Below, in pieces: positions 1 through 64,000 of a stretch of 64,000 nt of DNA. This DNA comes from an uncultured Bdellovibrionales bacterium. Lineage in GTDB: Bacteria; Patescibacteriota; Minisyncoccia; Moranbacterales; GWC2-37-73. Numbering within the stretch: the stretch's first letter is position 1; every line of letters starts with the position of its first letter. Position numbers and translations under genes: made by a program. Under the pieces are notes generated by a model. It had not been told where the DNA came from. It worked only from the letters and a program-made list of their open reading frames with translations, and made no database searches. The stretch covers positions 94 to 64,093 of the forward strand of contig CAZSTB010000007.1 of NCBI GenBank assembly GCA_964609855.1, in the 5' to 3' direction.

Positions 1-9
1 TTAATGCGA

Positions 10-378
10 TTACACGGGAATAACCTTGCCGACTGACTCGACGAGGATATTTCTGTCATTACTCTTTACCAATATTGCTGTAAAACCTTCGTGATGGATC
101 CCATGCTCCGGTTCAAATTCCTGAGCACTTACCAAAATTACAGGCAATTCTGGATTCACCCGCTTGACGCCATGAAGTAACAAAACCCCTGCACCCGGAC
201 GGGGCATACTATAATCCGTTATTACAAGCTCAACGGATCGTGCTTCATTAGCGAGCATTTGCATGGCCTCTTCTTCATCCTCAGCCAGAAAAACTTCGTA
301 ACCGGCTTTCAACAAAGAACTTTCCATAGAAAACCTTGCCAAATAACTATCATCTACAACCAAAATGCTTGCACACAT
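10..378 (-). CDS. Response regulator receiver-domain protein (CheY-like, stand-alone REC)
   Basis: 122 aa; 'ILVVDDS...' N-terminus, conserved Asp pocket and 'ITDYSMP' phospho-acceptor region typical of REC domains; no output domain. Confidence 0.75.
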   Translation of the reverse strand: MCASILVVDDSYLARFSMESSLLKAGYEVFLAEDEEEAMQMLANEARSVELVITDYSMPRPGAGVLLLHGVKRVNPELPVILVSAQEFEPEHGIHHEGFTAILVKSNDRNILVESVGKVIPV

Positions 379-496
379 AACACCTCCGAAATTTTTTGTT
401 TCCCTTTAGTAACAACACAATTCACAAAAAATAAGCATTTTATTGCTATATCAATGAATACGCATAGAATAATATTCTTCTTTCAAACAACTACTT

Positions 497-526
497 GCAT
501 ATTTATGCCAAATGTTAGTATACTCC
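497..526 (+). promoter_or_regulatory. Sigma70-like promoter for miaA (TTGCAT-18-TATACT), transcript nearly leaderless
   Basis: TTGCAT ... TATACT ~7 nt upstream of the miaA ATG at 531. Confidence 0.35.
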
Positions 527-530
527 ATTT

Positions 531-1517
531 ATGAATATTGTAAAGTCAAAGATTATCGTGATTATGGGTCCCACCGCATCCGGAAAGTCTGATGCGGCCA
601 TTAAGCTTGCCAAGCGGTTCAATGGGGAGGTTATTTCAGCCGATAGCCGCCAGATATACCGCAAAATGGACATTGGAACCGGGAAAGTGCCTAAAGACGC
701 CAGAAATCCCGATTCGGAAGACGGATATTTTTCAGAAGGAATAAGACACCACCTGATTGACGTGGCAGAGCCGAACGAAGATTTCAACATATCCCATTTC
801 AAAAAAATGGCTCTGGAAGTCATCGAAGAAATACTGAATAAAGGAAAACTCCCCATCATTTGCGGAGGAACAGGCTTTTGGATCCAAGCCATTACGGACA
901 ATTTGAATCTGCCCAAGGTTGCTCCGAATGAAAAACTTCGACATGAACTGGACAAATTCTCAGCAGCAGAACTTTTTGAAAAGCTTGCCAAACTTGATCC
1001 CGAGCGCGCTGAAAATATTGATAAGCAAAACAAATACCGTCTTGTGCGAGCATTGGAAATTATTGATGCAATCGGGAAAGTCCCGGCTCTCAAGAAAGAT
1101 TGTCATCCTGAACTTGTTTCAGGATCTGGACCAGGAAAGATTCTGAAACAAGTTCAGAATGACAGAAAAGAGTACGACTTTTTGCAAATAGGCATCAATG
1201 TTTCACGAGAAATTCTGAATGCAAAAATAAAAAAACGTTTAGATGAAAGATTTGAGCTTGGCATGATCGAAGAGGTTGAAAATCTGCACAAAAATGGCGT
1301 TTCTTACGAATGGATGGAAAAGATTGGACTGGAATATCGCTGGATAGCTAGATTTTTGCAAAATAAAATTTCACTTGAAGAAATGAAAGAAAAATTGTAT
1401 TTCGATATCATTCATTATGCCAAACGTCAGATGACATGGTTTGGAAGAAATAAAAAAATACAGTGGCTTAAAAATTACACCGGAATAGAAAAATTAGTGG
1501 AAAAATTTTTGTTATAA
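531..1517 (+). CDS. miaA: tRNA dimethylallyltransferase MiaA, carrying an in-frame palindromic-element insertion (peptide ..DCHPELVSGSGPGKILKQVQNDRKE..)
   Basis: 328 aa; P-loop 'IMGPTASGKS', 'ADSRQIYRKMDIGTGK' MiaA signature. Confidence 0.9.
   Translation: MNIVKSKIIVIMGPTASGKSDAAIKLAKRFNGEVISADSRQIYRKMDIGTGKVPKDARNPDSEDGYFSEGIRHHLIDVAEPNEDFNISHFKKMALEVIEEILNKGKLPIICGGTGFWIQAITDNLNLPKVAPNEKLRHELDKFSAAELFEKLAKLDPERAENIDKQNKYRLVRALEIIDAIGKVPALKKDCHPELVSGSGPGKILKQVQNDRKEYDFLQIGINVSREILNAKIKKRLDERFELGMIEEVENLHKNGVSYEWMEKIGLEYRWIARFLQNKISLEEMKEKLYFDIIHYAKRQMTWFGRNKKIQWLKNYTGIEKLVEKFLL
1101..1164 (+). repeat. Palindromic repeat element copy A (TGTCAT...ATGACA terminal inverted repeats, two hairpins), inserted in-frame in miaA
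   Basis: tgtcatcctgaacttgtttcaggatctggaccaggaaagattctgaaacaagttcagaatgaca; same 5' arm as copies at 5717, 11853, 19240 and 21495. Confidence 0.7.
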
Positions 1518-1525
1518 AAAGTTAG

Positions 1526-1556
1526 GGGTCGAAACATTAATTTCGACCCCTTTTGT
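1526..1556 (+). terminator. Rho-independent terminator after miaA
   Basis: ggggtcgaaa-cattaa-tttcgacccc followed by ttttgtttt. Confidence 0.6.
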
Positions 1557-2436
1557 TTTCTACTTCGCCAAGTCAACTACGTACCCAACAGATTGCCGAG
1601 GGCTGTCTGTCGTGAGTATCCTCCAAACGTAGTTGCACCTGAACAAGAACAGTCACAACACAAGCTTTCGCGCTTCAATGACATCGGCGCCTTGGATACA
1701 ATACTAGGGCTAAGCGTCCAGTCACCATCGTACAATACCGCCTTGCAATTCCTGCACCCCTTCTCAAAGCTGCTCGCATTTTCAGCCATGACCCACCCCC
1801 TTTTTCAGATCTGATGAATTACTTTCAGAACAAGAAGAACACACTACCTTGCAGTCATCTGGCAAATAAACCAAGGGCGCACCATAACAATGATCCATGT
1901 CACCAGGCAAAGATGAAACACCAAAGCCCTTACCAAAGTCGAGATTAAAGCATTTCACGCATTGAATAATTTTCTTCTTATCCTCATTGTTTGCCACGTG
2001 ACACCCCCTATTTTTGAAAGTTATTGTCGCAATAAATATTGTTAAGGAGCTTCTCTGACTATTCGCACTCCCGAATGTTAAAAAAATCGGAAGTGACAAC
2101 AAAAAAAAATCGCCATCACTGGCGATTCTCAAAACACAAAACTGTTTTTTGCTTTTTTCTGAAAGATATTCTTTTGGGGAGTTTTTATCTTTATCATTCT
2201 TTAATCATACACCAAAAATCAACAAAAATCAATACTAATTATCCACAACCTATTACAATAACTGCCGCTATTGACAAAATTAAAAAGAACTGTTACAAAT
2301 CAATGTTACCAAATATGATATGATCTTTAACAAAGGAGACTAAAGAAGAACGATTGCCTGATATTCCCAAGGAAAAGATTGAAAATATTCAATCACAAGC
2401 AGTTTCAGCAGTCACCTCAATCGCCAGGAGGAATGT

Positions 2437-2781
2437 ATGAATTTTTCATCTACCATAGGATCAATAAAAAATGGCCTGGTAAGGAAAGATCCCAGGTTCG
2501 TCCTGCTCATGCTCAAGGCCAATGCAGATGTGGAAAAATTGATAAAGTTCACATCCATTGAAATAAGTGGAAAACACTACAATCTCTTATCGGTTTTTGA
2601 AAAAGCCGCCAAAACCCAAGGCCTGGCATTTTCAGATGCCATCCTGCAAGCAAGAAAGAACTGCACCGCCTTGCTTGAATTTCCTGTTGAAATAACAACT
2701 GGCCAAGTTGTGGCCTACCGCATCGAGAAAAAATCAACAAAGTTTCATTTTACCCTAAAAAGGGATCATCAGGACAGTTAA
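2437..2781 (+). CDS. Hypothetical protein (114 aa)
   Basis: ORF preceded by AGGAGGA RBS 5 nt upstream of ATG; followed by bidirectional terminator. Confidence 0.45.
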   Translation: MNFSSTIGSIKNGLVRKDPRFVLLMLKANADVEKLIKFTSIEISGKHYNLLSVFEKAAKTQGLAFSDAILQARKNCTALLEFPVEITTGQVVAYRIEKKSTKFHFTLKRDHQDS

Positions 2782-2821
2782 GCTCTTTCCTTTTGATGGG
2801 AGCGATATACCAAAAAGCGAG

Positions 2822-2852
2822 ACCTCGTGAACAAACGAGTCTCGCTTTTAAA
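2822..2852. terminator. Bidirectional intrinsic terminator between convergent genes
   Basis: aagcgagac-ctcgtgaacaaacgag-tctcgctttt with T-runs on both strands. Confidence 0.55.
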
Positions 2853-2866
2853 ATATGCAAAAATTT

Positions 2867-3643
2867 CTAAGCAGCCTCACTGGAAGTAAATTCTTGATCT
2901 TGCTTACTTTCATTGGACACCTTATATTTTGCAATCTCATTGCGCAATTTCAACAAATCAGCTTTTGCAGCCGAAAGTTCAAAATATTCACTGTCATTTA
3001 TTTCTTTCAAATCATTATCCATGCTTTCAACATACACGTTGCGAGCGATCAAAAAATCATCCAAATAAAGACCTTTCATTCTCTCATCAATTTCTTTTTC
3101 ATATTTTTCCCACATAGGAGCCAGGACGCCTTCCAGACATTCCCGCTTATAATGCTCAACCAAGGCCAAGATTCCTTTTGCCTGACTCTCTATTTGCTCA
3201 TAAGTTGGGGAGGAAATTTCCACCATGGATTCAGAAACTAAATCATCTTCACTCAATTCAATGATATCCTCAATTTGCTGCGATTTTGTGAACAATTCAG
3301 AAGATGAAAGTCCACACTCATGCATAATCATTTTAATGACTGTTGCAACTTTTTCCTTGGAAACTCTTACTTGGTCGCTATCATTCAAATTAGCTTCAAA
3401 ATGTTTAGATTCATTCAAAACGCTCTGCACTATGTCTTTGCCTACTTGTCTGATCTTTTCGGTATCAAAGCCAGGCTGCTGTTTTTTGGGCAGAATCTCA
3501 TTGACAATCTTTGTCCTCAGCTCTTTTTGAACATTATCAAGCCAAGTCACGTAGCCCTTTTCACTCAAGGATTTACCGTTAGCTTCAACATAGATGAAAG
3601 CTTGCTTAGGCTCTTCTTTTCCCTTAAATATGCTTTTGAACAT
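2867..3643 (-). CDS. Hypothetical acidic protein (258 aa)
   Basis: Long ORF with uniform coding-like composition, Glu/Asp-rich; no recognisable motif. Confidence 0.55.
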   Translation of the reverse strand: MFKSIFKGKEEPKQAFIYVEANGKSLSEKGYVTWLDNVQKELRTKIVNEILPKKQQPGFDTEKIRQVGKDIVQSVLNESKHFEANLNDSDQVRVSKEKVATVIKMIMHECGLSSSELFTKSQQIEDIIELSEDDLVSESMVEISSPTYEQIESQAKGILALVEHYKRECLEGVLAPMWEKYEKEIDERMKGLYLDDFLIARNVYVESMDNDLKEINDSEYFELSAAKADLLKLRNEIAKYKVSNESKQDQEFTSSEAA

Positions 3644-3702
3644 ACTTTTTATTCGTTAAGATTGTATCTTATATTATACACCTATTTTTACTTTTTGTCA
3701 AA

Positions 3703-5199
3703 CTATCCCAATTTTTGCTTCAGCATTTCCATTACCATCTGCGGATTAGCTTTCCCTCCTGATTGCTTCATGACTTGCCCCATCAAAAATTTAAGCGCGT
3801 TCTCTTTGCCGGCTTTGTAGTCTTCTACTGATTGCGCATTAGCCTCCAGGACTGCATCCACGGCCTTTTCAAGCTCGCCAGTGTCATTCACCTGCCCCAA
3901 GTTCTTTTCTTCAATTATATGTGAGGGATCGCCACCAGTGTGGTACATTTCTTTTAGCACGATTTGTGCTGCAGAAGAATTTATTTTCCCGTCAGCCACA
4001 ATGCCGATAAGTTCCGCATAATTTTCCGGCGTAATTTTCAGATCGCGAATGTCATGATTATTTTCAGCCAAATGTTTTCTGACTTCGGAAATCAGATAAT
4101 TCACTGCTAGCTTAATAGCTTTTTCTTCAGCAACTGAAATCTCATGAGAAGCAATTTTTTCTTTAAGCTCACTGATAACTTGTTCAAAATATTCCGCCAA
4201 GTCAGATTCAGCAGTGATGATTGCAATATCATCAACATTTAAACCATATTCCTCAGTAAATCTTTTCTCCTTAGCACTTGGAAGCTCTGGAAGTTTGGCA
4301 CGTAAACTTTCCACATACTGCGCAGTAAATTCCATTGGTGGAATATCTGGTTCAGGGAAGTAGCGATAATCATGAGCAGATTCTTTTTTGCGCTGAGAAA
4401 CAGTCACGTTCTTCACACTGTCCCAACCGCGAGTTTCCTGCACAATTTTTTCTCCATTTTCCAACATTTCACTCTGGCGCTCAATTTCATAGTTGATCGC
4501 TTTCTCCACAAAGCGGAAAGAGTTGATATTTTTCACTTCAACCTTTGTTCCAGAAAGCTTAGGCTCGCCCTCTTTATGCAAGGAAAGATTTACTTCGCAG
4601 CGCATATTACCTTTCTCCATGTCAGCATCTGAAATTCCCAGGTAGCGACAAATCTGCTGCAATTTAGTGCAGAAAATTCTTGATTGTTCCCCATTTTCAA
4701 TATCAGGTTCAGTCACGAGCTCCATTAATGGCACCCCGGCGCGGTTAAAGTCCACCAGGGTGTGATCTGCGCCCTCAGGATGAACAAGCTTGCCAGTATC
4801 TTCCTCTAGGTGGATTCTGGTTACTCCAATTTTCTTAATTTCCTGTTTTCCATTTTCACCAGTAACCGTAATATCCATATGACCGAGCCCACAAAGAGGC
4901 TGGTCAAACTGAGAAATCTGATAACCTTTCGGGATATCTGGATAGAAATAATTCTTGCGATCAAATTTTGATTTGAGATTCAACTCGCAATTAAGAGCCA
5001 ATCCAGCAAGCTGCACTGCTTCAATAGCTTTCTCATTTGGCACAGGCAAAGTTCCGGGCTGCGCTGTGCAAACCGGACAGATATGAATGTTAGGTTTTTT
5101 TTCATGGCCAAGAGAATTCTTGCAAGAGCAAAACATTTTAGAGCTTGTCTTAAGTTCTACATGAACCTCCATACCTATCACTGGAATATATTTTGTCAT
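3703..5199 (-). CDS. gatB: Asp/Glu-tRNA amidotransferase subunit B
   Basis: 498 aa; 'GMEVHVELKT..K.FC.C' N-terminus and GatB/YqeY C-terminal domain. Confidence 0.92.
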   Translation of the reverse strand: MTKYIPVIGMEVHVELKTSSKMFCSCKNSLGHEKKPNIHICPVCTAQPGTLPVPNEKAIEAVQLAGLALNCELNLKSKFDRKNYFYPDIPKGYQISQFDQPLCGLGHMDITVTGENGKQEIKKIGVTRIHLEEDTGKLVHPEGADHTLVDFNRAGVPLMELVTEPDIENGEQSRIFCTKLQQICRYLGISDADMEKGNMRCEVNLSLHKEGEPKLSGTKVEVKNINSFRFVEKAINYEIERQSEMLENGEKIVQETRGWDSVKNVTVSQRKKESAHDYRYFPEPDIPPMEFTAQYVESLRAKLPELPSAKEKRFTEEYGLNVDDIAIITAESDLAEYFEQVISELKEKIASHEISVAEEKAIKLAVNYLISEVRKHLAENNHDIRDLKITPENYAELIGIVADGKINSSAAQIVLKEMYHTGGDPSHIIEEKNLGQVNDTGELEKAVDAVLEANAQSVEDYKAGKENALKFLMGQVMKQSGGKANPQMVMEMLKQKLG

Positions 5200-5373
5200 A
5201 TGCGTATATGTTAACTTTAGATAATATATAAATTTTATTGCAAATTATGTACTCAAATTTTTAATTTTTAATTTAAAATTTTTAATCAATTTCCAATGAA
5301 TAAATTTCCAATTTTAAAAAAATTTCACCGCTCATTCATTTCAAATTTCAAATTAAAAATTTCAAATTCCGCA

Positions 5374-5703
5374 CTAGCGGTTGTCTCCCTCTCCATGCAC
5401 CAGATCCCTTTCTCTTCTACTTTTTATTTTTTCCAAATTGCCGGTTGCCACGTCCTCCAACGACAAATCAAATTCTGAAGCAATTTGCGACAAATACCAA
5501 AGCACATCTCCCAATTCCTTCTTGACCTCCTCTCTCGATTGATCGTCCACCATTCCATTTTTATCTCTCAAAATTTTCTTCACTTTTTCAGCCACTTCAC
5601 CTGTCTCACCAGCCAGCCCGATTGTTGGAAAAGAAAAATTGTTTCCCAAGCCTGGATAGATTGCATTCTTGCGAGATTCTTTCTGATATTCATTGAAATT
5701 CAT
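5374..5703 (-). CDS. MazG-like nucleoside triphosphate pyrophosphohydrolase (small single-domain)
   Basis: 109 aa; 'GLAGETGEVAEKVKK', 'ELGDVLWYL' MazG/EEXXE-type motifs. Confidence 0.75.
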   Translation of the reverse strand: MNFNEYQKESRKNAIYPGLGNNFSFPTIGLAGETGEVAEKVKKILRDKNGMVDDQSREEVKKELGDVLWYLSQIASEFDLSLEDVATGNLEKIKSRRERDLVHGEGDNR

Positions 5704-5716
5704 AACAAAATGCTAT

Positions 5717-5774
5717 TGTCATCCTGAACTTGTTTCAGGATCTGGGTGGATTCCGGATCAAGACCGGAATGACA
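5717..5774 (+). repeat. Palindromic repeat element copy B (intergenic, 14 bp upstream of the MazG-like start)
   Basis: tgtcatcctgaacttgtttcaggatctgggtggattccggatcaagaccggaatgaca. Confidence 0.6.
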
Positions 5775-5788
5775 ATGTAGATTTTTTA

Positions 5789-6214
5789 TCATCTTACACC
5801 AGTGCTCCCAAATGCTCCTGCTCCCCTATTCGTATTTTCCAATTCTTCAACTTCTTCAATTTCCGGAATCTCAACTTTCTGAAAAAGGACTTGGGCGATC
5901 TTTTGACCTTTTCCGATAACATAATCCTCCTGTCCCAGATTCACCAATCCAATAAACCATTCTCCCGTATAATTGCTATCAATAACACCTCCTAAAGTTT
6001 TTATGCCACTTTTTTGAGAAATACCGCTCTTATCCCAGATAAGTCCAGCATATCCAGCAGGCATTCCAATTGCGATTCCCGTCTGACATGAAATTCTTTC
6101 ACTCGGTTTCAAAACGGCATCCTGAGTTGAATAAAGATCCATACCAACATCACCCTTTAAGGCAAACTTTGGAGCTATGGCATCGGGATGAATTTTTTTA
6201 ATTTGAATTTTCAT
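5789..6214 (-). CDS. dut: dUTP diphosphatase
   Basis: 141 aa; 'AGYAGLIWDKSGIS...GVIDSNYTGE' dUTPase motifs. Confidence 0.9.
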   Translation of the reverse strand: MKIQIKKIHPDAIAPKFALKGDVGMDLYSTQDAVLKPSERISCQTGIAIGMPAGYAGLIWDKSGISQKSGIKTLGGVIDSNYTGEWFIGLVNLGQEDYVIGKGQKIAQVLFQKVEIPEIEEVEELENTNRGAGAFGSTGVR

Positions 6215-6714
6215 TTTGTTAACTCCAAAAAAGTATAATTGAAATTTTCGTCACTACTCTTTCTTTCACTAACCACTGTTTTAAATTCGCCGTATTCCGG
6301 AAAAAAAGTATCTGCATCAAATTTGCCATCAACTATCGTTAGATATAATTTATCAGTAAATCGCATTGCTTGAGTGTAAATTTGACCTCCACCAATAATA
6401 AATATTTCATCTCTTTCGATCTCACTAGCTTTACTTATTGCATCTTCAATTGAATTAGCAACAACAATTCCTTCAGCTTTAAAATTTTCATCTCTGGTGA
6501 TTACAATGTTTGTTCGATTTGGCAACGGCCTTCCGATAGACTCAAAAGTCTTTTTTCCCATAATAATTACATGACCAGAAGTAAGCTCCTTGAAGTATTT
6601 GAAGTCTTCAGGAATATGCCAAAGCAATTGGTTACTTTTTCCAATTTCCCTCTGTGCGCCAATGGCACATACAATGCTAAAGATAGGTTTTCCTGATTTT
6701 TTCATGACTTGCAA
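6211..6714 (-). CDS. folA: Dihydrofolate reductase
   Basis: 167 aa; 'IGKSNQLLWHIPEDFKYFKELTSGHVIIMGKKTFESIG' DHFR signature; 4-bp overlap with dut. Confidence 0.9.
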   Translation of the reverse strand: MQVMKKSGKPIFSIVCAIGAQREIGKSNQLLWHIPEDFKYFKELTSGHVIIMGKKTFESIGRPLPNRTNIVITRDENFKAEGIVVANSIEDAISKASEIERDEIFIIGGGQIYTQAMRFTDKLYLTIVDGKFDADTFFPEYGEFKTVVSERKSSDENFNYTFLELTK

Positions 6715-6789
6715 GGACTTATTGATTTTTTTTCATGATAACACACAAAAACAAGCATGACAAAGGCATTTTATCTCTTGCTATTGCTT

Positions 6790-6818
6790 TTTTTACCAAA
6801 TAATGCTATAATTTACAA
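6790..6818 (+). promoter_or_regulatory. Sigma70-like promoter TTGCTT-17-TATAAT upstream of the HIT-like gene
   Basis: ttgctt tttttaccaaataatgc tataat. Confidence 0.45.
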
Positions 6819-6872
6819 TCGTCCCTTGAGAAGTGAATAGTATGTATCTAACATCACCATTTAAGCGTTTGA

Positions 6873-7934
6873 ATGCGCAAAAAGGAGAAGCCAGTGTCAG
6901 AATTATACCAAGTGGAAAAAAGAGCAAGCGGCGAGCAAGCTGCTCACATGGCACGAGCCCAAAAAGAAGGAACATGCGTTTTTTGTCAGATCGACTTCAG
7001 TAAAAACAAGCCGCTGGATCGCAATGGCAACGTGGATCGCACTGGTTCAGCATGGAAATATTGGTGGATTTGGTGGAATCCTTTTCCGCAAAATCACCAG
7101 CGCCACCTCGTGTTTGTCTTAAAGCGACATGTATCCAGCAATAATCCAGAGAAGATTTACTTCAAGGAATGGTTTGAACTTATGAGAGCCTTTCTTTGGG
7201 CGATCATGCTTTTCAAATTCATGGGTGGCGGTTTTGATTTTCGCTTTGGCGACACCCGCTACAATGCTGGTACCATCCCTGGGCATTTTCATGCTCAGAT
7301 ACAAGCACCGTGGGGCACCGGACAAGTTTTGGCTCTTTTTTATCCAGACCTCAGCCCTCTAGAGCAAGCGCGCACCGCAAATAGGATTGTTTACAAAAAT
7401 GAATTGAGCGATTTCGAAGGATATGTGATTCATAGTCAATCCTATACCCTCAACAAAAATTTTCACTGGGAAAGGTTCCCTGGGGATTACACTCACACTT
7501 ACGTCCATACAAAGGAGGCACTGTCACACATCTCAGCAATATTTTCTGGCAACGAACTACGCCCAGAGTGGATGGTTCCTGCCAAGTGTACGAAAGGTGC
7601 TGAAACTGCTGCGATTAGTGATACCAAAGAGCCCTTCACATTCCATGCAGCTCTTGATGTCGCCAACGTCTTCAATGAAGAGGCGTACGAGAGAGAGACG
7701 GTCCTGGGATATGCATTCGAGAATTCAGACGGCTTCTATCTCTCGAGAAATTTCGAATGGAATTCACCGACTCGCTTCGTTCACGCGGAGCAGGCTTACG
7801 AATACATTCTCGCTGTCTACCATGACCCCAACACTATCGTTTTCAATGCAGAACTTAATACGATCGATGGCAAGGTAATCATGGATGATGGTACAAAAGT
7901 TATCAACCACCTGAAGAGATACTTCTACAGGTAG
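6873..7934 (+). CDS. HIT-superfamily (GalT-branch, HxHxQ) nucleotidyl-transferase/phosphorylase-like protein with ~170 aa C-terminal extension; true start possibly GTG at 6893
   Basis: 'CVFCQI' Cys motif, 'HLVFVLKRHV', 'GHFHAQIQ' HxHxQ motif. Confidence 0.55.
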   Translation: MRKKEKPVSELYQVEKRASGEQAAHMARAQKEGTCVFCQIDFSKNKPLDRNGNVDRTGSAWKYWWIWWNPFPQNHQRHLVFVLKRHVSSNNPEKIYFKEWFELMRAFLWAIMLFKFMGGGFDFRFGDTRYNAGTIPGHFHAQIQAPWGTGQVLALFYPDLSPLEQARTANRIVYKNELSDFEGYVIHSQSYTLNKNFHWERFPGDYTHTYVHTKEALSHISAIFSGNELRPEWMVPAKCTKGAETAAISDTKEPFTFHAALDVANVFNEEAYERETVLGYAFENSDGFYLSRNFEWNSPTRFVHAEQAYEYILAVYHDPNTIVFNAELNTIDGKVIMDDGTKVINHLKRYFYR

Positions 7935-7956
7935 GATTCAATGCTTTATTAGCAAG

Positions 7957-7994
7957 AGCCCAGCAACCAAACAGGATGCTGGGCTCGTTTTTTT
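7957..7994 (+). terminator. Rho-independent terminator
   Basis: agcccagca-accaaacagga-tgctgggct followed by 7 T. Confidence 0.65.
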
Positions 7995-8039
7995 AACATT
8001 ATTTATCACTATTTTTGAGCAAAAAATTTCAAAAACACA

Positions 8040-8068
8040 TTGCCAACATCAAATCAAGGTGATAATAT
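8040..8068 (+). promoter_or_regulatory. Sigma70-like promoter TTGCCA-17-TAATAT
   Basis: ttgcca acatcaaatcaaggtga taatat; would place conserved motif 8095-8160 in the 5' UTR. Confidence 0.5.
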
Positions 8069-8094
8069 GCCTATACAAAGTATTAATATTATCG

Positions 8095-8160
8095 GCGCTC
8101 GCTCGGAAATTGAAAAGAGTACTTTTCATTTCACTCGACTTCGCTAGATAATAAGTAAAC
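8095..8160 (+). promoter_or_regulatory. Conserved ~65-nt leader motif copy 1 (hairpin GAAATTGAAAAG-AGTA-CTTTTCATTTC plus CTCGACTTCGCTAGATAATAA)
   Basis: ~80% identical to 42410-42477; stem shows compensatory changes between copies. Confidence 0.4.
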
Positions 8161-8169
8161 TAAAACCTT

Positions 8170-8751
8170 ATGGATAAAGAAGTACTAAGTCTTTTGGGAA
8201 GCGGAAAGCTCATTCCAACCGAAGAAATAGCAGAAATCTCAATTCAACTAAAAAAACATGGTCGCCGAGTTGTTCTAACTCAAGGCGTATGGGACCTTAT
8301 TCACGAAGGACATGCTCAATATCTTCATAAAGCAAAGCAGTTAGGCGATGTGCTAATTGTAGGTGTCGATACAGATGAGGTAGTAAAGCACCGCAAGGGC
8401 CCTACCCGACCGATAGTTCCAGAACAAGAAAGAGTAAAGATGATTTCCCATTTAAGGTCAGTAGATCTGATTGTTATGAAGGAATCAAAAACCGATCATG
8501 GCAAATTGATTAGAGACATCCAACCAGATGTATTGGTCATTTCAGAAACAACCCCACCAAATGTGGATGGAAAAACTTTCCTTGAAGAAATATGCGACGA
8601 ACATAAACCCTACTGCAAAGAAATAATCAACATGGAGCCCCAGTCCACTACTTCTACCACTGCCAGAATAAGACTTCTAACCATCAAGGGTGCTGAAGAT
8701 CTAGCCAAGGAATTACAGGAAGTTATCAGTAAGTTTCTTTATAAAAAATAA
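8170..8751 (+). CDS. Cytidylyltransferase-family nucleotidyltransferase (HldE/RfaE domain II-like adenylyl/cytidylyl-transferase)
   Basis: 193 aa; 'QGVWDLIHEGHAQYL...LGDVLIVGVDTDEVVKHRKGPTRPIVPEQERVKMISHLRSVDLIV' HxGH nucleotidyltransferase pattern. Confidence 0.7.
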   Translation: MDKEVLSLLGSGKLIPTEEIAEISIQLKKHGRRVVLTQGVWDLIHEGHAQYLHKAKQLGDVLIVGVDTDEVVKHRKGPTRPIVPEQERVKMISHLRSVDLIVMKESKTDHGKLIRDIQPDVLVISETTPPNVDGKTFLEEICDEHKPYCKEIINMEPQSTTSTTARIRLLTIKGAEDLAKELQEVISKFLYKK

Positions 8752-9593
8752 TGGAAAAAATTCTCATAGCTCTGGTCCCAGTTATTCATATTAAATATCT
8801 TGAGCTTTTCAAAAAATATCCCGACCATTTGTATATTTTAGATGATTCCATCCTGCAAAAATGGGGCAGATTTGAGTATCTAAAAAGAGACCTTAGGACG
8901 ATCGACCAACAAACTGTTTTTGATTTTATAAAAAAATCAGGAATCGTAAAGAAGGTTAATTTATTGACAGCTGAAAATCTAAAGAAAGTAACCGATCTTG
9001 AGGATACCTGTTTTGTCCTGCCAAATGAAGACGTTTCACACTGGTTCAAGGAAGAATTTCTTAGCGGAAAAAATGTTGAATTCGAAAATGTTTTCTTGAG
9101 ATGGAATAAACCAGTCTCCACACAGGAACTTGAAGTTTCCAATAATAGAATTATTACACAAGAAGAAGCTCATAGAGAGCTAATCAAAGAAGCTAATAAA
9201 GAGGCGGAAGAAAGTGCTAATTGGTGGAGACAGATTGGAACACTAGTAACCGATATAAAAGGAAATGTAATACTCAAAGCCTTTAACCGCCACGTCCCAA
9301 CCCAAGAGAATATGGCAGCTTACGGAGATTTAAGAATGTGTTTTGATGCAGGTGAAAATCACCATCTTTCAAATTCAATACATGCGGAAGCATCCTTGAT
9401 TGGTAAGGCAGCAAAGGATGGAATAAAATTAGAAGGTACTAATCTTTATGTATCAACATTTCCCTGCCCGACTTGCGCCAAATTGGTAGCTGAAGCAGGC
9501 ATTAAAAAAGTTTATTACCAAAGCGGATATTCCCTTTCTGATGCTGAAGACATTCTTAAAAATGCTGGGGTAGAGCTTATCTTGGTTAAGTAA
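8751..9593 (+). CDS. dCMP/CMP deaminase-domain protein with unknown ~150 aa N-terminal domain
   Basis: 280 aa; C-terminal 'HAEASLIGKAA...STFPCPTCAKLVAEAGIKKVYY' zinc-binding deaminase motifs; start overlaps upstream stop (TAATGG). Confidence 0.7.
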   Translation: MEKILIALVPVIHIKYLELFKKYPDHLYILDDSILQKWGRFEYLKRDLRTIDQQTVFDFIKKSGIVKKVNLLTAENLKKVTDLEDTCFVLPNEDVSHWFKEEFLSGKNVEFENVFLRWNKPVSTQELEVSNNRIITQEEAHRELIKEANKEAEESANWWRQIGTLVTDIKGNVILKAFNRHVPTQENMAAYGDLRMCFDAGENHHLSNSIHAEASLIGKAAKDGIKLEGTNLYVSTFPCPTCAKLVAEAGIKKVYYQSGYSLSDAEDILKNAGVELILVK

Positions 9594-9610
9594 AAAAATC
9601 AAATAGCAAA

Positions 9611-9640
9611 AAGAGCCTCCTTGGGCTCTTTTTTTATTTT
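9611..9640. terminator. Bidirectional intrinsic terminator
   Basis: aagagcc-tcctt-gggctctt followed by ttttttatttt; T-run also on opposite strand. Confidence 0.6.
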
Positions 9641-9651
9641 CAGCAAGAGAA

Positions 9652-10098
9652 CTAACCAACTCTTGTCAGCACTATCCCATCATCACTGGACATTATCAAT
9701 TGTGCGTGCAGATGTTGCACGGTAGCTCCAGTCTTTCCGGTACTTTCAGAAGAACGCATCAATAAAGTACTGTGAGTAATATCAAGCATTTTCTTAACTT
9801 CCTTAACAGCATCCCATAAATCCAATATTTCTTCCTTGGTCATTTCTTCAGGATTCAAGATGTGGCGCTTAATTACCAATATGAGGTGCTCCTTTGTGTT
9901 TTCATAAGGCCAGGCATTTCTTGTCACTATCCAGGAATCATTTTCCACCAAAATTGGATTAGGATGATAAGTTGGTTTAACCTTATCCACAAAATCATGG
10001 CAAAAGGGACAAACTCCATCTGCAATAATTTTTTTCAGTGCTTCAACATAATCTTTACTGCGTGCAGCATTTTTCAAATCTAATCCGCTTTTATTCAT
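9652..10098 (-). CDS. HIT-family protein, GalT-branch (HxHxQ; Ap4A phosphorylase / nucleotidyltransferase-like)
   Basis: 148 aa; 'CPFCHDF', 'HLILVIKRHI', 'VQHLHAQLI'. Confidence 0.6.
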   Translation of the reverse strand: MNKSGLDLKNAARSKDYVEALKKIIADGVCPFCHDFVDKVKPTYHPNPILVENDSWIVTRNAWPYENTKEHLILVIKRHILNPEEMTKEEILDLWDAVKEVKKMLDITHSTLLMRSSESTGKTGATVQHLHAQLIMSSDDGIVLTRVG

Positions 10099-10126
10099 AC
10101 TTTTTGATATTTTAATTTATGGGGGA

Positions 10127-11104
10127 CTATATTGGAGTTGGGATCTTAAACCAAGGCTCTGTTGGTTTATAATCTTCAAGAACAAAATCTTCTTTACGAA
10201 AATCTTGAATTCTTGTCACTTCCCTATTTAGCTTTAGTTTTACAGTTGGAAATGCACCCGGCTTGATAGAAAGAATCTTATCTACAGATTCAGTCTGAAC
10301 ATCGTAGTAATGAGGATTAGAAATAAAATGAGTATACTTCACAAACTTATAACCCAATATATGCGCAACCATCAACCCAAGTGCGGACCATTCAATCAGA
10401 TTAAATTGAAGCCCCACTGGCACGTCAGCTGAACGCTGTGTGTGTGTCATTTCCAGTTCTTTCTGCTTATCAAAAAGAACAAAATGAACGAAATTACCAT
10501 GACATGGAGCAACAACCACTTCCCTCTTGAATCCCTGCTCTTCATCCCCCATGGATAGTGGCGGATTCCAAGTTGTCAAAACATGGGTTCGCAAAAAAGG
10601 TGCTTTTTCCATTTGTCTTTGAACTGCCGTAACTTGATCAAATTGTCCTTTAGTGGACTGAAAATGTGCCAAAGATGCTCCGTATGATCCATTACCCAAA
10701 TCACCTTCTTCCAATCCGAAGTTTGCACATTTTTCCTTGGTAACCCAATCCTTCCAAAAAATAGACGGGCAACCGAATTCCTTGAGGCCGCTCAGGGTGC
10801 TTTGTCCATTTAAGAATGCAATCAATTCTCCGATTGCACCATAAAAAGATTTACTAAGATCGCGCTCAGTCAAAACAGGAAAACCATTGGCCATATCGTA
10901 TTGAAGCATGGCTCCAGTTATCTCTTTGGAATTCTGGTGTCCTGAATTAGCGTTTTCATTGAGTCTGGCATGGATAGGCATCTTATCCTTTCCGGTTGTT
11001 TTAATTTTTTTCAGTAATTCTTGATACTGCAAATCTGGAATTCTCTCACTATATGGCAGGTAATCGACACCGCCTTCATTTTTATTTTCAGTATCATTGA
11101 TCAT
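10127..11104 (-). CDS. thyA: Thymidylate synthase family protein (divergent ThyA-like, extended N-terminus)
   Basis: 325 aa; 'GFPVLTERD', 'ELIAFLNGQST', 'TTWNP', catalytic 'APCH', 'QRSADVPVGLQFNL' align with ThyA core; Asn retained in the FN(I/L) motif. Confidence 0.7.
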   Translation of the reverse strand: MINDTENKNEGGVDYLPYSERIPDLQYQELLKKIKTTGKDKMPIHARLNENANSGHQNSKEITGAMLQYDMANGFPVLTERDLSKSFYGAIGELIAFLNGQSTLSGLKEFGCPSIFWKDWVTKEKCANFGLEEGDLGNGSYGASLAHFQSTKGQFDQVTAVQRQMEKAPFLRTHVLTTWNPPLSMGDEEQGFKREVVVAPCHGNFVHFVLFDKQKELEMTHTQRSADVPVGLQFNLIEWSALGLMVAHILGYKFVKYTHFISNPHYYDVQTESVDKILSIKPGAFPTVKLKLNREVTRIQDFRKEDFVLEDYKPTEPWFKIPTPI

Positions 11105-11124
11105 ATTTTTCTTTTATTTTTTAA

Positions 11125-11682
11125 TTAAAATTGAATATTCTTTTTAATAATCTCATCCATCTGACTATATAATTCCGGATAAGTTCCGTTATTATCAATA
11201 ACGTCGCTGGCATAATTTTTCAAATCAGTAATGTAGGCATCAGCATTGGCTTTATGGTCTTGGCAGAATTGTTCGAAAGTCTTTTCACTGTCACCAGCAT
11301 TTTCACCGCGCGCAATCAATCTTTCATATCTAACTTTTATGTCAGTTTCTATATATATAAGCTTAAATTCTGGAAGCTGTCTCAAAAAAACTATATCCTC
11401 CAATCTTCTGACGCCATCAATCACAACGATGTCATGAACATCATTCTGCACATCATGGAACATGCTTTTAGCAAGTACATCCTCCCCATAGTTTTTTCTT
11501 AAGGCCAAAGACAATGTTGAGATATTCTCACGACTTTGCTCAACATGAACGCGATCAAGAATATCCCTAAGAATTTGAGAAAATTTGTATGATCCTGCGT
11601 TATGACCCTGAATGACATGTTGCACAATTGCCCCCTTACCGCTCCCCATCTCTCCAGCAATACCCAGAATTAATTTAGCCAT
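11125..11682 (-). CDS. P-loop nucleoside/nucleotide kinase-like protein (possible dNMP kinase)
   Basis: 185 aa; Walker A 'GIAGEMGSGKG'; size and architecture of small NMP-kinase fold. Confidence 0.45.
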   Translation of the reverse strand: MAKLILGIAGEMGSGKGAIVQHVIQGHNAGSYKFSQILRDILDRVHVEQSRENISTLSLALRKNYGEDVLAKSMFHDVQNDVHDIVVIDGVRRLEDIVFLRQLPEFKLIYIETDIKVRYERLIARGENAGDSEKTFEQFCQDHKANADAYITDLKNYASDVIDNNGTYPELYSQMDEIIKKNIQF

Positions 11683-11821
11683 AAAAATTCATTAGACATT
11701 CAAGCATTTAAACATTCAAACAACTTGCCTAAATGCTTACATGTTTAAATGTTTGGATGATTTAATTGCCTTTATTGTAGCGCCTAAGGTTGATAAAGTC
11801 AAAAAATATTACAACACAAAA

Positions 11822-11850
11822 AAGACACCCTTGAGAGTGTCTTTTTGCTT
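11822..11850 (-). terminator. Rho-independent terminator downstream of rplA
   Basis: minus-strand aagacac-tctcaagg-gtgtctt followed by tttttgtgtt. Confidence 0.6.
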
Positions 11851-11852
11851 TG

Positions 11853-11905
11853 TGTCATCCTGAACTTTTCAAGATCTAGATTCCGAGTCCAAGTCCGGAA
11901 TGACA
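11853..11905 (+). repeat. Palindromic repeat element copy C (between rplA stop and its terminator; degenerate first hairpin)
   Basis: tgtcatcctgaacttttcaagatctagattccgagtccaagtccggaatgaca. Confidence 0.55.
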
Positions 11906-11910
11906 AGGTA

Positions 11911-12588
11911 TTACAAGATAACTTTAACTCCTGGTCCCATGGTTGAACAAACAGAAACAGAAACCATGTATTTTCCTTTCACTCCAGATGGACGAGCTTT
12001 CTGAATTGCGTCAACAAATGCTGCATAATTTTCTTCAAGTTTTTTCGCATCAAAAGAAAGTTTTCCGATTACCTGATGAACATTTCCAGTATTATCGTTC
12101 TTGAAAGAAAGCTTACCTTTCTTAAGTGATTCAACAGCTTCTTTAATTTTATCAGTAACGGTTTCAGTCTTAGGACTTGGCATTAAGCCTCGGGGCCCAA
12201 GGATCTTAGCTACGCTGGCAAGTTTCGGCATCATTTCCGGACTAGCCACAATAACATCAACTTCTTCCATTTTTCCAAGTTTGATTTTTTCAATAAGTTC
12301 TTCTCCGCCAACGATGTCAGCACCGGCATCCTGAGCTTCCTTAGTTTTAGTTGAAGTAACTACTGCAACTCTTGCAGTTTTTCCTGTTCCATGAGGAAGC
12401 ACGATTGCTCCACGGACTTGCTCATCTCCTTTTTTTGGATCAACTGCAAGTTTGATGTGAACCTCAACAGATTCATCAAATTTTGCAATCTTTCCCTCTC
12501 GTACGATCTGCAAAGCCTCAACTACATCATACAATTTATTCTTTTCAACTTTTTCGGCAACGCCGCGATACTTTTTTCCGTGTTTCAT
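11911..12588 (-). CDS. rplA: 50S ribosomal protein L1
   Basis: 225 aa; 'KFDESVEVHIKL..DPKKGDQ.VRG.IVLPHGTGK' L1 signature. Confidence 0.93.
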   Translation of the reverse strand: MKHGKKYRGVAEKVEKNKLYDVVEALQIVREGKIAKFDESVEVHIKLAVDPKKGDEQVRGAIVLPHGTGKTARVAVVTSTKTKEAQDAGADIVGGEELIEKIKLGKMEEVDVIVASPEMMPKLASVAKILGPRGLMPSPKTETVTDKIKEAVESLKKGKLSFKNDNTGNVHQVIGKLSFDAKKLEENYAAFVDAIQKARPSGVKGKYMVSVSVCSTMGPGVKVIL

Positions 12589-12797
12589 AGTTTTTATGTG
12601 GTCAACGATTGTGCATTTAGCACATATCTCCCACTATTATAAATTTAATTAATCTTACTGTATTTATTAATTTTCAATTTTCAGTTCTCAATTTTCATTG
12701 AATTTTCATTTTTTTAATTTTCAAAAACAATTTGATTGCTTTATTACTCATTCGCCTATGGCGAAATTATTGTAAATTGAAAATTGATCATTGAAAA

Positions 12798-13223
12798 TTA
12801 CTCCTCTATTTTTATTCCCATTGAGCGAGCAGTTCCAGCCACAATATTCATTGCTCCTTCAACATCATTAGCATTAAGATCAACCATCTTAGTCTTAGCA
12901 ATTTCTTCCAATTGAGCCTTGGTAACTTTTCCAACTTTTTCCTTCAACGGATTTGCAGCACCCTTTGATGCACCTGCAGCTTTCTTTAAAAGTTCAGCAG
13001 CTGGGGCAGTTTTCATAATGAAGTCGAATGAACGATCTTCATACACAGTGATTTCTACAGGCACAACTTCACCCATTTTTTCGCGGGTTGCATCATTGAA
13101 ACGTACGCAGAATTCTTGAATTGCAACGCCATGCTGACCCAATACTGGTCCTACTGGAGGCGCTGGATTCGCTTTTCCACCAACAATTTGTAACTTGATA
13201 ACTGTCTTGATTTTCTTTGCCAT
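12798..13223 (-). CDS. rplK: 50S ribosomal protein L11
   Basis: 141 aa; '[24 protein letters not shown]' L11 signature. Confidence 0.93.
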
Positions 13224-13295
13224 AAAAGTTTAAACATTTTAGCATTTAAGCATTTTATCATGCTTATGTGCTTGGATGCTTGTATGTAAAATGAT

Positions 13296-13841
13296 TTATA
13301 TCTTGTTAATTTGTAAAAAGTCTAGTTCCACTGGAGTTTCGCGCCCGAAAATAGTAACAAGCACTTTAACCTTTCCTTTCTCTTCATCAAAGTCTTGAAC
13401 TTTTCCATCAAAATCCTTGAAAGGGCCTTCATTGATCTTAACTGCATCTCCCATTTTAAGATCAATTTTATATTTGGGTTCAGATACTCCCATGCGTTTT
13501 TTCAGCATATCGATCTCACGAGGATCAACCGGCGTAGGAGTTGTTCCAAGTCCAATAAATCCAGTCACATTCGGAGTGTTACGAACCACATACCACGACG
13601 CGTCAGTCACAACCATATTCACCAGCACGTATCCAGGATAAATGCGCTCCTCAATAACTGTACGTTTTCCATTTTTAATCTTGATCTTATTCTCTTTCGG
13701 AACCATTACATCAAAAATGAGGTCTTGCATATCCATTGATTCAATACGCTGCTTCAAGTTTCTTGTAACATTATCCTCGTAACCTGAATATGTATGAATA
13801 ACATACCAAGCTCTTCCATGATGTTGTGTCTGCTTTGCCAT
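13296..13841 (-). CDS. nusG: Transcription termination/antitermination factor NusG
   Basis: 181 aa; 'WYVIHTYSGYE' NGN domain and C-terminal KOW 'GDAVKINEGPFKDFDGKV'. Confidence 0.9.
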   Translation of the reverse strand: MAKQTQHHGRAWYVIHTYSGYEDNVTRNLKQRIESMDMQDLIFDVMVPKENKIKIKNGKRTVIEERIYPGYVLVNMVVTDASWYVVRNTPNVTGFIGLGTTPTPVDPREIDMLKKRMGVSEPKYKIDLKMGDAVKINEGPFKDFDGKVQDFDEEKGKVKVLVTIFGRETPVELDFLQINKI

Positions 13842-13945
13842 TTTAATAATGCGATTCGAATCTACGAATGAACATGCGAATCAACGAATGAAATTTTCAT
13901 TCGAGTCATTCGAGTCCATTTTCGTGTCATTCGAATCGGCTCAGA

Positions 13946-14134
13946 TTATTTGATAATATATGTTCTTAAAATATATCCGAAAGCCGAATCTAATCCTCCG
14001 AGAAATGCCGCAACTACAATGCTTACGCCTACCACTAGCAATGTATAATTCAACGTCTGCTTTTTTGTCGGCCAATTAACCTTTAACATCTCAGCCTTCG
14101 CTTCCAAAATGAATTTTGTAATTTTTTGAAACAT
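13946..14134 (-). CDS. secE: Preprotein translocase subunit SecE
   Basis: 62 aa; 'KVNWPTKKQ' followed by a single TM helix; position upstream of nusG. Confidence 0.8.
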   Translation of the reverse strand: MFQKITKFILEAKAEMLKVNWPTKKQTLNYTLLVVGVSIVVAAFLGGLDSAFGYILRTYIIK

Positions 14135-14374
14135 CTTCTTTATGCGATACCAAACTACATGAACCTAAATGCAGTAAACATCTTTTCTTGTACTTTTCGT
14201 ACCGATTTTTTAGAGTTTTTTAAAAAGCCCCGGGAGGCTTCTTCTTGCTTTAAATGTACACTACTCCCGCTTTTTTGTCAAGATAAAGCCAAATTTATCG
14301 AAATTAAACAAATAATGCCTCTGGGTATGGACAAATATTTTAGTTCTTGTATAATAACTTCTGTAGCTCATTAT

Positions 14375-14448
14375 GGGCCGGTAGCTCACCTGGTAGAGCG
14401 CCTCACTTGCACTGAGGAGGTAGCGGGTTCAAGTCCTGTCCGGTCCAC
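14375..14448 (+). tRNA. tRNA-Ala (anticodon UGC)
   Basis: Acceptor GGGCCGG/CCGGTCC with G3:U70, D-arm GCTC..GAGC, anticodon loop CTTGCAC, T-loop TTCAAGT. Confidence 0.8.
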
Positions 14449-14518
14449 CCAATATTAATAATTTGAAATTTCAAATTTTAAATTTAAAATTAAGGAGTCG
14501 CTTTGCGACGGTTTTTTA

Positions 14519-14592
14519 GGGCTTATAGCTCAGTTGGTTAGAGCGCGTCACTGATAATGACGAGGTCTCTGGTTCAAATCCAGATAAGCCCA
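14519..14592 (+). tRNA. tRNA-Ile (anticodon GAU)
   Basis: GGGCTTATAGCTCAGTTGGTTAGAGC..., anticodon loop CTGATAA, T-loop GGTTCAAATCC, acceptor 3' ATAAGCCC. Confidence 0.85.
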
Positions 14593-14634
14593 CCTAAATA
14601 CTACGAAATGGCCAGGGCTCGCCCGCCGCGGCGG

Positions 14635-14676
14635 GTAATGACGAGGTCTCTGGTTCAAATCCAGATAAGCCCACAT
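14635..14676 (+). repeat. Direct duplicate of the 3' ~41 nt of tRNA-Ile (att-like repeat), preceded by GC-rich hairpin gcccgccgcggcgggt
   Basis: taatgacgaggtctctggttcaaatccagataagccca repeats 14555-14592. Confidence 0.6.
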
Positions 14677-14683
14677 TTTAATC

Positions 14684-14707
14684 CCGAAAGGGATTTTTTG
14701 TTATCCA
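14684..14707 (+). terminator. Rho-independent terminator after the tRNA cluster
   Basis: aatccc-gaaa-gggatt followed by ttttgtt. Confidence 0.6.
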
Positions 14708-14831
14708 TAAACATTGACATCGGTTATTAAAGGAATATATTTGAGATATCGGCGCTACTAAGAGGAGGTGAAAATTCGCCTAAATAAGCCGCGACTGATA
14801 AGAGCACTTTCAAAACTTGACGGAGGAAACC

Positions 14832-15125
14832 ATGAGTGGAAATGGAATGCCAAGAAGTGATTGTGATTACAAACACAGACCCAGCAAAAAGCGACTCGAG
14901 AAACAATTGAGACAGCTTAATGCGCAGACAAAGAGGAAAGAAGCGTCAAACGGATTCCTCGAAAAAAAACTTGCCGAGGAAAGTAGTGACCAAACAGTTC
15001 CAATCATGGAGCCAGGATTTTCCTTGGAAGATATGGAAGAACCGCTTCAAAAAGGTAATCTTCCAACTTCAAAAAAAGACATAAGAAACCATTTTCGTGA
15101 AAAAAGAGGTCTCGCTCCAGTCTAA
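14832..15125 (+). CDS. Hypothetical basic/hydrophilic protein (start at second ATG after GGAGGA RBS)
   Basis: ORF 14817-15125; GGAGGAAACC ATG at 14832. Confidence 0.35.
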   Translation: MSGNGMPRSDCDYKHRPSKKRLEKQLRQLNAQTKRKEASNGFLEKKLAEESSDQTVPIMEPGFSLEDMEEPLQKGNLPTSKKDIRNHFREKRGLAPV

Positions 15126-15152
15126 CAGGCAACCAGCACTAAGGAGGCAGTT

Positions 15153-15368
15153 ATGCCAGCCGCCGCATCTAGCGAACCCGCGAGAATGCAGAATACAAAT
15201 AAGCAAAAACAACCTCCAAAATGGCTATTTAAAAAATTCAACAATCCGGGTATTTGCGAAATAAAAGGATACAAAACGTTAACTAATACTTTTGTGTGCT
15301 CGGGCTGTCAAAAAAACCTGGAAATTTCAATCTTTCTTGAATCTCCCATTTGCGAATGCGATAGTTAA
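15153..15368 (+). CDS. Hypothetical small Cys-containing protein (71 aa, possible zinc-ribbon)
   Basis: Strong RBS TAAGGAGGCAGTT ATG; C..CxxC...CxC cysteines. Confidence 0.4.
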   Translation: MPAAASSEPARMQNTNKQKQPPKWLFKKFNNPGICEIKGYKTLTNTFVCSGCQKNLEISIFLESPICECDS

Positions 15369-15375
15369 AGAAAGC

Positions 15376-15412
15376 TAGAGCCAGACAATCATTGTCTGGC
15401 TCTCTTTATTTT
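15376..15412. terminator. Intrinsic terminator hairpin between convergent genes
   Basis: gagccagacaatcattgtctggctc followed by tttatttt. Confidence 0.5.
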
Positions 15413-15426
15413 CATTTTGCTAATAG

Positions 15427-16344
15427 CTATTTCTTCAAAAACTTCTGCACACTATGTGCAGCAATTGCACCCTCGGAAGCGGCAGTTATAATTTGCTTGA
15501 ATTTATCAGAACCATTTGTGATATCACCTGCCGCCCAGATTCCTTTCTCACTAGTTCTGCCTGATGGATCTATTTTAATATAACCCTCTTCATCAATTTC
15601 AATTTCTAGGTCCTTCGCGAGATCAGTTAATGGTACGCTCCCAATTTCTGCAAAGACACCGTCGACTTTTAAAATATCTGAATTTTCATAAGGATTATCC
15701 AAAACTACAGACTCAACATTTTCGCTTCCCCTTATTTCTTTAAGGTTAGTATTATATAACATCTTGATTTTAGGATTTTTCTCGATTGCCGCACCCCAGA
15801 AAGATTCACACCTAAGCTTATCTCCTCGATAAATCATATAAACTTTTTCAGCAATATCGCCCAAAAACACTGCCGCGCCAGCTGCACTGTCATTTCCACC
15901 AATTATTGCCACGGTCTTTCCTTTATAGAAAAATCCGTCACATGTCGCACAATATGAGACACCCTTACCGGCAAACTCCTTTTCTCCAGGAATTCCCAAG
16001 TGTCGATGCTTAGTTCCCATTGCAAGTAATACGGTTTTAGCTTCTATTTTTTTTCCATCACTTACAAATAAAGTGAATGTCTCGCCAGTCCTTTTAATTT
16101 CATCCACTAATGCAGGAATAATATCACTGTCGTAACTCTTGACGTGCTCACTGGCTTTCATCGCATATTCATAGCCTTTAATTTTTTCCGTGCCGAGCCA
16201 ATTGCCAATTTCATGAGTCTGCGTCGTCAGACCACCTGCAACACCTCCAATTACAACATTTTTGATGCCGTAGCGAGACGCATATACCGAAGCGCTAAGT
16301 CCGGCCGGACCTGCGCCAACAATAGCTAAGTCAAAAATTTCCAT
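15427..16344 (-). CDS. trxB: Thioredoxin-disulfide reductase
   Basis: 305 aa; FAD 'GAGPAG', redox 'CATCDG', NADPH 'GGGDSA'-like motif. Confidence 0.9.
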   Translation of the reverse strand: MEIFDLAIVGAGPAGLSASVYASRYGIKNVVIGGVAGGLTTQTHEIGNWLGTEKIKGYEYAMKASEHVKSYDSDIIPALVDEIKRTGETFTLFVSDGKKIEAKTVLLAMGTKHRHLGIPGEKEFAGKGVSYCATCDGFFYKGKTVAIIGGNDSAAGAAVFLGDIAEKVYMIYRGDKLRCESFWGAAIEKNPKIKMLYNTNLKEIRGSENVESVVLDNPYENSDILKVDGVFAEIGSVPLTDLAKDLEIEIDEEGYIKIDPSGRTSEKGIWAAGDITNGSDKFKQIITAASEGAIAAHSVQKFLKK

Positions 16345-16424
16345 ATAGTAAAATATTTTTTATAATTATATTTATTGACTAAATTTAAATGTCAAAATCT
16401 AAATTTCAAACAAAATTCTCAAAT

Positions 16425-16467
16425 CCTAATTTTTAGTCATTTTATCACTTGGATTTGAGATTTTTCC
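16425..16467 (-). repeat. Conserved stop-codon-flanking motif (copy 1 of 3), GGGAAAAATCTCAAATCC... immediately 3' of the CsoR-like gene
   Basis: Similar to 42515-42554 and 54358-54399. Confidence 0.4.
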
Positions 16468-16746
16468 CTATTTCATCTTGAAAAGACTCTTGAGATATTT
16501 CTCATCAAACTTTGCCTTTCCTTCCCATTTGCAAACGAAATCATTCTTAAGCATTTCAATGCCTAACATGGAAACAGCTTCTCGAATTGCGGTAACCTGC
16601 GTAATCACGTCGATGCATTCCTTTTTCTCTTCAACCATGCGGCGAATACCTTTGAGTTGACCTTCAATTCTAGAAATCCGATTTATAATTTTTTCTTGCG
16701 CCAAAGCGATATCTCTCTCTTTAATACTTTTCTTGGAAACTACCAT
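16468..16746 (-). CDS. CsoR/RcnR-family (DUF156) metal- or persulfide-sensing transcriptional repressor
   Basis: 92 aa; 'INRISRIEGQLKGIRRMVEE...C..V..Q..A...A' helical bundle with conserved Cys. Confidence 0.8.
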   Translation of the reverse strand: MVVSKKSIKERDIALAQEKIINRISRIEGQLKGIRRMVEEKKECIDVITQVTAIREAVSMLGIEMLKNDFVCKWEGKAKFDEKYLKSLFKMK

Positions 16747-16767
16747 AAATTTTTTAACTATTATCGA

Positions 16768-16971
16768 TTACTCCTGCTTCCTTCTAATTGTACTGATATC
16801 TAAAAATTTGTATAAAAAGCAAAATCCCATTGTAAAAGTTACGGTCATCATTAGTGCCAACACGTAAAGCACTAGTCTTGCCCAGCCATCAACAAGGAAA
16901 CTTCCTGCAGCTAAGAAAACCAACACTAATATGAAACGGATAATCCGATCCCAAATTCCTACATTTTGCAT
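16768..16971 (-). CDS. Small inner-membrane protein, DUF2892/YgaP-like
   Basis: 67 aa; 'WDRIIRFILVLVFLAAG' motif followed by 2 TM helices. Confidence 0.55.
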   Translation of the reverse strand: MQNVGIWDRIIRFILVLVFLAAGSFLVDGWARLVLYVLALMMTVTFTMGFCFLYKFLDISTIRRKQE

Positions 16972-17009
16972 AATTATTTTTATATTGAAAAATTAAATTT
17001 TTATGCTTA

Positions 17010-17032
17010 TTATACCCTACAGGGGTATAATA
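17010..17032. promoter_or_regulatory. Predicted CsoR-type operator (inverted repeat TATACCCTACAGGGGTATA) upstream of the DUF2892-csoR-like operon
   Basis: GC-core palindrome resembling CsoR operators (TACCC..GGGTA). Confidence 0.45.
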
Positions 17033-17125
17033 ATTCAAAAAACTGCTTCCGTCAAATAATTCCTTGTGAATATAAAAATTTTTATTCAACGAAAATAAGT
17101 ATGGTTTTTGGCATTAATTAAGTGC

Positions 17126-17881
17126 CTACTTTTTCCTACCTACTAATACAATATTCCTCCCGTCAGGAATTTCACATTTCTCAATTTCAAAGCCAGCTTT
17201 TTCAAAAAGAACTTTCAACTCACCCTTAGTGAATGCGTGATGGAATCGCTCGAATTTCTTGCCATCATTATCCGTAAAAGTAATCAAGCAATCATTCCAA
17301 TCAAGGTTTTTCACTACACTATCGTTTAGTGAACCGGCACTACGAATGCCGGACATGCGAATCAACATTTTAAAAATTTTATTTTTCCAATTTTTCAGGA
17401 TATTTTTTAAATATTTTTTTTGCCAAAGATACCAAACCGTTATCACAACATATCCCCCACTTTTCGTTTTATTATAAAGTTCATTCGCGATACTTGAGCG
17501 ATATTTTTTAGATGGAAAATGATGAAAAACAGCTATGGAATAAACGGTATTGAAAAAAACATCATCAAATGGTAGAGTAGTTTGGATAGGGTCAAGTTTT
17601 GAAAATTCAATATTGACCGCAGAATAGCTTTCAGTCGCCAAATCAATGAGTCCTTGTGACACGTCTGCTCCGTAATATTCAATATCCCTATCACCGATTA
17701 ACTCCAACAGTCGCCCATTACCACATCCGTAGTCAAGAATTTTTCCACCGTCATGGGAATAATCTTTAATAAATTCCAATCCACGCCAAAAATGTTTTCG
17801 TGTCTGCGAAAACTTACCAGATATCAAATCGTATCCAGACTCAGTTTGTGAAAGTATTTTATTTACTGTTTCTTGCTTCAT
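17126..17881 (-). CDS. Class I SAM-dependent methyltransferase
   Basis: 251 aa; motif I 'ILDYGCGNGRL'. Confidence 0.8.
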   Translation of the reverse strand: MKQETVNKILSQTESGYDLISGKFSQTRKHFWRGLEFIKDYSHDGGKILDYGCGNGRLLELIGDRDIEYYGADVSQGLIDLATESYSAVNIEFSKLDPIQTTLPFDDVFFNTVYSIAVFHHFPSKKYRSSIANELYNKTKSGGYVVITVWYLWQKKYLKNILKNWKNKIFKMLIRMSGIRSAGSLNDSVVKNLDWNDCLITFTDNDGKKFERFHHAFTKGELKVLFEKAGFEIEKCEIPDGRNIVLVGRKK

Positions 17882-17895
17882 AATTAAAAATTCCT

Positions 17896-19605
17896 ATGAA
17901 TTCAGCTTACGACAATTATATAATTTCCGCAATTAAAGAGCTTCCTGAAACTCAGGCGGAGTTTTTGCAACTCAAGAAGAAACTTTCAAAGCAGTACGCC
18001 TTACCACTTCCAACCAATACTGATCTACGCGACAGATATAATACTTTAGTGGAAGAAAAAAGGGTTACACCGTCAAAATCTTTTGAAGCAATCCTGCTCA
18101 GTCGTGCCATCCGCACCCAGTCAGGCGTCGCAGTTGTGGCTGTGCTGACCAAGTCATATCCTTGCCCTGGGAAATGCATATATTGTCCAACTGAAAAAGA
18201 CATGCCTAAAAGCTATCTTTCCAATGAACCCGCTGTCATGCGCGCTATAGATTCCCATTTCGATCCATATCTGCAAATGCAAAACCGCTTGCGATCGTTG
18301 GAAATAAACGGTCACAAGACTGACAAGATCGAGCTCATCGTGATGGGAGGAACTTTTTCATTTCTGCCAAAAGCATACCAGAAAAAATTTATTCTCAGAT
18401 GCTTCCAAGCTGCCAATGAATACGGGAGAAAGAAGTCATCAGTCATCGGTAATCAGTCATCGGTAAAAATTTCAGCTGAAGAAAAATTAATAAAAGAACA
18501 GAAGAAAAATGAGAAGACAAAACACAGAATCATTGGTCTCACCCTAGAAACACGTCCGGATTATATCAATGAAGAAGAAATCGTAAGCTTCAGAAATCTC
18601 GGATGCACTAGAGTCGAACTTGGAGTGCAAAGCATCTATGACGATGTGCTTGAACTCAACAAGCGCGGGCACTTGGTCAGCGAAACAGTTCGCGCAACGA
18701 AACTCTTGAAAGATGCAGGTTTCAAAATAAATTTCCACATGATGCCAGGACTGCCGGGTTCAACGCCTGCCCGCGATTTCAAGATGTTCAAGCAGCTTTT
18801 TACCAGTCAAGATTTCCAACCGGACATGCTTAAAATTTATCCAACCGTAGTTCTGAAAGATAGCCTCCTGTACAACATGTGGAAGAAAGGACAATATAAA
18901 CCACTGAGCAATAAGACTTTTGAAAAACTTGTCTTGAAAATCAAAAACGAAACCATCACACCGTACGTCCGAATCGCACGCCTTGTTCGAGATGTGCCAA
19001 CATCTTCAATCATTGCCGGCCCAACCATTTCCAATCTCAGACAAATCATCATTCCACAGTCTAAATGCCCATGTATTCGCTGTCGAGAAGTACGTGAAGG
19101 ATATGAAGTCAAGGAAGAAATTGTTTTGGACCGCATCGATTATTCAGCATCAGATGGAAAAGAAATCTTCCTTCAGTACGTTTCACCTGATAAGAAAAAA
19201 CTTTTTGCCCTTTTGCGTCTGCGCATCCCCTCCTCTTCATGTCATCCTGAACTTGTTTCAGGATCTAGGGAAATACTTATGCCTAGCAAGATGCTGAAAC
19301 AAGTTCAGCATGACAACAATGATAACGGGAATGACAAACTACATAACCAATTGCCTGCACTTAAAAATGCAGCTTTAATCCGCGAAGTCCACACCTACGG
19401 AAAACTTACGCAAATAGACAAACAAAATTCAACTTCTCCGCAACACATCGGTCTTGGAAAAAAACTATTGATTGAAGCTGAAAGAATAGCAAAGAAAGAA
19501 TTCGGACTGAATAAAATTGTAGTAATTTCAGGGGTAGGAGTCAGAGGATATTACAGGAAGTCAGGATATCGCCTGCAGGATACGTACATGGCAAAGAATT
19601 TGTAG
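17896..19605 (+). CDS. Elp3-like radical SAM + GNAT acetyltransferase (tRNA modification), with in-frame palindromic-element insertion between the two domains
   Basis: 569 aa; radical-SAM 'CPGKCIYCP', C-terminal GNAT 'HIGLGKKLLIEAE...'; inserted peptide 'SSCHPELVSGSREILMPSKMLKQVQHDNNDNGNDK'. Confidence 0.8.
   Translation: MNSAYDNYIISAIKELPETQAEFLQLKKKLSKQYALPLPTNTDLRDRYNTLVEEKRVTPSKSFEAILLSRAIRTQSGVAVVAVLTKSYPCPGKCIYCPTEKDMPKSYLSNEPAVMRAIDSHFDPYLQMQNRLRSLEINGHKTDKIELIVMGGTFSFLPKAYQKKFILRCFQAANEYGRKKSSVIGNQSSVKISAEEKLIKEQKKNEKTKHRIIGLTLETRPDYINEEEIVSFRNLGCTRVELGVQSIYDDVLELNKRGHLVSETVRATKLLKDAGFKINFHMMPGLPGSTPARDFKMFKQLFTSQDFQPDMLKIYPTVVLKDSLLYNMWKKGQYKPLSNKTFEKLVLKIKNETITPYVRIARLVRDVPTSSIIAGPTISNLRQIIIPQSKCPCIRCREVREGYEVKEEIVLDRIDYSASDGKEIFLQYVSPDKKKLFALLRLRIPSSSCHPELVSGSREILMPSKMLKQVQHDNNDNGNDKLHNQLPALKNAALIREVHTYGKLTQIDKQNSTSPQHIGLGKKLLIEAERIAKKEFGLNKIVVISGVGVRGYYRKSGYRLQDTYMAKNL
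19240..19336 (+). repeat. Palindromic repeat element copy D (composite, in-frame in Elp3-like gene)
   Basis: tgtcatcctgaacttgtttcaggatctaggg...gctgaaacaagttcagcatgaca...cgggaatgaca. Confidence 0.6.
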
Positions 19606-19717
19606 CTTTGCGAAACTTAATACACTTACAAATTTTGAATTTTGAATTTTTAATTTTGAATCAATTTTCAATGATTAAATTTCTAATTTTAAAACAATAA
19701 TTTTAAAATACAACTCT

Positions 19718-20110
19718 ATGCAAAAAATAATCATCGCTTCCGGACCAGTTATCGTGAAAAATGAAAAAGTTCTTCTCGATATTCAAGGCGAAGATAATTT
19801 CTGGAAATTTTGCGGAGGAAAAGTCAAAGAAAATGAAACTCTGAAACAAACCGCGATTCGACGAGCCAAAGAAGAGTTAGGAATAGATATTCAAATTAAA
19901 AATACAACGCCATTTCTACTACATGTCACCAAAGAAAAGGATGGGGATAATTCAGATGTAATACTAGTTCATTTCTTGTCTGATTTTTCTGGAGAGATAA
20001 CTCCGAGCGAGGAAATAAGAAAATGGCAATGGCATGATATCAGCAATCTTCCTGATAATATCGCTCCCAATATTTTGCCGACTTTAAAACATTTTGGCTT
20101 CATTAAATGA
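19718..20110 (+). CDS. Nudix hydrolase
   Basis: 130 aa; Nudix box 'GGKVKENETLKQTAIRRAKEELGI'. Confidence 0.75.
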   Translation: MQKIIIASGPVIVKNEKVLLDIQGEDNFWKFCGGKVKENETLKQTAIRRAKEELGIDIQIKNTTPFLLHVTKEKDGDNSDVILVHFLSDFSGEITPSEEIRKWQWHDISNLPDNIAPNILPTLKHFGFIK

Positions 20111-20121
20111 TTTTTTGAGTT

Positions 20122-20520
20122 ATGCAAAAAATTATAAATGCCTCAGGTCCAGTCATAGTTGAAAATAATAAGGTTCTGCTTAACCAACATGGTGATACTT
20201 ATTTTTGGAAATTTTGCGGTGGCAAGGTTGAAGACTATGAATTAAATTTGATCCAAACAGCTAGGCGCGAAGCCAAAGAAGAAATGGGTATCGAAATTGA
20301 AATTTTGGATAATATTCCTTATTTTTTTCACACAAGCAAAGAGACTGAAGATGGCGTAGTTGATATTGTTCTTACACATTTTCTCGCAAAACGCATAGGC
20401 AAAATTAATCCAAACAAACTTATCAGAAAATGGGAATGGATTCCTCTGAAAGAATTAAGTAATGAAGATCTAGCGCCGAACATAATTCCAACTCTTAAAC
20501 ATTTCGGATTCATAAAATAA
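20122..20520 (+). CDS. Nudix hydrolase (tandem paralog)
   Basis: 132 aa; same architecture and C-terminal 'PTLKHFGFIK' as upstream gene. Confidence 0.75.
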   Translation: MQKIINASGPVIVENNKVLLNQHGDTYFWKFCGGKVEDYELNLIQTARREAKEEMGIEIEILDNIPYFFHTSKETEDGVVDIVLTHFLAKRIGKINPNKLIRKWEWIPLKELSNEDLAPNIIPTLKHFGFIK

Positions 20521-20584
20521 AACATCTTCAAAACGATTCGCACACTACCATATGAAGTAGTATGGTAGTGAAGAGAATACAAAA

Positions 20585-20608
20585 AATTACGTAATTAATT
20601 ACGTAATT
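20585..20608. repeat. Perfect 24-bp palindrome AATTACGTAATTAATTACGTAATT
   Basis: Self-complementary; second copy at 52967-52994. Confidence 0.5.
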
Positions 20609-20668
20609 TTTATTTTTTAATATATATTTTTCACATTTGTTTTAAATTTCGGAATAGAGTGCCATTAC

Positions 20669-21808
20669 TCAGGAAGCATCTCCCGCCAGTTGTCCGCAGG
20701 CGGCTTTGATTTCTTCGCCGAGACTCTTTCTAATTGTCGCACTGATGCGATATTTCTCCAATTCCATTTTGAAATTTTGCGTGCGCGTCTTGGATGATGG
20801 AACAAGCTGTTCGCTTGTAGTGTTGTAGCGGATCAAGTTTACATGCAGAAGTTGTGTGTGCCCTATGGAACCTATGAATTCTGAAAGTTTTCTAGCATCT
20901 AGTGCAGTATCATTCACCCCATCAAGCATAATGTATTCCAAAAAAACTTTTCTTTTTGTTACCTGAAAATATTCCTGCAAAGCTTTCCTGAGAGATTCCA
21001 AATTGTCTTTCTTGTTGACGGGCATGTAATGTGAACGTTTTTCGTCGCTGGCAAAATGAAGAGAGATGGCCAAATTAACTTGCGGAAATTCATTAGCCAT
21101 CTTTTCTATGCCGCTCACAATTCCAGAAGTTGAAACAGAAAGACTACGAGAACCAAAGCCGTACAGTTTTTCATCCGTCAAATTCCTGATACTTTCGGAA
21201 ACTTCCGGCCAATTATTAAATGGCTCCCCCATGCCCATATACACGATGTTTTTAACATCGCAATTTTCAATTTCTAATTTACAATTTTCAATGTCATGGA
21301 AGTTCTTTTTTAAATATTGTTTCCAGAATAAAACCTGATCAGCAATTTCCTCAGCAGTAAGGTTTCTTTTGAACCCCATTTTTCCAGTGGCACAAAATCT
21401 GCAACCCATTGCGCAGCCAACCTGACATGAAATGCAAGCCGACCATATTCCCGGTTTAGGTGAAATCAAAACCGTTTCAATAAGATCACCCTCATTGTCA
21501 TTCCGGACTTGATCCGGAATCTGTGATTGAGCGGTAACTTTAGATCCTGAAACAAGTTCAGGATGACATGTTCTTAATCGCAACAATGCCTTGATGGATT
21601 GCCCGTCAGCGGCAACTAAAACTTTCTCCACCTCAAAAGAAAGTAATTTCAATTCTTTTTCCATTTTCTCCCGCAAATCCTTGGAAAGGGTTGTAATATC
21701 AGAAAATGACGAAACACTATCCTGAAAAATAGCTTTCTGGATCTGCCCCAGGCGAAATTTTGGCAAATTATTGTCCTGTAAAAATTGTTCGAGTTTTAAA
21801 ATATTCAT
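20669..21808 (-). CDS. rlmN: 23S rRNA (A2503-C2)/tRNA methyltransferase RlmN (radical SAM), with in-frame palindromic-element insertion
   Basis: 379 aa; 'CISCQVGCAMGCRFCATG' and C-terminal 'AACGQL'; inserted peptide 'RTCHPELVSGSKVTAQSQIPDQVRNDNEGD'. Confidence 0.88.
   Translation of the reverse strand: MNILKLEQFLQDNNLPKFRLGQIQKAIFQDSVSSFSDITTLSKDLREKMEKELKLLSFEVEKVLVAADGQSIKALLRLRTCHPELVSGSKVTAQSQIPDQVRNDNEGDLIETVLISPKPGIWSACISCQVGCAMGCRFCATGKMGFKRNLTAEEIADQVLFWKQYLKKNFHDIENCKLEIENCDVKNIVYMGMGEPFNNWPEVSESIRNLTDEKLYGFGSRSLSVSTSGIVSGIEKMANEFPQVNLAISLHFASDEKRSHYMPVNKKDNLESLRKALQEYFQVTKRKVFLEYIMLDGVNDTALDARKLSEFIGSIGHTQLLHVNLIRYNTTSEQLVPSSKTRTQNFKMELEKYRISATIRKSLGEEIKAACGQLAGDAS
21495..21567 (-). 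repeat. Palindromic repeat element copy E (in-frame in rlmN, same orientation relative to gene as in miaA/Elp3)
   Basis: RC reads tgtcatcctgaacttgtttcaggatctaaagttaccgctcaatcacagattccggatcaagtccggaatgacaa. Confidence 0.6.
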
Positions 21809-21875
21809 AAAGAAATACTAGCTCATATACTACTTTGTATCAAGCTCGCAAATCAGATGACAACCGCTTGACTTT

Positions 21876-21904
21876 TAACCGAAAAAGGTGTATAATGGAT
21901 AATC
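21876..21904 (+). promoter_or_regulatory. Consensus sigma70-like promoter TTGACT-17-TATAAT
   Basis: ttgact tttaaccgaaaaaggtg tataat; lies inside the 5' part of the annotated ORF 21835-22533, so the real start is probably ATG 21961. Confidence 0.5.
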
Positions 21905-21960
21905 GTGGTTCATTTACATTATCATATCAAAAAAGCGCTCAACAGAGCCAAGGGGCAACA

Positions 21961-22533
21961 ATGAAATCCACAAAGAAAGCTATTAGAAGCTTCGTTTTAC
22001 TGTTCATCGCTATAAATTTTCTCACACTGACGCTTGCAGTAAATTCTCCAATGGAGCTCGCTATAGGACTCTCTTACACCTGGGGAGAGATACTTACTGG
22101 ACTACCAGTGCCACCCCAGGCGGAAATTAATTTCCCTGTTCTGGCGTGGCTACACAGCATGATTCCCTTTGCTTGCGGCTACATAATGTATAAGCTGATC
22201 AGCGAAAGAACGACGGGTATTCCCGCATATCTCAAATATATAACACTTTTCGTTATTTGCGGATTATTTACCCATGTTATCACTGATATATTAGGAAAGG
22301 GAAACAATACTCTTCACTTAATAACTTGGCAACTGATAGGCTTTGTCTATTCGGTCTCGGCACACTTAATAATGAAATCCGTAAGGAAATCATTCGCACT
22401 GGATTTCATAGCTAAGTTTCCCAAGGAAATACAAGACAGCATGCTTAAGAGCCTCAAGGATACAGAAGGAAATTCAAAAGAAGGACCAGGGGGAGAAGAC
22501 AAAACAAAGGCTATGGAAAAAAATATTCAGTAG
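21961..22533 (+). CDS. Hypothetical integral membrane protein (several TM helices)
   Basis: Start MKSTKKAIRSFVLLFIAINFL; ORF extends upstream to 21835 but a promoter sits there. Confidence 0.5.
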   Translation: MKSTKKAIRSFVLLFIAINFLTLTLAVNSPMELAIGLSYTWGEILTGLPVPPQAEINFPVLAWLHSMIPFACGYIMYKLISERTTGIPAYLKYITLFVICGLFTHVITDILGKGNNTLHLITWQLIGFVYSVSAHLIMKSVRKSFALDFIAKFPKEIQDSMLKSLKDTEGNSKEGPGGEDKTKAMEKNIQ

Positions 22534-22625
22534 CACATCCATAGGATGCCAGTCTCAGCGAAATCGCTGCGACTGCATCCTGTTTTTTTATACAAAAAAA
22601 CCGAACCTATTTCCGATTTTAAAAT

Positions 22626-23273
22626 TTATAATTCAGAAATGATTTTTTCAGCCTCTTGCAGTTCGGAAATTTCATAATCACAATCTTTGTTTTTCTTATC
22701 GCAATATCTTCCCTCTTTGCGGCTCAGAAAAAATGTGATGGAATCTGGAAAAGCTTTCTTAATGTCACCTATTTGCTCAATGCGGTCATCGATAAAGATT
22801 ATTTGCTCAGCGCTGTCGATTTTCATTTGCGCCATAACGCCACGTATAGCCTCCGCTTTTGAGCTTCTAGTCACCACACAACCATTAACGAGTTTGTGAA
22901 CGCCAGAGGCTGTAATTTTTTTATTTTGAAAAATTGGAAGTCCGAAAGAAATCAAATAAGTATTTTTCCTGCCTACAAATTTTAGAAACTTTTCCACGTC
23001 TGGGAAAACAAACGGCGAAAGGTCAACGAGATGATTTGAAAAACGTGTGCGTACCTCTTTCATGCTAAGTGATTCATGCTGCTCAATGCGATCAAGCATT
23101 GCCCATGGATCAAATAATTTATATTTTTCATTGCAATTAGATGCGTAGTAATATTTATCAATCAACTCTTCATGAACACCATTAAGTTGAAAAAATTTTC
23201 GCATTTCAGCTCCGAATTCTTTCGTATTGAAAATGACGTCATCAAAATCTATAAATATCTTCATACTAAACAA
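22626..23273 (-). CDS. HAD-superfamily hydrolase-like protein (possible nucleotidase)
   Basis: 215 aa; N-terminal 'KIFIDFDDVIFNT' DxDx(T/V) motif I, 'IFIDD' motif IV. Confidence 0.5.
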   Translation of the reverse strand: MFSMKIFIDFDDVIFNTKEFGAEMRKFFQLNGVHEELIDKYYYASNCNEKYKLFDPWAMLDRIEQHESLSMKEVRTRFSNHLVDLSPFVFPDVEKFLKFVGRKNTYLISFGLPIFQNKKITASGVHKLVNGCVVTRSSKAEAIRGVMAQMKIDSAEQIIFIDDRIEQIGDIKKAFPDSITFFLSRKEGRYCDKKNKDCDYEISELQEAEKIISEL

Positions 23274-23814
23274 TAAGATTGAAAATTCTCAAAAATTCCG
23301 GAGCAATTATTAATGTCAAAAATCCATAAATAAAACCTAAAATAATCCCAGCTAAAACATCTGTCGGATAATGCATACCATTATACAGACGAGATAGACT
23401 TAAGAGAATGGCAAAAACCACCAATGCCGGCCAAGCTGAAGGAAAAGCCGCATAAACTACAATTAGCCCGCCGATAACACTGGAAACATGACTCGATGGA
23501 AATGACGAATCTGAAAAATTTTTACCAATCATCCTTATCTCCTCAGGAAAAGCAATATATGGTCTCGTTCTGATCAGAGAAAATCTTTTTGCTCCATGCT
23601 TTATAATGCACTCACTTATGACGTAATGGATAATAAAGACAATTACGATTTCAATAAATAAACGAATGCCACTTTGCAGGTCGATTATTAAAGCCAAGAT
23701 TATCACCAAAATCCAGAGACTGGAAAGAAAAGCTATCTTACTTATCAACAAGCTTAAACTATCCAAGAATTTCCAGCGATATTTGTTTAAAAATTTTACA
23801 ATGCCTTTTTCCAT
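23266..23814 (-). CDS. PAP2-family membrane phosphatase
   Basis: 182 aa; 'PSSH' and 'SRLYNGMHYPTDV' PAP2 motifs, multiple TM helices. Confidence 0.8.
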   Translation of the reverse strand: MEKGIVKFLNKYRWKFLDSLSLLISKIAFLSSLWILVIILALIIDLQSGIRLFIEIVIVFIIHYVISECIIKHGAKRFSLIRTRPYIAFPEEIRMIGKNFSDSSFPSSHVSSVIGGLIVVYAAFPSAWPALVVFAILLSLSRLYNGMHYPTDVLAGIILGFIYGFLTLIIAPEFLRIFNLIV

Positions 23815-23832
23815 TTTAAATATTTTAATGCA

Positions 23833-25335
23833 TTAAATAAAAACAACAATTAGCATGCTAATAGCGGCTAAGGTTGTCGCGACTACCGCAGACCAGCCAA
23901 ATACCCTAACCCAAACAGGATTCGTCTCTTTGCCCATGATTTTCTTATTGTCACCTATTTTCATAATTATTGCCAGTAAGGGCAAAGCAATGATTCCATT
24001 CAAGAATGCCGACCAATAGAGAGCTGCGATCGGATTAATGTTGAAAAAATTCAGCGCCAAACCGACAAAAATTGAAATTATAATTACCAAATAAAATCCG
24101 CGCGCTTTAGAAAATTTCTTCTCCAGACCATTATTCCAACTCATCAGTTCAGAAAGTGCATAGGCCCCACTTCCTGCCAAAATCGGGACAGCTAAAAAAC
24201 CTGTACCAATAATACCCAAGGCGAAGAGGAAGAATGCTCCATCTCCTGCAAGTGGCCTAAGCGCTAAAGCCGCATCTTCAGCAGAATCTATACTTGTTAT
24301 CCCATTGGCAAATAAGGTATTAGCAGTCGTGAGTACGATAAAAAAGAAAACGACATTAGCTAGCAACATTCCGACATTTACATCTGTTCGCATTTTTGAA
24401 ACTCGAGAATGATTTGCTCCTTTATTATGCAGTGCGTGGTTCATTTTTCCATCCTCCACTTCTTCAGATGCCTGCCAAAAAAACAAGTACGGCGTTATGG
24501 TTGTTCCAAAAACCGCAATCATAGCGAAAATATATTCTTTCGAAAAAGTAATGCTAGGAATAAAAGAGCTTTTAAGCACTGCGATCCAATCCGGATTTGA
24601 CGCAAAACCCGCAATAATATATGCAAAAACGGAAACAGTGAGCCATTTTAAAACTTTGACATAAACATGATATTTCACAAATACTTCCAATAAAATTATC
24701 ACAACAGCAAAAAGGACAGCGCCATAATAATAATTGAAACCGGTTACCATGCTCAATGAAGCTGCCATTGCCCCAAGGTCTGCCCCGATATTTACCACAT
24801 TAGCAATAATCAGCATCGATACGGCAGCTAAGACAGTGCTTTTCTTGTAATGCTGCTTCAAAACAGCTCCTAAGCCTTTATTGGTAACGATTCCGATGCG
24901 GGCGCATGTTTCTTGAATTGCCAGCATCATCGGAAGTAGCCAAGCAGCCATCCAAAGAATCGACATTCCAAATTTTGCACCCACTGCTGAGTAAGTTCCA
25001 ATTCCACCCGGATCATCATCGGATGCTCCCGTGATTAGTCCTGGTCCAAGTGCGCGCACAAAAAGATAAACTTTATTTAATGGTGAACCAATGAAGCGCT
25101 TTGCCACAGTCAGTTCAGAAGCAGCAATTCTAAGCGTACCATCTAGTGCCTTAACTGCTTCAATTTCTCCCCAGATAATCAATTTCTTTGCCAAAACCAA
25201 TGGAATTCCCAGTTCCCTTCGAAACTCCGATAGAGTAAGCATTTTATGATTATCAATATCAACACCCTGGGATTGATCAGTTACTTCTATTTTATTCTCT
25301 AAATCTTTCATACAAAAATGCACGCAGACAAACAT
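23833..25335 (-). CDS. mntH: NRAMP-family divalent metal (Mn2+/Fe2+) transporter
   Basis: 500 aa; 'GPGLITGASDDDPGGIGTYS' NRAMP motif, ~11 TM. Confidence 0.88.
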   Translation of the reverse strand: MFVCVHFCMKDLENKIEVTDQSQGVDIDNHKMLTLSEFRRELGIPLVLAKKLIIWGEIEAVKALDGTLRIAASELTVAKRFIGSPLNKVYLFVRALGPGLITGASDDDPGGIGTYSAVGAKFGMSILWMAAWLLPMMLAIQETCARIGIVTNKGLGAVLKQHYKKSTVLAAVSMLIIANVVNIGADLGAMAASLSMVTGFNYYYGAVLFAVVIILLEVFVKYHVYVKVLKWLTVSVFAYIIAGFASNPDWIAVLKSSFIPSITFSKEYIFAMIAVFGTTITPYLFFWQASEEVEDGKMNHALHNKGANHSRVSKMRTDVNVGMLLANVVFFFIVLTTANTLFANGITSIDSAEDAALALRPLAGDGAFFLFALGIIGTGFLAVPILAGSGAYALSELMSWNNGLEKKFSKARGFYLVIIISIFVGLALNFFNINPIAALYWSAFLNGIIALPLLAIIMKIGDNKKIMGKETNPVWVRVFGWSAVVATTLAAISMLIVVFI

Positions 25336-25394
25336 GCAAACATAGCAACAATATTTTGTTTAAATGTTTGAATGTTTAAATGTTTAAAAGTAAA

Positions 25395-26420
25395 CTAAAT
25401 GATTTCCTTTATTATATTCTCATATTCACCTAATTCCAAAATCATCATCAAAACTTTAGCCAATTTGTCACTGTCATGACGGATGAAAGTTCTCAAGTGA
25501 GCAATCTTGTCCGTCTTGCTGTGTCCGTGTTTTTTCATACTTAAGATATCAGCTCTGACAACTTTATATTTTCGCTCTTTCTTATCAGCATCAAAATGCA
25601 CCATCAATTCTTTTTGTTTTTCATATTTTTCCAACACATTTTCAGTTGGTTTTTTCGTATTGAAGGTTACAAAATCAACGCCATCCTTGCCGATGAATTT
25701 ATTTATCTCCTCAATGTATCTATCCAAATCAAAATCGTCGGTTTGCCCAGGCTTATTTGTCAGATTGCAGTTATATACAACTTTGGCTTTTGTTCTTCTG
25801 AGAGCATCAGCAATTTCTTTTATCATCAGATTCGGGATGATGCTGCAATAATGATTTCCTGGACCTATCACAACCATATCCGCTTCCAGGATTTTTTTAA
25901 CAGCTTCAGGATTAGCTTTGACTAATGGCTTGTAATATATTTTTTTTATGCCATGCTTCTTAATTTCAGTGCTAGCTAGGATTTCAATCTCGCCCTTCAA
26001 TGTTTTCCCATTCCCAAGATCCATGAAAAGTCTTGCATCTTGATTGGTTACGGGTATCACCTGACCTTTGATGCTCAATATTTTCTCCGCCTCCCTCACT
26101 CCTTGCTGAAAACTTCCGGTCGTTTTTTCCAAAGCTGAAAGAAAAAGGTTTCCGAAACTGTGACCTTTCAAGCCACCATCTTCAAACCTGTAGTTCATGA
26201 GCTTGCGAAGCATTTCCGATGAATCACTTAGCGCCACCAAGCATTGACGCACATCTCCAGGCGGAAGAACACCAAGTTCATCCCTCAGCACGCCTGTGGA
26301 TCCACCATCATCAGCCATGGAAACAATCGCCGAAATATCTGCACCGTATTTCTTAAGTCCAGATAAAAGAGTGAAACTTCCAGTCCCTCCACCAATTGTG
26401 ACGATTTTCTTACGTATCAT
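25395..26420 (-). CDS. YvcK/CofD-family (UPF0052) gluconeogenesis-factor-like protein
   Basis: 341 aa; 'IVTIGGGTGSFTLLSGLKKY...IVSMADDGGSTG'. Confidence 0.85.
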   Translation of the reverse strand: MIRKKIVTIGGGTGSFTLLSGLKKYGADISAIVSMADDGGSTGVLRDELGVLPPGDVRQCLVALSDSSEMLRKLMNYRFEDGGLKGHSFGNLFLSALEKTTGSFQQGVREAEKILSIKGQVIPVTNQDARLFMDLGNGKTLKGEIEILASTEIKKHGIKKIYYKPLVKANPEAVKKILEADMVVIGPGNHYCSIIPNLMIKEIADALRRTKAKVVYNCNLTNKPGQTDDFDLDRYIEEINKFIGKDGVDFVTFNTKKPTENVLEKYEKQKELMVHFDADKKERKYKVVRADILSMKKHGHSKTDKIAHLRTFIRHDSDKLAKVLMMILELGEYENIIKEII

Positions 26421-26496
26421 TCAATCATTCAAACACTCAAGCATGGGGTGTAAAATCCGCCTGTTTTCATGTTTAAGTGTTTATATGTTTAGATGC

Positions 26497-27210
26497 TTAG
26501 ATAAATTTCTCAATAACATCCCTTGCACGTTCCAAGTCCTCCGGATTTCCAATCGGAAACCACCCGCTAGATTTTTCAATCTTAATTGGAAAATCTTTTG
26601 CCATCGAAACTATGGTTTGAGGCAGGCCATATTCGCGCTCATTTATTGCAACCAAGGGATAATCAAAAAACTTTTTATTTAATTTATAAAGCCCAATATT
26701 TGCCAAAGCTGGTCCTGCAATTTCCGGCTTTTCAATTATCTCCAAAAGATTTCCTTTCGCATCTAAATATATTATTCCAAATTTTGTTGAGTCTTCAACT
26801 TCCAGCGCCAAAATTCCAAGGTCATGCTTTAAAATCTTACTTATATCATTTTTAATGTATAGATCATCGCCCATCATTACCAGAAAATCATCCTTGATCA
26901 TATCCCGAACCAGCTGGACGGCGCCTCCAGTTCCATTAAGCTCAGACTGAACAACATAGGAAATTTTTCTTCCCGCATGAGAGTCCCCGAAATATTGCTG
27001 GATTTGGTTACCTAAATAACCAATCACAAAAATCACCTCATCAATTTCCCTGGGAAGTGCTTCCAACTTATAAGCCAAAATTGGCTTACCATTTATTTCA
27101 AGCATGGGCTTGGGAACATCGTCTGTCAGATCTTTCATGCGAGTTCCACGGCCAGCCGCTAAGATGACTAATTGCATTTTATTTTCGTAATTTAGTATTA
27201 AAGTAGTCAA
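26497..27210 (-). CDS. Sugar-phosphate nucleotidyltransferase (NTP_transferase family)
   Basis: 237 aa; 'LAAGRGTRMKDLTDDVPKPML' G-x-G-T-R motif. Confidence 0.8.
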   Translation of the reverse strand: MTTLILNYENKMQLVILAAGRGTRMKDLTDDVPKPMLEINGKPILAYKLEALPREIDEVIFVIGYLGNQIQQYFGDSHAGRKISYVVQSELNGTGGAVQLVRDMIKDDFLVMMGDDLYIKNDISKILKHDLGILALEVEDSTKFGIIYLDAKGNLLEIIEKPEIAGPALANIGLYKLNKKFFDYPLVAINEREYGLPQTIVSMAKDFPIKIEKSSGWFPIGNPEDLERARDVIEKFI

Positions 27211-27555
27211 AAATTTTTATTTCCACATTTCTTTTTCCGCAAAAGAAACCTGGAGGAAAGAAAACTCTCGCACCAGTTGCGTGCTGTCAAAATTGCGACG
27301 CTCGACAGCTAAAATTCCTAACCGCCTCCGCAATTTTTGAAAATTGCTCCGCGAAGTAATTTTTACGCTCTCTCACTGCAATTTTGAAACGCACTCCACA
27401 GTGCGAATTCAGAATGCAAAATACGAAAGTGAAGTGAGGATGATTTTTCTTTTTTCACTATAAACAAGATTCCTTGGCGTTAAATTTTCAAAGGTTGCAA
27501 TTGTTTTTCGGTGATAAAAAGAAAAAGGCATCCGAGCAAATTTCAACAAAAACCA

Positions 27556-30108
27556 CTACGCAACCACAATATTGATAAGCTTTCCTGGGACAAAGATAAT
27601 CTTTTTTATTTCCTTACCATCAGTAAAAACTCTCACCTTTTCATTTTCAAGTGCAGTTTCTTTGATCTCATCCTCTGTCACATCTGCGGCCACCATTAGG
27701 CGCTCGCGGACTTTCCCATTGATTTGAACAACCATTTCAATTTCCTCATCTCTCAAAAAATCCGGGTCTGCCTTAGGCCAAGATTGCAAGAAAATTGATT
27801 CCTTATGTTCAAGAAGTTCCTGCCAAATCTCTTCTGCAATATGTGGTGCAAACGGCGCCAACATAATCAAAAATTTTTCAAAATCATCAATAGTTATAAG
27901 TGTTATAGATTTAGATTCACTACCAGTTTTTATAAAATCGTTTTCGTCACCTTGATCAATCATATAAAAGCCATTTCGCAAAATCATCAACTGACTCACA
28001 GCCGTATTAAACCTAAAATTCTCAATGTCACTTGTAACTTTTTTGATGGTTTTATTTAATAAAACTTTTAACGAAGTAGGAGTGGGTCCTTTGTTGGAAT
28101 TCCAGGCATCAATATTAAGCCATAATTTAAACCATTCTGGATCTCGCTCTTTGTCTCTAGTAACAAATTCAAATATCCTGTCTAAAAACCTTTTCAGTCC
28201 GATTATGTTCTGAGTATTCCATGCCTTGCTTTCTTCAAGAGGACCCATGAACATCTCATACAACCTGAGTGCGTCGGCGCCGAATTCAGCCACAACTTCA
28301 TCAGGATTCACAACGTTTCCCAGTGATTTTGACATCTTTCTTCCATCAGCAGCCATAATCATTCCCTGATGTCGAAGTTTCAAAAATGGTTCATCAAAAT
28401 TGACATAGCCAAATTTTTTCAAAGCCTTCGTGAAGAAACGTGCATACAAAAGATGAAGAACTGTGTGCTCAGCTCCTCCCATATACAAATCAACAGGCAT
28501 CCATTTCTCGATGTTTTCCTTAGCTGCAAATTCTTTTTTATTTTTCGGATCAGCAAATCTCAAATAATACCATGACGAACAAACGAAAGTATCCATCGTA
28601 TCTGACTCTCGCCTTGCCTGACCTCCACAATTTGGACATTTCACATCATGGAAAGTTTTGGAATTTACAAGCGGAGATTCACCTGTAGGTTTGAAATCAA
28701 CATCAGTCGGAAGCATTACTGGAAGATTTTCTTCTTTTTCCGCAACCTCTCCGCATTTGTCACAATAAATAATCGGAATAGGAGCTCCCCAATATCTTTG
28801 ACGTGAAACCAGCCAATCGCGAAGACGATAATTTATTTTTTTCTTTCCAAGCCCTTCTTTTTCCAACCATTCCCCCATTTTCAATCGAGCATCAGCTGAA
28901 CTCAATTCTGTGTAATCTCCGGAAGCTATCAATATACCATCTTCCGTGAATGCCCCATTTGAAATTTCTCCGCCGGAAATCACTTCCTTGATATTAAGAT
29001 TATATTTTTTGGCAAATTCAAAATCTCTTTCATCATGAGCCGGAACCGCCATAACTGCGCCTGTTCCATATTGGCTAAGAACATAGTCGGCCACGAATAA
29101 TGCTACCTCTCCACCGTTGAACGGATTGGTCACTTTCACACCCTGCAGTTCAACGCCAGTTTTTTCTTTGGCCTCCATTCTCTCCAAGTCTGTTTTCTTT
29201 TTAGCGCCTTCCAAATATTTTTCAACTTCAGCAAAATTCATGATTTTCCCTTTCAATTCCTGAATCAGCTTATGTTCAGGAGAAAGCACCACATATGTTA
29301 TTCCATATGCGGTATCGATACGAGTTGTGTATACTTCGACAAATTTATCATCTCCGATTATTTGCATCTTAAACTCAACACCTTCACTTTTTCCGATCCA
29401 GTTTTTCTGCGCAAGCTTGGTTGAACTCGGCCAATCAATTCCATCCAAGCCACTTATAAGACCCGCTACTTTTCCATTCTCACTTTCTTGGTCCTCGATA
29501 AAATCTGTGATTTTGAAAAACCATTGCGCTAAATCCTTTTGGACAACTTGATTTTTGCAGCGTTCGCAAGCACCATCCACCACTTGCTCATTAGCGAGCA
29601 CAGTCATGCAAGAATCGCACCAATTAACCTTGGCTTTTTTCTTATATGCCAAACCATTCTTGTACAGAAATAAGAAAAACCATTGTGTCCATTTGTAATA
29701 TTCAGGACTTGAAGTGTCAATCTCTCGAGACCAATCATAGGAGAGTCCCAAGCTGCCGATTTGCTTGGTGAAATTCTTGATGTTCTGATGCGTTGTTTCG
29801 TTTGGATGAGTTCCATTTTTGATAGCAAAATTTTCCGCCGGAAGACCGAAAGCATCCCAACCAATCGGATGAAGCACATTGAAACCAGAAAGTCTTTTGA
29901 AGCGAGAATAAATATCTGTTGCCGTGTAATTCTCGACGTGCCCAACATGAAGACCAGCAGCTGAAGGATATGGGAACATATCTAAACAATAAAATTTCGG
30001 CTTATCAGAATTTTCTTGAGCTTCCGACAAAGAGGCTTGACCCGACCATCTGTCCTGCCATTTCTTTTCAATGTTTTTTGGTTCGTATTTCATATAACAT
30101 ATAAACAT
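27556..30108 (-). CDS. leuS: Leucyl-tRNA synthetase
   Basis: 850 aa; HIGH 'GLHVGHVENY', KMSKS 'KMSKSLGN', LeuRS domain order. Confidence 0.95.
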   Translation of the reverse strand: MFICYMKYEPKNIEKKWQDRWSGQASLSEAQENSDKPKFYCLDMFPYPSAAGLHVGHVENYTATDIYSRFKRLSGFNVLHPIGWDAFGLPAENFAIKNGTHPNETTHQNIKNFTKQIGSLGLSYDWSREIDTSSPEYYKWTQWFFLFLYKNGLAYKKKAKVNWCDSCMTVLANEQVVDGACERCKNQVVQKDLAQWFFKITDFIEDQESENGKVAGLISGLDGIDWPSSTKLAQKNWIGKSEGVEFKMQIIGDDKFVEVYTTRIDTAYGITYVVLSPEHKLIQELKGKIMNFAEVEKYLEGAKKKTDLERMEAKEKTGVELQGVKVTNPFNGGEVALFVADYVLSQYGTGAVMAVPAHDERDFEFAKKYNLNIKEVISGGEISNGAFTEDGILIASGDYTELSSADARLKMGEWLEKEGLGKKKINYRLRDWLVSRQRYWGAPIPIIYCDKCGEVAEKEENLPVMLPTDVDFKPTGESPLVNSKTFHDVKCPNCGGQARRESDTMDTFVCSSWYYLRFADPKNKKEFAAKENIEKWMPVDLYMGGAEHTVLHLLYARFFTKALKKFGYVNFDEPFLKLRHQGMIMAADGRKMSKSLGNVVNPDEVVAEFGADALRLYEMFMGPLEESKAWNTQNIIGLKRFLDRIFEFVTRDKERDPEWFKLWLNIDAWNSNKGPTPTSLKVLLNKTIKKVTSDIENFRFNTAVSQLMILRNGFYMIDQGDENDFIKTGSESKSITLITIDDFEKFLIMLAPFAPHIAEEIWQELLEHKESIFLQSWPKADPDFLRDEEIEMVVQINGKVRERLMVAADVTEDEIKETALENEKVRVFTDGKEIKKIIFVPGKLINIVVA

Positions 30109-30192
30109 TTAATCATATAAACATACAAGCAAGATTCATTAAAGAATCAAAATTGCTTTAACTGCTTAAATGTTCAAATGATTGAATGATTA

Positions 30193-30228
30193 AAAACCGC
30201 TTTTCTATATTTTAGCGGTTTTTCAGTG
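30193..30228. terminator. Intrinsic terminator hairpin downstream of folD
   Basis: aaaccgct-tttctatatttt-agcggttttt. Confidence 0.45.
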
Positions 30229-30252
30229 ATTTAGCAAGGAATATTTGATTTA

Positions 30253-31092
30253 TTATTCCTTTTGTTGAGCCTCAAATGCCAAGAAAACATTTTCTAAAAG
30301 ACAAGCAATAGTCACAGGTCCCACTCCACCCGGAACAGGAGTAATCCAGCCAGAAAGAGCTTCTGTTGAGCCAAAATCTACATCGCCAAACACATGTTCG
30401 CCAACCTTTTCAATCCCTCCGTCAATAATTATGGAGCCACTTTTAAACATCTGACCCCTCAAGAGCCCTGGCGAGCCCACAGCACTTACCACGACATCTG
30501 CAGCCTCAATATTCCTGAGATTCGAAAGAATCTCAGTCGCGATGAGGTATTCAGCCTCTAAACCTTTTTTGTGCAATGCGGCAACCATAATGCCACCGAA
30601 TTCCTGGGAATTAGCAATCACCACAGCTTTTTTTGCTATCAAATTTTCACCAGTACTTTCCAGAATTCTGATAATGGCACGCGGAAAAACTGGCATAATT
30701 CCGCTCTCTCCTCGTAAAAACTTTTCAGTATTTTCCAGATGAAATCCGTCTGCATCTTTTTCCGGCGCTATACTTTTCATTATTTTTTCCGTATCAAAGC
30801 GTTTCGGAAGTGGAAGTTGCACGATTATACCATTGACTATATTGTCATTATTGAATTTTTCAATTCTTTCAATAATTTCTGCTTGCGAAGTATGCTCAGC
30901 CAAATCGTAGCGGAAAAAATTCATACCAATCTCATGAGCTCTTTTCTCTTTCAAGGAAACATAAATTTGTGAAGCCTTATCATTCCCTACCAAAATTACA
31001 GCCAAGCCAGGTTTTTTCGCAGTCAAAGCAATCTCATCTTTCAAATGGGATAAAATCTTGTCCGCTACAGGTTTTCCAAAGAGTAAATTCAT
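30253..31092 (-). CDS. folD: Bifunctional methylenetetrahydrofolate dehydrogenase/cyclohydrolase
   Basis: 279 aa; 'ILVGNDKASQIYV..K' and 'PGGVGP' FolD motifs. Confidence 0.9.
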   Translation of the reverse strand: MNLLFGKPVADKILSHLKDEIALTAKKPGLAVILVGNDKASQIYVSLKEKRAHEIGMNFFRYDLAEHTSQAEIIERIEKFNNDNIVNGIIVQLPLPKRFDTEKIMKSIAPEKDADGFHLENTEKFLRGESGIMPVFPRAIIRILESTGENLIAKKAVVIANSQEFGGIMVAALHKKGLEAEYLIATEILSNLRNIEAADVVVSAVGSPGLLRGQMFKSGSIIIDGGIEKVGEHVFGDVDFGSTEALSGWITPVPGGVGPVTIACLLENVFLAFEAQQKE

Positions 31093-31294
31093 ATATACCG
31101 AGTATTAATATTGCTCAATAAACTATACACACAAATGAATTTTGAAGCAACATTTTGCACCTTAATAAATTCACAATGCTCAATTTTCAATTTGCAGTGA
31201 ATTTTGAAAATTTATTGAAAATTGTGAATATTGAAAATTGTGAATTTTGCCTAAGCTTATCCAAAGGGAAGAAAATTGAAAATTCTTGTAAGTC

Positions 31295-32533
31295 CTACTT
31301 GTATCTGAGCGCGTCCAAAGGATCAATTTTACTGGCTCTACGAGCTGGAACATAACCGGTCATGAATCCCACAACGCCTGAGAAACCCAAGATCGCCAAC
31401 ACGAACCAGAGTGGCGAATAGAACAAACTGACACTTTGTCCCCCAAAACGCGTGGCAACCAAATTTATTGCAGTGTTAAATACCAAACCTCCAAGCCAGC
31501 CGATCGTCACACCCATACATCCTCCCAAAAATCCCATAATTGCGGACTCCATAAAAAACATCACGGATATGGAAAGATCCGAAGCCCCAATTGATTTCAT
31601 AATTCCAATCTCTTCCGTTCTCTCAAGGAGCGTGATAGTCATAGTGTTAAACATACCGATTGCGGAAACCACTAAAGCAATAATTCCGAAGAGCATCAAG
31701 ATTATCTGCACAACTTTAAATATTTGATTTGCTTGATCAACTGTGTCAGAAAGCGATGAAACCAAAAGCCCATATTCCAAAATCGTATCTCGAATCAAAC
31801 CCATCTCCCCATTGGAGCTTGTTTTTACTTTAACCTGACCATAGCGATCAATCCCTAAATCATCAAGTGATGAGGCATTAATATATACGATATTATCTTC
31901 ACCATCAATGACGCCAGTGATTATATATTTACGTTGACTATCAACCCTACTAAATTCACTTTCTGCTTGAGCATCGCTATCTTCTGCTGCTTCAGGGTTA
32001 GCAATTTCAACAGATTCGGCCCTAGGCACAAAGAACGAAAATGACATCTCCTTTCCCATCATTTCGTCTACTGTTTTACCAAAAACTTGTGCCACCGCGC
32101 TACTAATTACGATGCCATTTTGATTATCCTCGCTCAATAGATTTCCTTTACTTGGCTTAAATCCACCAAGTTTCAAAAAAGATGGTTTCGAACCTATGGT
32201 AACCAAATCCGCAGAAAGATCCTCCAAATGACCCTGTGTGGTAATCTGGAAAGCAGGACTCACCTCTTCGACGCCAGACATGACCTCGATCTTCTTTATC
32301 ATTTCCTTATTCAGGGTAACTATTCCTGATTTTGCCTCCGAAATATCCAGAGTTAAAAGTGAATCTGAAGTTGTAATCTTTTCAAGCAAAGTTTTTTGCA
32401 GACCATATCCAAGCGAAACCAGAAATAAAATCGCACCAATACCGATACTCATACCAAGCACAGTTAAAAGCGTACGCGAGGTTCGCGCTTTAAACATGCG
32501 GGTTGATAATTTAAATAAGTCTACAAATTTCAT
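31295..32533 (-). CDS. ABC transporter permease, FtsX/MacB-like
   Basis: 412 aa; N-terminal TM, large periplasmic domain, C-terminal 3-TM FtsX domain. Confidence 0.8.
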   Translation of the reverse strand: MKFVDLFKLSTRMFKARTSRTLLTVLGMSIGIGAILFLVSLGYGLQKTLLEKITTSDSLLTLDISEAKSGIVTLNKEMIKKIEVMSGVEEVSPAFQITTQGHLEDLSADLVTIGSKPSFLKLGGFKPSKGNLLSEDNQNGIVISSAVAQVFGKTVDEMMGKEMSFSFFVPRAESVEIANPEAAEDSDAQAESEFSRVDSQRKYIITGVIDGEDNIVYINASSLDDLGIDRYGQVKVKTSSNGEMGLIRDTILEYGLLVSSLSDTVDQANQIFKVVQIILMLFGIIALVVSAIGMFNTMTITLLERTEEIGIMKSIGASDLSISVMFFMESAIMGFLGGCMGVTIGWLGGLVFNTAINLVATRFGGQSVSLFYSPLWFVLAILGFSGVVGFMTGYVPARRASKIDPLDALRYK

Positions 32534-32573
32534 AGTATATAGTTCAATTTCTAATTTTCAAACTCCTGAACGC

Positions 32574-33884
32574 CTATGCTGAATATTTTAAAAGCATAAC
32601 AAGTTCAACTTCTCGCACGACTTTTTCAGCAGTTCCCTTGTATAACCCCACGCCACCTAGAGATTTAGGAGCATCCAGCCTTTGTTGCAGACCAAATCTG
32701 TCTATTTTATTTTCTATACGCAGCTTAATAAACGACCTAAAGCGTAAAAGAACATCGTCATCAAATTTCAAATGATGCGTATCGGAAAGATAGTTTGAAA
32801 ATTCAACCAATGCAGTTTCCTGTTCACTATTTAGAATTTCAGTCTGCTTCATGATTCGATTCACTCTTTCAGTAAATGTCCGCGCTCTCAACTTGTTCCA
32901 GCCCGCACCACCTTTATCAAAATCTAAATCTAATTTCTCACTTAAACTACTGCTATCGATATTTTTAAATAAAAATTCTTTCAAAAGATTTTCAGCGGTT
33001 CCTACCTGCTCCTCACTAAGTTCAGAGAGTACATGCGAAAGCAGTTGCTTAGCCTTGAAAGGAATAAGCAGCACACCAACTTGCTGCAAGGAAAGATTTT
33101 TAAATGTTCGCATCAGCAACTTCAATTCTCCTGAAATTTCCTCTGGAGTAGCAGCTATCTCTTCTTTCAAAGCTTCTTTTGGACGCTTATCATGATTGAT
33201 TTCCTCACTAACTTTCTTACCATCTTTCATATGGATGATTCTATCAGCATAAACAAGATGTTCAGGATTATGCGTAACCATTATCAGTGTCTTTTTATCT
33301 GTGCCATTAATCTCCTTGAAAATATCCAGTACATTCTGGGCAGATTCACTGTCAAGATTTCCCACTGGTTCATCAGCAAGAATGATATCAGGATTATTCA
33401 CCAATGCTCTCGCAATCGAAACGCGCTGCTTCTGTCCTCCAGAAAGTTGCGCCGGGAAGCGGTCAGCTTGTTCAGAAATACCAAAACGTCTCAATAGGTC
33501 CATTGCTTTCGCTCGTCGCTCTATTAAACCCTCTCCGCGAAAAACTTTAGGCAAGCAAACATTATCCAAAACTGTTAACGTTTCAATCAAATAAAAAGCC
33601 TGGAAAACCATCCCGATACTGGTTTGATGAAACTCAACTTTTTCGCGCTTCGACATTTGTGCCAGATTTTTTCCTTGCACAACCACGTCTCCGTATGAAG
33701 GCGCCTGCAATCCCGAAATACCATAAAGTAATGTTGACTTTCCACAGCCGGACGGACCATAGATGATTATATATTCTTCAGGATAAATTTCCACACTAAC
33801 ACCGTCCAATGAACGTACTTCATTGGACTTTCCCTTGTTATAAATAACCCTTAATTGATCAACTTTTATGCACGGTTCAACCAT
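32574..33884 (-). CDS. ABC transporter ATP-binding protein (MacB-type) with ~200 aa C-terminal extension
   Basis: 436 aa; Walker A 'GPSGCGKST', signature 'LSGGQKQRVSIARAL', Walker B 'ILADEP'. Confidence 0.85.
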   Translation of the reverse strand: MVEPCIKVDQLRVIYNKGKSNEVRSLDGVSVEIYPEEYIIIYGPSGCGKSTLLYGISGLQAPSYGDVVVQGKNLAQMSKREKVEFHQTSIGMVFQAFYLIETLTVLDNVCLPKVFRGEGLIERRAKAMDLLRRFGISEQADRFPAQLSGGQKQRVSIARALVNNPDIILADEPVGNLDSESAQNVLDIFKEINGTDKKTLIMVTHNPEHLVYADRIIHMKDGKKVSEEINHDKRPKEALKEEIAATPEEISGELKLLMRTFKNLSLQQVGVLLIPFKAKQLLSHVLSELSEEQVGTAENLLKEFLFKNIDSSSLSEKLDLDFDKGGAGWNKLRARTFTERVNRIMKQTEILNSEQETALVEFSNYLSDTHHLKFDDDVLLRFRSFIKLRIENKIDRFGLQQRLDAPKSLGGVGLYKGTAEKVVREVELVMLLKYSA

Positions 33885-34106
33885 TTTTATTTATTTTCTT
33901 TTTATTTGTTTTGTTTTTATTAAATTGAATCACAACTAGATTCAACAGCAATAATTTATTTAATAATAACATAGAAATCCAAATCTGAACAGCTGATATT
34001 CCTCTAAAATAAACTCGGAACATTTTCAACCAATGAATGCAAAAAATCCACTCACGAGAAGTATCATGAGTGGATAAAGTCAGGAATTCTGCCAAAAACC
34101 TAAGTC

Positions 34107-34403
34107 CTATAAACTAAAGAGCTCTTTAAACATTTTATTAAATTCTCGAAGCTTTTTAGTATTCACGCTGTAGTGACGGAAAGTCCCTTCGCGTTTTTCA
34201 TTCAATAGGTCCATAGCTTTAAGCTTGGAAATATGATGTGAAGTTAGATTTTGCGGAAGCTTAAGCTTGTTGTGGATATCTGTAACATTCATTGTTCCAT
34301 TGCCCAAAACAAACAATATCCTCAAACGGTTCACGTCAGAAACCGTCTTTAAGAAATTGTTTACTTGCACAAAATTTGCACCTTCTGTAACTTGTTTTGC
34401 CAT
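34107..34403 (-). CDS. ArsR/SmtB-family transcriptional regulator
   Basis: 98 aa; 'DVNRLRILFVL..G.MNVTDI...L.Q..SHHISKLK..L' wHTH. Confidence 0.8.
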   Translation of the reverse strand: MAKQVTEGANFVQVNNFLKTVSDVNRLRILFVLGNGTMNVTDIHNKLKLPQNLTSHHISKLKAMDLLNEKREGTFRHYSVNTKKLREFNKMFKELFSL

Positions 34404-34707
34404 TTGTTTTTATGATTCGAATCTACGAATGTAATCGATTCCGATACTGGAATCGGATGGAATTCGTATCATTCGCATCAAATTATTAATTATTCCTCAA
34501 CTTAAGGAGTTTTTGATAAATAGTAATTATTAAAATTGCCAAAAACTTACCCATCATGTTTATACGCCGTATACATATTTATTCTTTCAACATCAATACA
34601 ATCCGCACTGTTGGATTCTGCAAAATACTTGCCTAATAGCATTCCGGATAACTAAAATTCTGGCTGCGCCAGAATTTTAATAAATAAATGATATTTTTAA
34701 TTCGATA

Positions 34708-35883
<1,176 letters not shown>

Positions 35884-35939
35884 CTATCCTATTGTACACG
35901 TAAAAAACTACTTGTAAACACTCAACTTATTTTTAGATA

Positions 35940-37850
35940 CTATCTTGCTACTTTTCCATTTGCATATCCAACTGCTGAGTCTTCAGCTAATTGCGTATCT
36001 TTAGCCTCACCTTGAAGTACGATATCCTTGTTAATGAAGCCATCCTTAGCTACGAAAGAAGATTTGCCTAGAAGTTGAATAGGCTGACCAACTTGGTTTA
36101 TCTGTGGAGTTACACCCACCTGAAAAATAATTTCACGCGGCGGCATTAAAATCCCACTTCCTGCAATTACATCTCCCGCATCCCAAACAAGTTGGTTAGT
36201 CCTTTCATTATAACTGATTTTATCATTAAGTGGGAAAATTTTTCCAGTCCATCGCACACCTGATGGTAATGAGCCCATCACTTTAACATCTTTTATATCA
36301 TTAGAAATGTTTGTTATCAGCCAATGCAACGTGAAAGTGGTTTCTGTGCCGACAACCATCGGAATAGGTCCAGTATTTGGAATTTTTGTATCATTATAAT
36401 AGCCTCTTGATTCAAAAAGCACTTTCGATGCAAGCCTTAATTCCATTCTATCAGTATCGATAATCTTATTGGAATCGATCGGAGTAGGAATATCTGGTGA
36501 ATCAATTTTTGCAATCGAAGAAACTATGAAATTTTTATCCAATTTGTTTTCTATCACAATAATATCTTTAACAGGAATAGAAAATAAAACACTTCCACCT
36601 GTCTTAGGCGCGATATTTGCAAGACCGGGAGCATCTGATGCTTTCCAAGTTATAAGACCCTTGGCTGCATCAAAAGAACCTCCTGAAGTTTGAATCTTGG
36701 AAAAATCCAATATTTCTCCCTTAATTTCTGCAGAAATAATCGCATCCCTCAACCCGATATCACCGGTATTGTAATAAGAAATCTTATATTTTAAAATTTC
36801 TCCTGCAGCAATATTATTATCAGATCGTCCCTCCAAAGACTGCTTCACGTCAAGGACTGGGGTGACAATAAGAGTGTTTTGCTCCTGCTTATTGAACACA
36901 ATAAATTCACCACTTTGACCCATGCGACCAAGAGAGGCAGTTATCTGCTTAGTTTCGCCATTTTCTCCATTAATTTGACCCTGTATCTTAATCTTGCCTG
37001 ACTGACCAGATTCTAGATTGCCCAAATACCAATAAATATCTTTCTCGGAAGGTTTTGGCTCAGCATTGTTCATCTGGAATCCTTGCGGAAAATCAATTCT
37101 GATTTGAGCGCCATTCATCTGCCTAAAATCAAGATTTTCATAATTGATTTCATATTCCATGATATCCCCGCTTACCAATTTTTGCGGCGCAGAAATATCC
37201 AAAATCACAGGTGCCGTAGCGATGTTTACGCCAATCTGATTCTCCATCTTAAGCTCACTATTTCCATTCGATGGAGTAAATAGCATTTCTACATTTAAAT
37301 AAACTGGAAAATCCTTAGGTGCATAAAAAATACCCCTCAGATCAACCTCTCCTTCACTCATCGGCTTTATATCCCCAAGAAAAATTTTACTTGCCGAAGG
37401 ACTAAGAAATTTCAAGTTTACATTATCAGTCGGCTGAAAATTCTCAGTATAATGAAGCTGAAGTATTACACCTTTAAGTGCAACTCTATTGTTATTCTTA
37501 TAATGAATTCCGTATTTTACCTGCTGAGTACTATCAGCTTCCTTAGGGCCCACAAAAGATATTTCAACGCGATCTTGATGAAAAGCATTCTTTGTCCACC
37601 AGCTATAAAAGTAAGCTCCCCCAATAGCCAAAAGAATCAAACCTAAGATTATAAGACCGATCCAGAGTTTCTTTTTTCCCGAGGGTGTTAGACCCTTTTG
37701 CGGTTGATTCCATTTTTCCTGGCCTTCAAAGGGATTAGGTGCACCACTGGGGCCAGACAAAGGATCATACTCACTGCGCTCATGTTCGCGATTAATCGCT
37801 TTATCTGCAGTCTGACTGTAAAGTTCCTTATTGAGATTATCAAGAGGCAT
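35940..37850 (-). CDS. Hypothetical membrane-anchored exported protein (636 aa, beta-rich)
   Basis: N-terminal Pro-rich cytoplasmic tail, TM helix 'LWIGLIILGLILLAIGGAYFY', long extracellular region. Confidence 0.5.
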   Translation of the reverse strand: MPLDNLNKELYSQTADKAINREHERSEYDPLSGPSGAPNPFEGQEKWNQPQKGLTPSGKKKLWIGLIILGLILLAIGGAYFYSWWTKNAFHQDRVEISFVGPKEADSTQQVKYGIHYKNNNRVALKGVILQLHYTENFQPTDNVNLKFLSPSASKIFLGDIKPMSEGEVDLRGIFYAPKDFPVYLNVEMLFTPSNGNSELKMENQIGVNIATAPVILDISAPQKLVSGDIMEYEINYENLDFRQMNGAQIRIDFPQGFQMNNAEPKPSEKDIYWYLGNLESGQSGKIKIQGQINGENGETKQITASLGRMGQSGEFIVFNKQEQNTLIVTPVLDVKQSLEGRSDNNIAAGEILKYKISYYNTGDIGLRDAIISAEIKGEILDFSKIQTSGGSFDAAKGLITWKASDAPGLANIAPKTGGSVLFSIPVKDIIVIENKLDKNFIVSSIAKIDSPDIPTPIDSNKIIDTDRMELRLASKVLFESRGYYNDTKIPNTGPIPMVVGTETTFTLHWLITNISNDIKDVKVMGSLPSGVRWTGKIFPLNDKISYNERTNQLVWDAGDVIAGSGILMPPREIIFQVGVTPQINQVGQPIQLLGKSSFVAKDGFINKDIVLQGEAKDTQLAEDSAVGYANGKVAR

Positions 37851-37937
37851 ATTTTTATATTTTATTTTTATTCTTTATAACATTATACCACGAAATAGTG
37901 CATTAAAAAAATTAAGCAAATACAGTGTGCTTTGTGC

Positions 37938-38657
37938 TTAAATATTCCACCTCAAAAATTCATCCAGCGCCAATCGCGCACTATCGCAGTCCTTACTTTC
38001 AGCATTAATTTTCTTAATCACATTCATGCGATGGGATAAAAAAAGCCTAAGCAATTTAATCGCATTCGCACCAATTGGCAGACAATTTTCTAAATTATCT
38101 TTTGAGCATTTATTGCAAAGTGTTCCACCATGCTTCGCACTGAAACTAAGAAAATTTTCAGATAACATGTTACCACAGCTTACGCAGGCTGAAACTTCTA
38201 TTGCATATCCCAAAGCATTAAGCAGCTTCGTTATGAAGGCCAGACGAAGCAAGACGTATTTCTCGGTAACCTTTTTTTGAGCACACTCATTTACCGCTTC
38301 CAGATAATCTTTCAAAATCTGAAAAACCGCAGGATCCGGATTTTCAAAATCAACCAATTTATCAAAAATTGAAAGCCCCAAGAAAGTCTCTAGCAGCGCA
38401 TCGCAATCCCGCTTTAGCTCGCTGAAGTTCTGCTCCACGATCGAGCCTGTAATTTTTCCCAAACCGCGCGTCCTAGCGATAGTGATGTCTGCCATGGTTA
38501 CATTCTCCAAGGAAGCTGCTAATTTTGCCTGAGATTTTCTCACACTTTTTGCCAAGCTTCTTATTTTTCCTCCCTCAAGAGTATAAATCGTATAAATTCG
38601 ATCCATTTCTCCAACGTTACGCTTATTCAAGATAATTCCTGTGTATTTATATTCCAT
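37938..38657 (-). CDS. recO: DNA repair protein RecO
   Basis: 239 aa; N-terminal OB fold, C-terminal 'C.SCG......C..C' zinc motif. Confidence 0.8.
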   Translation of the reverse strand: MEYKYTGIILNKRNVGEMDRIYTIYTLEGGKIRSLAKSVRKSQAKLAASLENVTMADITIARTRGLGKITGSIVEQNFSELKRDCDALLETFLGLSIFDKLVDFENPDPAVFQILKDYLEAVNECAQKKVTEKYVLLRLAFITKLLNALGYAIEVSACVSCGNMLSENFLSFSAKHGGTLCNKCSKDNLENCLPIGANAIKLLRLFLSHRMNVIKKINAESKDCDSARLALDEFLRWNI

Positions 38658-38697
38658 TTCGTAATCGTATCTCGTATCTCGTATTTTGTATAGTTTT

Positions 38698-38726
38698 AAA
38701 AAGCGCCCTGTGTTTCAAGGGCGCCG
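38698..38726 (-). terminator. Rho-independent terminator (minus strand) after small ORF
   Basis: minus-strand gcgccctt-gaaacaca-gggcgc followed by tttttaaaac. Confidence 0.55.
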
Positions 38727-38732
38727 GCTTTC

Positions 38733-38879
38733 ATAAATGCTTCAGGAGATGATTGATTCCGTAACCTCCAAGAACGATAAGCAGTATGACAATCGTCAAA
38801 ACAATTCTCTCTCGCACTGGCATCGCTTTATCGAACTCATGGTGGTCACTTGCGAACTTTTTTACATCATCATCTGTCA
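38733..38879 (-). CDS. Possible small membrane protein (~48 aa), not in ORF track
   Basis: GGAGGAAGTATGCC ATG RBS; 'MTDDDVKKF...' with one TM helix; followed by terminator. Confidence 0.35.
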
Positions 38880-38931
38880 TGGCATACTTCCTCCTTTAGA
38901 TTAGATTAAAAAGCAAGGAACTGCCTCTATT

Positions 38932-41841
38932 TTAAACCTTTTTCAAGAATAATTCAACTTCCTGACCATCCACGGTAATCACTTTTTTAATATCTTCGCT
39001 TTCACCATCACCCTCATTTAAGCTTTCTGCAAGGGTTTCTTTGGCGATAAGTTCTCCGAAAGCTAAGAATACTGACGACATTCCATTATACCATACTTTA
39101 ATTTTATTGTCAACTTCAAAATCCGCTTCTTTTCGCAGTTCTTGAATATAGCGAACGAGCTCCCTTGCATGTCCTTCTTGAACAAGTTCTTCCGTCAGAA
39201 CAGTGTCAAGCACAACTTTTTCCTCCTGGCGAGCATCAACTAACAATCTGGCAACATTCAGTTCCTCCCTGATGATATGCATCAACTCATCATCAAACAG
39301 ACCTTTAAGTGTGGCACTAGCAAGCGGCTGTCTGACTTTCATTTTAGCTTGCGCGCGGAGCTGTAAGCCTTCAGTTACAATTTCTCGCACTCTGCGCATT
39401 TCATCATTCAAGAGTTCATCCACATGATGACGATCACCTGTCGGCAAATCAGCAAGATGCACCGACTCTTTGCCGGTAAGATTTTTATAAATTTCCTCAC
39501 AAATAAATGGAGAGAATGGCGCTAACATTTTCGAAAGCGTCACTAGCACGTGATGCAACGTAGCATATGCACTGTCCTTGTCGCTATCATTTTCACTTTT
39601 CCAAAAACGTTTACGAGATCTGCGCACATACCAGTTGGAAAGATCATCAATAAACTTTGGAAATGCTCTCACGGCCTTATTAAGTTCATAAGCCTCCATG
39701 CCGTCATGAACGGCAACTACCAAGGTATTAAGTTCTGAAAGGATCCAGCGGTCCAGCAAATTAGTTGCATTTGAATGCTGGAAATAATCTTTATGTTCCC
39801 ATTTGTCGATATTTGCATAGAGAACAAAGAATGCGTAGCTGTTCCAAAGCATGCGGAACATTCCCCGCTGAAGTTCAGCCACATCTTTTTCTGAAAAATT
39901 CAAATTTTGCGCAGCAACAACTGGTGAGGACATCAGATAAAATCTTATAGAATCTGCTCCGTATTTATCAAACATCAACATGGGATCAGGATAATTCGCC
40001 AGGCGTTTACTCATTTTTTTCCCATCCTCAGCTAAAACCGTTCCATTGACAATCACATTCTTAAAAGCCGGAGATTGTTTGATTGCGGTGGCAATGATGT
40101 GCTGATAATAAAACCAAGCGCGCGTCTGATCCACACCTTCAGCAATGAAATCCGCAGGAAAATTCTTTTCAAATTTCTCATTATTTTCGAAAGGATAATG
40201 CTGCTGCGCATACGGCATCGAGCCGCTATCAAACCAGGTATCCAAAACATCTGGCACACGGTGCATCTTCTCTCCACATTTTTCGCAAGGAATTTCAATT
40301 TTATCCACGACATGCTTGTGAAGATCGGTAATTTTTTCTCCACTTGCTGCCTCAAGTTCAATGACTGAACCAAAAACTTTCATCTCCCCGCACTGACATT
40401 TCCAAATTGGAATCACAGAAGCCCAGAAACGCTGACGCGAAATTGACCAATCGCGCGCGCCTTCCAGCCATTTTCCAAAACGTCCTTCCTTGATATTTTC
40501 AGGTGACCAATGAATATCTTTTGCCAATTCCAAGGCCGAAGGCTTAATATCAGTTACTTTCACGAACCAAGAACTAGTCGCGTAATTTATCAGCGGCGTA
40601 TCGCAGCGCCAGCAATGAGGATATGAATGCTCATATTTTTCCTTTGCAAACAGCGCAGCATTTTTTGCGAGATATTTAATGATCTCCACATCGGTCGTGG
40701 TATGATCTCCCATTGGCTTGACATGTAGTCCGGCGAAATCACCCGCTTCTTTTTTAATAACCCCATCCATACCGACATGCTGCACAAATGGTAAATCTAA
40801 AGTCTTGCCCAAATTAAGGTCATCTTCTCCGAATGCCGGCGCGATATGCACGATTCCTGTTCCATCCTCAGCGCCCACGAAATCACCCGCTACCACCTGC
40901 CAACCGTTAGCAAAATTTGGAAGGTCAGGATTCTGATAATAATCAAAAAGCGGTTTATATTTTTTTCCGACTAATTGCGCGCCGCTAAATGTGCGCACGA
41001 TTTCATATTTTTTGTCGGCAAAAAGTTTCGGTGCCAAATCTTTAGCGACTATAAAAACTTCATCTTTAAATTCCCCATCTTTTTGCAGAGTTACGGTTTC
41101 CACGTATACATAATCAATCTCAGGATTTACTGCAAGCGCAACATTTCCTATCAAGGTCCAAGGGGTCGTTGTCCAAGCAAGCACTGAGACGCCTGGTTCA
41201 CTTACGAGCTGAAATTTTGCAATGACCGATAAGTCTTTAATATCCAGATAACCCTCGCTAACCTCTGTTTGCGAAAGTGTCGTTTCGCAGCGCGGACAAA
41301 CATGCATTGAACGATAACCCTCATAAATATAGTCCTTATCCCACAATTCCTTAAAAACCCACCAAACAGATTCCATATAAGCAAGATCCATAGTCTTATA
41401 TGCATTATCCATATCAGCCCAGCGACCCATGCGAGAAACAACAATTTTCCAATCATCAACATACTTTAAAACTTTGCTGCGACAGAGTTCATTGAACTTT
41501 TCAACGCCCAATTTTTCAATCTCACTTTTACTTTTTGAACCCAATTCTTTTTCCACAATGTTCTCAATCGGTAAGCCATGACAATCCCAACCCCATTTTC
41601 TTTCCACATAAAATCCGCGCATAGTCCAGTAGCGAGGCACGACATCTTTCATTGTTGAAGCTACAATATGTCCGTAATGCGGCGTTCCGGTAGCAAACGG
41701 AGGACCATCAAAAAAAGTATATTCCTGAGAATCTTTACGGTTTTCCAAGCTTTTTTCAAAAATTTTATTTTTCTGCCAAAAATTTATAATCTCTTTCTCC
41801 ATTTCTGGTAGGGATTGTTTTGGATCAACTTTTTTAAACAT
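38932..41841 (-). CDS. ileS: Isoleucyl-tRNA synthetase, type 2 (eukaryote/archaeal-like)
   Basis: 969 aa; 'GPPFATGTPHYGH' HIGH region typical of type-2 IleRS, 'KMSKRLAN' KMSKS. Confidence 0.92.
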   Translation of the reverse strand: MFKKVDPKQSLPEMEKEIINFWQKNKIFEKSLENRKDSQEYTFFDGPPFATGTPHYGHIVASTMKDVVPRYWTMRGFYVERKWGWDCHGLPIENIVEKELGSKSKSEIEKLGVEKFNELCRSKVLKYVDDWKIVVSRMGRWADMDNAYKTMDLAYMESVWWVFKELWDKDYIYEGYRSMHVCPRCETTLSQTEVSEGYLDIKDLSVIAKFQLVSEPGVSVLAWTTTPWTLIGNVALAVNPEIDYVYVETVTLQKDGEFKDEVFIVAKDLAPKLFADKKYEIVRTFSGAQLVGKKYKPLFDYYQNPDLPNFANGWQVVAGDFVGAEDGTGIVHIAPAFGEDDLNLGKTLDLPFVQHVGMDGVIKKEAGDFAGLHVKPMGDHTTTDVEIIKYLAKNAALFAKEKYEHSYPHCWRCDTPLINYATSSWFVKVTDIKPSALELAKDIHWSPENIKEGRFGKWLEGARDWSISRQRFWASVIPIWKCQCGEMKVFGSVIELEAASGEKITDLHKHVVDKIEIPCEKCGEKMHRVPDVLDTWFDSGSMPYAQQHYPFENNEKFEKNFPADFIAEGVDQTRAWFYYQHIIATAIKQSPAFKNVIVNGTVLAEDGKKMSKRLANYPDPMLMFDKYGADSIRFYLMSSPVVAAQNLNFSEKDVAELQRGMFRMLWNSYAFFVLYANIDKWEHKDYFQHSNATNLLDRWILSELNTLVVAVHDGMEAYELNKAVRAFPKFIDDLSNWYVRRSRKRFWKSENDSDKDSAYATLHHVLVTLSKMLAPFSPFICEEIYKNLTGKESVHLADLPTGDRHHVDELLNDEMRRVREIVTEGLQLRAQAKMKVRQPLASATLKGLFDDELMHIIREELNVARLLVDARQEEKVVLDTVLTEELVQEGHARELVRYIQELRKEADFEVDNKIKVWYNGMSSVFLAFGELIAKETLAESLNEGDGESEDIKKVITVDGQEVELFLKKV

Positions 41842-42102
41842 ATACTAATAATTTCTAATTTTCAATTTTTAATTTCTAAACAATCTTACCTACCGGCAGG
41901 CAGGTTTCCAATGACTTAATTTCTTTCCACCAACTCTGGCAGAAAAAAATTAAATCATTACAAAATTGAATATTGATTGAAAATTGAAAATTGAAAATTG
42001 AAAATTATAAAATAAAATCCCCATACGCAAAACGCGCATAAGGACGACTTTTCCGATTCCGCCTAGGCTTCATCGCAACAAGCGTGGTACCACCTTAGTT
42101 CA

Positions 42103-42175
42103 GCTTTTAGCTTTTAGCTTTTAGCTTTTAGAAAAATGCATTTTCTAATGAAGCTAATGGAGCTAATGAAGCTAA
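42103..42175. repeat. Short tandem repeats (AGCTTTTA x3.6; GAAGCTAAT-like x3) in a 717-bp non-coding region; additional (TTGAAAA)x4 at 41978-42007
   Basis: agcttttagcttttagcttttagctttta ... gaagctaatggagctaatgaagctaa. Confidence 0.6.
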
Positions 42176-42409
42176 CAGCCCTTAATTCTAGCTGTTACGG
42201 GCTTACCCGATAAGTTCTAATTTCCTTGCGGATTTCTTCTTATAGCTCCAAGGTGATTACCTCATCATAGCCTTTCTAATATAATAACACCTTAAATCTC
42301 AATGTCAAAATCTCAATTTCAAATAAAAGGTATTATACCCCAGAGCAGAGCCCTGGACCCTTTGGGCTTCACGCAGCAGAGCTGCGAGGTATTATACCCT
42401 TTGATATCT

Positions 42410-42477
42410 ACGCTTGCTCGGAAATGGAAAATATTAATTTTTCATTTCGCTCGCTTCGCTTGATAATAAATGATTTG
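42410..42477 (+). promoter_or_regulatory. Conserved ~65-nt motif copy 2 (orphan location, no downstream + gene)
   Basis: acgcttgctcggaaatggaaaatattaatttttcatttcgctcgcttcgcttgataataaatgattt; aligns with 8095-8160. Confidence 0.35.
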
Positions 42478-42514
42478 AATCCCAATGCCTCATAATCCAC
42501 TGGTTGAATTTTTA

Positions 42515-42554
42515 GGTTTTATTTGGCATTTGTTATTTAGATTTTAGATTTTCC
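42515..42554 (-). repeat. Conserved stop-codon-flanking motif (copy 2 of 3), 3' of the GT1 gene
   Basis: minus-sense GGAAAATCTAAAATCTAAATAACAAATGCCAAATAAAACC. Confidence 0.4.
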
Positions 42555-42558
42555 TTTA

Positions 42559-43728
42559 CTATTTACCTGCAGTCTTTTTGTAAATATCCAAAGTCTTTCT
42601 GGCCGTATCATCCCAATTGAATTTCTTAGCTTGCGCAAGTCCCTTGGACTTATATTGTCCTCGCAAAGAATCGTCATCAGCAAACAAATACATTGCTGCC
42701 GCCAAATCATTGACGTCATGCGGATTTACGAAATGTGCAGCGCCATCAGCCAATTCAGGAAGTGATGCAACGCGAGATAAGATGGCCGGAGTTTCAGTTG
42801 CAAAAGCTTCAAGAACAGTCATTCCGAATCCTTCATACAATGAAGGCATTACAAAAAATTCAGCTCCACGAAAAAGCGGCACAAGTTCATCCCCAATAAT
42901 ATAGCCGGTAAAAACAACGTCCTTTACCAACCCTAAATCCTTAATTATTTGCAAATATTCTTGTGAAAGCCATCCGCGCTTCCCGGCCAATACTAGCTGG
43001 TAGTCAAACTTTCCGGAATTTTTCTGCTTCTGCTGATTTTTAAATTTCGCAAAAGCCTCAAGCAAACGCGTGATATTCTTCGAAGGTTCCAGTGTGCCGA
43101 GGAACAAAATGTATTTTTTGGAAATGTCGTATTTTCCAAAAATCTTTGAAGTGTCTCTTTCTGATACTTCAAAAAATCTTTCATCCAAACCAGGATAAAT
43201 CACACTCGTTTTCTCATCTTTAACATCTAAATACTTAAACAGATCAGCCTGCAATGCTTCTGAAACGGCAATTATATTATCTGCCTTTTTAGCCATCATG
43301 CGCGCAACAGTCTTGCTGCGAGCACGTTTTAGTGTCGGTAAATATTGAGGAATATTGAAAACCGACATATCATTAAAAGTTACGACGGTCTTGCCATTGT
43401 ATCCAGAGGGTATTCGATTCAAGGCAGAAGTGGCATGTAAGACATCCAACTTCGCTTTCTGAAGAGTAGCTAATCCCAAAATCTCGCTATATGCGCCAGG
43501 GAGATATTTCTTATAATCAGAAAATGGAAAGAATTTAATTTCAACATTCGGCCTAGTGAACTTCTTAACGTCCTTTTCACGAACACGAAAATCGAAGAAA
43601 ATAACATATTCATTCTCCATGTCATTTTTCAAAAGATGCCGAATCAGTTGATAAGTATAATGTCCCACGCCAATAGCATCGCCTCTTTCCGGATTCAAGA
43701 TTGAACGTGCATCTATTCCGATTCTCAT
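42559..43728 (-). CDS. Glycosyltransferase family 1 (GT4-type)
   Basis: 389 aa; C-terminal 'FVMPSLYEGFGMTVLEA' E-x7-E motif. Confidence 0.85.
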   Translation of the reverse strand: MRIGIDARSILNPERGDAIGVGHYTYQLIRHLLKNDMENEYVIFFDFRVREKDVKKFTRPNVEIKFFPFSDYKKYLPGAYSEILGLATLQKAKLDVLHATSALNRIPSGYNGKTVVTFNDMSVFNIPQYLPTLKRARSKTVARMMAKKADNIIAVSEALQADLFKYLDVKDEKTSVIYPGLDERFFEVSERDTSKIFGKYDISKKYILFLGTLEPSKNITRLLEAFAKFKNQQKQKNSGKFDYQLVLAGKRGWLSQEYLQIIKDLGLVKDVVFTGYIIGDELVPLFRGAEFFVMPSLYEGFGMTVLEAFATETPAILSRVASLPELADGAAHFVNPHDVNDLAAAMYLFADDDSLRGQYKSKGLAQAKKFNWDDTARKTLDIYKKTAGK

Positions 43729-43805
43729 ATATTAGTTAAAAGTTCATATTGTTGAGGCTTATAATAATTATAAGCTCAAAACCGCATAAACTTTAAAAAC
43801 TTAAT

Positions 43806-45425
43806 CTACATTTTTCTTGGTGCAGAAACCCCTATTAAACGTAGGGTTTCCTCCAATATTATCCTAACACTATCTATCAGGATTAGTCTAGCTCTGGTTA
43901 ATTGCAATTTCTCCTCGTCAATAACCTTACAGGCTCCATAGAAAGAATGGAGCTTGTCCGCCATTTTCATTGCGCTATGTGGAAGTTTGTGCACATCATA
44001 GCTTTCCGCAATTTCAGCTATAAGCTCTGGAAATTTATGCATTTCCTTCATTAGAGATATCTCACGCTCATGAGTAAGTAGGGAAAGATCAGAATCTTTT
44101 TCATGGCCGATCTCAACTCCCAATTCTTGCGCTTTCGAGATTATACTACAAATACGAGCGTGCGCGTATTGCACATAAAAAACCGGATTTTTTTGCGACT
44201 GCTCTCTTGCCAACCCTAAATCGAAATTCATATGCGTATCCGGAGAATACATCAGGAAGAAAAATCTCGTCACATCATGCCCTATCTCTGAAATAAGATC
44301 ATCAATATCCACGACGTTTCCAGCACGTTTACTCATACGGACTTCTTTTCCATCCTTAACCAATCTCACCATCTGGGAAATGATAATTCTGAAATCACCT
44401 TTAAATCCCAAGGCTAGCGCAACAGCTTTAAGACGAGAAACATATCCATGATGATCAGCGCCCAGACCCATAATAAGTCGCGTGTAGCCTCTTTCTATTT
44501 TATAGAGCATATAGCCACAGTCTCCTGCCATATATGCATTCTTTCCATCCTTTTTTATGAGCACCCGATCTTTATCATCACCAAAATGTGTAGATTTAAG
44601 CCAGAGAGCACCCTCCTGCTCATAGGTTAAGCCTTTTTCTTTAAGTATTCCGATCGCTTTTTCAACATACCCCTCATCATTTAATTCTTGCTCACTTACC
44701 CACTGATCGAAAACAATCCCCATTTTTTCTACCGTTGTTTTCTTGATCATATTCTCCAAAATATCCGTAGCTGCTTTTTTTCCAACTTCGCGAATATTTT
44801 CGAGCATGCCATATTTTTCATTCAACTCATCAATGTAATTCCCGGAATATACAGCCTCCTCATCCTTAAGTACGCTATGCCCCAATTTTTCAACTTGCCC
44901 ACCAGCATCATTGACATAATATTCATTCGTAACCTCGTATCCCGCCTTTCTCAGGATGCGCGACAGGCAGTCGCCGAAAAATCCGCCTCGGCCATTTCCC
45001 AAGTGTAAAGGTCCAGTAGGGTTGGCAGAAATAAATTCATTATCAACTTTAACATTTTCACCAATAGTAAGACTTCCAAAATTGTTCTGTTCTTCTTGAA
45101 TTTTTTCTACAACATTTTGAAGACAAGCAGTCGCCAAGTAAAAATTAAGATATCCCGGCTTAACAACTTCAATTTTTTCAAATTCTGCAATCGCTACTGA
45201 CTGACTATTGATTTCCGTCGCAAGAGCACTAGCGATAACCATCGGATTTTCTCCAATTTTTTTTGCTAAATTCATTGCGATATTTGAAGTATAATCTCCA
45301 AATTGCTCACTCTTTGGATATTCCACTGAGATTTCAGGCATGTCAAAATCAGTCCACTTTTGAACCTTTTTTGCTTCATTTAAAGCATTCTTAATTATTT
45401 CTTGTATCCTCCTTTTCATAGTCAT
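43806..45425 (-). CDS. argS: Arginyl-tRNA synthetase
   Basis: 539 aa; 'SANPTGPLHLGNGRG' HIGH region, C-terminal DALR anticodon-binding domain. Confidence 0.93.
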   Translation of the reverse strand: MTMKRRIQEIIKNALNEAKKVQKWTDFDMPEISVEYPKSEQFGDYTSNIAMNLAKKIGENPMVIASALATEINSQSVAIAEFEKIEVVKPGYLNFYLATACLQNVVEKIQEEQNNFGSLTIGENVKVDNEFISANPTGPLHLGNGRGGFFGDCLSRILRKAGYEVTNEYYVNDAGGQVEKLGHSVLKDEEAVYSGNYIDELNEKYGMLENIREVGKKAATDILENMIKKTTVEKMGIVFDQWVSEQELNDEGYVEKAIGILKEKGLTYEQEGALWLKSTHFGDDKDRVLIKKDGKNAYMAGDCGYMLYKIERGYTRLIMGLGADHHGYVSRLKAVALALGFKGDFRIIISQMVRLVKDGKEVRMSKRAGNVVDIDDLISEIGHDVTRFFFLMYSPDTHMNFDLGLAREQSQKNPVFYVQYAHARICSIISKAQELGVEIGHEKDSDLSLLTHEREISLMKEMHKFPELIAEIAESYDVHKLPHSAMKMADKLHSFYGACKVIDEEKLQLTRARLILIDSVRIILEETLRLIGVSAPRKM

Positions 45426-45533
45426 TTTCCTCGAGTGATTATAGCCTTATTATACATGTTAAAGCGTTTAGAGCAATAGAAAAAGTAGTCTTTTTAAGAC
45501 TACTTTTTCGGAAAACCAAGAATTGTAAGAATT

Positions 45534-46724
45534 TTAAAAAGGTGAAACTTCTTTCCATTGTCCTGTTGAACGCGGAGAACAGTCGGCACTTGATGAACAA
45601 GTCGCTTCTGGCAGACATTCCGCATTATAATCAACGGCGAGAATCAATGGGTCCGCTTCTTCACATGAATTCAAACTGCACGCTTTTGCTCTGCAACCCA
45701 CAAATATAGTTTGCACAGATGGCGGCAATTCTACATTAAATTGATCAATACAGTTCAGTTGGTATTCGGCGCTTCTTCCTTGTGGAACTATATCCATCTG
45801 CCTAGCCTCCAAAGGTGCAAGAGCTAAATTACCAGACCAAACAGGGTCACATGTGCCAGATTTACATACTGCCTGACAGGAAAGTATATTTCCAGTCAAA
45901 ATCCATGATAGTGTAACTTTTTTTTCATTCAAAGGAAGTGTGCCAAGCGACTGACCGGAAAATAAAGTAATGTATTGAGCAGAAGCTGACAAAGTTGCTG
46001 TTGGAACATTCACTATCGCACTTCCACTTTGTGAATTAAAATTAAGCCATCCTAACTCGAATGCACCCTCGGGACTTGCGGACAAAGCATACCCCTCAAG
46101 AGCATGCGTGCTTGAATTAATAGTTACGCCATAGGCGGTACCCGAACCATCGTTTATTGTTCCACTTAATTTTATCCAACCTTTCCAACCTCCGGCGTTA
46201 GCGTTCACTTCGCCTGCACTACAAATATTATCAGCATCACTTCCGTCGCACATGCTGATAATCCGAGCCCATCCAGTCAAAAAATTTCCACTCCCATGAC
46301 TTGTCGCGGAACAACCAGAAACCGGGTCTGGCACTGGACAGCCAACAACATCAGCTGCATTAAAACTAATCCAACCAATGTTTTCACTCCAGGCGTAGCC
46401 AGAAATTACTCCGCTAAGCGGTATAGCTAATCCGTATTGAGCCACAGGAGAACCCGAAACTGGGCAACCCACAATTCCCTCAGAAAGTCCATCACCGTTT
46501 GAATCGCAGTTCAAGCTGTTCGTACTGACCCATCCAAAATTTGTATTTGTGCCGTCAGCTGTTGGATAAGATCCGAGCTGACTGCCGCCACCCCAAAACC
46601 ATCCACTAACATTATCCATAACACCGGCATTTGTCTTTTCCAGCACAGCAAATACCAGAGCGAACAATCCACAAAAAAACAGACTGAATTTTAAAATATT
46701 TTTTTTGTATTTTTTTTCTGACAC
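45534..46724 (-). CDS. Hypothetical secreted Cys-rich protein with GW-containing repeats (paralog of 50191-51273)
   Basis: 396 aa; signal anchor; repeated 'G(Y/F)AWSxNxGWI(S/D)FN', 'GWARIIS'; conserved C-terminus 'GQWKEVSPF'. Confidence 0.55.
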   Translation of the reverse strand: MSEKKYKKNILKFSLFFCGLFALVFAVLEKTNAGVMDNVSGWFWGGGSQLGSYPTADGTNTNFGWVSTNSLNCDSNGDGLSEGIVGCPVSGSPVAQYGLAIPLSGVISGYAWSENIGWISFNAADVVGCPVPDPVSGCSATSHGSGNFLTGWARIISMCDGSDADNICSAGEVNANAGGWKGWIKLSGTINDGSGTAYGVTINSSTHALEGYALSASPEGAFELGWLNFNSQSGSAIVNVPTATLSASAQYITLFSGQSLGTLPLNEKKVTLSWILTGNILSCQAVCKSGTCDPVWSGNLALAPLEARQMDIVPQGRSAEYQLNCIDQFNVELPPSVQTIFVGCRAKACSLNSCEEADPLILAVDYNAECLPEATCSSSADCSPRSTGQWKEVSPF

Positions 46725-46740
46725 AATGGTTTACTTTAAT

Positions 46741-47028
46741 TTATTTTTTCACTGCTGGCTCCGGCTGCATTGCAGTATTATTCAAACAAGCTCCATCAAC
46801 TAATTGTATCTTAGCGTCTTCCTTGCGAACTTCGAATGGGTTGCACCCACTTTCCTTGGTTTGCTTCATCAGCTGCATTATTGAATCCGTGTAACCAGTT
46901 TTATAAGAATTTTGCATCGCGCCTATCTTGAAAGCTTGATACTGGTCAAAAATAACATAGCCAGTCGTAGCGACAAACCAAAGAATTATAACTGTTTTTA
47001 TTATATCTTCTTTTTTAATCGTCATCAT
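46741..47028 (-). CDS. Hypothetical small membrane-anchored protein
   Basis: 95 aa; N-terminal TM 'IIKTVIILWFVATTGYVIF'. Confidence 0.45.
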   Translation of the reverse strand: MMTIKKEDIIKTVIILWFVATTGYVIFDQYQAFKIGAMQNSYKTGYTDSIMQLMKQTKESGCNPFEVRKEDAKIQLVDGACLNNTAMQPEPAVKK

Positions 47029-47064
47029 TACGTTTTTTAAAAAATATTATTGAACTGAATTACA

Positions 47065-47784
47065 CTAGTTTTCTGGTTGAGCCAATGGAGCCACAGCAGC
47101 AGGAATAACATCAGAAGCAGCAATTGGAGCAGCTGGAGCCTGTGGCATTGCATCAGGTAATGGTGTAGCAATTGGAGCGACTGGCTGCGCAGAAGATTGG
47201 CTAGCATTTGGCATGGCGATATTCTGCTGAACATTTATCTCTTTAGCCACAAATTCTTTTTTATCTTTAATATTCTCACCCGCAGTAACCGACACTTGTT
47301 GTCCCTGTTTAAGCTCCGAGAGTTTTACTTCAGTTTTTTCAAATGGCGTTGGAGCCTCAAGTTGAGTCATGTTCACATCCTGCTGACTGGTCATCATCTG
47401 CTCTCGAAACACTCTCATCTCTTCTTGAAACTTGGTCATATCTTTCTGCATAGAAAGATAAATCTTTGTTTCAGGATTAAGCGTCACAATTCTCATATCC
47501 AAAGCCTCATCCGCCAATGGCTCTAAAGGTTTAATTTTGATTTCAAGTTTTCCACCCTCATTTTTTTCAACCACACCATTTATGGTTCTAATATCTGAAC
47601 TGATCAACATCCCCGTTTCAGATTGTGCCAATCTTTCCTTAGCTGCATTCCAGCCAGCTTGGTAAGAATCTTCCTTGGGTTGTAAATTATTTGTTGTGAT
47701 TTTTCTAGGAAGCGCCATACCTATAGCGATACCAATAGGCACAAGGAATAGAATGACAAGGATGCAGAGGAGGATTTTTTTCAT
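47065..47784 (-). CDS. Hypothetical membrane-anchored exported protein with Pro/Ala-rich C-terminus
   Basis: 239 aa; N-terminal TM, C-terminal 'PVAPIATPLPDAMPQAPAAPIAAS'. Confidence 0.5.
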   Translation of the reverse strand: MKKILLCILVILFLVPIGIAIGMALPRKITTNNLQPKEDSYQAGWNAAKERLAQSETGMLISSDIRTINGVVEKNEGGKLEIKIKPLEPLADEALDMRIVTLNPETKIYLSMQKDMTKFQEEMRVFREQMMTSQQDVNMTQLEAPTPFEKTEVKLSELKQGQQVSVTAGENIKDKKEFVAKEINVQQNIAMPNASQSSAQPVAPIATPLPDAMPQAPAAPIAASDVIPAAVAPLAQPEN

Positions 47785-47796
47785 AATTTTACTTGT

Positions 47797-50061
47797 TTAA
47801 TTGTTTATTTTTTTTAAAGCTTCGATTTGTGATTTAATATTCTCAATATCTTCTTTTAATAATTGATTTTGATGATCCTGCTCTTCAATTTGTTTTTGCT
47901 GTTCTTTGATTGCGCTCAGTAAAATAGGGGTCATCTTGGAGTAGTCCATACCCGTAACATACCCTGGAGCATCTTTATCCCAAGAAACAACTTCGGGGAA
48001 ATACTTACCAACTTCTTCGCCAATAAATCCAAGGTCTTTTTGTCCACCATGTTCTTCATCCCAGTTATAGTATACAGCTGAAATATTATTTATTTTTTCA
48101 AGAACATTGTCCAGTTCCATCACATTTTTCTTCCAGCGACCAGAAGAAGCTGCACCATAATTTACGCCAGGTCCTGCAGCATAAAAATCATATGCCCATC
48201 CATTTCCATAAACACCCGTACTGCCAGCATTATTACTAGACCCATAGACACCATAAGTCGTACCATCACCAAAAACACCCGCTATATTTCCCATTCCATA
48301 TATACCATAATCGCCTACGCCATTTACTCCCTTAGTACCACCCACTAGAGGAGCCTCTCCTGTAACTCCAGTATTCGTACCTACTCCATATGCTCCATAT
48401 GCTGACCCCGTATTGGCATATAATGCCGTATTTGCATAGCCAGCTGCACCAATACTCAATTTTGAAAGTGGAGCACTTGTTCCAATTCCAACATTACCAG
48501 TTCCAGTAATGAGAGCGTATCCCGATCCTGAGGTAAAGTAACCACCAGTTCCGCTTATAGCTGTACCATACACACCAATTCCAGTTGCCCTATTTTGTGC
48601 ATCCCCCCAAACCCCAGTCAAGCCTTGTCCAACCACTCCAGCACCTCCGGTAGTGTTTTGATTAAAACCATAAACACCCTGAGAAGAAACTCCAGAGCCC
48701 TGACCAACAACTCCAGTACCCCCATATCCATAAATACTCCAACCGGCTTGACCATTACCACCGACACTCAACTTTGCAGCAGGCGCTGCAGTTCCAATTC
48801 CCACATTCGTTCCGTTATCGAAAATCTGAGAATTTCCAATCGCAGTTACACTTGTTAATTTAGGAATATAATTTGCGGTTCCACCTCCAGTTATGGTTCC
48901 GCCACCACCAACCGGCCAACTATTTATACAACTAGCTCCAATACAAAATTGGGTATTCGCCCTGACAGTTGTTGCTTGCATTTCGCCTGGCGCATAAACA
49001 TTACCCGCGCCATATGCCCTAATCCAAGTGTTATCAGTCATATTCCATCCGCCGCCATGATCTTGGAAATAAAATCCGGAATCGCCTTGTGCCCTAAACC
49101 AACCATTGGCATATATGGTGCTAACTTGAGATGCGCCATTTGGATCAAGATAATAACCGGAATTATTAGCATCATAAAAAATTGCGGCGTATTCAGCGCC
49201 ATCAGAACCGCTATAATGATTTCCTTGCCAATTGTTTAGTGAGAGCTTGCCACCAAGAATATTGGAAATCCAGTCGCCAGCCCATGCCATATAGATATTG
49301 CCATTACTCGCATAGTGGTTTCCATACTGCCATGAATCCCAGTTAATACTGTTTGCAGCAGTTGGCCAACTGGCTATACAACTTCCTCCAATGCAAAAAC
49401 CTCCATCCCCCCGTACTTGCCCAGCCGTGTAAGAGTTTCCATTAGTATAAACACCCCAAGAAGAACTTGGATAACCCAAATATGTATAGTAACCAGAATT
49501 GTTTTCAGCATACAATCCCCCGGTATTTTTAAAATATCCACCCAAACCGATACTACTGAGTAGTGTTGTGCCGCCAGTTCCATTTATCGTAACTTCACCA
49601 TGCGTAATCAGCCCCCCATCAAGATCAAGGTTGAATAATTTAGAGTTTCCATATGGATCAACCTTATAGTCACCATTATTCACATCAACAAACTGACTGC
49701 CATAAGAATATCCGTTCGCCCAAATATTGTGCGCTGCCAAACCCTGTCCGCCATAAACGCTGCCGGCCGCATCGCCGACATATAACCATGGCCCGCTAGA
49801 ATTCAATGACTGATTACCTATTCCAATCCCACCCGTGCCGTAAGTTCCCCCGCCGGTAATTTTCAGATATCCCGCCTTGGTTTGTGTGGCAGTACCTTCA
49901 TTTATCGGTGCGCCAATGTTTCCACCTGGAGGATTGGTTGTCGGCTCAGTCCAAGCAGAAACCATCCTCACTGATTGAAGTACAAAAAAGACAAGCGCTG
50001 CCAAAGTTAGATAGTTAATAGCTTTTTTAACCTTTCTTTTGGATTCTTTTTTTATTTCCAT
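47797..50061 (-). CDS. Gly-rich surface protein with C-terminal intramolecular-chaperone (peptidase S74 / tail-fibre-like) domain and coiled coil
   Basis: 754 aa; N-terminal anchor then 'W.EPT.NPPGGN.GAPIN.G'; C-terminal '...KKNVMELDNVLEKINNISAVYYNW...LGFIGEEVGKYFPEVV...MDYSKMTPILLSAIKEQQKQIEEQ' matches S74 auto-processing domain pattern. Confidence 0.6.
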   Translation of the reverse strand: MEIKKESKRKVKKAINYLTLAALVFFVLQSVRMVSAWTEPTTNPPGGNIGAPINEGTATQTKAGYLKITGGGTYGTGGIGIGNQSLNSSGPWLYVGDAAGSVYGGQGLAAHNIWANGYSYGSQFVDVNNGDYKVDPYGNSKLFNLDLDGGLITHGEVTINGTGGTTLLSSIGLGGYFKNTGGLYAENNSGYYTYLGYPSSSWGVYTNGNSYTAGQVRGDGGFCIGGSCIASWPTAANSINWDSWQYGNHYASNGNIYMAWAGDWISNILGGKLSLNNWQGNHYSGSDGAEYAAIFYDANNSGYYLDPNGASQVSTIYANGWFRAQGDSGFYFQDHGGGWNMTDNTWIRAYGAGNVYAPGEMQATTVRANTQFCIGASCINSWPVGGGGTITGGGTANYIPKLTSVTAIGNSQIFDNGTNVGIGTAAPAAKLSVGGNGQAGWSIYGYGGTGVVGQGSGVSSQGVYGFNQNTTGGAGVVGQGLTGVWGDAQNRATGIGVYGTAISGTGGYFTSGSGYALITGTGNVGIGTSAPLSKLSIGAAGYANTALYANTGSAYGAYGVGTNTGVTGEAPLVGGTKGVNGVGDYGIYGMGNIAGVFGDGTTYGVYGSSNNAGSTGVYGNGWAYDFYAAGPGVNYGAASSGRWKKNVMELDNVLEKINNISAVYYNWDEEHGGQKDLGFIGEEVGKYFPEVVSWDKDAPGYVTGMDYSKMTPILLSAIKEQQKQIEEQDHQNQLLKEDIENIKSQIEALKKINN

Positions 50062-50190
50062 ATTTTATTTTTTAATTAATATTATTATATCACATTTCAT
50101 AAATCACTGCAAATTGTTTTAAGTAAAAAAGTAAACAAAATAAAAAATAGGCACAAGCCTATTTTTTAAGAATCTTAAATTTTACTCAAC

Positions 50191-51273
50191 TCATGGTGCT
50201 ACCTCTCGCCATGTGCCAGTTTGTCTGCCTTTGCACTGATTATCTTGCGTGCATTCTTTTTTTATACAAACATCAGGATTGGTAGTAGCAACTGAAGATG
50301 CATTACATACCTGAGAGCCGCAAGTGTAATCAAAGCAAGCCGTAAAGATGTTTCTAATTTCCGTTGTTGTTCCCATAGAGTTTGTGCATTCAACCTTGTA
50401 AAAAACATTTGGAGCGCTTTGATCTAGATTGGTAATGTTGTCCACATTCGGACTTGGAGATACAACTGTTTCACTAAATTCTCCAGCGCTTTGATATGTG
50501 ACACCATCCTCACTCCAACTTTCACTGCATTGAGTTGCGTCATCAACTCTCCATGTGAGTTTAACTAAGTCCGTTTTTGTTTTCCAATCAGGAGTTGCAA
50601 CGATATCAATAACCGAAGGCGAGGCTGCAAATGTAATCATTGGCGTAACCTTTGCTTTTATCTCAAAAGCAAATGCGCCCAAACCTTGAATGGAGCCGTT
50701 TTTAATCTCCTCACCATTCCAAGCATAACCAGTAAGTTTATTGGTAACGGGATTTACCTTGACGCCATATCCAGCTACGGCTGTGTCCATTTGAATCCAA
50801 CCCTCCCATCCACCAGAATTGCCAATTGCTGAAGCTTCTGCAATTGAGACTACTCTCGCCCAGCCTTTTAGGTTATCGCCTACGCGCGAAACTCCTGTAG
50901 TAGCGTTTCCATCAGGGTTGTTGCAAGAGGCGGCTTTGTATTGCTGTTTTGTTGTATCTGGAATTCCGGTTGTGCAATGTTCTTGTGGATTGAAATCAAT
51001 CCAACCATAATTTGAAGACCAAGCAAATCCGGTAAGATTTTCATTGCCGCCAGGCAGCATAACGCCGTATGCTGCGCCGTTTCCTGCATCAGGTGTTCCA
51101 CTACTGAGACTTATCCATCCCACCCCGGATGAATTTCCGACTAAATCAGTCGATCCGCCCCAAATCCAACCGAGAAGACTGGATGCGGCTTGGGCGTATT
51201 GAAACTTCAAAAATGTTGAAATTCCAAAGACGGCAGTAAAAATCAGAACTGAAAATAATATTTTGTTTTTCAT
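50191..51273 (-). CDS. Hypothetical secreted Cys-rich protein with GW repeats (paralog of 45534-46724)
   Basis: 360 aa; 'GWIWGGSTDL', 'GFAWSSNYGWIDFN', 'GWARVVSI', C-terminal 'GTWREVAP'. Confidence 0.55.
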   Translation of the reverse strand: MKNKILFSVLIFTAVFGISTFLKFQYAQAASSLLGWIWGGSTDLVGNSSGVGWISLSSGTPDAGNGAAYGVMLPGGNENLTGFAWSSNYGWIDFNPQEHCTTGIPDTTKQQYKAASCNNPDGNATTGVSRVGDNLKGWARVVSIAEASAIGNSGGWEGWIQMDTAVAGYGVKVNPVTNKLTGYAWNGEEIKNGSIQGLGAFAFEIKAKVTPMITFAASPSVIDIVATPDWKTKTDLVKLTWRVDDATQCSESWSEDGVTYQSAGEFSETVVSPSPNVDNITNLDQSAPNVFYKVECTNSMGTTTEIRNIFTACFDYTCGSQVCNASSVATTNPDVCIKKECTQDNQCKGRQTGTWREVAP

Positions 51274-51299
51274 TTTATTTTAGATGACTCGCAAAATTA

Positions 51300-52526
51300 T
51301 TAGTTTCCGTATTGCACTTCAAGCGTGCAATCTATATCGCCCTGACCTGGATCATCGTCCGTATTAGCACCCTGGAGATAAATCGTTTTTCCAGCTGGTA
51401 TATTCAAACCGACTCTGGTGGAATCTAAGGCAATGCCACCGCCACTATCGCTCAGGCAAATATTAATATTACCATTGTTGTCTGCTGTCCAAGCCGGAGC
51501 CGGAATAACACATTGGTAGGATGTGCCACCATCAGGGCCACCTCCCATATCAACTGCTGTGAGTGTACCTGAACCTGCTGAACAAGTAGGGGTACCAGTA
51601 TCCCAACTAGCGTTTGTAGATATTGGGTATACATTATTATTCACATTGTTTCTACACCCAGCAGCCGCAGACGCTTCAGATTGTGTAGCAACAAACATAT
51701 TCCCATCGCCCCAATAAGCATAGCAAAAACCATTATTAACAGCAGAAACTCTAGCTTTCATGGCTACAATTTTCTTAGATGAAACAAAAGATTTTTTGGT
51801 ATTTGCATCTATAGTACTGAAGCCCCATCCTCTTAAATCATTATGCACATCTATAGTGACGGCATCTATTTTGAACCATGAACCGGAGGCTGCAGCCATA
51901 TTTGAATTGAATGGACAGCATTTTGTTGGCGATTTCATGTAATAACCCTCTTTACACTGTGTATTCGTGGCATCAATAGCATGGCATAAACTTGCATCAA
52001 CACTTTGTTCAAGTCCCGTTGTCTGCACTGAGCCGTCGGCAAATTTCACACCGCCGCCGCCGATAACAATTCCACCTTCCGGTGTTCTTCCAAGAGCTTT
52101 AGACGCTTGTTTTTTTCCTTCGAAATGAGCTTCCTCGATAGTGCGAGCCTTGATTACGACATCCACAGCTAACTGAAGATCTATCTTATCAAGAACTCCA
52201 TCTCCCGAAATATCACCCTCCACGAATTGCTCCTTTGTGGGTGTCCATTTTCCAGTTAAAAAATTACTTGTAGTAGTTACATCGGTAATACTGAGAATTC
52301 CATCGTTATTAACATCTCCATCTCCGCCACCAATATATAAAGCGCCTTCTCTGTATTGAGCGGTATCGCCGATATTTATGGGTGCGTCAACATTTCCACC
52401 AGGAGCAGGTTGCGTTGGAGCAACCCATCCCGCTGATGCAAAATTGTCATCAGTTACGATGAAAACTGCCAACAAAACTATCAGGGATAATTTCAAAAAC
52501 GAAGATTTAAACAAGAGAGCTTTCAT
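51300..52526 (-). CDS. Hypothetical exported protein with dockerin-like Ca-binding repeats
   Basis: 408 aa; shares N-terminal 'GWVAPTQPAPGGNVDAPINIG' motif with 47797 gene; 'GDVNNDGILSITDV' and 'GDISGDGVLDKIDLQLAVDVV' dockerin-type repeats. Confidence 0.5.
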   Translation of the reverse strand: MKALLFKSSFLKLSLIVLLAVFIVTDDNFASAGWVAPTQPAPGGNVDAPINIGDTAQYREGALYIGGGDGDVNNDGILSITDVTTTSNFLTGKWTPTKEQFVEGDISGDGVLDKIDLQLAVDVVIKARTIEEAHFEGKKQASKALGRTPEGGIVIGGGGVKFADGSVQTTGLEQSVDASLCHAIDATNTQCKEGYYMKSPTKCCPFNSNMAAASGSWFKIDAVTIDVHNDLRGWGFSTIDANTKKSFVSSKKIVAMKARVSAVNNGFCYAYWGDGNMFVATQSEASAAAGCRNNVNNNVYPISTNASWDTGTPTCSAGSGTLTAVDMGGGPDGGTSYQCVIPAPAWTADNNGNINICLSDSGGGIALDSTRVGLNIPAGKTIYLQGANTDDDPGQGDIDCTLEVQYGN

Positions 52527-52547
52527 ATTTTTCTTTTTAACTTATTA

Positions 52548-52862
52548 TTATTCAATTCCCATTTCTCTAAAGAGCCTTGCTCCTTCCTCTGCGGAGATAG
52601 CTTTTTTCTTTTCCGGATCACTCTCTGCTTCAACCTTGGCGGTCATCTCTTCAAATCTTTTTTCCAGGTCTTTTTCTGAAATTACGCTTTGCCCATCATC
52701 AGTGTTACTAGTCGATTCATTTCCATTGATCATTTTTGTGCCAGCATTTTTAAGCGCACTTCCGACTGGCAGCTTTTCTTTTGCAAGAAAAATTACCAAA
52801 CCAGTCGCTATCATAAGTAGCACCAGCAATATCCCGATTATGATTTTCATTTTACGATTCAT
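52548..52862 (-). CDS. Hypothetical small membrane-anchored protein
   Basis: 104 aa; N-terminal TM 'IIIGILLVLLMIATGLVIFL'. Confidence 0.45.
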   Translation of the reverse strand: MNRKMKIIIGILLVLLMIATGLVIFLAKEKLPVGSALKNAGTKMINGNESTSNTDDGQSVISEKDLEKRFEEMTAKVEAESDPEKKKAISAEEGARLFREMGIE

Positions 52863-52966
52863 TTTTGTTTGAATTATTTATTTAAATTTGAAACAGTTTC
52901 AAAGTTAGAACTAAAAAAATTATATCACAAAAATTGTAAAAAGTTAAATTGCATCTCGAAAGTAAA

Positions 52967-52994
52967 TTAATTACGTAATTAATTACGTAATTAA
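52967..52994. repeat. Perfect 28-bp palindrome TTAATTACGTAATTAATTACGTAATTAA (second copy of the 20585 palindrome)
   Basis: Self-complementary, between rsmI stop and the upstream end of the surface-protein cluster. Confidence 0.5.
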
Positions 52995-53669
52995 TCAGTA
53001 AACAATTATCACAAATTCCCCTTTCACTTTAGGGGCATTTTCCTGAAAATATTTCAGCACATCGCCGATTGAACCGCGCACCGTTTGTTCAAACATTTTA
53101 GTCAGTTCCCTGCCTAAGATTATTTTTTTATCCGGTGCGAATTGTTCAAGCAGTTCCAGATTTTTCAGAACTCGGTGCGGAGATTCATAATAGATAACCG
53201 GCATCTCAGAAATTGCAACTTTCTTGAAATATGTTTCGCGTCCTTTCTTGTGGGGAGGAAAACCTAAAAAACAAAATTGCTGCATGTCGATTCCCGCCAC
53301 GCTGATTATGGAGGCTATGGCGGAAGGACCCGGAATTGGCTGCACTTGGATGTCAGCAAGATAGGCAGCTTCCACTAACATATTTCCAGGATCAGAAACT
53401 CCCGGGGTTCCCGCATCAGTAACTAAAGCTACATCCTTTCCGATTTTCAAATCCTCAATTATTTTCTGAATTTTTCCGTTGTCAGAATGTTGATGAAAAG
53501 CGATGGTAGAAGTTTCTATGTTATAATGGTTCAAAAGCTTTTTAGTGACGCGTGTGTCTTCGCAAGCAATCAAATGTACCTCTTTTAAAATCCTCAGCGC
53601 CCTGAGAGTTATATCCTCCAAATTTCCAATGGGAGTAGCGACGATATACAGAATGCCATTTTTATTCAT
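52995..53669 (-). CDS. rsmI: 16S rRNA (cytidine1402-2'-O)-methyltransferase RsmI
   Basis: 224 aa; 'LYIVATPIGNLEDIT.RA...L..V..IACEDTR' tetrapyrrole-methylase fold signature. Confidence 0.88.
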   Translation of the reverse strand: MNKNGILYIVATPIGNLEDITLRALRILKEVHLIACEDTRVTKKLLNHYNIETSTIAFHQHSDNGKIQKIIEDLKIGKDVALVTDAGTPGVSDPGNMLVEAAYLADIQVQPIPGPSAIASIISVAGIDMQQFCFLGFPPHKKGRETYFKKVAISEMPVIYYESPHRVLKNLELLEQFAPDKKIILGRELTKMFEQTVRGSIGDVLKYFQENAPKVKGEFVIIVY

Positions 53670-53775
53670 AAAAATGAATTTATAATTTTTAATTTAAAAT
53701 TTTTAATCAATTTTCAAATTCTAATTTAAAATTTTAATTTTATTTCAAATTAAAATTTTCAAATTTAAAATTATT

Positions 53776-54237
53776 ATGATTTTAACCACTCACGCCCTCG
53801 TCGGTGCAGCTATTGGCAAGTATGTTTCAAACCCTATTGCTTTAATCACAATCCTGATTCCGCTTCATTATACCATGGATATTTTTCGCCATGGAGAATA
53901 CTTAGGGAAAAAAGCTACTTTTAAAAACACTTGGTGGAAAGTTACATTTGATCTTTTTGGTGGAATATCGATAATTCTACTTACAATGGGAATTCAAGAG
54001 ACTAATGCAGCAGTTTTTTTCTCGATCATGCTAGGCGCTTTCATTTCGATGTTTCCCGATCTCCTCACCGTACTCTATTGGAAACTAGACTTTAAATTTC
54101 TAGGAAAAATATACCGCCTTCATCAATTTGTGCATCGCTTTCCAGATGGATCTCCTGAGCGAGCATGGACATTTCGAAATGCGGTGAATGATATTATATT
54201 TTCAATTGTGGCAACAATATTCTTGCTTATTTTATAA
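53776..54237 (+). CDS. Hypothetical integral membrane protein
   Basis: 153 aa; 4 predicted TM helices. Confidence 0.5.
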   Translation: MILTTHALVGAAIGKYVSNPIALITILIPLHYTMDIFRHGEYLGKKATFKNTWWKVTFDLFGGISIILLTMGIQETNAAVFFSIMLGAFISMFPDLLTVLYWKLDFKFLGKIYRLHQFVHRFPDGSPERAWTFRNAVNDIIFSIVATIFLLIL

Positions 54238-54357
54238 ATTGCTTCGCATATTTAGATTTTAAATCTCAATGTTTTGCTCCAAGCTTATCCTCGGGACAAA
54301 ATCTAAATATCAAATAAATGACCAAATCCAAATGTCTAAATTACGATTTCGGACTTA

Positions 54358-54399
54358 GGATTTTATTTGTCATTTGTCATTAAGATTTTAGATTTTCCC
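54358..54399 (-). repeat. Conserved stop-codon-flanking motif (copy 3 of 3), 3' of uvrA; part of a ~50-bp imperfect palindrome
   Basis: minus-sense GGGAAAATCTAAAATCTTAATGACAAATGACAAATAAAATCC directly after TAA. Confidence 0.4.
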
Positions 54400-57192
54400 T
54401 TAGAGGTATTTCGCTGTCCAGCTCTTTTTATCTTTCTTTAATTTATCTGGCGTACCCTCAAATGTAAGTTGCCCCCCGAGATCGCCGCCATCTGGTCCCA
54501 ATTCAATCACCCAATCCGCATCGCGTACAACATCCAGATTGTGCTCAACCACAATCACGGAATTTCCCTTATCCACCAAAGCATTCAGCACGATAAGCAA
54601 TCTGCGAATATCATCGAAATGCAGACCAGCGGTTGGTTCATCAAGAATATAGAGCGTGCTACCCGTGGATTTTCTTGCCAGCTCTGTAGCCAGCTTAATT
54701 CTCTGCGCCTCGCCGCCGGAAAGATTAGTTGCGCTTTGTCCAAGCTTAAGATATCCCAGTCCTACATCTTCCATCGTTTTCAATTTTTCCGCAATCAAAG
54801 GATGCTTAGCAAAAAAACGTAAAGCTAAGCGCACATCCATATCTAAAATCTGAGCAATATTAAAACCTTTGTATTCAATTTCCAGAGTTTTCTTGGAAAA
54901 TCTCGTGCCGCCGCAAGCTTCGCATTTTACATACATATCTGGCAGCAGATGCATTTCAATTTTTTTAGAACCCTCGCCCTGACATACTTCGCAGCGACCA
55001 CCTTTCATATTGAAACTGAAACGACTTGCATTGTATCCTCGGTTCTTCGCTTCTTCCACTCCTGCAAAGAGATCGCGAATGTGCGAAAATACGCCTGTAT
55101 AGGTCGCAGCATTTGAACGCGGCGTTCTACCGATCGGATTTTGATTGATGCTGATAACCTTTTTTACATATTCAAAACCTTTTATTTTTTTGTATTTTCC
55201 AGGCAAATCCTTAGTGTTATAAAAATGTCTCGAAAGCGCTTTTGCTAAAATATTTTTCACCAAAGTTGATTTTCCACTTCCGGAAACGCCGCAAATCGCC
55301 ACGAATTTTTCTAGCGGAATTTTAACGTCAACATTTTTTAAATTGTGTTCCGCTGCGCCGATAATTTCTATGAATTTTCCGCTGCCGCTACGATATTTTT
55401 TCTTATCAGAAACTTTTTTCTTTTTGGAAATATACTGGGCGGTCAAATTATTACCGCTCATCAGTTTTTTATAATCACCCTCAAAAACCACAATACCGCC
55501 CTCTTCTCCAGCACCCGGTCCCATGTCCACAATCCAATCAGCCGCTCTAATGATGCTCTCATCATGTTCTACAACTATAAGCGAATTTCCTACGTGTTGC
55601 AGATCTTTTATAGTTGCGATTAGTTTTTCAGTGTCGCGACTATGCAGCCCGATAGAAGGTTCATCTAAAACATACACGATTCCCATCAATTGAGAATTAA
55701 GCTGCGCCGCCAAGCGAATGCGCTGAGCTTCTCCGCCAGAAATAGTCTGCACGCTGCGACCAAGATTGAGATATTCCAATCCCACATTTTCCAAGGCCCT
55801 TAACCTTTGCAACACCTCCCTGATGATCGGCGCTGCAATATTCTTTTCCTTGCTCGTTGCAGACCAATTATCAGAAGCTGCAAAAAATTCTCGCAGATGA
55901 GTGATACTCATCGAAACCATCTTATCGATAGTTAATCCTTGCACTTTCACTGCTAAAAATTCTTTCTTAAGTCTTCTGCCATCGCAGACGCCACACGTAT
56001 GCGCGCTCATATATTTTTCAATTTCCGTTCTGACATAATCAGATTTTGTCTCCAAATATTTTTTCTCTAAGGATGAAATAACACCCTCAAAACCCTCAGT
56101 GCCATAAAACACGGCCTTAAATTGAACCGCTGTCAGCTTCTTAACGGGCACATCCAAAGAAAATTTATATTTCTTTGCAACGTCCTTGAGTGTCATAAGT
56201 TGAGCGCTTTGACCGGAAAGTTTTCCGCCCGCTTTACTCCAAGGCTGAATAGCACCCTCAAGTAGGGATAAGTTTTTGTTTGGTATTATCAATTCCTCAT
56301 TCACCTTTAATGTATATCCGAGACCTGAACAGGTGTCGCACGCACCCTCGGGACTATTGAAAGAAAAATGTCTTGGCGTAACCTCTTTGATTTTAACTCC
56401 ACATTGACCACAGAAAAAATCCTGGTTATAACTGCGTTCCTCGACATTGTCAAAAAGAATCTTAATAGTATTAGAGCCCATCTTCATCGCTGTTTCAATC
56501 GAATCAGCCATACGTTCAACATCCGGTTTTTTCTTATCTAAAACAATACGATCGATAACCATTTCAATGTCAGTCTGGATTTCTGAATCGTCAAGCATCA
56601 TTGCCTCAGCAACTGTAATCATTTTTCCATTGAAACGCACCCTGGCATAACCTTGTTGTCCGATATGCTTCAAAAGATCCTTACCAGTTGCCGCATCCTT
56701 CGGCTTGGCGAGAATAGCTACTTGGGTGTGATGAGAAAAAGTCAAAATCTCATCCAAGATTTCACTATTACTGCGTTTTTGCATACTTGCGCCGCATTCC
56801 GGACAATGCAGAATTCCGATTTTAGCAAACATGATTCGCAAGTAATCATACACTTCCGTAAGCGTTCCTACTGTTGAACGCGGTGAACGTGAAACACTTT
56901 TTTGATCGATGGAGATTGGCGGTGAAAGATTTTCTATCTTATCTACATCCGGTTTCACTTGCGGATCAAGAAAGTTTCGTGCGTAAGAAGACAGCCCCTC
57001 CATGTAACGGCGATTTCCTTCCGCATAAATTGTGTCGAATGCTAATGATGATTTTCCACTTCCTGAAAGCCCAGTAATCACGACGAATTTATCGCGCGGA
57101 ATATTTACATCGATATTTTTAAGATTATTAACCCTGGCACCCTTTATCACTATCTTATTAGCATTATCAGTTGAAGATTTTTTAGAAGCCAT
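54400..57192 (-). CDS. uvrA: Excinuclease ABC subunit A
   Basis: 930 aa; two ABC modules ('[14 protein letters not shown]', '[11 protein letters not shown]'), zinc fingers 'C..CGG', signature 'LSGGE.QR'. Confidence 0.95.
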
Positions 57193-57471
57193 ATGTTATA
57201 AAAAATTCTAAATTGTGAATTGAAAATTGTCTAAACAATGGTAGCAGAAAAAACGTCACAAGTAAAGGCTGCTCCCTTTAAGCAAATTCTTGCATTTGTT
57301 ACGGAGCATGTTACGTAACAAAGCTTGTTTATATTATTTTAGGTGCATAAGTCAACTTAAATTATAAAACTAAAGCGCGTGCAATTTTTTAAATTTTCAG
57401 TGAGCAATAAAAAGGGCTACTAGGAATAAATTCCCAATAGCCCTTACTAGTTTCTGACTTAAAGTTTTACG

Positions 57472-59061
57472 TCAATCTTTTTTGCTGCTGATTTCATGGC
57501 CTTCATGTATGCTTTTACCGAAATTGAAACTAAGTGCTGCTCCTATTGAATTCAAATCCCGACTTCTCAAGCCACCATACATCGCGCCTTTTTTCCAAGG
57601 ATACATATCAGAAAAAAATCCCAATGAAATGAACTCTTTGTATATTATTTCCGCAGGCACGACATGCAATCTCCATGTCTTACTCCAGTCTTCGTATTGC
57701 GGACCAAGTCCTGATTTCAAGCTCCAGTTTCCAGAGGTATAGACATGACTGCCTATTAATGAAAAAGTTGGATCCATTTCCATTGCTGTTTTATCGCCCA
57801 AAGAAAACCAGTTTTCATTCATAAGTTCGAGTGTTGATTTCTGATTCAACTGATAGTGAGCTCCAAGCATTGATCCGAGCCTATAATAATTCTCCGATTT
57901 TATTGGTGTCATCTGATTCATATCTTCACTTTCTGCATTCAATTCCATCAGATCGCCAGTGGACATCGCATCCTCGCTTTCCATTGAAATCGTTTTAAGC
58001 ATCGGATCGCCATCCGAAAAAAGAACGGGATTAGATTTTTGACTGACACTCCGAAATGACTTACCTGCCATCACTTTTCCATAAACCATCCTTACCAAAT
58101 GATCTTCGCTATGATCAATATATTTAAGCCCGAGCTGCATTCCTGGCGTAATTGCTCTGATGCGAGCGTTAGAGATTTTATCCTCCCAAGCGCTCGCAAA
58201 TACTCCTACTCCCAGACTAAAATTTTCGCCAAGATTTGGAATATTTGACCAAGCCATATAATCCAGCATTCCTCCAGTCATTTCGTCAACCCTATTTTTT
58301 GACGACATACCATTAAGGGAAAGCTGATTCTCAATTCCGCTTAAAATGGAAGCGCTACGAACAATATCAGCTGCAGCTTCTTTGAGTTCTGGAACATTTT
58401 CGGACATGACATCATCAGATGTAAATTCCAAAGACGGTTCGATAATTGGTTTTTTTACCTCTTGATAAAGCTTGGCAACCATCATATCTAAGGCGCTGGC
58501 GTCCTTTCCTATTTGCGCGATAGCAATTTCTTGTTTTTCTACTTCATCAGCAGCGTCTGCAAATAAGTTAGATCTCTCATCATCTGCGTGAACAATTTCC
58601 ATATTCGCTGCAATTTCTGCACTAACATTTTGCTTTTTAGTTTCAACAATTTTACTACGGTCAACGTCATACTCAATTTCTGGGACTTTTTTCCGTTCCT
58701 CAATTTTCATTTCCTCAATTCCAGACACAGGCGCAAATTTTCTACGCAAAATTTTAAAGCCAATCCTCTTTGTAGAATTGCCCAGTTTTATGATGGCACC
58801 AGCGCGAATCTTGTCGGGATTTTTTATTCCATTTATCCGAGCAAGAAAAATAGCTTTCTTTTCGGTGCCAAAATACTTCAAAGAAATCTTACGCAGCATG
58901 TCACCTTTTTTGATTTCGTAACTCATACCTTTCACACTGTTTGCATTTTGCGAATCAGCAAAAGAATAGGAAACCATCCCGAGCGAAAAAAACAGAAACA
59001 GAAAAAATACCTTGGTCATCTCTTTCATTGCATCCTCCGTGTTTGAGTTAAGGGTTAACAA
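57472..59061 (-). CDS. LysM domain-containing exported protein
   Basis: 529 aa; signal peptide; LysM 'YEIKKGDMLRKISLKYFG...IRAGAIIKL'. Confidence 0.65.
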   Translation of the reverse strand: MLTLNSNTEDAMKEMTKVFFLFLFFSLGMVSYSFADSQNANSVKGMSYEIKKGDMLRKISLKYFGTEKKAIFLARINGIKNPDKIRAGAIIKLGNSTKRIGFKILRRKFAPVSGIEEMKIEERKKVPEIEYDVDRSKIVETKKQNVSAEIAANMEIVHADDERSNLFADAADEVEKQEIAIAQIGKDASALDMMVAKLYQEVKKPIIEPSLEFTSDDVMSENVPELKEAAADIVRSASILSGIENQLSLNGMSSKNRVDEMTGGMLDYMAWSNIPNLGENFSLGVGVFASAWEDKISNARIRAITPGMQLGLKYIDHSEDHLVRMVYGKVMAGKSFRSVSQKSNPVLFSDGDPMLKTISMESEDAMSTGDLMELNAESEDMNQMTPIKSENYYRLGSMLGAHYQLNQKSTLELMNENWFSLGDKTAMEMDPTFSLIGSHVYTSGNWSLKSGLGPQYEDWSKTWRLHVVPAEIIYKEFISLGFFSDMYPWKKGAMYGGLRSRDLNSIGAALSFNFGKSIHEGHEISSKKD

Positions 59062-59274
59062 ATGATACCGAAAAATAAATACACTCCTTTATATGTTGAA
59101 TCTAAGAAAGATATATGAATTAGAAACAAGCTAAAGCAATATAATATATTAAGTTTTTAATGAACAATTGATAAAAGAACATGAAAAGCACCATAGAAGT
59201 GCCTTTCGAGTTCCTTCATTTGTATAAATAATTCAAATGATACAGGATTCGCAACCAAAAATATTTTTATGTTT

Positions 59275-59679
59275 TTAATTCAGCCTGAAAATTTTAGTTA
59301 CCATTTCCATCTTATACATAATAGGCAAATCATTTTCAGGAAAATCAAATTTTTCTTTCACTCCATCATCTTCATGAATCATGGCATGCAGGGTCGGTGT
59401 CGCCCTGGGAACATCAACTTTCACCTTCACATCATTATTAACTCCCGGATTTATTTTGGTGTATCCAATTACTGGTCCTGGCACTCCATCATCATTTGTT
59501 TGAATAACTAGCCAGCCAGACTTGGATGAAGAAACTTCTGACACAGTTATTTCTCCATTCAAATCACGCTGATCTGAAACTGAAACGCTTGGAACAATCG
59601 AGGTCTTTTGATTAAAAACGAAAACGAGCACTGCGGCAACCACTAAGAATAAAATTCCGAAAATATATTGTTTTTTCAT
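59275..59679 (-). CDS. Hypothetical small secreted protein
   Basis: 134 aa; signal peptide 'MKKQYIFGILFLVVAAVLVFV'. Confidence 0.5.
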   Translation of the reverse strand: MKKQYIFGILFLVVAAVLVFVFNQKTSIVPSVSVSDQRDLNGEITVSEVSSSKSGWLVIQTNDDGVPGPVIGYTKINPGVNNDVKVKVDVPRATPTLHAMIHEDDGVKEKFDFPENDLPIMYKMEMVTKIFRLN

Positions 59680-59691
59680 ATTTTTTTCAGG

Positions 59692-59716
59692 AGGCGAAAC
59701 CGAATTTCGCCTCCGT
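59692..59716 (-). terminator. Strong GC hairpin between copA and downstream gene (possible terminator/attenuator; pairs GGAGG with CCUCC)
   Basis: ggaggcgaaa-ccgaa-tttcgcctcc, 10-bp perfect stem; no canonical U-tract on minus strand. Confidence 0.3.
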
Positions 59717-59772
59717 TAATTTTAATTTGATTTATTGTCCACCAAGCTATGCTATCGAAAGGTTAGGAACGT

Positions 59773-62700
59773 TTACATTTTGATTTGAAAATCATTTCCC
59801 ACGAAGTGGAAATTATCCAGCACCGTTTTTGTTTCAGGTAAAATTCCGGCGATGATCACATCATTTCCAAAGAATCCCTCTAGTCGGTCTCCTTCTTTTT
59901 GGAAAAGATTTTCTGCAATCATCATCTTAGCCTCAGCTGCTCCAATGTAGATAGGTTGATATTTCTTAGCCCCGATTGTCACCGCTGAAAATGAATCGCT
60001 GGCGATATTTTTTTGCAGCTTCGTCGGAACATTATTTCCCTCGATTGTATAGAAGAATTTGGCTACGTCGCCGTTCAGAGCAACTCTGGCCTGAGCAGCT
60101 GTCGTAAGATTAGCAAAAGTGTTTTTATTCACAACATGAAGTTCATCCAATTCTGTCCCTGTCGCTTCAGTAATTCCGGAAACTTTCATAGCTGCAATTC
60201 CAAAGAAATCTTTCAATACATCTCCCGGTTTCTGGATAAGTTTTTCTTCCTTCATCATGGCAGCTTCCTTGGCGCCTACAAGCATAGAATTGTCGCCCAG
60301 CAGCGCACTTCCTTCAACTTTAGCCAATGACTCATCGAAAGAATTAACGCCTAGGAAAACTTTCGGCTCACCTTCAGCAAAATTAATTTTCAAACTTCCT
60401 TGCGCCATGAATGCACTAGCCTTTTTCATCATCTGCTCGCTGACAGGTTTCCCTGAAGCATCAGCTTCCATCCCACTTGAGAATTTGGCAAATTCATAAA
60501 ATCCAAAAGTAAACACCGCCATCATGATAATCGGCGCAACAATTGAAATGTAATTTCTTTTGCCAGGCTTGAACAATTTAAGCAGTAGCGAATTTCCCAC
60601 GACCGAGATTGAACTCAAGGCCATCGCAAGTCCCGCAAGTTCAGGTTTAAGCACGAGTCCGAAAGCGAAAAACACACGAGCCGCAATCGGAATTCCGATC
60701 ACATTATAGAACAAGGCGAAGAACATATTCTGACGAATCTTACTCATTGTTTCTTTTGAAAGCTCGAAAGAAGTTACAACGTCGTTAAGATCACTTTTCA
60801 TAATCACAATGTCTCCTGCTTCCATCGCAACGTCAGTTCCGCTTCCCATCGCAATTCCCACATTGGCCTGAGCCAGCGCCGGCGCATCATTAACACCGTC
60901 TCCAACCATGGCAACTTTCTTGCCGGTTGCTTGGATTTTCTTCACTTCATTAGCTTTGTCCTCAGGCAAAACTTCTGCCAAAATGTTTGTGATTCCCACT
61001 TGAAGCCCAATAGCTTTTGCTGTGCGAGCATTGTCTCCAGTGATCATCCAGACTTCAATTCCCATCTTCTTCAATTTCTCAACAGCTTCTCTGGATGTTT
61101 CTTTGACAGTGTCAGCAACTGCGATGATTCCAACAATTCCTTCTTTAGTAGCTAGAATCATAGCTGTCTTTCCTTGTTCCTCAAGGCGAGCCATCTTGCG
61201 CTCGATTTTTTTGACATCCAATTCCAAAGTTTCAATCATCAACTTTCGAGTTCCGATGTAATAAGTTGTTCCATTAATATCACCTTGCACGCCGCGCCCC
61301 GTGATCGAATTGAAATTAGCAACTTCTTCCAAATCAATATTTTCTTCTTCAGCATGATTGCAAATAGCTTCAGCCAAAGGGTGTTCTGAAAGTTTTTCTA
61401 GACTTGCAGATATTGCTAAAATCTCATCTTCATCTTGAGATCCTAATGCAACTATATCGGTCACTTCCGGTTTCCCATGCGTCAGTGTTCCAGTCTTGTC
61501 GAAAATAACTGCGGAAATGTTGCTGGCGGCTTCCAATGCTTCCCCACCTTTAACCAATACTCCATATTCAGCGCCTTTTCCAGTTCCCACCATCAGTGAG
61601 GTCGGTGTTGCTAAACCAAGAGCACAAGGACATGCGATCACGATTACAGATGTGAAAGCCATGAGTGAGAATGCAAGAGTTGCTCCAAGTGCGAAATACC
61701 AAACTCCGAATGTCAAAATTGCCAAAATGATGACTGCTGGCACAAACCAAGCTGAAATTTTGTCAGCCACATTTTGAATCGGCGCCTTTGATCCCTGGGC
61801 ATCTTCAATCAAACGGATGATTTGGGCCAATGCAGTTTCGCTTCCGACCTTAGTCGCTTCAAATTCGAAACTTCCGGTTTTGTTTACTGTTCCACCAATC
61901 ACGCTGTCACCCACCTTTTTTTCCACTGGCAAACTTTCTCCCGTGATCATAGATTCATCAACAGCGGATGAGCCTTTCATAATTTTTCCATCCACAGGAA
62001 CCTTTTCTCCCGGACGAACAATGATAACATCTCCATGAATCACATCTTCAATAGCGATGTCCAGAGTCTGGCCAGAGCGAATCACACGAGCAGTCTTAGC
62101 TTGCAGCCCCATCAATTTCTTGATTGCATCTGAAGTTTTTCCTTTAGTGCGGATTTCCAGCCATTTTCCAAGAATCACAAAAGTGATCAGATAAGCAGCG
62201 GTTTCAAAATATAGATCAGGAATTTTCATGCCACCGACTCCAATCAAGGAATTGTTTGCAAGCACATAATTCACATAGTTATATAAACTGTAGAAAAAGG
62301 CGGTTGAAGTTCCGATTGCAATCAAACTGTCCATGTTGAAAGTCTTCATCTTGAGTGATGACCACATTCCTTTGTAGAATCCTGCTCCGATAACAAACTG
62401 CACAGGGATTGTGAGGAGCAAAGAGAACACACCGATGTAAGGAGCCAGTGATTTCTCACCCGGAATCCAGTCAGCAAAATCGAAAGCCATAAAATATAGC
62501 ATCGGCAAACTCAAAATGAAACTGAAGATAAACTTACTCCAAAGAGTTGAACTTTCCTTTTCCCTCTTTCGCGTTTCATATTCAGTATCTTTCGCATCAA
62601 CTTGCTCACCCTTATATCCGACTTTCGCAATCGCATCAATCAAATTTTTCGTAGTCGAAACATTTTCGTCAAAAAGAATGGAAGCTTTTTCTGCTGAAAA

Positions 62701-63411
62701 ATTTACCGTAGCCTGCTTAACTCCAGGTGTTTTTTTGAGTTGCCTTTCGATGATGTTGGCACATGAACTGCAATGCATCCCGAAAAGCGAAAGACTCACG
62801 CGCTTGTTTGAATCCGCATCTTTAGTTGCAACATTTGCGGAAGTAGTGGAAACATGATTCTCAATTTGCACAGTCTCGTTTTTAGTTGAAGGTTGTTTTT
62901 TATCGCTTCCAATAACCGCATCAAAAAGATGGGCCATACTTGAAGCTTTCACGAGTTGATCAACGAAACTTTTTGCTTCATTATCTCCAGAGGGAACATC
63001 AAACTCAGCACTTCTGTCGTTTTTTATTTTTCCTTCAAAATACGACTTTCCATCTGCTGATTCCATCACCCTTCCTTCAGCCTCAATCCTTGCTTCCAAT
63101 TTCATCTTGATAGGCTTTCCAGCGGAAACCTTGTTCTGGACGATTGATATTTCCGATTTTTCGATCGGCATTTTCCCATCCTCAAGCATTTCTTCATTTA
63201 CTATTTCCGCCTTATACCCGGCGCGAACAATCGCATCTAGAATGTCTTGATTCTTGTTTTTTTCAGTATCAAGTACAAGCTCTCCTTTTCCGGTTTGAGC
63301 GTCTATCTTGATGTCACTCACTCCTGACAATTCACCAAGTTCCTCCTTAGCAATCATTTCGCATGATGCGCAATGCATACCAACGATCTGCAATGTTATT
63401 TTATGTCTCAT
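59773..63411 (-). CDS. copA: Copper-translocating P1B-type ATPase with two N-terminal HMA domains and an unusual ~330 aa C-terminal extension
   Basis: 1212 aa; 'GMHCASC' and 'GMHCSSC' HMA motifs, '[10 protein letters not shown]', 'DKTGTLT', '[10 protein letters not shown]'. Confidence 0.9.
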
Positions 63412-63445
63412 ATTAAGATTAGGTTATTTATTATATTTACAATAT

Positions 63446-63652
63446 TTATTCTTTTTCAATCGTGTGCCCAGCTGCAGCCACCGCCTCTGAAAACTCATTC
63501 ATTGCGATTTCGCGGTCGGCCTCGACAACAGCGTCTCCATTATCCTTGATATCCACACGTTGCACACCCTTAATTTTTTTGATTTTCATGGTCGCCAATT
63601 TAACACAAGACTCGCAATGAAAACCGTTCACTTTGAATTTTATTTCGCTCAT
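63446..63652 (-). CDS. copZ: Copper chaperone CopZ (HMA domain)
   Basis: 68 aa; 'GFHCESCV' metal-binding motif. Confidence 0.85.
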   Translation of the reverse strand: MSEIKFKVNGFHCESCVKLATMKIKKIKGVQRVDIKDNGDAVVEADREIAMNEFSEAVAAAGHTIEKE

Positions 63653-63666
63653 ATATTTTCTTAATC

Positions 63667-63939
63667 TTATTTGTTAGATAACTTGGTAACTTTCAGGATT
63701 TCATCTATCATCTGATCATGTTTTTTCGCACTGTCGGAATTAAACGCATCAGTGAAACATCCTCGCAAATGGCCTTCCATGATCATGCTATTGGCGCTGC
63801 GAAGCAGTCCAATGACCGCCAAATTCTGCTGCATGATATCAATACAATATTTGTCCTCCTCTATCATCGAGATTATCTTATCAACATGAGAGCGGGCTTT
63901 CTTAAAATTTGTCAGTGACAACTCCTTTGATTTTTTCAT
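63667..63939 (-). CDS. csoR: CsoR-family copper-sensing transcriptional repressor
   Basis: 90 aa; DUF156 helical bundle with 'C..I..Q......L......M..HL..C' ligand pattern; first gene of csoR-copZ-copA. Confidence 0.8.
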   Translation of the reverse strand: MKKSKELSLTNFKKARSHVDKIISMIEEDKYCIDIMQQNLAVIGLLRSANSMIMEGHLRGCFTDAFNSDSAKKHDQMIDEILKVTKLSNK

Positions 63940-63976
63940 GATGTTTTACTTACTTAATTATATTATTTAATTGCCA

Positions 63977-63999
63977 TACCTATACCTATGGTATAGGTA
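63977..63999. promoter_or_regulatory. Predicted CsoR operator: perfect inverted repeat TACCTATACC-TAT-GGTATAGGTA ~40 bp upstream of csoR
   Basis: 10-bp arms, TACC..GGTA ends as in characterised CsoR operators. Confidence 0.45.
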
Positions 64000-64000
64000 C

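Follow-up and report, generated by a model that had tools for sequence, protein, structure and literature searches.

How the same short palindrome came to lie in frame within three conserved genes of a single 64-kb stretch of Moranbacteria DNA (hereafter the window), and what could have carried it there, is the question raised by this locus. Elements bounded by TGTCAT...ATGACA occur in the window in five copies, all of which are confirmed, and the 25-mer arm TGTCATCCTGAACTTGTTTCAGGAT aligns six times at no more than three mismatches, whereas no match at all arose in 100 dinucleotide shuffles; a second arm type, TTCCGG-N7-CCGGAATGACA, gives three matches against 0.11 expected, and no further copy was found in the 22-64 kb part of the window. 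Three copies are intragenic: dimer 1 (1101-1164, plus strand; arm A 1101-1127, 10-nt spacer, arm A' 1138-1164) in miaA (tRNA dimethylallyltransferase; 531-1517, plus), dimer 4 (19240-19315, plus; arm A 19240-19266, 22-nt spacer, arm A' 19289-19315) in elp3 (bacterial Elp3-type radical-SAM/GNAT tRNA-modification enzyme; 17896-19605, plus), and dimer 5 (minus strand; arm A 21568-21544, arm B 21519-21496 in minus-strand reading) in rlmN (23S rRNA/tRNA adenine C2 methyltransferase; 20669-21808, minus), the last spanning 21496-21568 and not 21495-21567 as first given. The elp3 copy is composite, as originally described, with its A-A' dimer followed by a 21-nt remnant of the right end of an older B-type unit (19316-19336, plus; ..GGGAATGACA), which reads ..AACGGGAATGACA and encodes NNDNGND. 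The remaining copies are intergenic. Specifically, dimer 2 (5717-5774, plus; arm A 5717-5741, arm B 5751-5774) lies 14 nt past the dut stop and 13 nt ahead of the start of a mazG-like gene, both on the minus strand, while dimer 3 (11853-11905, plus) has degenerate A-like and B-like arms (three mismatches in the second-arm-type search) and sits, as had been noted, between the rplA stop (11911) and an intrinsic-type terminator-like hairpin with a T-run (11846-11819, minus). Dimer 1 folds into a long hairpin (z -8.0 as DNA, -9.0 as RNA), dimer 2 into two hairpins closed by tag pairing (-3.4, -3.9), and dimer 4 also folds (-8.8, -7.2), but the decayed dimer 3 folds weakly (only -0.8, -2.1).

All five elements consist of two CGTC/TGTC-tagged REP units joined head to head, in inverted orientation around a spacer of 10-25 nt. 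A unit comprises a YGTC tag that stays unpaired, a stem of 8 bp starting with AT, a loop of 5 nt, and a short tail. The 23-nt arm recurs across many phyla, with 147 instances compiled over 120 genome loci; the stem positions are complementary in 135 of these, with four different pair types, and the termini read YYGTCAT...ATGACRR without target-site duplication (85 dimers). This anatomy and these termini match the published definition of CGTC-tagged REPs (Di Nocera, De Gregorio & Rocco 2013, BMC Genomics 14:522; PMC3733652), and the CGTC-2 type especially, which shares the tag, the AT-starting stem (8-9 bp as published), the 5-nt loop, and the short tail. The published elements are likewise mostly head-to-head dimers, although with spacers of 20-100 bp, and they too lie beside gene 3' ends and within ORFs; a listed CGTC-2 unit inside a Sulfurovum gene encodes RHSELVSGS (PMC3733652), where the window units encode CHPELVSGS. 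In contrast, the tail is CTG or CTA in the window and CCA in the published family, three of the five copies are intragenic as against about 11% in other low-GC hosts, and the five phyla reported do not include Patescibacteria/CPR. The window element is thus a fresh instance of an already described type, and the family, which ranges from soil bacteria to ultra-small groundwater bacteria, is not lineage-specific and is among the most widely spread repeats known. The initial view that the element was uncharacterised for this kind of genome stands insofar as our literature search found no paper describing such elements in CPR/Patescibacteria, but the family itself is known and widespread. The palindromic elements of Rickettsia (RPEs), reportedly described by Ogata and colleagues in 2000 and 2002, resemble the window elements in lying in frame in conserved genes and being tolerated as surface segments. 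This resemblance, already proposed, is more than an analogy, because Di Nocera et al. place RPE-4 (as CGTC-4) and RPE-6 (as CGTC-1) in the CGTC-tagged REP superfamily (PMC3733652), which by that published assignment the RPEs share with the window elements; the latter differ in their CGTC-2-like hairpin family, in their free-living or episymbiotic CPR host, and in being shorter than RPE-1.

Translation of the three ORFs agrees with the predicted addition of CHPELVSGS and a hydrophilic stretch to MiaA, Elp3, and RlmN. Read directly, the forward arm is open in frames 1 (CHPELVSG) and 2 (VILNLFQD) and has a TGA in frame 3, and the reverse orientation has a sole open frame (..ILKQVQ.D), just as described. 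The CC/GG variant of arm A forms the 5' side in all three genes, in the TGT-CAT frame, which bears out the claim of a shared orientation, but this weighs little since the dimer is nearly symmetric. Dimer 1 encodes MiaA residues 191-211 (CHPELVSGSGPGKILKQVQND; net insertion 63 bp), between helix 168-181 and strand 215-222; dimer 4 encodes CHPELVSGSREILMPSKMLKQVQHD, inside the C-terminal KAT/GNAT domain of Elp3 between the LLRLR strand and IREVHTYG; and dimer 5 encodes CHPELVSGSKVTAQSQIPDQVRND, in the RlmN loop of ..SIKALLRL-x-DGxLIETVLIS. The inserts are alignment gaps against solved structures of MiaA, RlmN/Cfr, and Elp3 homologues, that of dimer 5 being absent from solved RlmN/Cfr structures, and an AlphaFold2 model of MiaA shows a single stretch predicted to be disordered (pLDDT <50 only at residues 189-211), which covers the insert. 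Tolerance in loops therefore holds, whereas the proposed position between the domains of Elp3 does not. The inserts are in frame and lie in loops, and they are presumably translated. The hosts are conserved RNA-modification genes, and to call them essential was an overstatement in light of what is known from E. coli.

Comparison with relatives points to insertion. In the nearest miaA relative (L124) the site is cleanly empty and reads AAGAAAGAC|AGAAAAGAG, exactly 63 bp shorter than when filled, which upholds the clean insertion of a mobile element, and another locus (L123) has the orthologous filled site. The proposed alignment of orthologues gave similar results elsewhere: the nearest Elp3 orthologues (e.g. 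P0247 and P0244) lack the insert, and a syntenic Moranbacteria locus (L205) keeps the orthologous rplA terminator with an empty spacer in place of the element. Orthologous copies of dimers 4 and 5 are present in the elp3 of L205 and the rlmN of L206, respectively. More broadly, REP-dimer peptides occupy the same loops in at least 10 of 120 MiaA, 31 of 120 RlmN, and 24 of 120 Elp3 orthologues; these dimers belong to several hairpin types and are scattered over the trees beside empty sisters, and Elp3 orthologues with B-type dimers end ..FHGND|KLY where the remnant in the window ends. The original prediction held that the same peptide at the same position in unrelated lineages would argue for an ancestral protein segment. 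Such orthologues occur only within Moranbacteria, and their patchy distribution, their different hairpin types, and the empty sisters indicate recurrent insertion and turnover instead.

The arms themselves are strongly conserved. Across the three orthologous pairs they are identical at 49/51, 51/51, and 45/46 positions (~98%), against 71-75% for the host genes (P ~1e-6 per pair); the 51/51 pair is rlmN and L206, with a gene identity of 75%. The spacers that align over their full length are only ~50-58% identical (miaA 6/12, elp3 14/24), and those of rlmN differ by a 15-nt indel. Near-invariant arms in a diverging gene and around a diverging spacer would imply a factor specific for both sequence and structure that continues to act on them, or gene conversion between copies, although recent independent insertions of one master sequence at the same site could produce the same pattern.

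A candidate for a trans-acting partner is found in other genomes. When the ORFs lying up to 2.5 kb from arm A in 120 loci were clustered in an unbiased way, no transposase-like family recurred, and the only small neighbour to recur was a gene for a ~100-aa GIY-YIG protein that matches PF01541 and conserves the GIY..YIG, Arg, Glu, and Asn catalytic residues. In 54 of the 75 metagenomic loci that could be evaluated, this gene has an outward-tagged unit on either side, an arrangement that random placement gave 5 times in 9,701, although some loci occupy conserved chromosomal positions (largest context clusters 15, 7, and 4 loci), so that the independent observations are fewer than 54, and the four seed proteins were themselves found beside REPs, which introduces an ascertainment bias. 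Counted by independent flank context, the bracketing holds in 34 of 51, with at least 19 stem types. The unit measures 335-546 bp from arm to arm, and in one Patescibacteria locus (L188) the gene is bracketed by TGTCATGCTGAACTTGTTTCAGCATC, a GC-stem variant also present in arm A' of elp3, and GATCCTGAAACAAGTTCAGGATGACA, the reverse complement of arm A of the window. A tblastn search of the window and a Pfam search of those of its ORFs that were scanned found no GIY-YIG gene and no Y1 or other transposase, and no paper reporting an association of GIY-YIG genes with REP arms was found in the literature. The shared ends suggest an autonomous/MITE-like relationship between the GIY-YIG unit and the short dimers, comparable to IS/MITE pairs, in which a longer unit with an ORF and short copies without one end in the same two termini; here, however, there is no target-site duplication, the ORF is no known transposase, and the long unit is only 335-546 bp.

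We therefore propose an explanation, rather probable as a whole, in which the dimers would be non-autonomous selfish DNA, prone to insertion and deletion without target-site duplication, that lands in coding DNA of a gene-dense Moranbacteria (CPR) genome. Coding copies would survive only in a permissive loop, and only if their length is a multiple of three (3n) and their frame free of stops (TGT-CAT, Cys-His...); they would then be translated as disordered loops of 21-32 residues. We give even odds to the partner being a ~100-aa GIY-YIG nuclease whose gene lies elsewhere in the genome. This gene would sit in a master unit ending in the two arms, of which the short dimers would be ORF-less, MITE-like derivatives; by a chemistry that is inferred throughout, the enzyme would open the DNA at the tagged hairpin or cruciform with a nick or a cut, after which the arms would be spread and homogenised through repair or copying. 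No strand-transfer activity is known for GIY-YIG enzymes, which are nucleases, and a complete route to transposition is therefore not evident.

GIY-YIG enzymes are classical homing endonucleases, and the gene may instead be a separate selfish passenger that homes into dimer spacers while the dimers arise or spread otherwise, a possibility that is unlikely but merits weight. Such homing would yield the same architecture, the ORF is always located in the spacer between two arms, and REPs are known insertion targets of IS elements (PMC3733652); moreover, the left and right arms are often different stem variants, like ordinary heterodimers (same type in 36 of 54 loci). Free-standing homing genes also share the small PF01541 domain and its catalytic residues, but the REP-bracketed protein lacks a DNA-binding extension and an intron or intein context, and differs in its hairpin-forming inverted-repeat brackets, which also exist as hundreds of ORF-less copies. 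Against a passenger, the ORF is tightly fused to its arm, the right arm supplying the TGA stop in 24 of 54 loci in two fixed registers, the arrangement spans the many stem types and 34 genomic contexts noted above, several loci keep to conserved positions as single-copy RAYTs do, rather than being scattered, and dispersed units resemble the gene-flanking arms of their own locus more than those of other loci (45% vs 23%).

Alternatively, the dimers could be REPIN-like and moved in trans by an IS200/IS605-type Y1 (HUH) transposase, either a RAYT or a resident TnpA whose substrate would be single-stranded hairpins, with the GIY-YIG gene incidental, which we consider improbable. As in the REPIN-RAYT system (Bertels & Rainey 2011; Nunvar 2010; Ton-Hoang 2012), the window dimers are non-autonomous, hairpin-capable inverted doublets whose unpaired tag is conserved and which lack target-site duplications, the proposed partner gene has the same REPs on its flanks and often occupies a conserved place in the chromosome, and persistence appears long-term and largely vertical; Di Nocera et al. 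also raised RAYTs or other transposases as possible mobilisers (PMC3733652). Conversely, the tag is (C/T)GTC where REPINs have GTAG, no gene for a tyrosine transposase between CGTC units turned up in the published survey (PMC3733652), none was among the window ORFs scanned, and no transposase-like family recurred around arm A in the 120 loci. The flanked gene encodes a ~100-aa GIY-YIG nuclease in place of a Y1 HUH transposase, and the chemistry would need to differ. A host-selected structural role (mRNA 3'-end stabilisation, help to terminators, or DNA topology), with intragenic copies as by-products, is very improbable as the main account: two copies directly follow the 3' ends of genes, at places transcribed together with them, RNA hairpins are strong, arm conservation greatly exceeds the neutral rate, and such roles are proposed in the REP literature, but presence is patchy among close relatives with turnover of sites, copy 3 is decaying, a -38 kcal/mol hairpin in three ORFs has no evident benefit, and arrival at new sites is left unexplained, so that such a role could only be added to a mobility mechanism. 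Lastly, an ancestral or convergently selected protein segment, suggested by the same peptide type in the same loop of many Moranbacteria orthologues, is effectively refuted by the empty miaA site, the solved homologues without it, the same DNA between genes and in unrelated proteins and phyla, the nucleotide palindrome kept while the spacer and hence the peptide vary, and the predicted disorder.

The core reading of a mobile, RPE-like palindromic mini-element, cleanly inserted in frame and tolerated in loops, is thus supported, and three of its five copies in the window would form extra loops in RNA-modification enzymes. The published description of CGTC-tagged REPs gave no associated enzyme; with a GIY-YIG gene now found between such arms in other genomes, this tiny nuclease may be the long-missing enzyme that moves these REP elements.

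The window carries five elements bounded by TGTCAT and ATGACA, in agreement with the original prediction: the 25-mer TGTCATCCTGAACTTGTTTCAGGAT, representing arm A, matches six times in the window at up to three mismatches and in none of 100 dinucleotide shuffles, and arm B, TTCCGG-N7-CCGGAATGACA, matches three times against 0.11 expected. All five (5/5) consist of two inverted arms with their tags facing outward, forming head-to-head dimers. Specifically, copy 1 (A-A', 1101-1164) lies in miaA; copy 2 (A-B, 5717-5774) between dut and a MazG-like gene assigned by Pfam; copy 3, a decayed A-B dimer (11853-11905), after the rplA stop and before a terminator-like hairpin (11846-11819); copy 4 in an Elp3-type gene, where an A-A' dimer (19240-19315) is followed by a 21-nt remnant reaching 19336; and copy 5 (A-B, 21496-21568, minus strand) in rlmN. 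The original prediction had placed copy 5 one position off; the composite nature of the Elp3 copy, the location of copy 3 ahead of its terminator, and the two right-arm subtypes (A' in copies 1 and 4, B in copies 2, 3, and 5) are as it described. The five copies per 64 kb all fall inside 22 kb, none being present from 22 to 64 kb of this window of 39% GC. Octamer matches to GAATGACA or TGTCAT at 3882, 11610, 13925, and 47751 are not elements, and an intergenic cluster at 13860-13950, in which direct repeats of TCATTCGAG face inverted CGAATGA copies, does not belong to the REP family despite containing GTCATTCGA.

The TGTC tag opens all ten window arms (10/10). Their stems, ATCCTGAA/TTCAGGAT and ATTCCGG(A)/(T)CCGGAAT, have A-T and T-A as first pairs; the loop of arm A is CTTGT (TTTAT in the orthologous loci L122 and L123) and that of arm B spans 5-7 nt. 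The stem is followed by a conserved C, which begins CTG or CTA in the window and CCA, the published tail consensus, in high-GC hosts. The homodimers (copies 1 and 4) each fold into one long hairpin (z -8 to -9) and the heterodimers (copies 2 and 5) into two hairpins each (z -3.4 to -4.2), and folding of copy 3 is barely detectable. At gathering thresholds, Rfam matched only two tRNAs in the window and no RNA family over the elements; the adjacent tRNA-Ala(TGC) and tRNA-Ile(GAT) genes at 14374-14594 form a pair typical of rRNA operon spacers, and the window contains no rRNA gene.

The window elements represent a known kind, namely head-to-head dimers of CGTC-2-like REPs. As defined by Di Nocera et al., CGTC-tagged REPs comprise a CGTC/TGTC (or CCTC) tag, an 8-9-bp stem starting with AT, a 4-5-nt loop, and a short tail; they occur chiefly as head-to-head dimers in five phyla, include intragenic units, and lack an associated transposase (PMC3733652). 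The same survey equates the Rickettsia elements RPE-6 and RPE-4 with CGTC-1 and CGTC-4, and its supplementary table lists a CGTC-2 unit within a Sulfurovum gene that encodes RHSELVSGS (PMC3733652), so that the earlier description of the family as RPE-like is correct at the superfamily level. The family is, however, neither new nor lineage-specific: searching some 186,000 species genomes with TCATNNTGAACTTGTTTCANNAT gave at least 120 loci. Among the matches listed, record titles name Gracilibacteria and other Patescibacteria, many Bacteroidota, Sphingomonadales and other Proteobacteria, Treponema, Nitrospirota, Nitrospinota, Elusimicrobiota, Ignavibacteriota, Bacillota, Melainabacteria, and Sulfurovaceae. 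One MAG labelled Nanoarchaeota (L013, 2673-2695) carries the same arm followed downstream by other tagged hairpins, and could be a mis-binned CPR contig or an instance of cross-domain spread. Across 147 arm instances the flanks read (C/T)G-TCAT..AT-C, and 135 show complementarity between the two free positions of the stem (GC/GC, CC/GG, TC/GA, AC/GT). The partner arm, often another hairpin, is inverted, follows at a distance of 10-80 nt, and has ATGAC(A/G) at its end.

Compared with known systems, the window copies resemble RPEs in that they also sit in frame in conserved ORFs at permissive positions; the host here belongs to the Moranbacteria, and the link to RPEs rests on the equations of the 2013 survey (PMC3733652). 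As in REPINs, two inverted REPs enclose a spacer, and copies 1 and 4 form one long hairpin; unlike REPINs, whose units bear a GTAG tag, the units of this family carry (C/T)GTC. No Y1 (HUH) RAYT gene was found among the window ORFs scanned, no recurrent transposase-like neighbour of arm A occurs among the 120 listed loci, and a tyrosine-transposase gene flanked by CGTC units was not found in the published survey (PMC3733652). The termini shared by the short dimers and by ORF-bearing units of 335-546 bp recall MITEs, but 85 dimers from other genomes show no target-site duplication, their 2-4-nt flank matches being no commoner than in shuffles. In the same 85 dimers, C or T precedes GTC in 79, and no target motif emerges beyond YYGTCAT...ATGACRR, in which YY extends the terminal palindrome.

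The three intragenic copies lie in genes that Pfam assigns to MiaA, an Elp3-type radical-SAM/GNAT enzyme, and RlmN, whose best matches are proteins from Candidatus Moranbacteria/Patescibacteria MAGs. All three are tRNA/rRNA-modification enzymes, which may be chance; Di Nocera et al. likewise mention REPs within genes for tRNA synthetase and pseudouridine synthase (PMC3733652). Translation of miaA, elp3, and rlmN confirms the predicted common peptide, since CHPELVSGS appears in frame in all three proteins and is followed by a hydrophilic stretch ending in ..QV(Q/R)(N/H)D; the inserts are presumably translated, and would then yield junction-spanning peptides such as ..KKDCHPELVSGS.. and ..QVQNDRKEY.. 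Arm A has two open frames and its reverse has one, so an A-A' or A-B dimer is readable only at a length of 3n+1, counted from T to A, and the in-gene copies 1, 4, and 5 measure 64, 76, and 73 nt, all 3n+1. The 85 dimers drawn from the arm-A loci of other genomes (L001-L120) are also biased towards 3n+1, which is open in the Cys-His frame (42, 26, and 17 dimers for 3n+1, 3n, and 3n+2); this bias reflects either many coding copies or a preferred spacer length. In low-GC loci of other phyla, 8 of 75 arm-A copies (~11%) among the matches listed lie inside long ORFs, so the three intragenic copies out of five in the window are a high share, as expected for a gene-dense genome.

The inserts occupy loops. 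Alignments with solved MiaA, RlmN/Cfr, and Elp3 structures cover the sequence to either side and leave out the inserts themselves, and in the window MiaA as modelled by AlphaFold2 (mean pLDDT 80.5) the insert, residues 191-211, lies between helix 168-181 and strand 215-222 and is predicted to be disordered, residues 189-211 being the sole segment below 50. The loop position thus bears out the idea of tolerated insertions; their supposed location between domains does not hold for Elp3, in which the insert falls within the KAT/GNAT domain, flanked by the LLRLR strand and by IREVHTYG.

Three states occur in the closest clade of a tree built from 120 MiaA homologues. The empty site of protein P0004 from the relative L124, whose gene is 83% identical in nucleotides to that of the window, reads ..PLKKD/RKEY.. 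(AAG AAA GAC/AGA AAA GAG); the filled window site reads ..KKD[CHPELVSGSGPGKILKQVQND]RKEY.. and is exactly 63 bp longer; and P0002 from L123, at 72% identity, carries the same element at this junction too. Of the two other alleles, the window miaA is thus more similar to the empty one than to the filled one, which implies that the element was either lost precisely or gained a second time at the identical site. The junction shows no duplication beyond a GA(T/C) ambiguity. The insert is also absent from the nearest Elp3 relatives, and the syntenic Moranbacteria locus L205 retains the orthologous rplA terminator without copy 3. An ancestral protein segment or an assembly artefact can be rejected, because the exact empty allele exists and the junctions recur in the independent assemblies L123, L205, and L206, which, like L124, come from groundwater. 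The clean in-frame insertion that had been proposed is consequently borne out, and the core interpretation of mobile palindromic inserts is upheld by the empty and filled sites, the loop location, and the cross-phylum membership of the family.

Moreover, the same loops accept such elements repeatedly. Peptides encoded by REP dimers of several hairpin types occupy them in at least 10 of 120 MiaA, at least 31 of 120 RlmN, and at least 24 of 120 Elp3 orthologues, scattered across the trees beside empty sisters and nearly always in the Cys-His frame (e.g., CHPE(L/F)(V/I)SGS.., CHSERSVAESKNL..SVEMT, CHPERISQQ.., CHSGLDPES..FHGND, and CHSELVSES..); a second MiaA loop holds frame-2 versions such as VILSEIESR.. 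and VIPSEATTPQ.. Locus L205 has a second REP dimer in elp3 (12688-12761), and L206 a single arm B in rlmN (10964-10987) and a single intergenic arm A (6301-6324), so that occupancy varies by gene among related Moranbacteria. A literature search on in-frame palindromes in CPR or Parcubacteria found nothing relevant, and what is new here is the host group, CPR, in which the dimers sit in frame in three RNA-modification genes at repeatedly accepting loops.

Other repeats share these neighbourhoods. In-frame heptanucleotide tandem repeats of 4-5 copies lie in elp3 (18434-18461), rlmN (21261-21292), and tgt (35262-35329), with the units AGTCATC, CAATTTT, and TTGAATT/TTGGAAA, respectively, and Moranbacteria orthologues display 7-residue periodic peptides in the corresponding loops (SHQSSVI, WSMEHGA, QDTRYKI, SCESSVK); besides the REP dimers, these loops thus seem to tolerate junk of a second kind. 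Further short inserts that look hairpin-encoded (LPASLREALQTG, PPASRRRAASPRFEAG, PPRVDEQKSPRVEAG, NPPAGG) recur at several positions in the Elp3 proteins P0245, P0258, P0301, P0308, P0340, P0345, and others and in the RlmN proteins P0147 and P0196, and suggest additional palindromic families in Moranbacteria proteins. Lastly, two perfect 30-bp palindromes, each made of two copies of AATTACGTAATT, lie at 20582-20611, just 3' of the rlmN stop and between rlmN and the ORF 20122-20520, and at 52966-52995, overlapping the start codon of TP_methylase (52995-53669, minus strand), and may be an operator-like site.

The arms evolve at a much lower rate than their host genes. Between the window and its orthologous filled loci, arm identity is 49/51 in miaA (L123; gene 71% in nucleotides, spacer 6/12), 51/51 in rlmN (L206; gene 75%, spacer 5/6 aligned after a 15-nt indel), and 45/46 in elp3 (L205; gene 71%, spacer 14/24), with P ~1e-6 in each of the three pairs. 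Neutral junk would not behave like this. The pattern points to an active maintenance process, in which the arms would be either recognised by some factor or homogenised against each other.

A candidate for such a factor emerged when the ORFs lying up to 2.5 kb from arm A in the 120 listed loci were clustered: in other genomes, a small GIY-YIG gene sits directly between or beside the arms. Four seed proteins match PF01541 (E = 6e-17), retain the catalytic residues, with Y7, Y18, G20, R28, E65, and N84 invariant, and have no NCBIfam equivalog; the family is widespread and, to our knowledge, has no assigned function. The seeds, themselves found via REPs, led to 80 related metagenomic loci, 75 of them evaluable. 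Tagged hairpin units reach 5.6 per kb adjoining the gene versus 0.41 per kb elsewhere, and an outward-tagged unit lies within 150 bp on both sides in 54 of 75 loci versus 5 of 9,701 placements drawn at random within these loci. Some of the loci are orthologous to one another; counted by distinct flank context, the bracketing holds in 34 of 51, with at least 19 stem types. The layout is constant, namely YGTCAT-hairpin-ATCC.., 10-40 nt, ATG..ORF..stop, 0-25 nt, and ..GGAT-hairpin-ATGACR, for a total of 335-546 bp, and the right arm contains the TGA stop in 24 of 54 loci. Many of these proteins have C-termini encoded by the right REP arm (e.g., L188 4289-4312, L195, and L202), ending in ..GDPETSSG, ..GDAETSSA, or ..RDAEINSA, so the annotated GIY-YIG ends in databases are partly repeat-derived. 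At L188, where the nuclease MFA5107694.1 is annotated as 'GIY-YIG nuclease family protein [Patescibacteria group bacterium]', the gene is flanked by TGTCATGCTGAACTTGTTTCAGCATC on the left, a GC-stem variant of arm A, and by GATCCTGAAACAAGTTCAGGATGACA on the right, the reverse complement of the window arm A. A 23S_rRNA_IVP (four-helix-bundle) gene was discarded as alternative cargo, since one at L122 has no flanking units.

Since the same arms bracket the GIY-YIG ORF, the short window dimers look like ORF-less versions of the GIY-YIG unit. We tentatively propose, at somewhat less than an even chance, that CGTC-tagged REPs, including the RPE-4/-6 type and the CPR inserts, are the ORF-less partners of a previously unrecognised unit, an arm-bracketed gene for a GIY-YIG nuclease of ~100 amino acids. 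The unit would constitute a second nuclease-REP system, evolutionarily independent of RAYT-REPIN and analogous to it, although its chemistry would differ, and it would range from Alphaproteobacteria and Bacteroidota to Patescibacteria; its nuclease would both spread the arms and maintain their uniformity, even within conserved RNA-modification genes. Alternatively, the GIY-YIG gene could be a passenger that homes into the spacers of dimers; we know of no strand-transfer chemistry in GIY-YIG enzymes. A tblastn search with GIY-YIG proteins found no such gene in the window, none was found in 42 kb of the Moranbacteria loci L205 and L206, and Pfam scans of 37 window ORFs revealed no mobilising gene. 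According to the 2013 survey, CGTC REPs have no enzyme of their own, and GIY-YIG is not mentioned there (PMC3733652); no paper linking GIY-YIG genes to REPs, RAYTs, REPINs, or MITEs was found. With the partnership proposed here, the tiny nuclease becomes a concrete candidate enzyme for CGTC-tagged REPs, a question open since 2013.

With these results, protein-coding palindromes, of which those of Rickettsia are the best known, extend to the Candidate Phyla Radiation; the results also bear on the tolerance of junk by minimal genomes. For annotation, they mean that many of the 'variable regions' and spurious peptides of CPR proteins are repeats, and that particular loops of conserved CPR RNA-modification enzymes are recurrent dumping grounds for selfish hairpin DNA.

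Follow-up and report, generated by a model that had tools for sequence, protein, structure and literature searches.

A gene module specific to Patescibacteria as a possible pilus-linked system for mounting surface adhesins

Introduction

The aromatic hairpin repeats of cell-wall-binding proteins, such as the choline-binding and GW modules, resemble the G-(Y/F)-A-W-S-x-N-x-G-W-I-x-F unit of the proteins described below. The known O-glycosylation sites of pilins are rich in Pro, Ala and Thr. A precedent for a pilus link comes from Saccharibacteria, in which two proteins of the pilus locus, PilX1 and PilX2, have no PilD-type signal and the latter promotes binding to the host (PMC11623550). The present locus belongs to an ultra-small Patescibacteria/CPR bacterium, and was analysed within the window, i.e. 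the whole 64-kb stretch of DNA.

Results

Gene organization and putative transcription units

Seven co-directional genes (g1 to g7) were located in the ORF list between rsmI and argS, as the first-pass annotation had reported. An independent gene caller recovered the same genes on two Logan contigs (L001 and L002), where they are flanked by ArgS (Arg_tRNA_synt_N, tRNA-synt_1d, DALR_1) and a TP_methylase (RsmI-like) gene.

45534-46724, minus strand: g1, ORF of 396 aa with a GTG start, GWI-family paralog A
46741-47028, minus strand: g2, ORF of 95 aa, single-pass membrane protein of the 'S2' family
47065-47784, minus strand: g3, ORF of 239 aa, N-terminally anchored, with a Pro/Ala-rich tail
47797-50061, minus strand: g4, ORF of 754 aa, Nmot protein with a Gly-rich tail-fibre-like shaft and an S74 chaperone end
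50191-51273, minus strand: g5, ORF of 360 aa, GWI-family paralog B
51300-52526, minus strand: g6, ORF of 408 aa, Nmot protein carrying a dockerin-type payload and, at its C-terminus, a domain of 10 Cys without assigned fold
52548-52862, minus strand: g7, ORF of 104 aa, single-pass membrane protein, acidic tail with two short internal repeats

The intergenic gaps of the cluster are 12-36 bp, except for the single long gap of 129 bp between g5 and g4. Promoter-like and terminator-like sites from a consensus scan coincide with the two longer gaps of the cluster, the site of g7 lying within the 132-bp gap between rsmI and g7. Apparently, there are two putative transcription units, A (g7-g6-g5) and B (g4-g3-g2-g1).

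52919-52947, minus strand: promoter-like site TTAACT-17-TGnTATAAT upstream of g7 (consensus match only, 10/12)
50141-50168, minus strand: terminator-like hairpin with a 12-bp stem and a T run, just after g5 (consensus scan)
50084-50113, minus strand: promoter-like site TTTGCA-18-TGnTATAAT upstream of g4 (consensus match only, 10/12)

Export signals

An N-terminal hydrophobic segment is present in all seven proteins. The Kyte-Doolittle maximum over 17 aa was 1.8-3.2 in six of them; the segment of g7 was read from the sequence, because a longer overlapping ORF had displaced g7 from the computed table. A cut-off of 2.0 flagged four of the other window ORFs of at least 90 aa, and seven hydrophobic N-termini in a row are therefore not a matter of chance. 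The initial reading of all seven as signal anchors needs to be divided. In g1, g4, g5 and g6 the segment terminates in an A-x-A-type site, which makes cleavable Sec signal peptides likelier than anchors; the N-termini of g2, g3 and g7 look like membrane anchors. Both calls were made by eye. The prepilin signal G|F-T-L-I-E was found in none of the seven proteins.

The GWI family

The two Cys-rich proteins g1 (17 Cys) and g5 (10 Cys) were confirmed as paralogs (BLASTP E=2e-23; 24% identical along their whole length). Both contain GYAWSxNxGWIxF / GWAR units and a C-terminal G-x-W-(K/R)-E-V-x-P.

46020-46625, minus strand: GWI domain of g1 (residues 34-235), predicted to be β-rich with hairpins; its only (weak) matches are 8-stranded up-and-down β-barrels
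50659-51183, minus strand: GWI repeat domain of g5 (residues ~31-205), four Trp/Gly-rich β-hairpin units, from alignments and homology to the modelled g1 domain
45537-45563, minus strand: tag G-Q-W-K-E-V-S-P-F of g1, directly before the stop codon (motif search)
50194-50217, minus strand: tag G-T-W-R-E-V-A-P of g5, directly before the stop codon (motif search)

Alignments showed that the W-x-E-V-x-P tag is kept at the extreme C-terminus throughout the family. The GWI proteins span 264-2608 aa, with both ends conserved and a variable middle. The predicted architecture is a signal peptide, a β-barrel of four Trp/Gly hairpins, an Ig-like or Cys-rich stalk, and the tag; no solved homolog of the barrel domain was found. 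Homologs of the family number at least 657; none of them has a name, and most come from MAGs of Patescibacteria. The GTDB species genomes contain 232 relatives, and the family was not found in IMG/VR. The first-pass annotation had missed the tag as a family feature, the predicted β-barrel nature of the repeats and the repeated association with type IV pilus operons (see below).

The Nmot family

The N-terminal motif that g4 and g6 were said to have in common was recovered by BLASTP (E=8e-8). The consensus of this handle is W-T-E-P-T-x-x-P-P-G-G-N-x-x-A-P-I-N...Q-x-K-x-G-x-L, with at least 11 nearly invariant positions within 30 residues. The handle profile retrieved 9,243 cluster representatives at E<=1e-3, and the handle was always N-terminal (residues ~2-80) in proteins of 73-820 aa. 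An Nmot protein appears to be built from a signal peptide, the conserved start and a variable payload. The payloads seen include Gly_rich_2, S74, Shufflon_N, collagen, LVIVD and Gp10_C; most resemble nothing known. The S74 and dockerin domains are not defining parts; they occur in 3/144 and 0/144 family representatives, respectively, and are rare, swappable C-terminal payloads. The handle has no model in Pfam or NCBIfam and was not found in IMG/VR. Neither of the two core families, GWI and Nmot, has a Pfam, NCBIfam, PHROG or PADLOC model or a description found in the literature, which agrees with the earlier view that no described system was recognised here.

The fibre-like protein g4 consists of 19% Gly, and three regions were delimited.

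49852-50061, minus strand: signal peptide (..RMVSA|W) and Nmot handle (residues 1-70), from alignments and the handle profile
48913-49686, minus strand: PilV (shufflon)-like module in two copies (residues 126-383), from internal repeats and alignment to P0166
47800-48147, minus strand: S74 intramolecular chaperone (residues 639-754), from PF13884 and alignment to PDB 6f45

The handle of g4 reads W-T-E-P-T-T-N-P-P-G-G-N-I-G-A-P-I-N-E-G-T-A-T-Q-T-K-A-G-Y-L. The PilV-like module has the pattern D-x-N-N-x-x-Y-x-x-D-P-x-G-x-S ... C-I-G-x-S-C-I-x-S-W-P, and its internal repeats are located at residues 126/297 and 223/373. Residues 317-370 lie within a 113-column alignment (41% identical; pairwise E=2e-16) to P0166, which is a true GFTLIE pilin and carries Shufflon_N; the Pfam cut-off of Shufflon_N is passed by g4 homologs but not by g4 itself. 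The proposed S74 domain was verified by Pfam (Peptidase_S74, PF13884) at residues 639-692 (E=5.6e-11, 43 bits, cut-off 22). Ser639 and Lys644 occupy the Ser-x4-Lys positions of this domain ('SSGRWKK' vs 'SDRRIKK' in the alignment to the distal subunit of a phage long tail fibre, PDB 6f45), and the domain includes a helical region at its C-terminus. The PHROG and 6f45 alignments extend to about residue 740; what had been described as a separate coiled coil belongs to the same chaperone domain. The g4 homologs are Patescibacteria 'tail fiber domain-containing proteins'.

In g6, the N-terminal region could be aligned with 18 other Nmot family members, and its handle reads W-V-A-P-T-Q-P-A-P-G-G-N-V-D-A-P-I-N-I-G-D-T-A-Q-Y-R-E-G-A-L.

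52332-52526, minus strand: Sec-type signal peptide (..NFASA|GW) and Nmot handle (residues 1-65), from BLASTP against g4 and alignment
52170-52319, minus strand: two dockerin-type Ca-binding repeats, GDVNNDGILSITD / GDISGDGVLDKID (residues 70-119), from Pfam Dockerin_1

The dockerin repeats suspected in this protein were supported by Dockerin_1 (E=1.5e-6, 28.7 bits, cut-off 22.9), and the alignment to the solved cellulosomal type I dockerins 5nrk_B and 4dh2_B covers both. Among 5.8 billion proteins a single full-length homolog was found (P0122, 41% identity), which also carries the Nmot handle and the dockerin.

Small membrane proteins

Small proteins of the g2, g3 and S1 types are located between or beside GWI and Nmot genes. 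The 'S2' motif of g2 is W-F-x-A-T-T-G-Y-V-x-Y-D...Y-K..G with two conserved Cys, and all six homologs (E=1e-9 to 1e-28) directly adjoin a GWI gene. Homologs of g3, which has no Pfam match, adjoin g4-like or GWI genes in L010 (E=2.4e-18), L019, L045, L079, L127 and L161. Between GWI and Nmot genes there is a class of small TM proteins, 'S1', to which g7 might be weakly assigned, given one phmmer link (E=1e-4) and a common architecture; the g7 family is weakly linked to the module.

Linkage and chromosomal slot

Within 10 kb on each side of the GWI genes, an Nmot gene was found in 52 of 80 genome loci and was missing in about a third. Some homologs of g4 stand by themselves amid housekeeping genes. 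The two genes lie within 1.5 kb of each other in 49 of the 52 linked loci and on the same strand in 51. Reciprocally, a GWI gene is next door in 16 of 30 long metagenome loci anchored on Nmot. Some of the locus MAG titles name non-Patescibacteria taxa. Many Patescibacteria genomes have four of the five families (GWI, Nmot, g2-type and g3-type) next to one another, which bears out the earlier suggestion that these secreted or anchored proteins belong together. The module is flanked by argS, rsmI, uvrA and ileS, and the slot is kept across genomes. The rsmI-[module]-argS arrangement also occurs in at least three other Moraniibacteriota-labelled genomes (L015, L018 and L023); similar uvrA-linked slots, not matched on both sides, were found in L017, L037 and L040. 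The GT4 gene after argS is part of this conserved flank and not of the module. As to the conservation expected in relatives, the module and its slot do recur; whereas the seven-gene cluster is no conserved unit. The real unit is a module of 3-4 genes, present here in two adjacent copies and comprising a GWI gene, at least one Nmot gene and genes for small single-pass membrane proteins. The GWI/Nmot module is Patescibacteria-specific, widespread and undescribed.

Proximity to type IV pilus genes

PilB/T/C/M genes lie within 10 kb of 14 of the 80 GWI loci, compared with 0-2 of 80 for a handful of unlinked single-copy control genes. In L047, where the flanking genes were confirmed by Pfam, the order is PilT-PilC-pilins-Wzy_C-PilD-152aa-Nmot-GWI-GspH-like minor pilin-two more pilins. 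The arrangement in L073, read from sequence only, is similar, and pilus-like operons end in Nmot genes at L102, L122, L148-150, L157 and L165. The 64-kb window contains no pilus gene and no prepilin-type ORF, and the syntenic Moraniibacteriota loci are likewise in a housekeeping context. Since the module stands beside or inside type IV pilus operons in relatives, it probably serves attachment to partner cells.

Discussion

The preferred reading, to which we give an even chance, is that a Patescibacteria-specific surface module is present here in two copies side by side, and that its GWI protein connects the Nmot payloads with the envelope or with type IV pili for host or partner binding. All parts would be exported through Sec, and signal peptide cleavage would make the Nmot start a shared handle on which different distal payloads can be mounted. 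The GWI protein might be the stalk or adaptor between these payloads and the envelope or pili, its middle being a variable-length, Ig-like, disulfide-rich stalk between the conserved barrel and the tag; a possible contact of GWI with Nmot or the pilus is suggested only by gene neighbourhood. The g2, g3 and g7 proteins probably help to tether or assemble the complex at the membrane. The payload of g4 would be a trimeric, phage-tail-fibre-like and PilV-like fibre, folded by its S74 chaperone, which would then cleave itself at Ser639; the payload of g6 would be a Ca-binding module of the dockerin type and, after it, a globular Cys-rich domain. Once assembled, the structure may attach to the surface of host or partner cells.

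It is extremely improbable that the locus is a prophage remnant with g4 as a leftover tail-fibre gene whose neighbours are unrelated to it or are accessory genes of a phage. PHROG tail-fibre families and the S74 chaperone do match the last third of g4; further matches are the tail fibres of various phages, T5-like ones included, and, for residues 183-338, a Synechococcus phage protein. However, the PHROG tail-fibre matches are confined to the C-terminal part; phages match g4 only in distal parts, none covers more than 30% of it, and g1 has no match among 50,697 phage genomes. No phage gene (capsid, portal, terminase, integrase or baseplate) was detected among the cluster and neighbour proteins scanned. 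The housekeeping flanks, the conserved slot, the limited phage coverage, and the Sec signal and handle of g4, the latter common to more than 9,000 clusters and not found in IMG/VR, largely refute this explanation. A cellulosome-like assembly, in which a cohesin carried by another cluster protein, such as the Cys-rich paralogs, would receive the dockerin of g6, is also very improbable. The dockerin match is above the Pfam cut-off with both Ca-binding repeats covered, and is kept in P0122; but neither the cluster nor the ten neighbouring window proteins scanned showed a cohesin, and the cohesin-dockerin pair proposed earlier is therefore left without evidence.

The Nmot proteins might instead make up a new Sec-dependent filament, independent of type IV pili, in which the conserved N-termini of the subunits mediate polymerisation and GWI is the anchor or nucleator, in the manner of terminal-strand use in TasA fibres, archaeal bundling pili and Bacillus endospore appendages. 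This is rather unlikely. The mature N-terminus is the conserved part, most members are small, at 100-300 aa, and their genes often stand in tandem arrays of 2-6 (L046, L048, L071 and L074), small TM proteins and an accessory protein whose ends are conserved are always nearby, and many genomes, like the present one, lack a pilus gene in the vicinity. However, the handle is Pro/Gly/Asn-rich with no obvious donor strand, S74 fibre or collagen payloads typify terminal adhesins rather than repeating subunits, and the placement between PilD and minor pilins favours a pilus connection. There is similarly a small chance that these are ordinary cell-wall-binding or S-layer-type proteins, whose GW repeats bind peptidoglycan or teichoic acid and whose clustering is only a habit of surface genes; the monoderm-like CPR envelope needs non-covalent anchors, and the GWI barrel may have a carbohydrate ligand. 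Less probable still is that the Nmot motif is a site of modification or processing, such as O-glycosylation of W-T-E-P-T-x-A-P-P by the Wzy_C-type enzyme of the pilus operons, rather than a docking handle. The motif follows a Trp and is rich in Pro, Ala and Thr like the pilin sites, N-(T/V)-S follows A-P-I in about half of the members, and a Wzy_C/TPR O-antigen-ligase-like gene (Pfam-confirmed) lies between the pilins and PilD in L047; L073 holds at the same position a protein of similar size and N-terminal sequence, as judged from sequence reading. However, the near-invariance of the handle exceeds the needs of known glycosylation sequons, and the module itself has no glycosyltransferase. Modification and docking are compatible with each other.

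Returning to the preferred reading, this would be a modular surface adhesin-mounting system, possibly linked to pili, with a mechanism that we infer. As for its likeness to known systems, the shaft of g4 and the PilV-type pilins have one module in common.

Gene organization and export signals

The seven genes of the cluster (g1 to g7) are located on the minus strand between rsmI and argS. The ORF list bore out the coordinates of the first-pass annotation, and the same seven genes were called independently, by a separate gene caller, on two public short-read assemblies (SRR446577 and SRR446575). Genes for arginyl-tRNA synthetase and a TP_methylase (RsmI-like) protein border the cluster in these assemblies, which confirms the flanks proposed earlier. 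Two protein families defined in this analysis, GWI and Nmot, account for four of the genes.

Genes of the cluster (source: ORF list)
45534-46724, minus, g1, 396 aa, GWI protein
46741-47028, minus, g2, 95 aa, small anchored protein
47065-47784, minus, g3, 239 aa, small anchored protein
47797-50061, minus, g4, 754 aa, Nmot protein
50191-51273, minus, g5, 360 aa, GWI protein
51300-52526, minus, g6, 408 aa, Nmot protein
52548-52862, minus, g7, 104 aa, small anchored protein

The spacing is tight as described, with intergenic gaps of 12-36 bp, except for the 129-bp gap between g5 and g4. Promoter-like and terminator-like sites were confined to the two sizeable gaps of the cluster.

Putative transcription signals (consensus matches only)
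52947-52919, minus, promoter-like site in the rsmI-g7 gap
50168-50141, minus, terminator-like hairpin with a 12-bp stem, after g5
50113-50084, minus, second promoter-like site, before g4

The cluster is composed of two units with parallel gene content. Unit A includes a small TM protein (g7), an Nmot protein (g6) and a GWI protein (g5); unit B includes an Nmot protein (g4), g3, a small TM protein (g2) and a GWI protein (g1). Searches of the seven proteins against Pfam, NCBIfam, PHROGs and PADLOC returned nothing beyond the S74, dockerin and phage tail-fibre C-terminal matches. An anti-phage defence system was also considered and dropped, as no meaningful PADLOC match was obtained. A 164-aa plus-strand ORF (52378-52872) overlaps g7 and the start of g6; it is probably spurious, because the gene caller picks g7 there on two Logan contigs carrying the same genes (L001 and L002).

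All seven proteins had been described as carrying N-terminal signal anchors. A hydrophobic start was found in 7/7, that of g7 being read from the sequence, as a longer overlapping ORF had displaced this gene from the computed table; four other ORFs of at least 90 aa in the window also passed the cut-off of 2.0. The anchor part of the description appears not to hold throughout. The segments of g1, g4, g5 and g6 look like cleavable Sec signal peptides, because an A-x-A-type site closes each of them (TNA/G, VSA/W, AQA/A and ASA/G, respectively, with the slash at the putative cleavage site); those of g2, g3 and g7 look like uncleaved anchors. Sorting by sortase (LPXTG) or PEP-CTERM signals was not supported, since the C-termini (..GQWKEVSPF, ..GTWREVAP, ..EALKKINN, ..LEVQYGN and ..APLAQPEN) have no hydrophobic tail. 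No lipobox was found, and a lipoprotein assignment was rejected.

Other candidate envelope proteins are encoded within 12 kb of the cluster, and none of the three shows GWI or Nmot features.

Other features of the window
35940-37850, minus, 636-aa DUF11-repeat protein, without N-terminal hydrophobic segment at the listed start
57472-59061, minus, 529-aa LysM protein, with N-terminal hydrophobic segment
59275-59679, minus, 134-aa DUF7282 protein, with N-terminal hydrophobic segment
14374-14594, plus, tRNA-Ala(TGC)/tRNA-Ile(GAT) pair

Such a tRNA-Ala/tRNA-Ile pair is the usual occupant of rRNA spacers; ARAGORN and Rfam agree on the pair and on the lack of an rRNA gene in the window.

The GWI family

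The proteins g1 and g5, noted at first pass as Cys-rich paralogs, were confirmed as such (E=2e-23, 24% identity over the full length, 17 and 10 Cys). The GWI family defined here comprises proteins with a signal peptide, four hairpin units, a variable stalk and a C-terminal tag, and all four features are present in both g1 and g5. Alignments showed that the N-terminal ~200 residues are conserved, with four units G-(Y/F/W)-x-W...G-W-(I/V)-x-(F/L). The middle differs in length and kind (Ig-like, PKD, Big_2 or FN3), and the GWI-labelled ORFs span 169 to 2608 aa, some of them clipped by the locus end. At the extreme C-terminus is W-x-E-(V/I/T)-x-P, with 0-2 residues left before the stop; the strict pattern was found in 40 of the 86 GWI ORFs, and more cases were seen by eye, often with L-P-L-P in front. 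A subgroup from Paceibacterota/Pacebacteria (L012, L013 and L016) lacks this tag and ends in ..C-x-x-N-(I/V)-C-Q-C-(V/T)-I, and further GWI proteins close with a hydrophobic stretch (..FNFLKF, ..NLIFF). These ends are alternative C-terminal connectors.

Of 8,000 candidates scored with a profile built from g1 and g5, at least 657 were homologs, every one unnamed or 'hypothetical'; those with an organism name belong to Moranbacteria, Pacebacteria and similar groups. Scanning one genome per GTDB species revealed 232 relatives, and the best 80 of these loci mostly carry Patescibacteria record titles, including Moraniibacteriota, Paceibacterota, Parcubacteria, Kaiser-, Nealson- and Yonathbacteria, and many 'Candidatus Saccharibacteria'. 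The other titles among the best 80 are Bdellovibrionales (n=5), Gammaproteobacteria (n=1) and Elusimicrobiota (n=1), and several records have no taxon. The seven oddly titled MAG loci (L018, L022, L025, L039 and L088, Bdellovibrionales; L063, Gammaproteobacteria; L053, Elusimicrobiota) resemble the rest, with the same families and, in L018, uvrA/argS synteny; they are possibly mislabelled bins.

The Nmot family and its payloads

The first ~60 residues of g4 and g6 are alike (E=8e-8), in agreement with the common N-terminal motif reported for the pair. The family N-terminus consists of an A-x-A signal peptide end, then W-T-E-P-T-x-A-P-P-G-G-N-V-G-A-P-I-N-T-S-x-x-x-Q-x-K-x-G-x-L. Within this 'handle' the residues W, P, N, P, Q and G are invariant, and A, P, G, A, N and K nearly so. 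The Nmot family was defined here as an A-x-A signal peptide end followed directly by W-x-x-P ... P-x-x-N ... P-(I/L/V)-N ... Q-x-K-x-G. Both g4 and g6 have this arrangement, with all invariant columns aligned (W37, P45, N48, P52, Q60 and G64 in g4 numbering); g4, as P0241, scored 87 bits against a profile built partly from g4 itself.

The 70-position handle profile matched 9,243 proteins at E<=1e-3 (4,185 at E<=1e-10) among 1.84 billion cluster representatives. The match always falls within residues ~2-80, and the lengths of the proteins range from 73 to 820 aa. From the record titles of the closest relatives, we infer that the lineage is Patescibacteria. No Pfam or NCBIfam model covers the handle. 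Most of 144 of the best representatives were blank in Pfam; the others included Gly_rich_2 (6), Peptidase_S74 (3) and Shufflon_N (2), single cases of collagen, LVIVD and Gp10_C, and a few more, with dockerin in 0/144. The handle is thus the constant part, and everything downstream of it is variable payload. In L046, L048, L071 and L074, one or two GWI genes are surrounded by three to six Nmot genes in tandem, which suggests rapid paralog expansion or alternative payloads.

The g4 payload contains the S74 domain recognized at first pass (PF13884, residues 639-692, E=5.6e-11, 43 bits against the Pfam cut-off of 22). It sits at the C-terminus behind a Gly-rich repetitive shaft, which includes two N-V-G-I-G-T-x-A-P-x-x-K-L-S units; the protein is Gly-rich as stated (19% Gly). 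In the S74 family (MEROPS), a nucleophilic Ser is followed five residues on by a Lys, a spacing that Ser639 and Lys644 fit. The segment S639-S-G-R-W-K644 aligned onto the S-D-R-R-I-K cleavage motif of the phage S16 long tail fibre (PDB 6f45), and the alignment continues through the helical end of the domain. The C-terminal 147 residues alone retrieved 6f45 in phmmer; full-length g4 matched no PDB sequence. The closest full-length relatives are 'tail fiber domain-containing proteins' of Patescibacteria.

After the handle, g4 has two copies of a module D-x-N-N-x-x-Y-x-x-D-P-x-G-x-S ... C-I-G-x-S-C-I-x-S-W-P. The module core (residues 317-370) lies within a 113-column alignment with 41% identity to P0166, a true prepilin of 504 aa (..RGFTLIE..) with Pfam Shufflon_N; the two have Y-A-N-x-W-F-R-x-Q-G...W-x-M-T-D-x-T-W-I-R-A-Y in common. 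The same adhesin module therefore occurs on a pilin helix and on an Nmot handle. Four homologs of g4 (P0123, P0125, P0134 and P0154) pass the Shufflon_N cut-off (37-40 bits against 27.5), and g4 has no Shufflon_N match in Pfam at E<=1. The alignment of ~55 residues between g4 and the Shufflon_N pilin represents a shared module and not family membership.

The g6 protein is arranged as handle, dockerin pair, Gly run and a 10-Cys C-terminal domain, for which no match was found. The dockerin-like similarity was verified by PF00404 (Dockerin_1) at residues 70-119 (28.7 bits against a cut-off of 22.9), and the Ca-binding loops D-x-N-x-D-G...D and D-x-S-x-D-G...D align with the solved cellulosomal dockerins 5nrk_B and 4dh2_B. 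Only one full-length homolog, P0122 (41% identity, likewise with handle and dockerin), was found among 5.8 billion proteins, and g6 is therefore unusable for synteny.

Co-conservation and chromosomal slot

Conservation of the cluster in relatives, which the first reading had made a test of its proposal, was found for the families and not for the seven-gene array. The ORFs of the 80 GWI-anchored genome loci (mean 14 kb) were searched with the window proteins, and trimmed alignments (A3, A7) were used for the scans, the untrimmed ones being too diverse. An Nmot gene was present in 52/80 loci; in 49 of these 52 no more than 1.5 kb separates it from the GWI gene, though 10 kb per side was available, and in 51 the two are on the same strand. 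Reciprocally, a GWI gene adjoins the Nmot gene in 16 of the 30 loci of at least 8 kb among 79 handle-fetched metagenome loci. Some g4 homologs are solitary among housekeeping genes, so that the linkage is frequent and not obligatory.

The small ORFs directly beside GWI genes form two families. In S2, g2 is joined by six homologs (E=1e-9 to 1e-28), and the TM region W-F-x-A-T-T-G-Y-V-x-Y-D is conserved, together with two Cys. In S1, a TM helix precedes an acidic tail in which short repeats such as E-I-I-K-S-L-S-A-P occur 2-3 times; g7 is tied weakly to S1, by one link (E=1e-4) and the common architecture. Homologs of g3 adjoin g4-like or GWI genes in L010, L019, L045, L079, L127 and L161; the order in L161, GWI-Nmot-g3-g2-Nmot, is near the g5-g4-g3-g2-g1 of the window. 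Small TM proteins between GWI and Nmot genes were also seen to carry 2-3 tandem (D/E)-x-E-I-I-K-S-L-(S/T)-A-P-like motifs in the acidic tail.

Repeat-tailed small TM proteins (examples; others occur)
L011 8354-8692
L017 11190-11534
L021 10782-11135
L038 10933-11229
L082 9008-9295

Upstream of some GWI genes, five conserved ORFs on the plus strand (..P-A-P-T-A-T-V-Q-T-G-Q-T-A...) were judged to be antisense artefacts, as the gene maps put opposite-strand genes there.

Plus-strand ORFs dropped from the analysis
L020 8813-9151, plus
L028 9627-9890, plus
L033 1100-1369, plus
L077 852-1106, plus
L086 9517-9792, plus

The chromosomal position is also conserved. The order UvrA-RsmI-[module]-ArgS(-GT4-IleS) was found in L015, L018 and L023 (the record titles being Moraniibacteriota, Moranbacteria or an unverified name); in L040, uvrA-rsmI is present on one side and the contig then ends, and L017 and L037 have the upstream uvrA in common. 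The module in these loci is GWI-g2-S1-Nmot, GWI-small ORF-Nmot or Nmot-g2-GWI. The window therefore has an expanded, rearranged version of a 3-4-gene module.

Association with type IV pilus genes

Homologs of PilB, PilT, PilC or PilM occur within 10 kb of the GWI gene in 14/80 loci, always co-directionally. As controls, nine housekeeping genes of the window outside the conserved synteny matched 0-2 of the 80 loci each, and seven of the nine matched none. For example, the order in L047 is PilT, PilC, two pilins, a Wzy_C/TPR protein, PilD, a 152-aa protein, Nmot (801 aa) and GWI (563 aa), followed by a GspH-like minor pilin, two more N_methyl pilins and LigA; the flanking genes were confirmed by Pfam. 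L073, by reading of the sequence alone, shows PilD, GWI and then three ORFs with prepilin-type N-termini. In L065 and L051, PilD or pilins are followed by a small TM protein, Nmot and GWI, and a short Nmot gene ends a pilus-like operon in several handle-anchored metagenome loci. The 64-kb window itself has no pilus gene and no prepilin-like ORF (leader Gly, F/M-x-x-x-E and hydrophobic helix), and neither the prepilin motif nor Pfam N_methyl was found in the seven proteins.

The Wzy_C/TPR (O-antigen-ligase-like) gene of L047 (3680-5845) lies between the major pilins and PilD, hinting at O-glycosylation of the pilin or of the Nmot handle; L073 has an equivalent gene (6985-9072, 695 aa) with similar N-terminal sequence. 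The handle begins with a Thr/Pro/Ala-rich stretch similar to the glycosylation sites known from pilins.

A link to pili has been noted for many poorly annotated, membrane-associated families enriched in CPR (Méheust et al. 2019, PMC6744442). In Saccharibacteria, the pilus-locus proteins PilX1 and PilX2 have no PilD-type signals, and PilX2 promotes host binding (PMC11623550); these proteins set a precedent, within this lineage, for adhesins that are not prepilins but work with pili.

Alternative interpretations and proposed mechanism

The phage-type fibre raises the possibility of a prophage remnant. Across 50,697 phage genomes, only distal parts of g4 matched (coverage <=30%) and the handle never did; the GWI family and the handle had no match in IMG/VR viral contigs, nor g1 in INPHARED, so that both core families are missing from the viral collections. 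The scanned proteins near the cluster include no phage structural or integration genes. Together with the housekeeping flanks, the conserved slot and the Sec signals, this contradicts a prophage origin. The cohesin-dockerin docking partner suggested at first pass found no support either: no cohesin match was obtained in the seven cluster proteins or ten scanned neighbours, and the dockerin is a rare payload. The repeats of the GWI domain might also recall a choline-binding-type wall anchor; however, neither profiles nor fold agree, as CW_binding-type repeats and a beta-hairpin solenoid were not found, and this reading is not supported. A carbohydrate may nevertheless be the ligand of the GWI barrel.

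Two other readings concern the Nmot proteins themselves. They might build a new Sec-dependent filament, which is possible given that many members are short and lie in tandem arrays; or the handle could be a modification site, a view favoured by the Wzy_C-type genes within pilus operons. The cluster is likely a dedicated surface or adhesion module, and this module may quite possibly work with type IV pili.

For such a module, a chain from envelope or pilus through GWI and Nmot handle to payload is proposed. The GWI protein, having two conserved ends and a middle of variable length, would be expected to act as a stalk or adaptor with two fixed connections; the Nmot proteins, with one conserved end and a free variable end, would be payloads mounted through the common handle. 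These two expectations, and the position of the handle in g4-type proteins at the place of the PilV-type pilin helix (the PilV mounting piece), led to the proposed chain. The small TM proteins might aid tethering or assembly; for g4, maturation into a trimer via S74 self-cleavage at Ser639 is proposed.

The best structural matches of the GWI domain are small 8-stranded up-and-down beta-barrels (avidins, YceI/lipocalin-like, TbpB/HpuA barrels and Gid4). In Gid4 and streptavidin, terminal peptides are bound inside the barrel, which suggested that either the W-x-E-containing Nmot start or the GWI tail may sit in the GWI barrel. With W-x-E occurring in both the handle (W-T-E-P) and the tail (W-K-E-V-x-P), the barrel is a candidate socket for peptide termini; this is speculative, and such specific docking of a terminus in the barrel is unlikely. 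A lineage-wide 'plug-and-socket' that arms the cell surface or pilus tip, in which the handle of thousands of secreted proteins plugs into the GWI barrel, GWI is fixed by its W-x-E-V-x-P tail, and payloads (phage-type S74 fibres, PilV-like tips, collagen or dockerin modules) are swapped to change host range, is a tentative and rather unlikely picture.

The S74 fibre and the dockerin add new members to domain families that are already known. The GWI barrel-stalk-tag protein, the Nmot handle and the small TM partners make up the conserved core, which is not covered by any profile of Pfam, NCBIfam, PHROGs or PADLOC and has no solved structural relative, and no paper describing the GWI or Nmot family was found in the literature searched. 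Its likely role is to mount adhesins, possibly on pili, and systems of this kind are known. How ultra-small episymbionts recognize and hold their hosts is a central question, and this lineage represents a large share of bacterial diversity. If the proposal is true, at least 9,000 Nmot-handle clusters and hundreds of GWI proteins could be read as parts of one system, the handle would be an easy sequence marker for picking out candidate adhesins in any Patescibacteria genome, and the variable payloads would be candidate host-range determinants. It would also be a further example of cells recruiting phage-type fibre modules. Even without the pilus link, a conserved lineage-specific surface apparatus would merit family definition.

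Comparison with known systems

The phage tail fibres and endosialidases with an S74 chaperone (K1F endoNF, T5 pb1 and S16 gp37) are similar to g4 in the S74 domain, the positions of the Ser/Lys dyad, the helical part and the Gly-rich shaft; whereas g4 appears to be a chromosomal, Sec-exported cellular protein and not part of a virion, and its N-terminus is the cellular Nmot handle instead of a baseplate-binding domain. Relative to the cellulosome, g6 bears a bona fide two-repeat dockerin-type Ca-binding module, and the way in which a small cellulosomal module carries a variable payload is broadly similar to the role proposed for the Nmot handle; however, the dockerin is not the conserved connector here.

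A short conserved N-terminal motif on variable fibre proteins, with a neighbouring possible attachment partner, is likewise found in the BclA-type exosporium nap fibres of Bacillus, where the N-terminal targeting motif of BclA fastens the trimeric fibre to a basal-layer protein of the exosporium. Patescibacteria do not sporulate, however, and the analogy is one of logic only.

Among pilus systems, the GWI and Nmot genes of L047 and L073 lie between PilD and minor pilins (GspH-like first in L047), which is the place of genes for PilY1-type tip adhesins, PilY1 being the partner of the FimU-PilVWX priming complex. A PilY1-like tip adhesin was rejected as a candidate, since the C-terminal beta-propeller (often with vWA) was not found. 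The GWI and Nmot proteins have no PilD-type signals, as is also the case for PilX1 and PilX2 of the Saccharibacteria TM7x. The PilV shufflon adhesins of IncI-plasmid thin type IV pili provide a further parallel: g4 carries two copies of the PilV constant-region module, and in both families a variable adhesive tip is set on a conserved mounting piece; whereas the prepilin leader and pilin helix of PilV are replaced in g4 by a Sec signal and the Nmot handle, and g4 is not accompanied by a shufflon recombination system.
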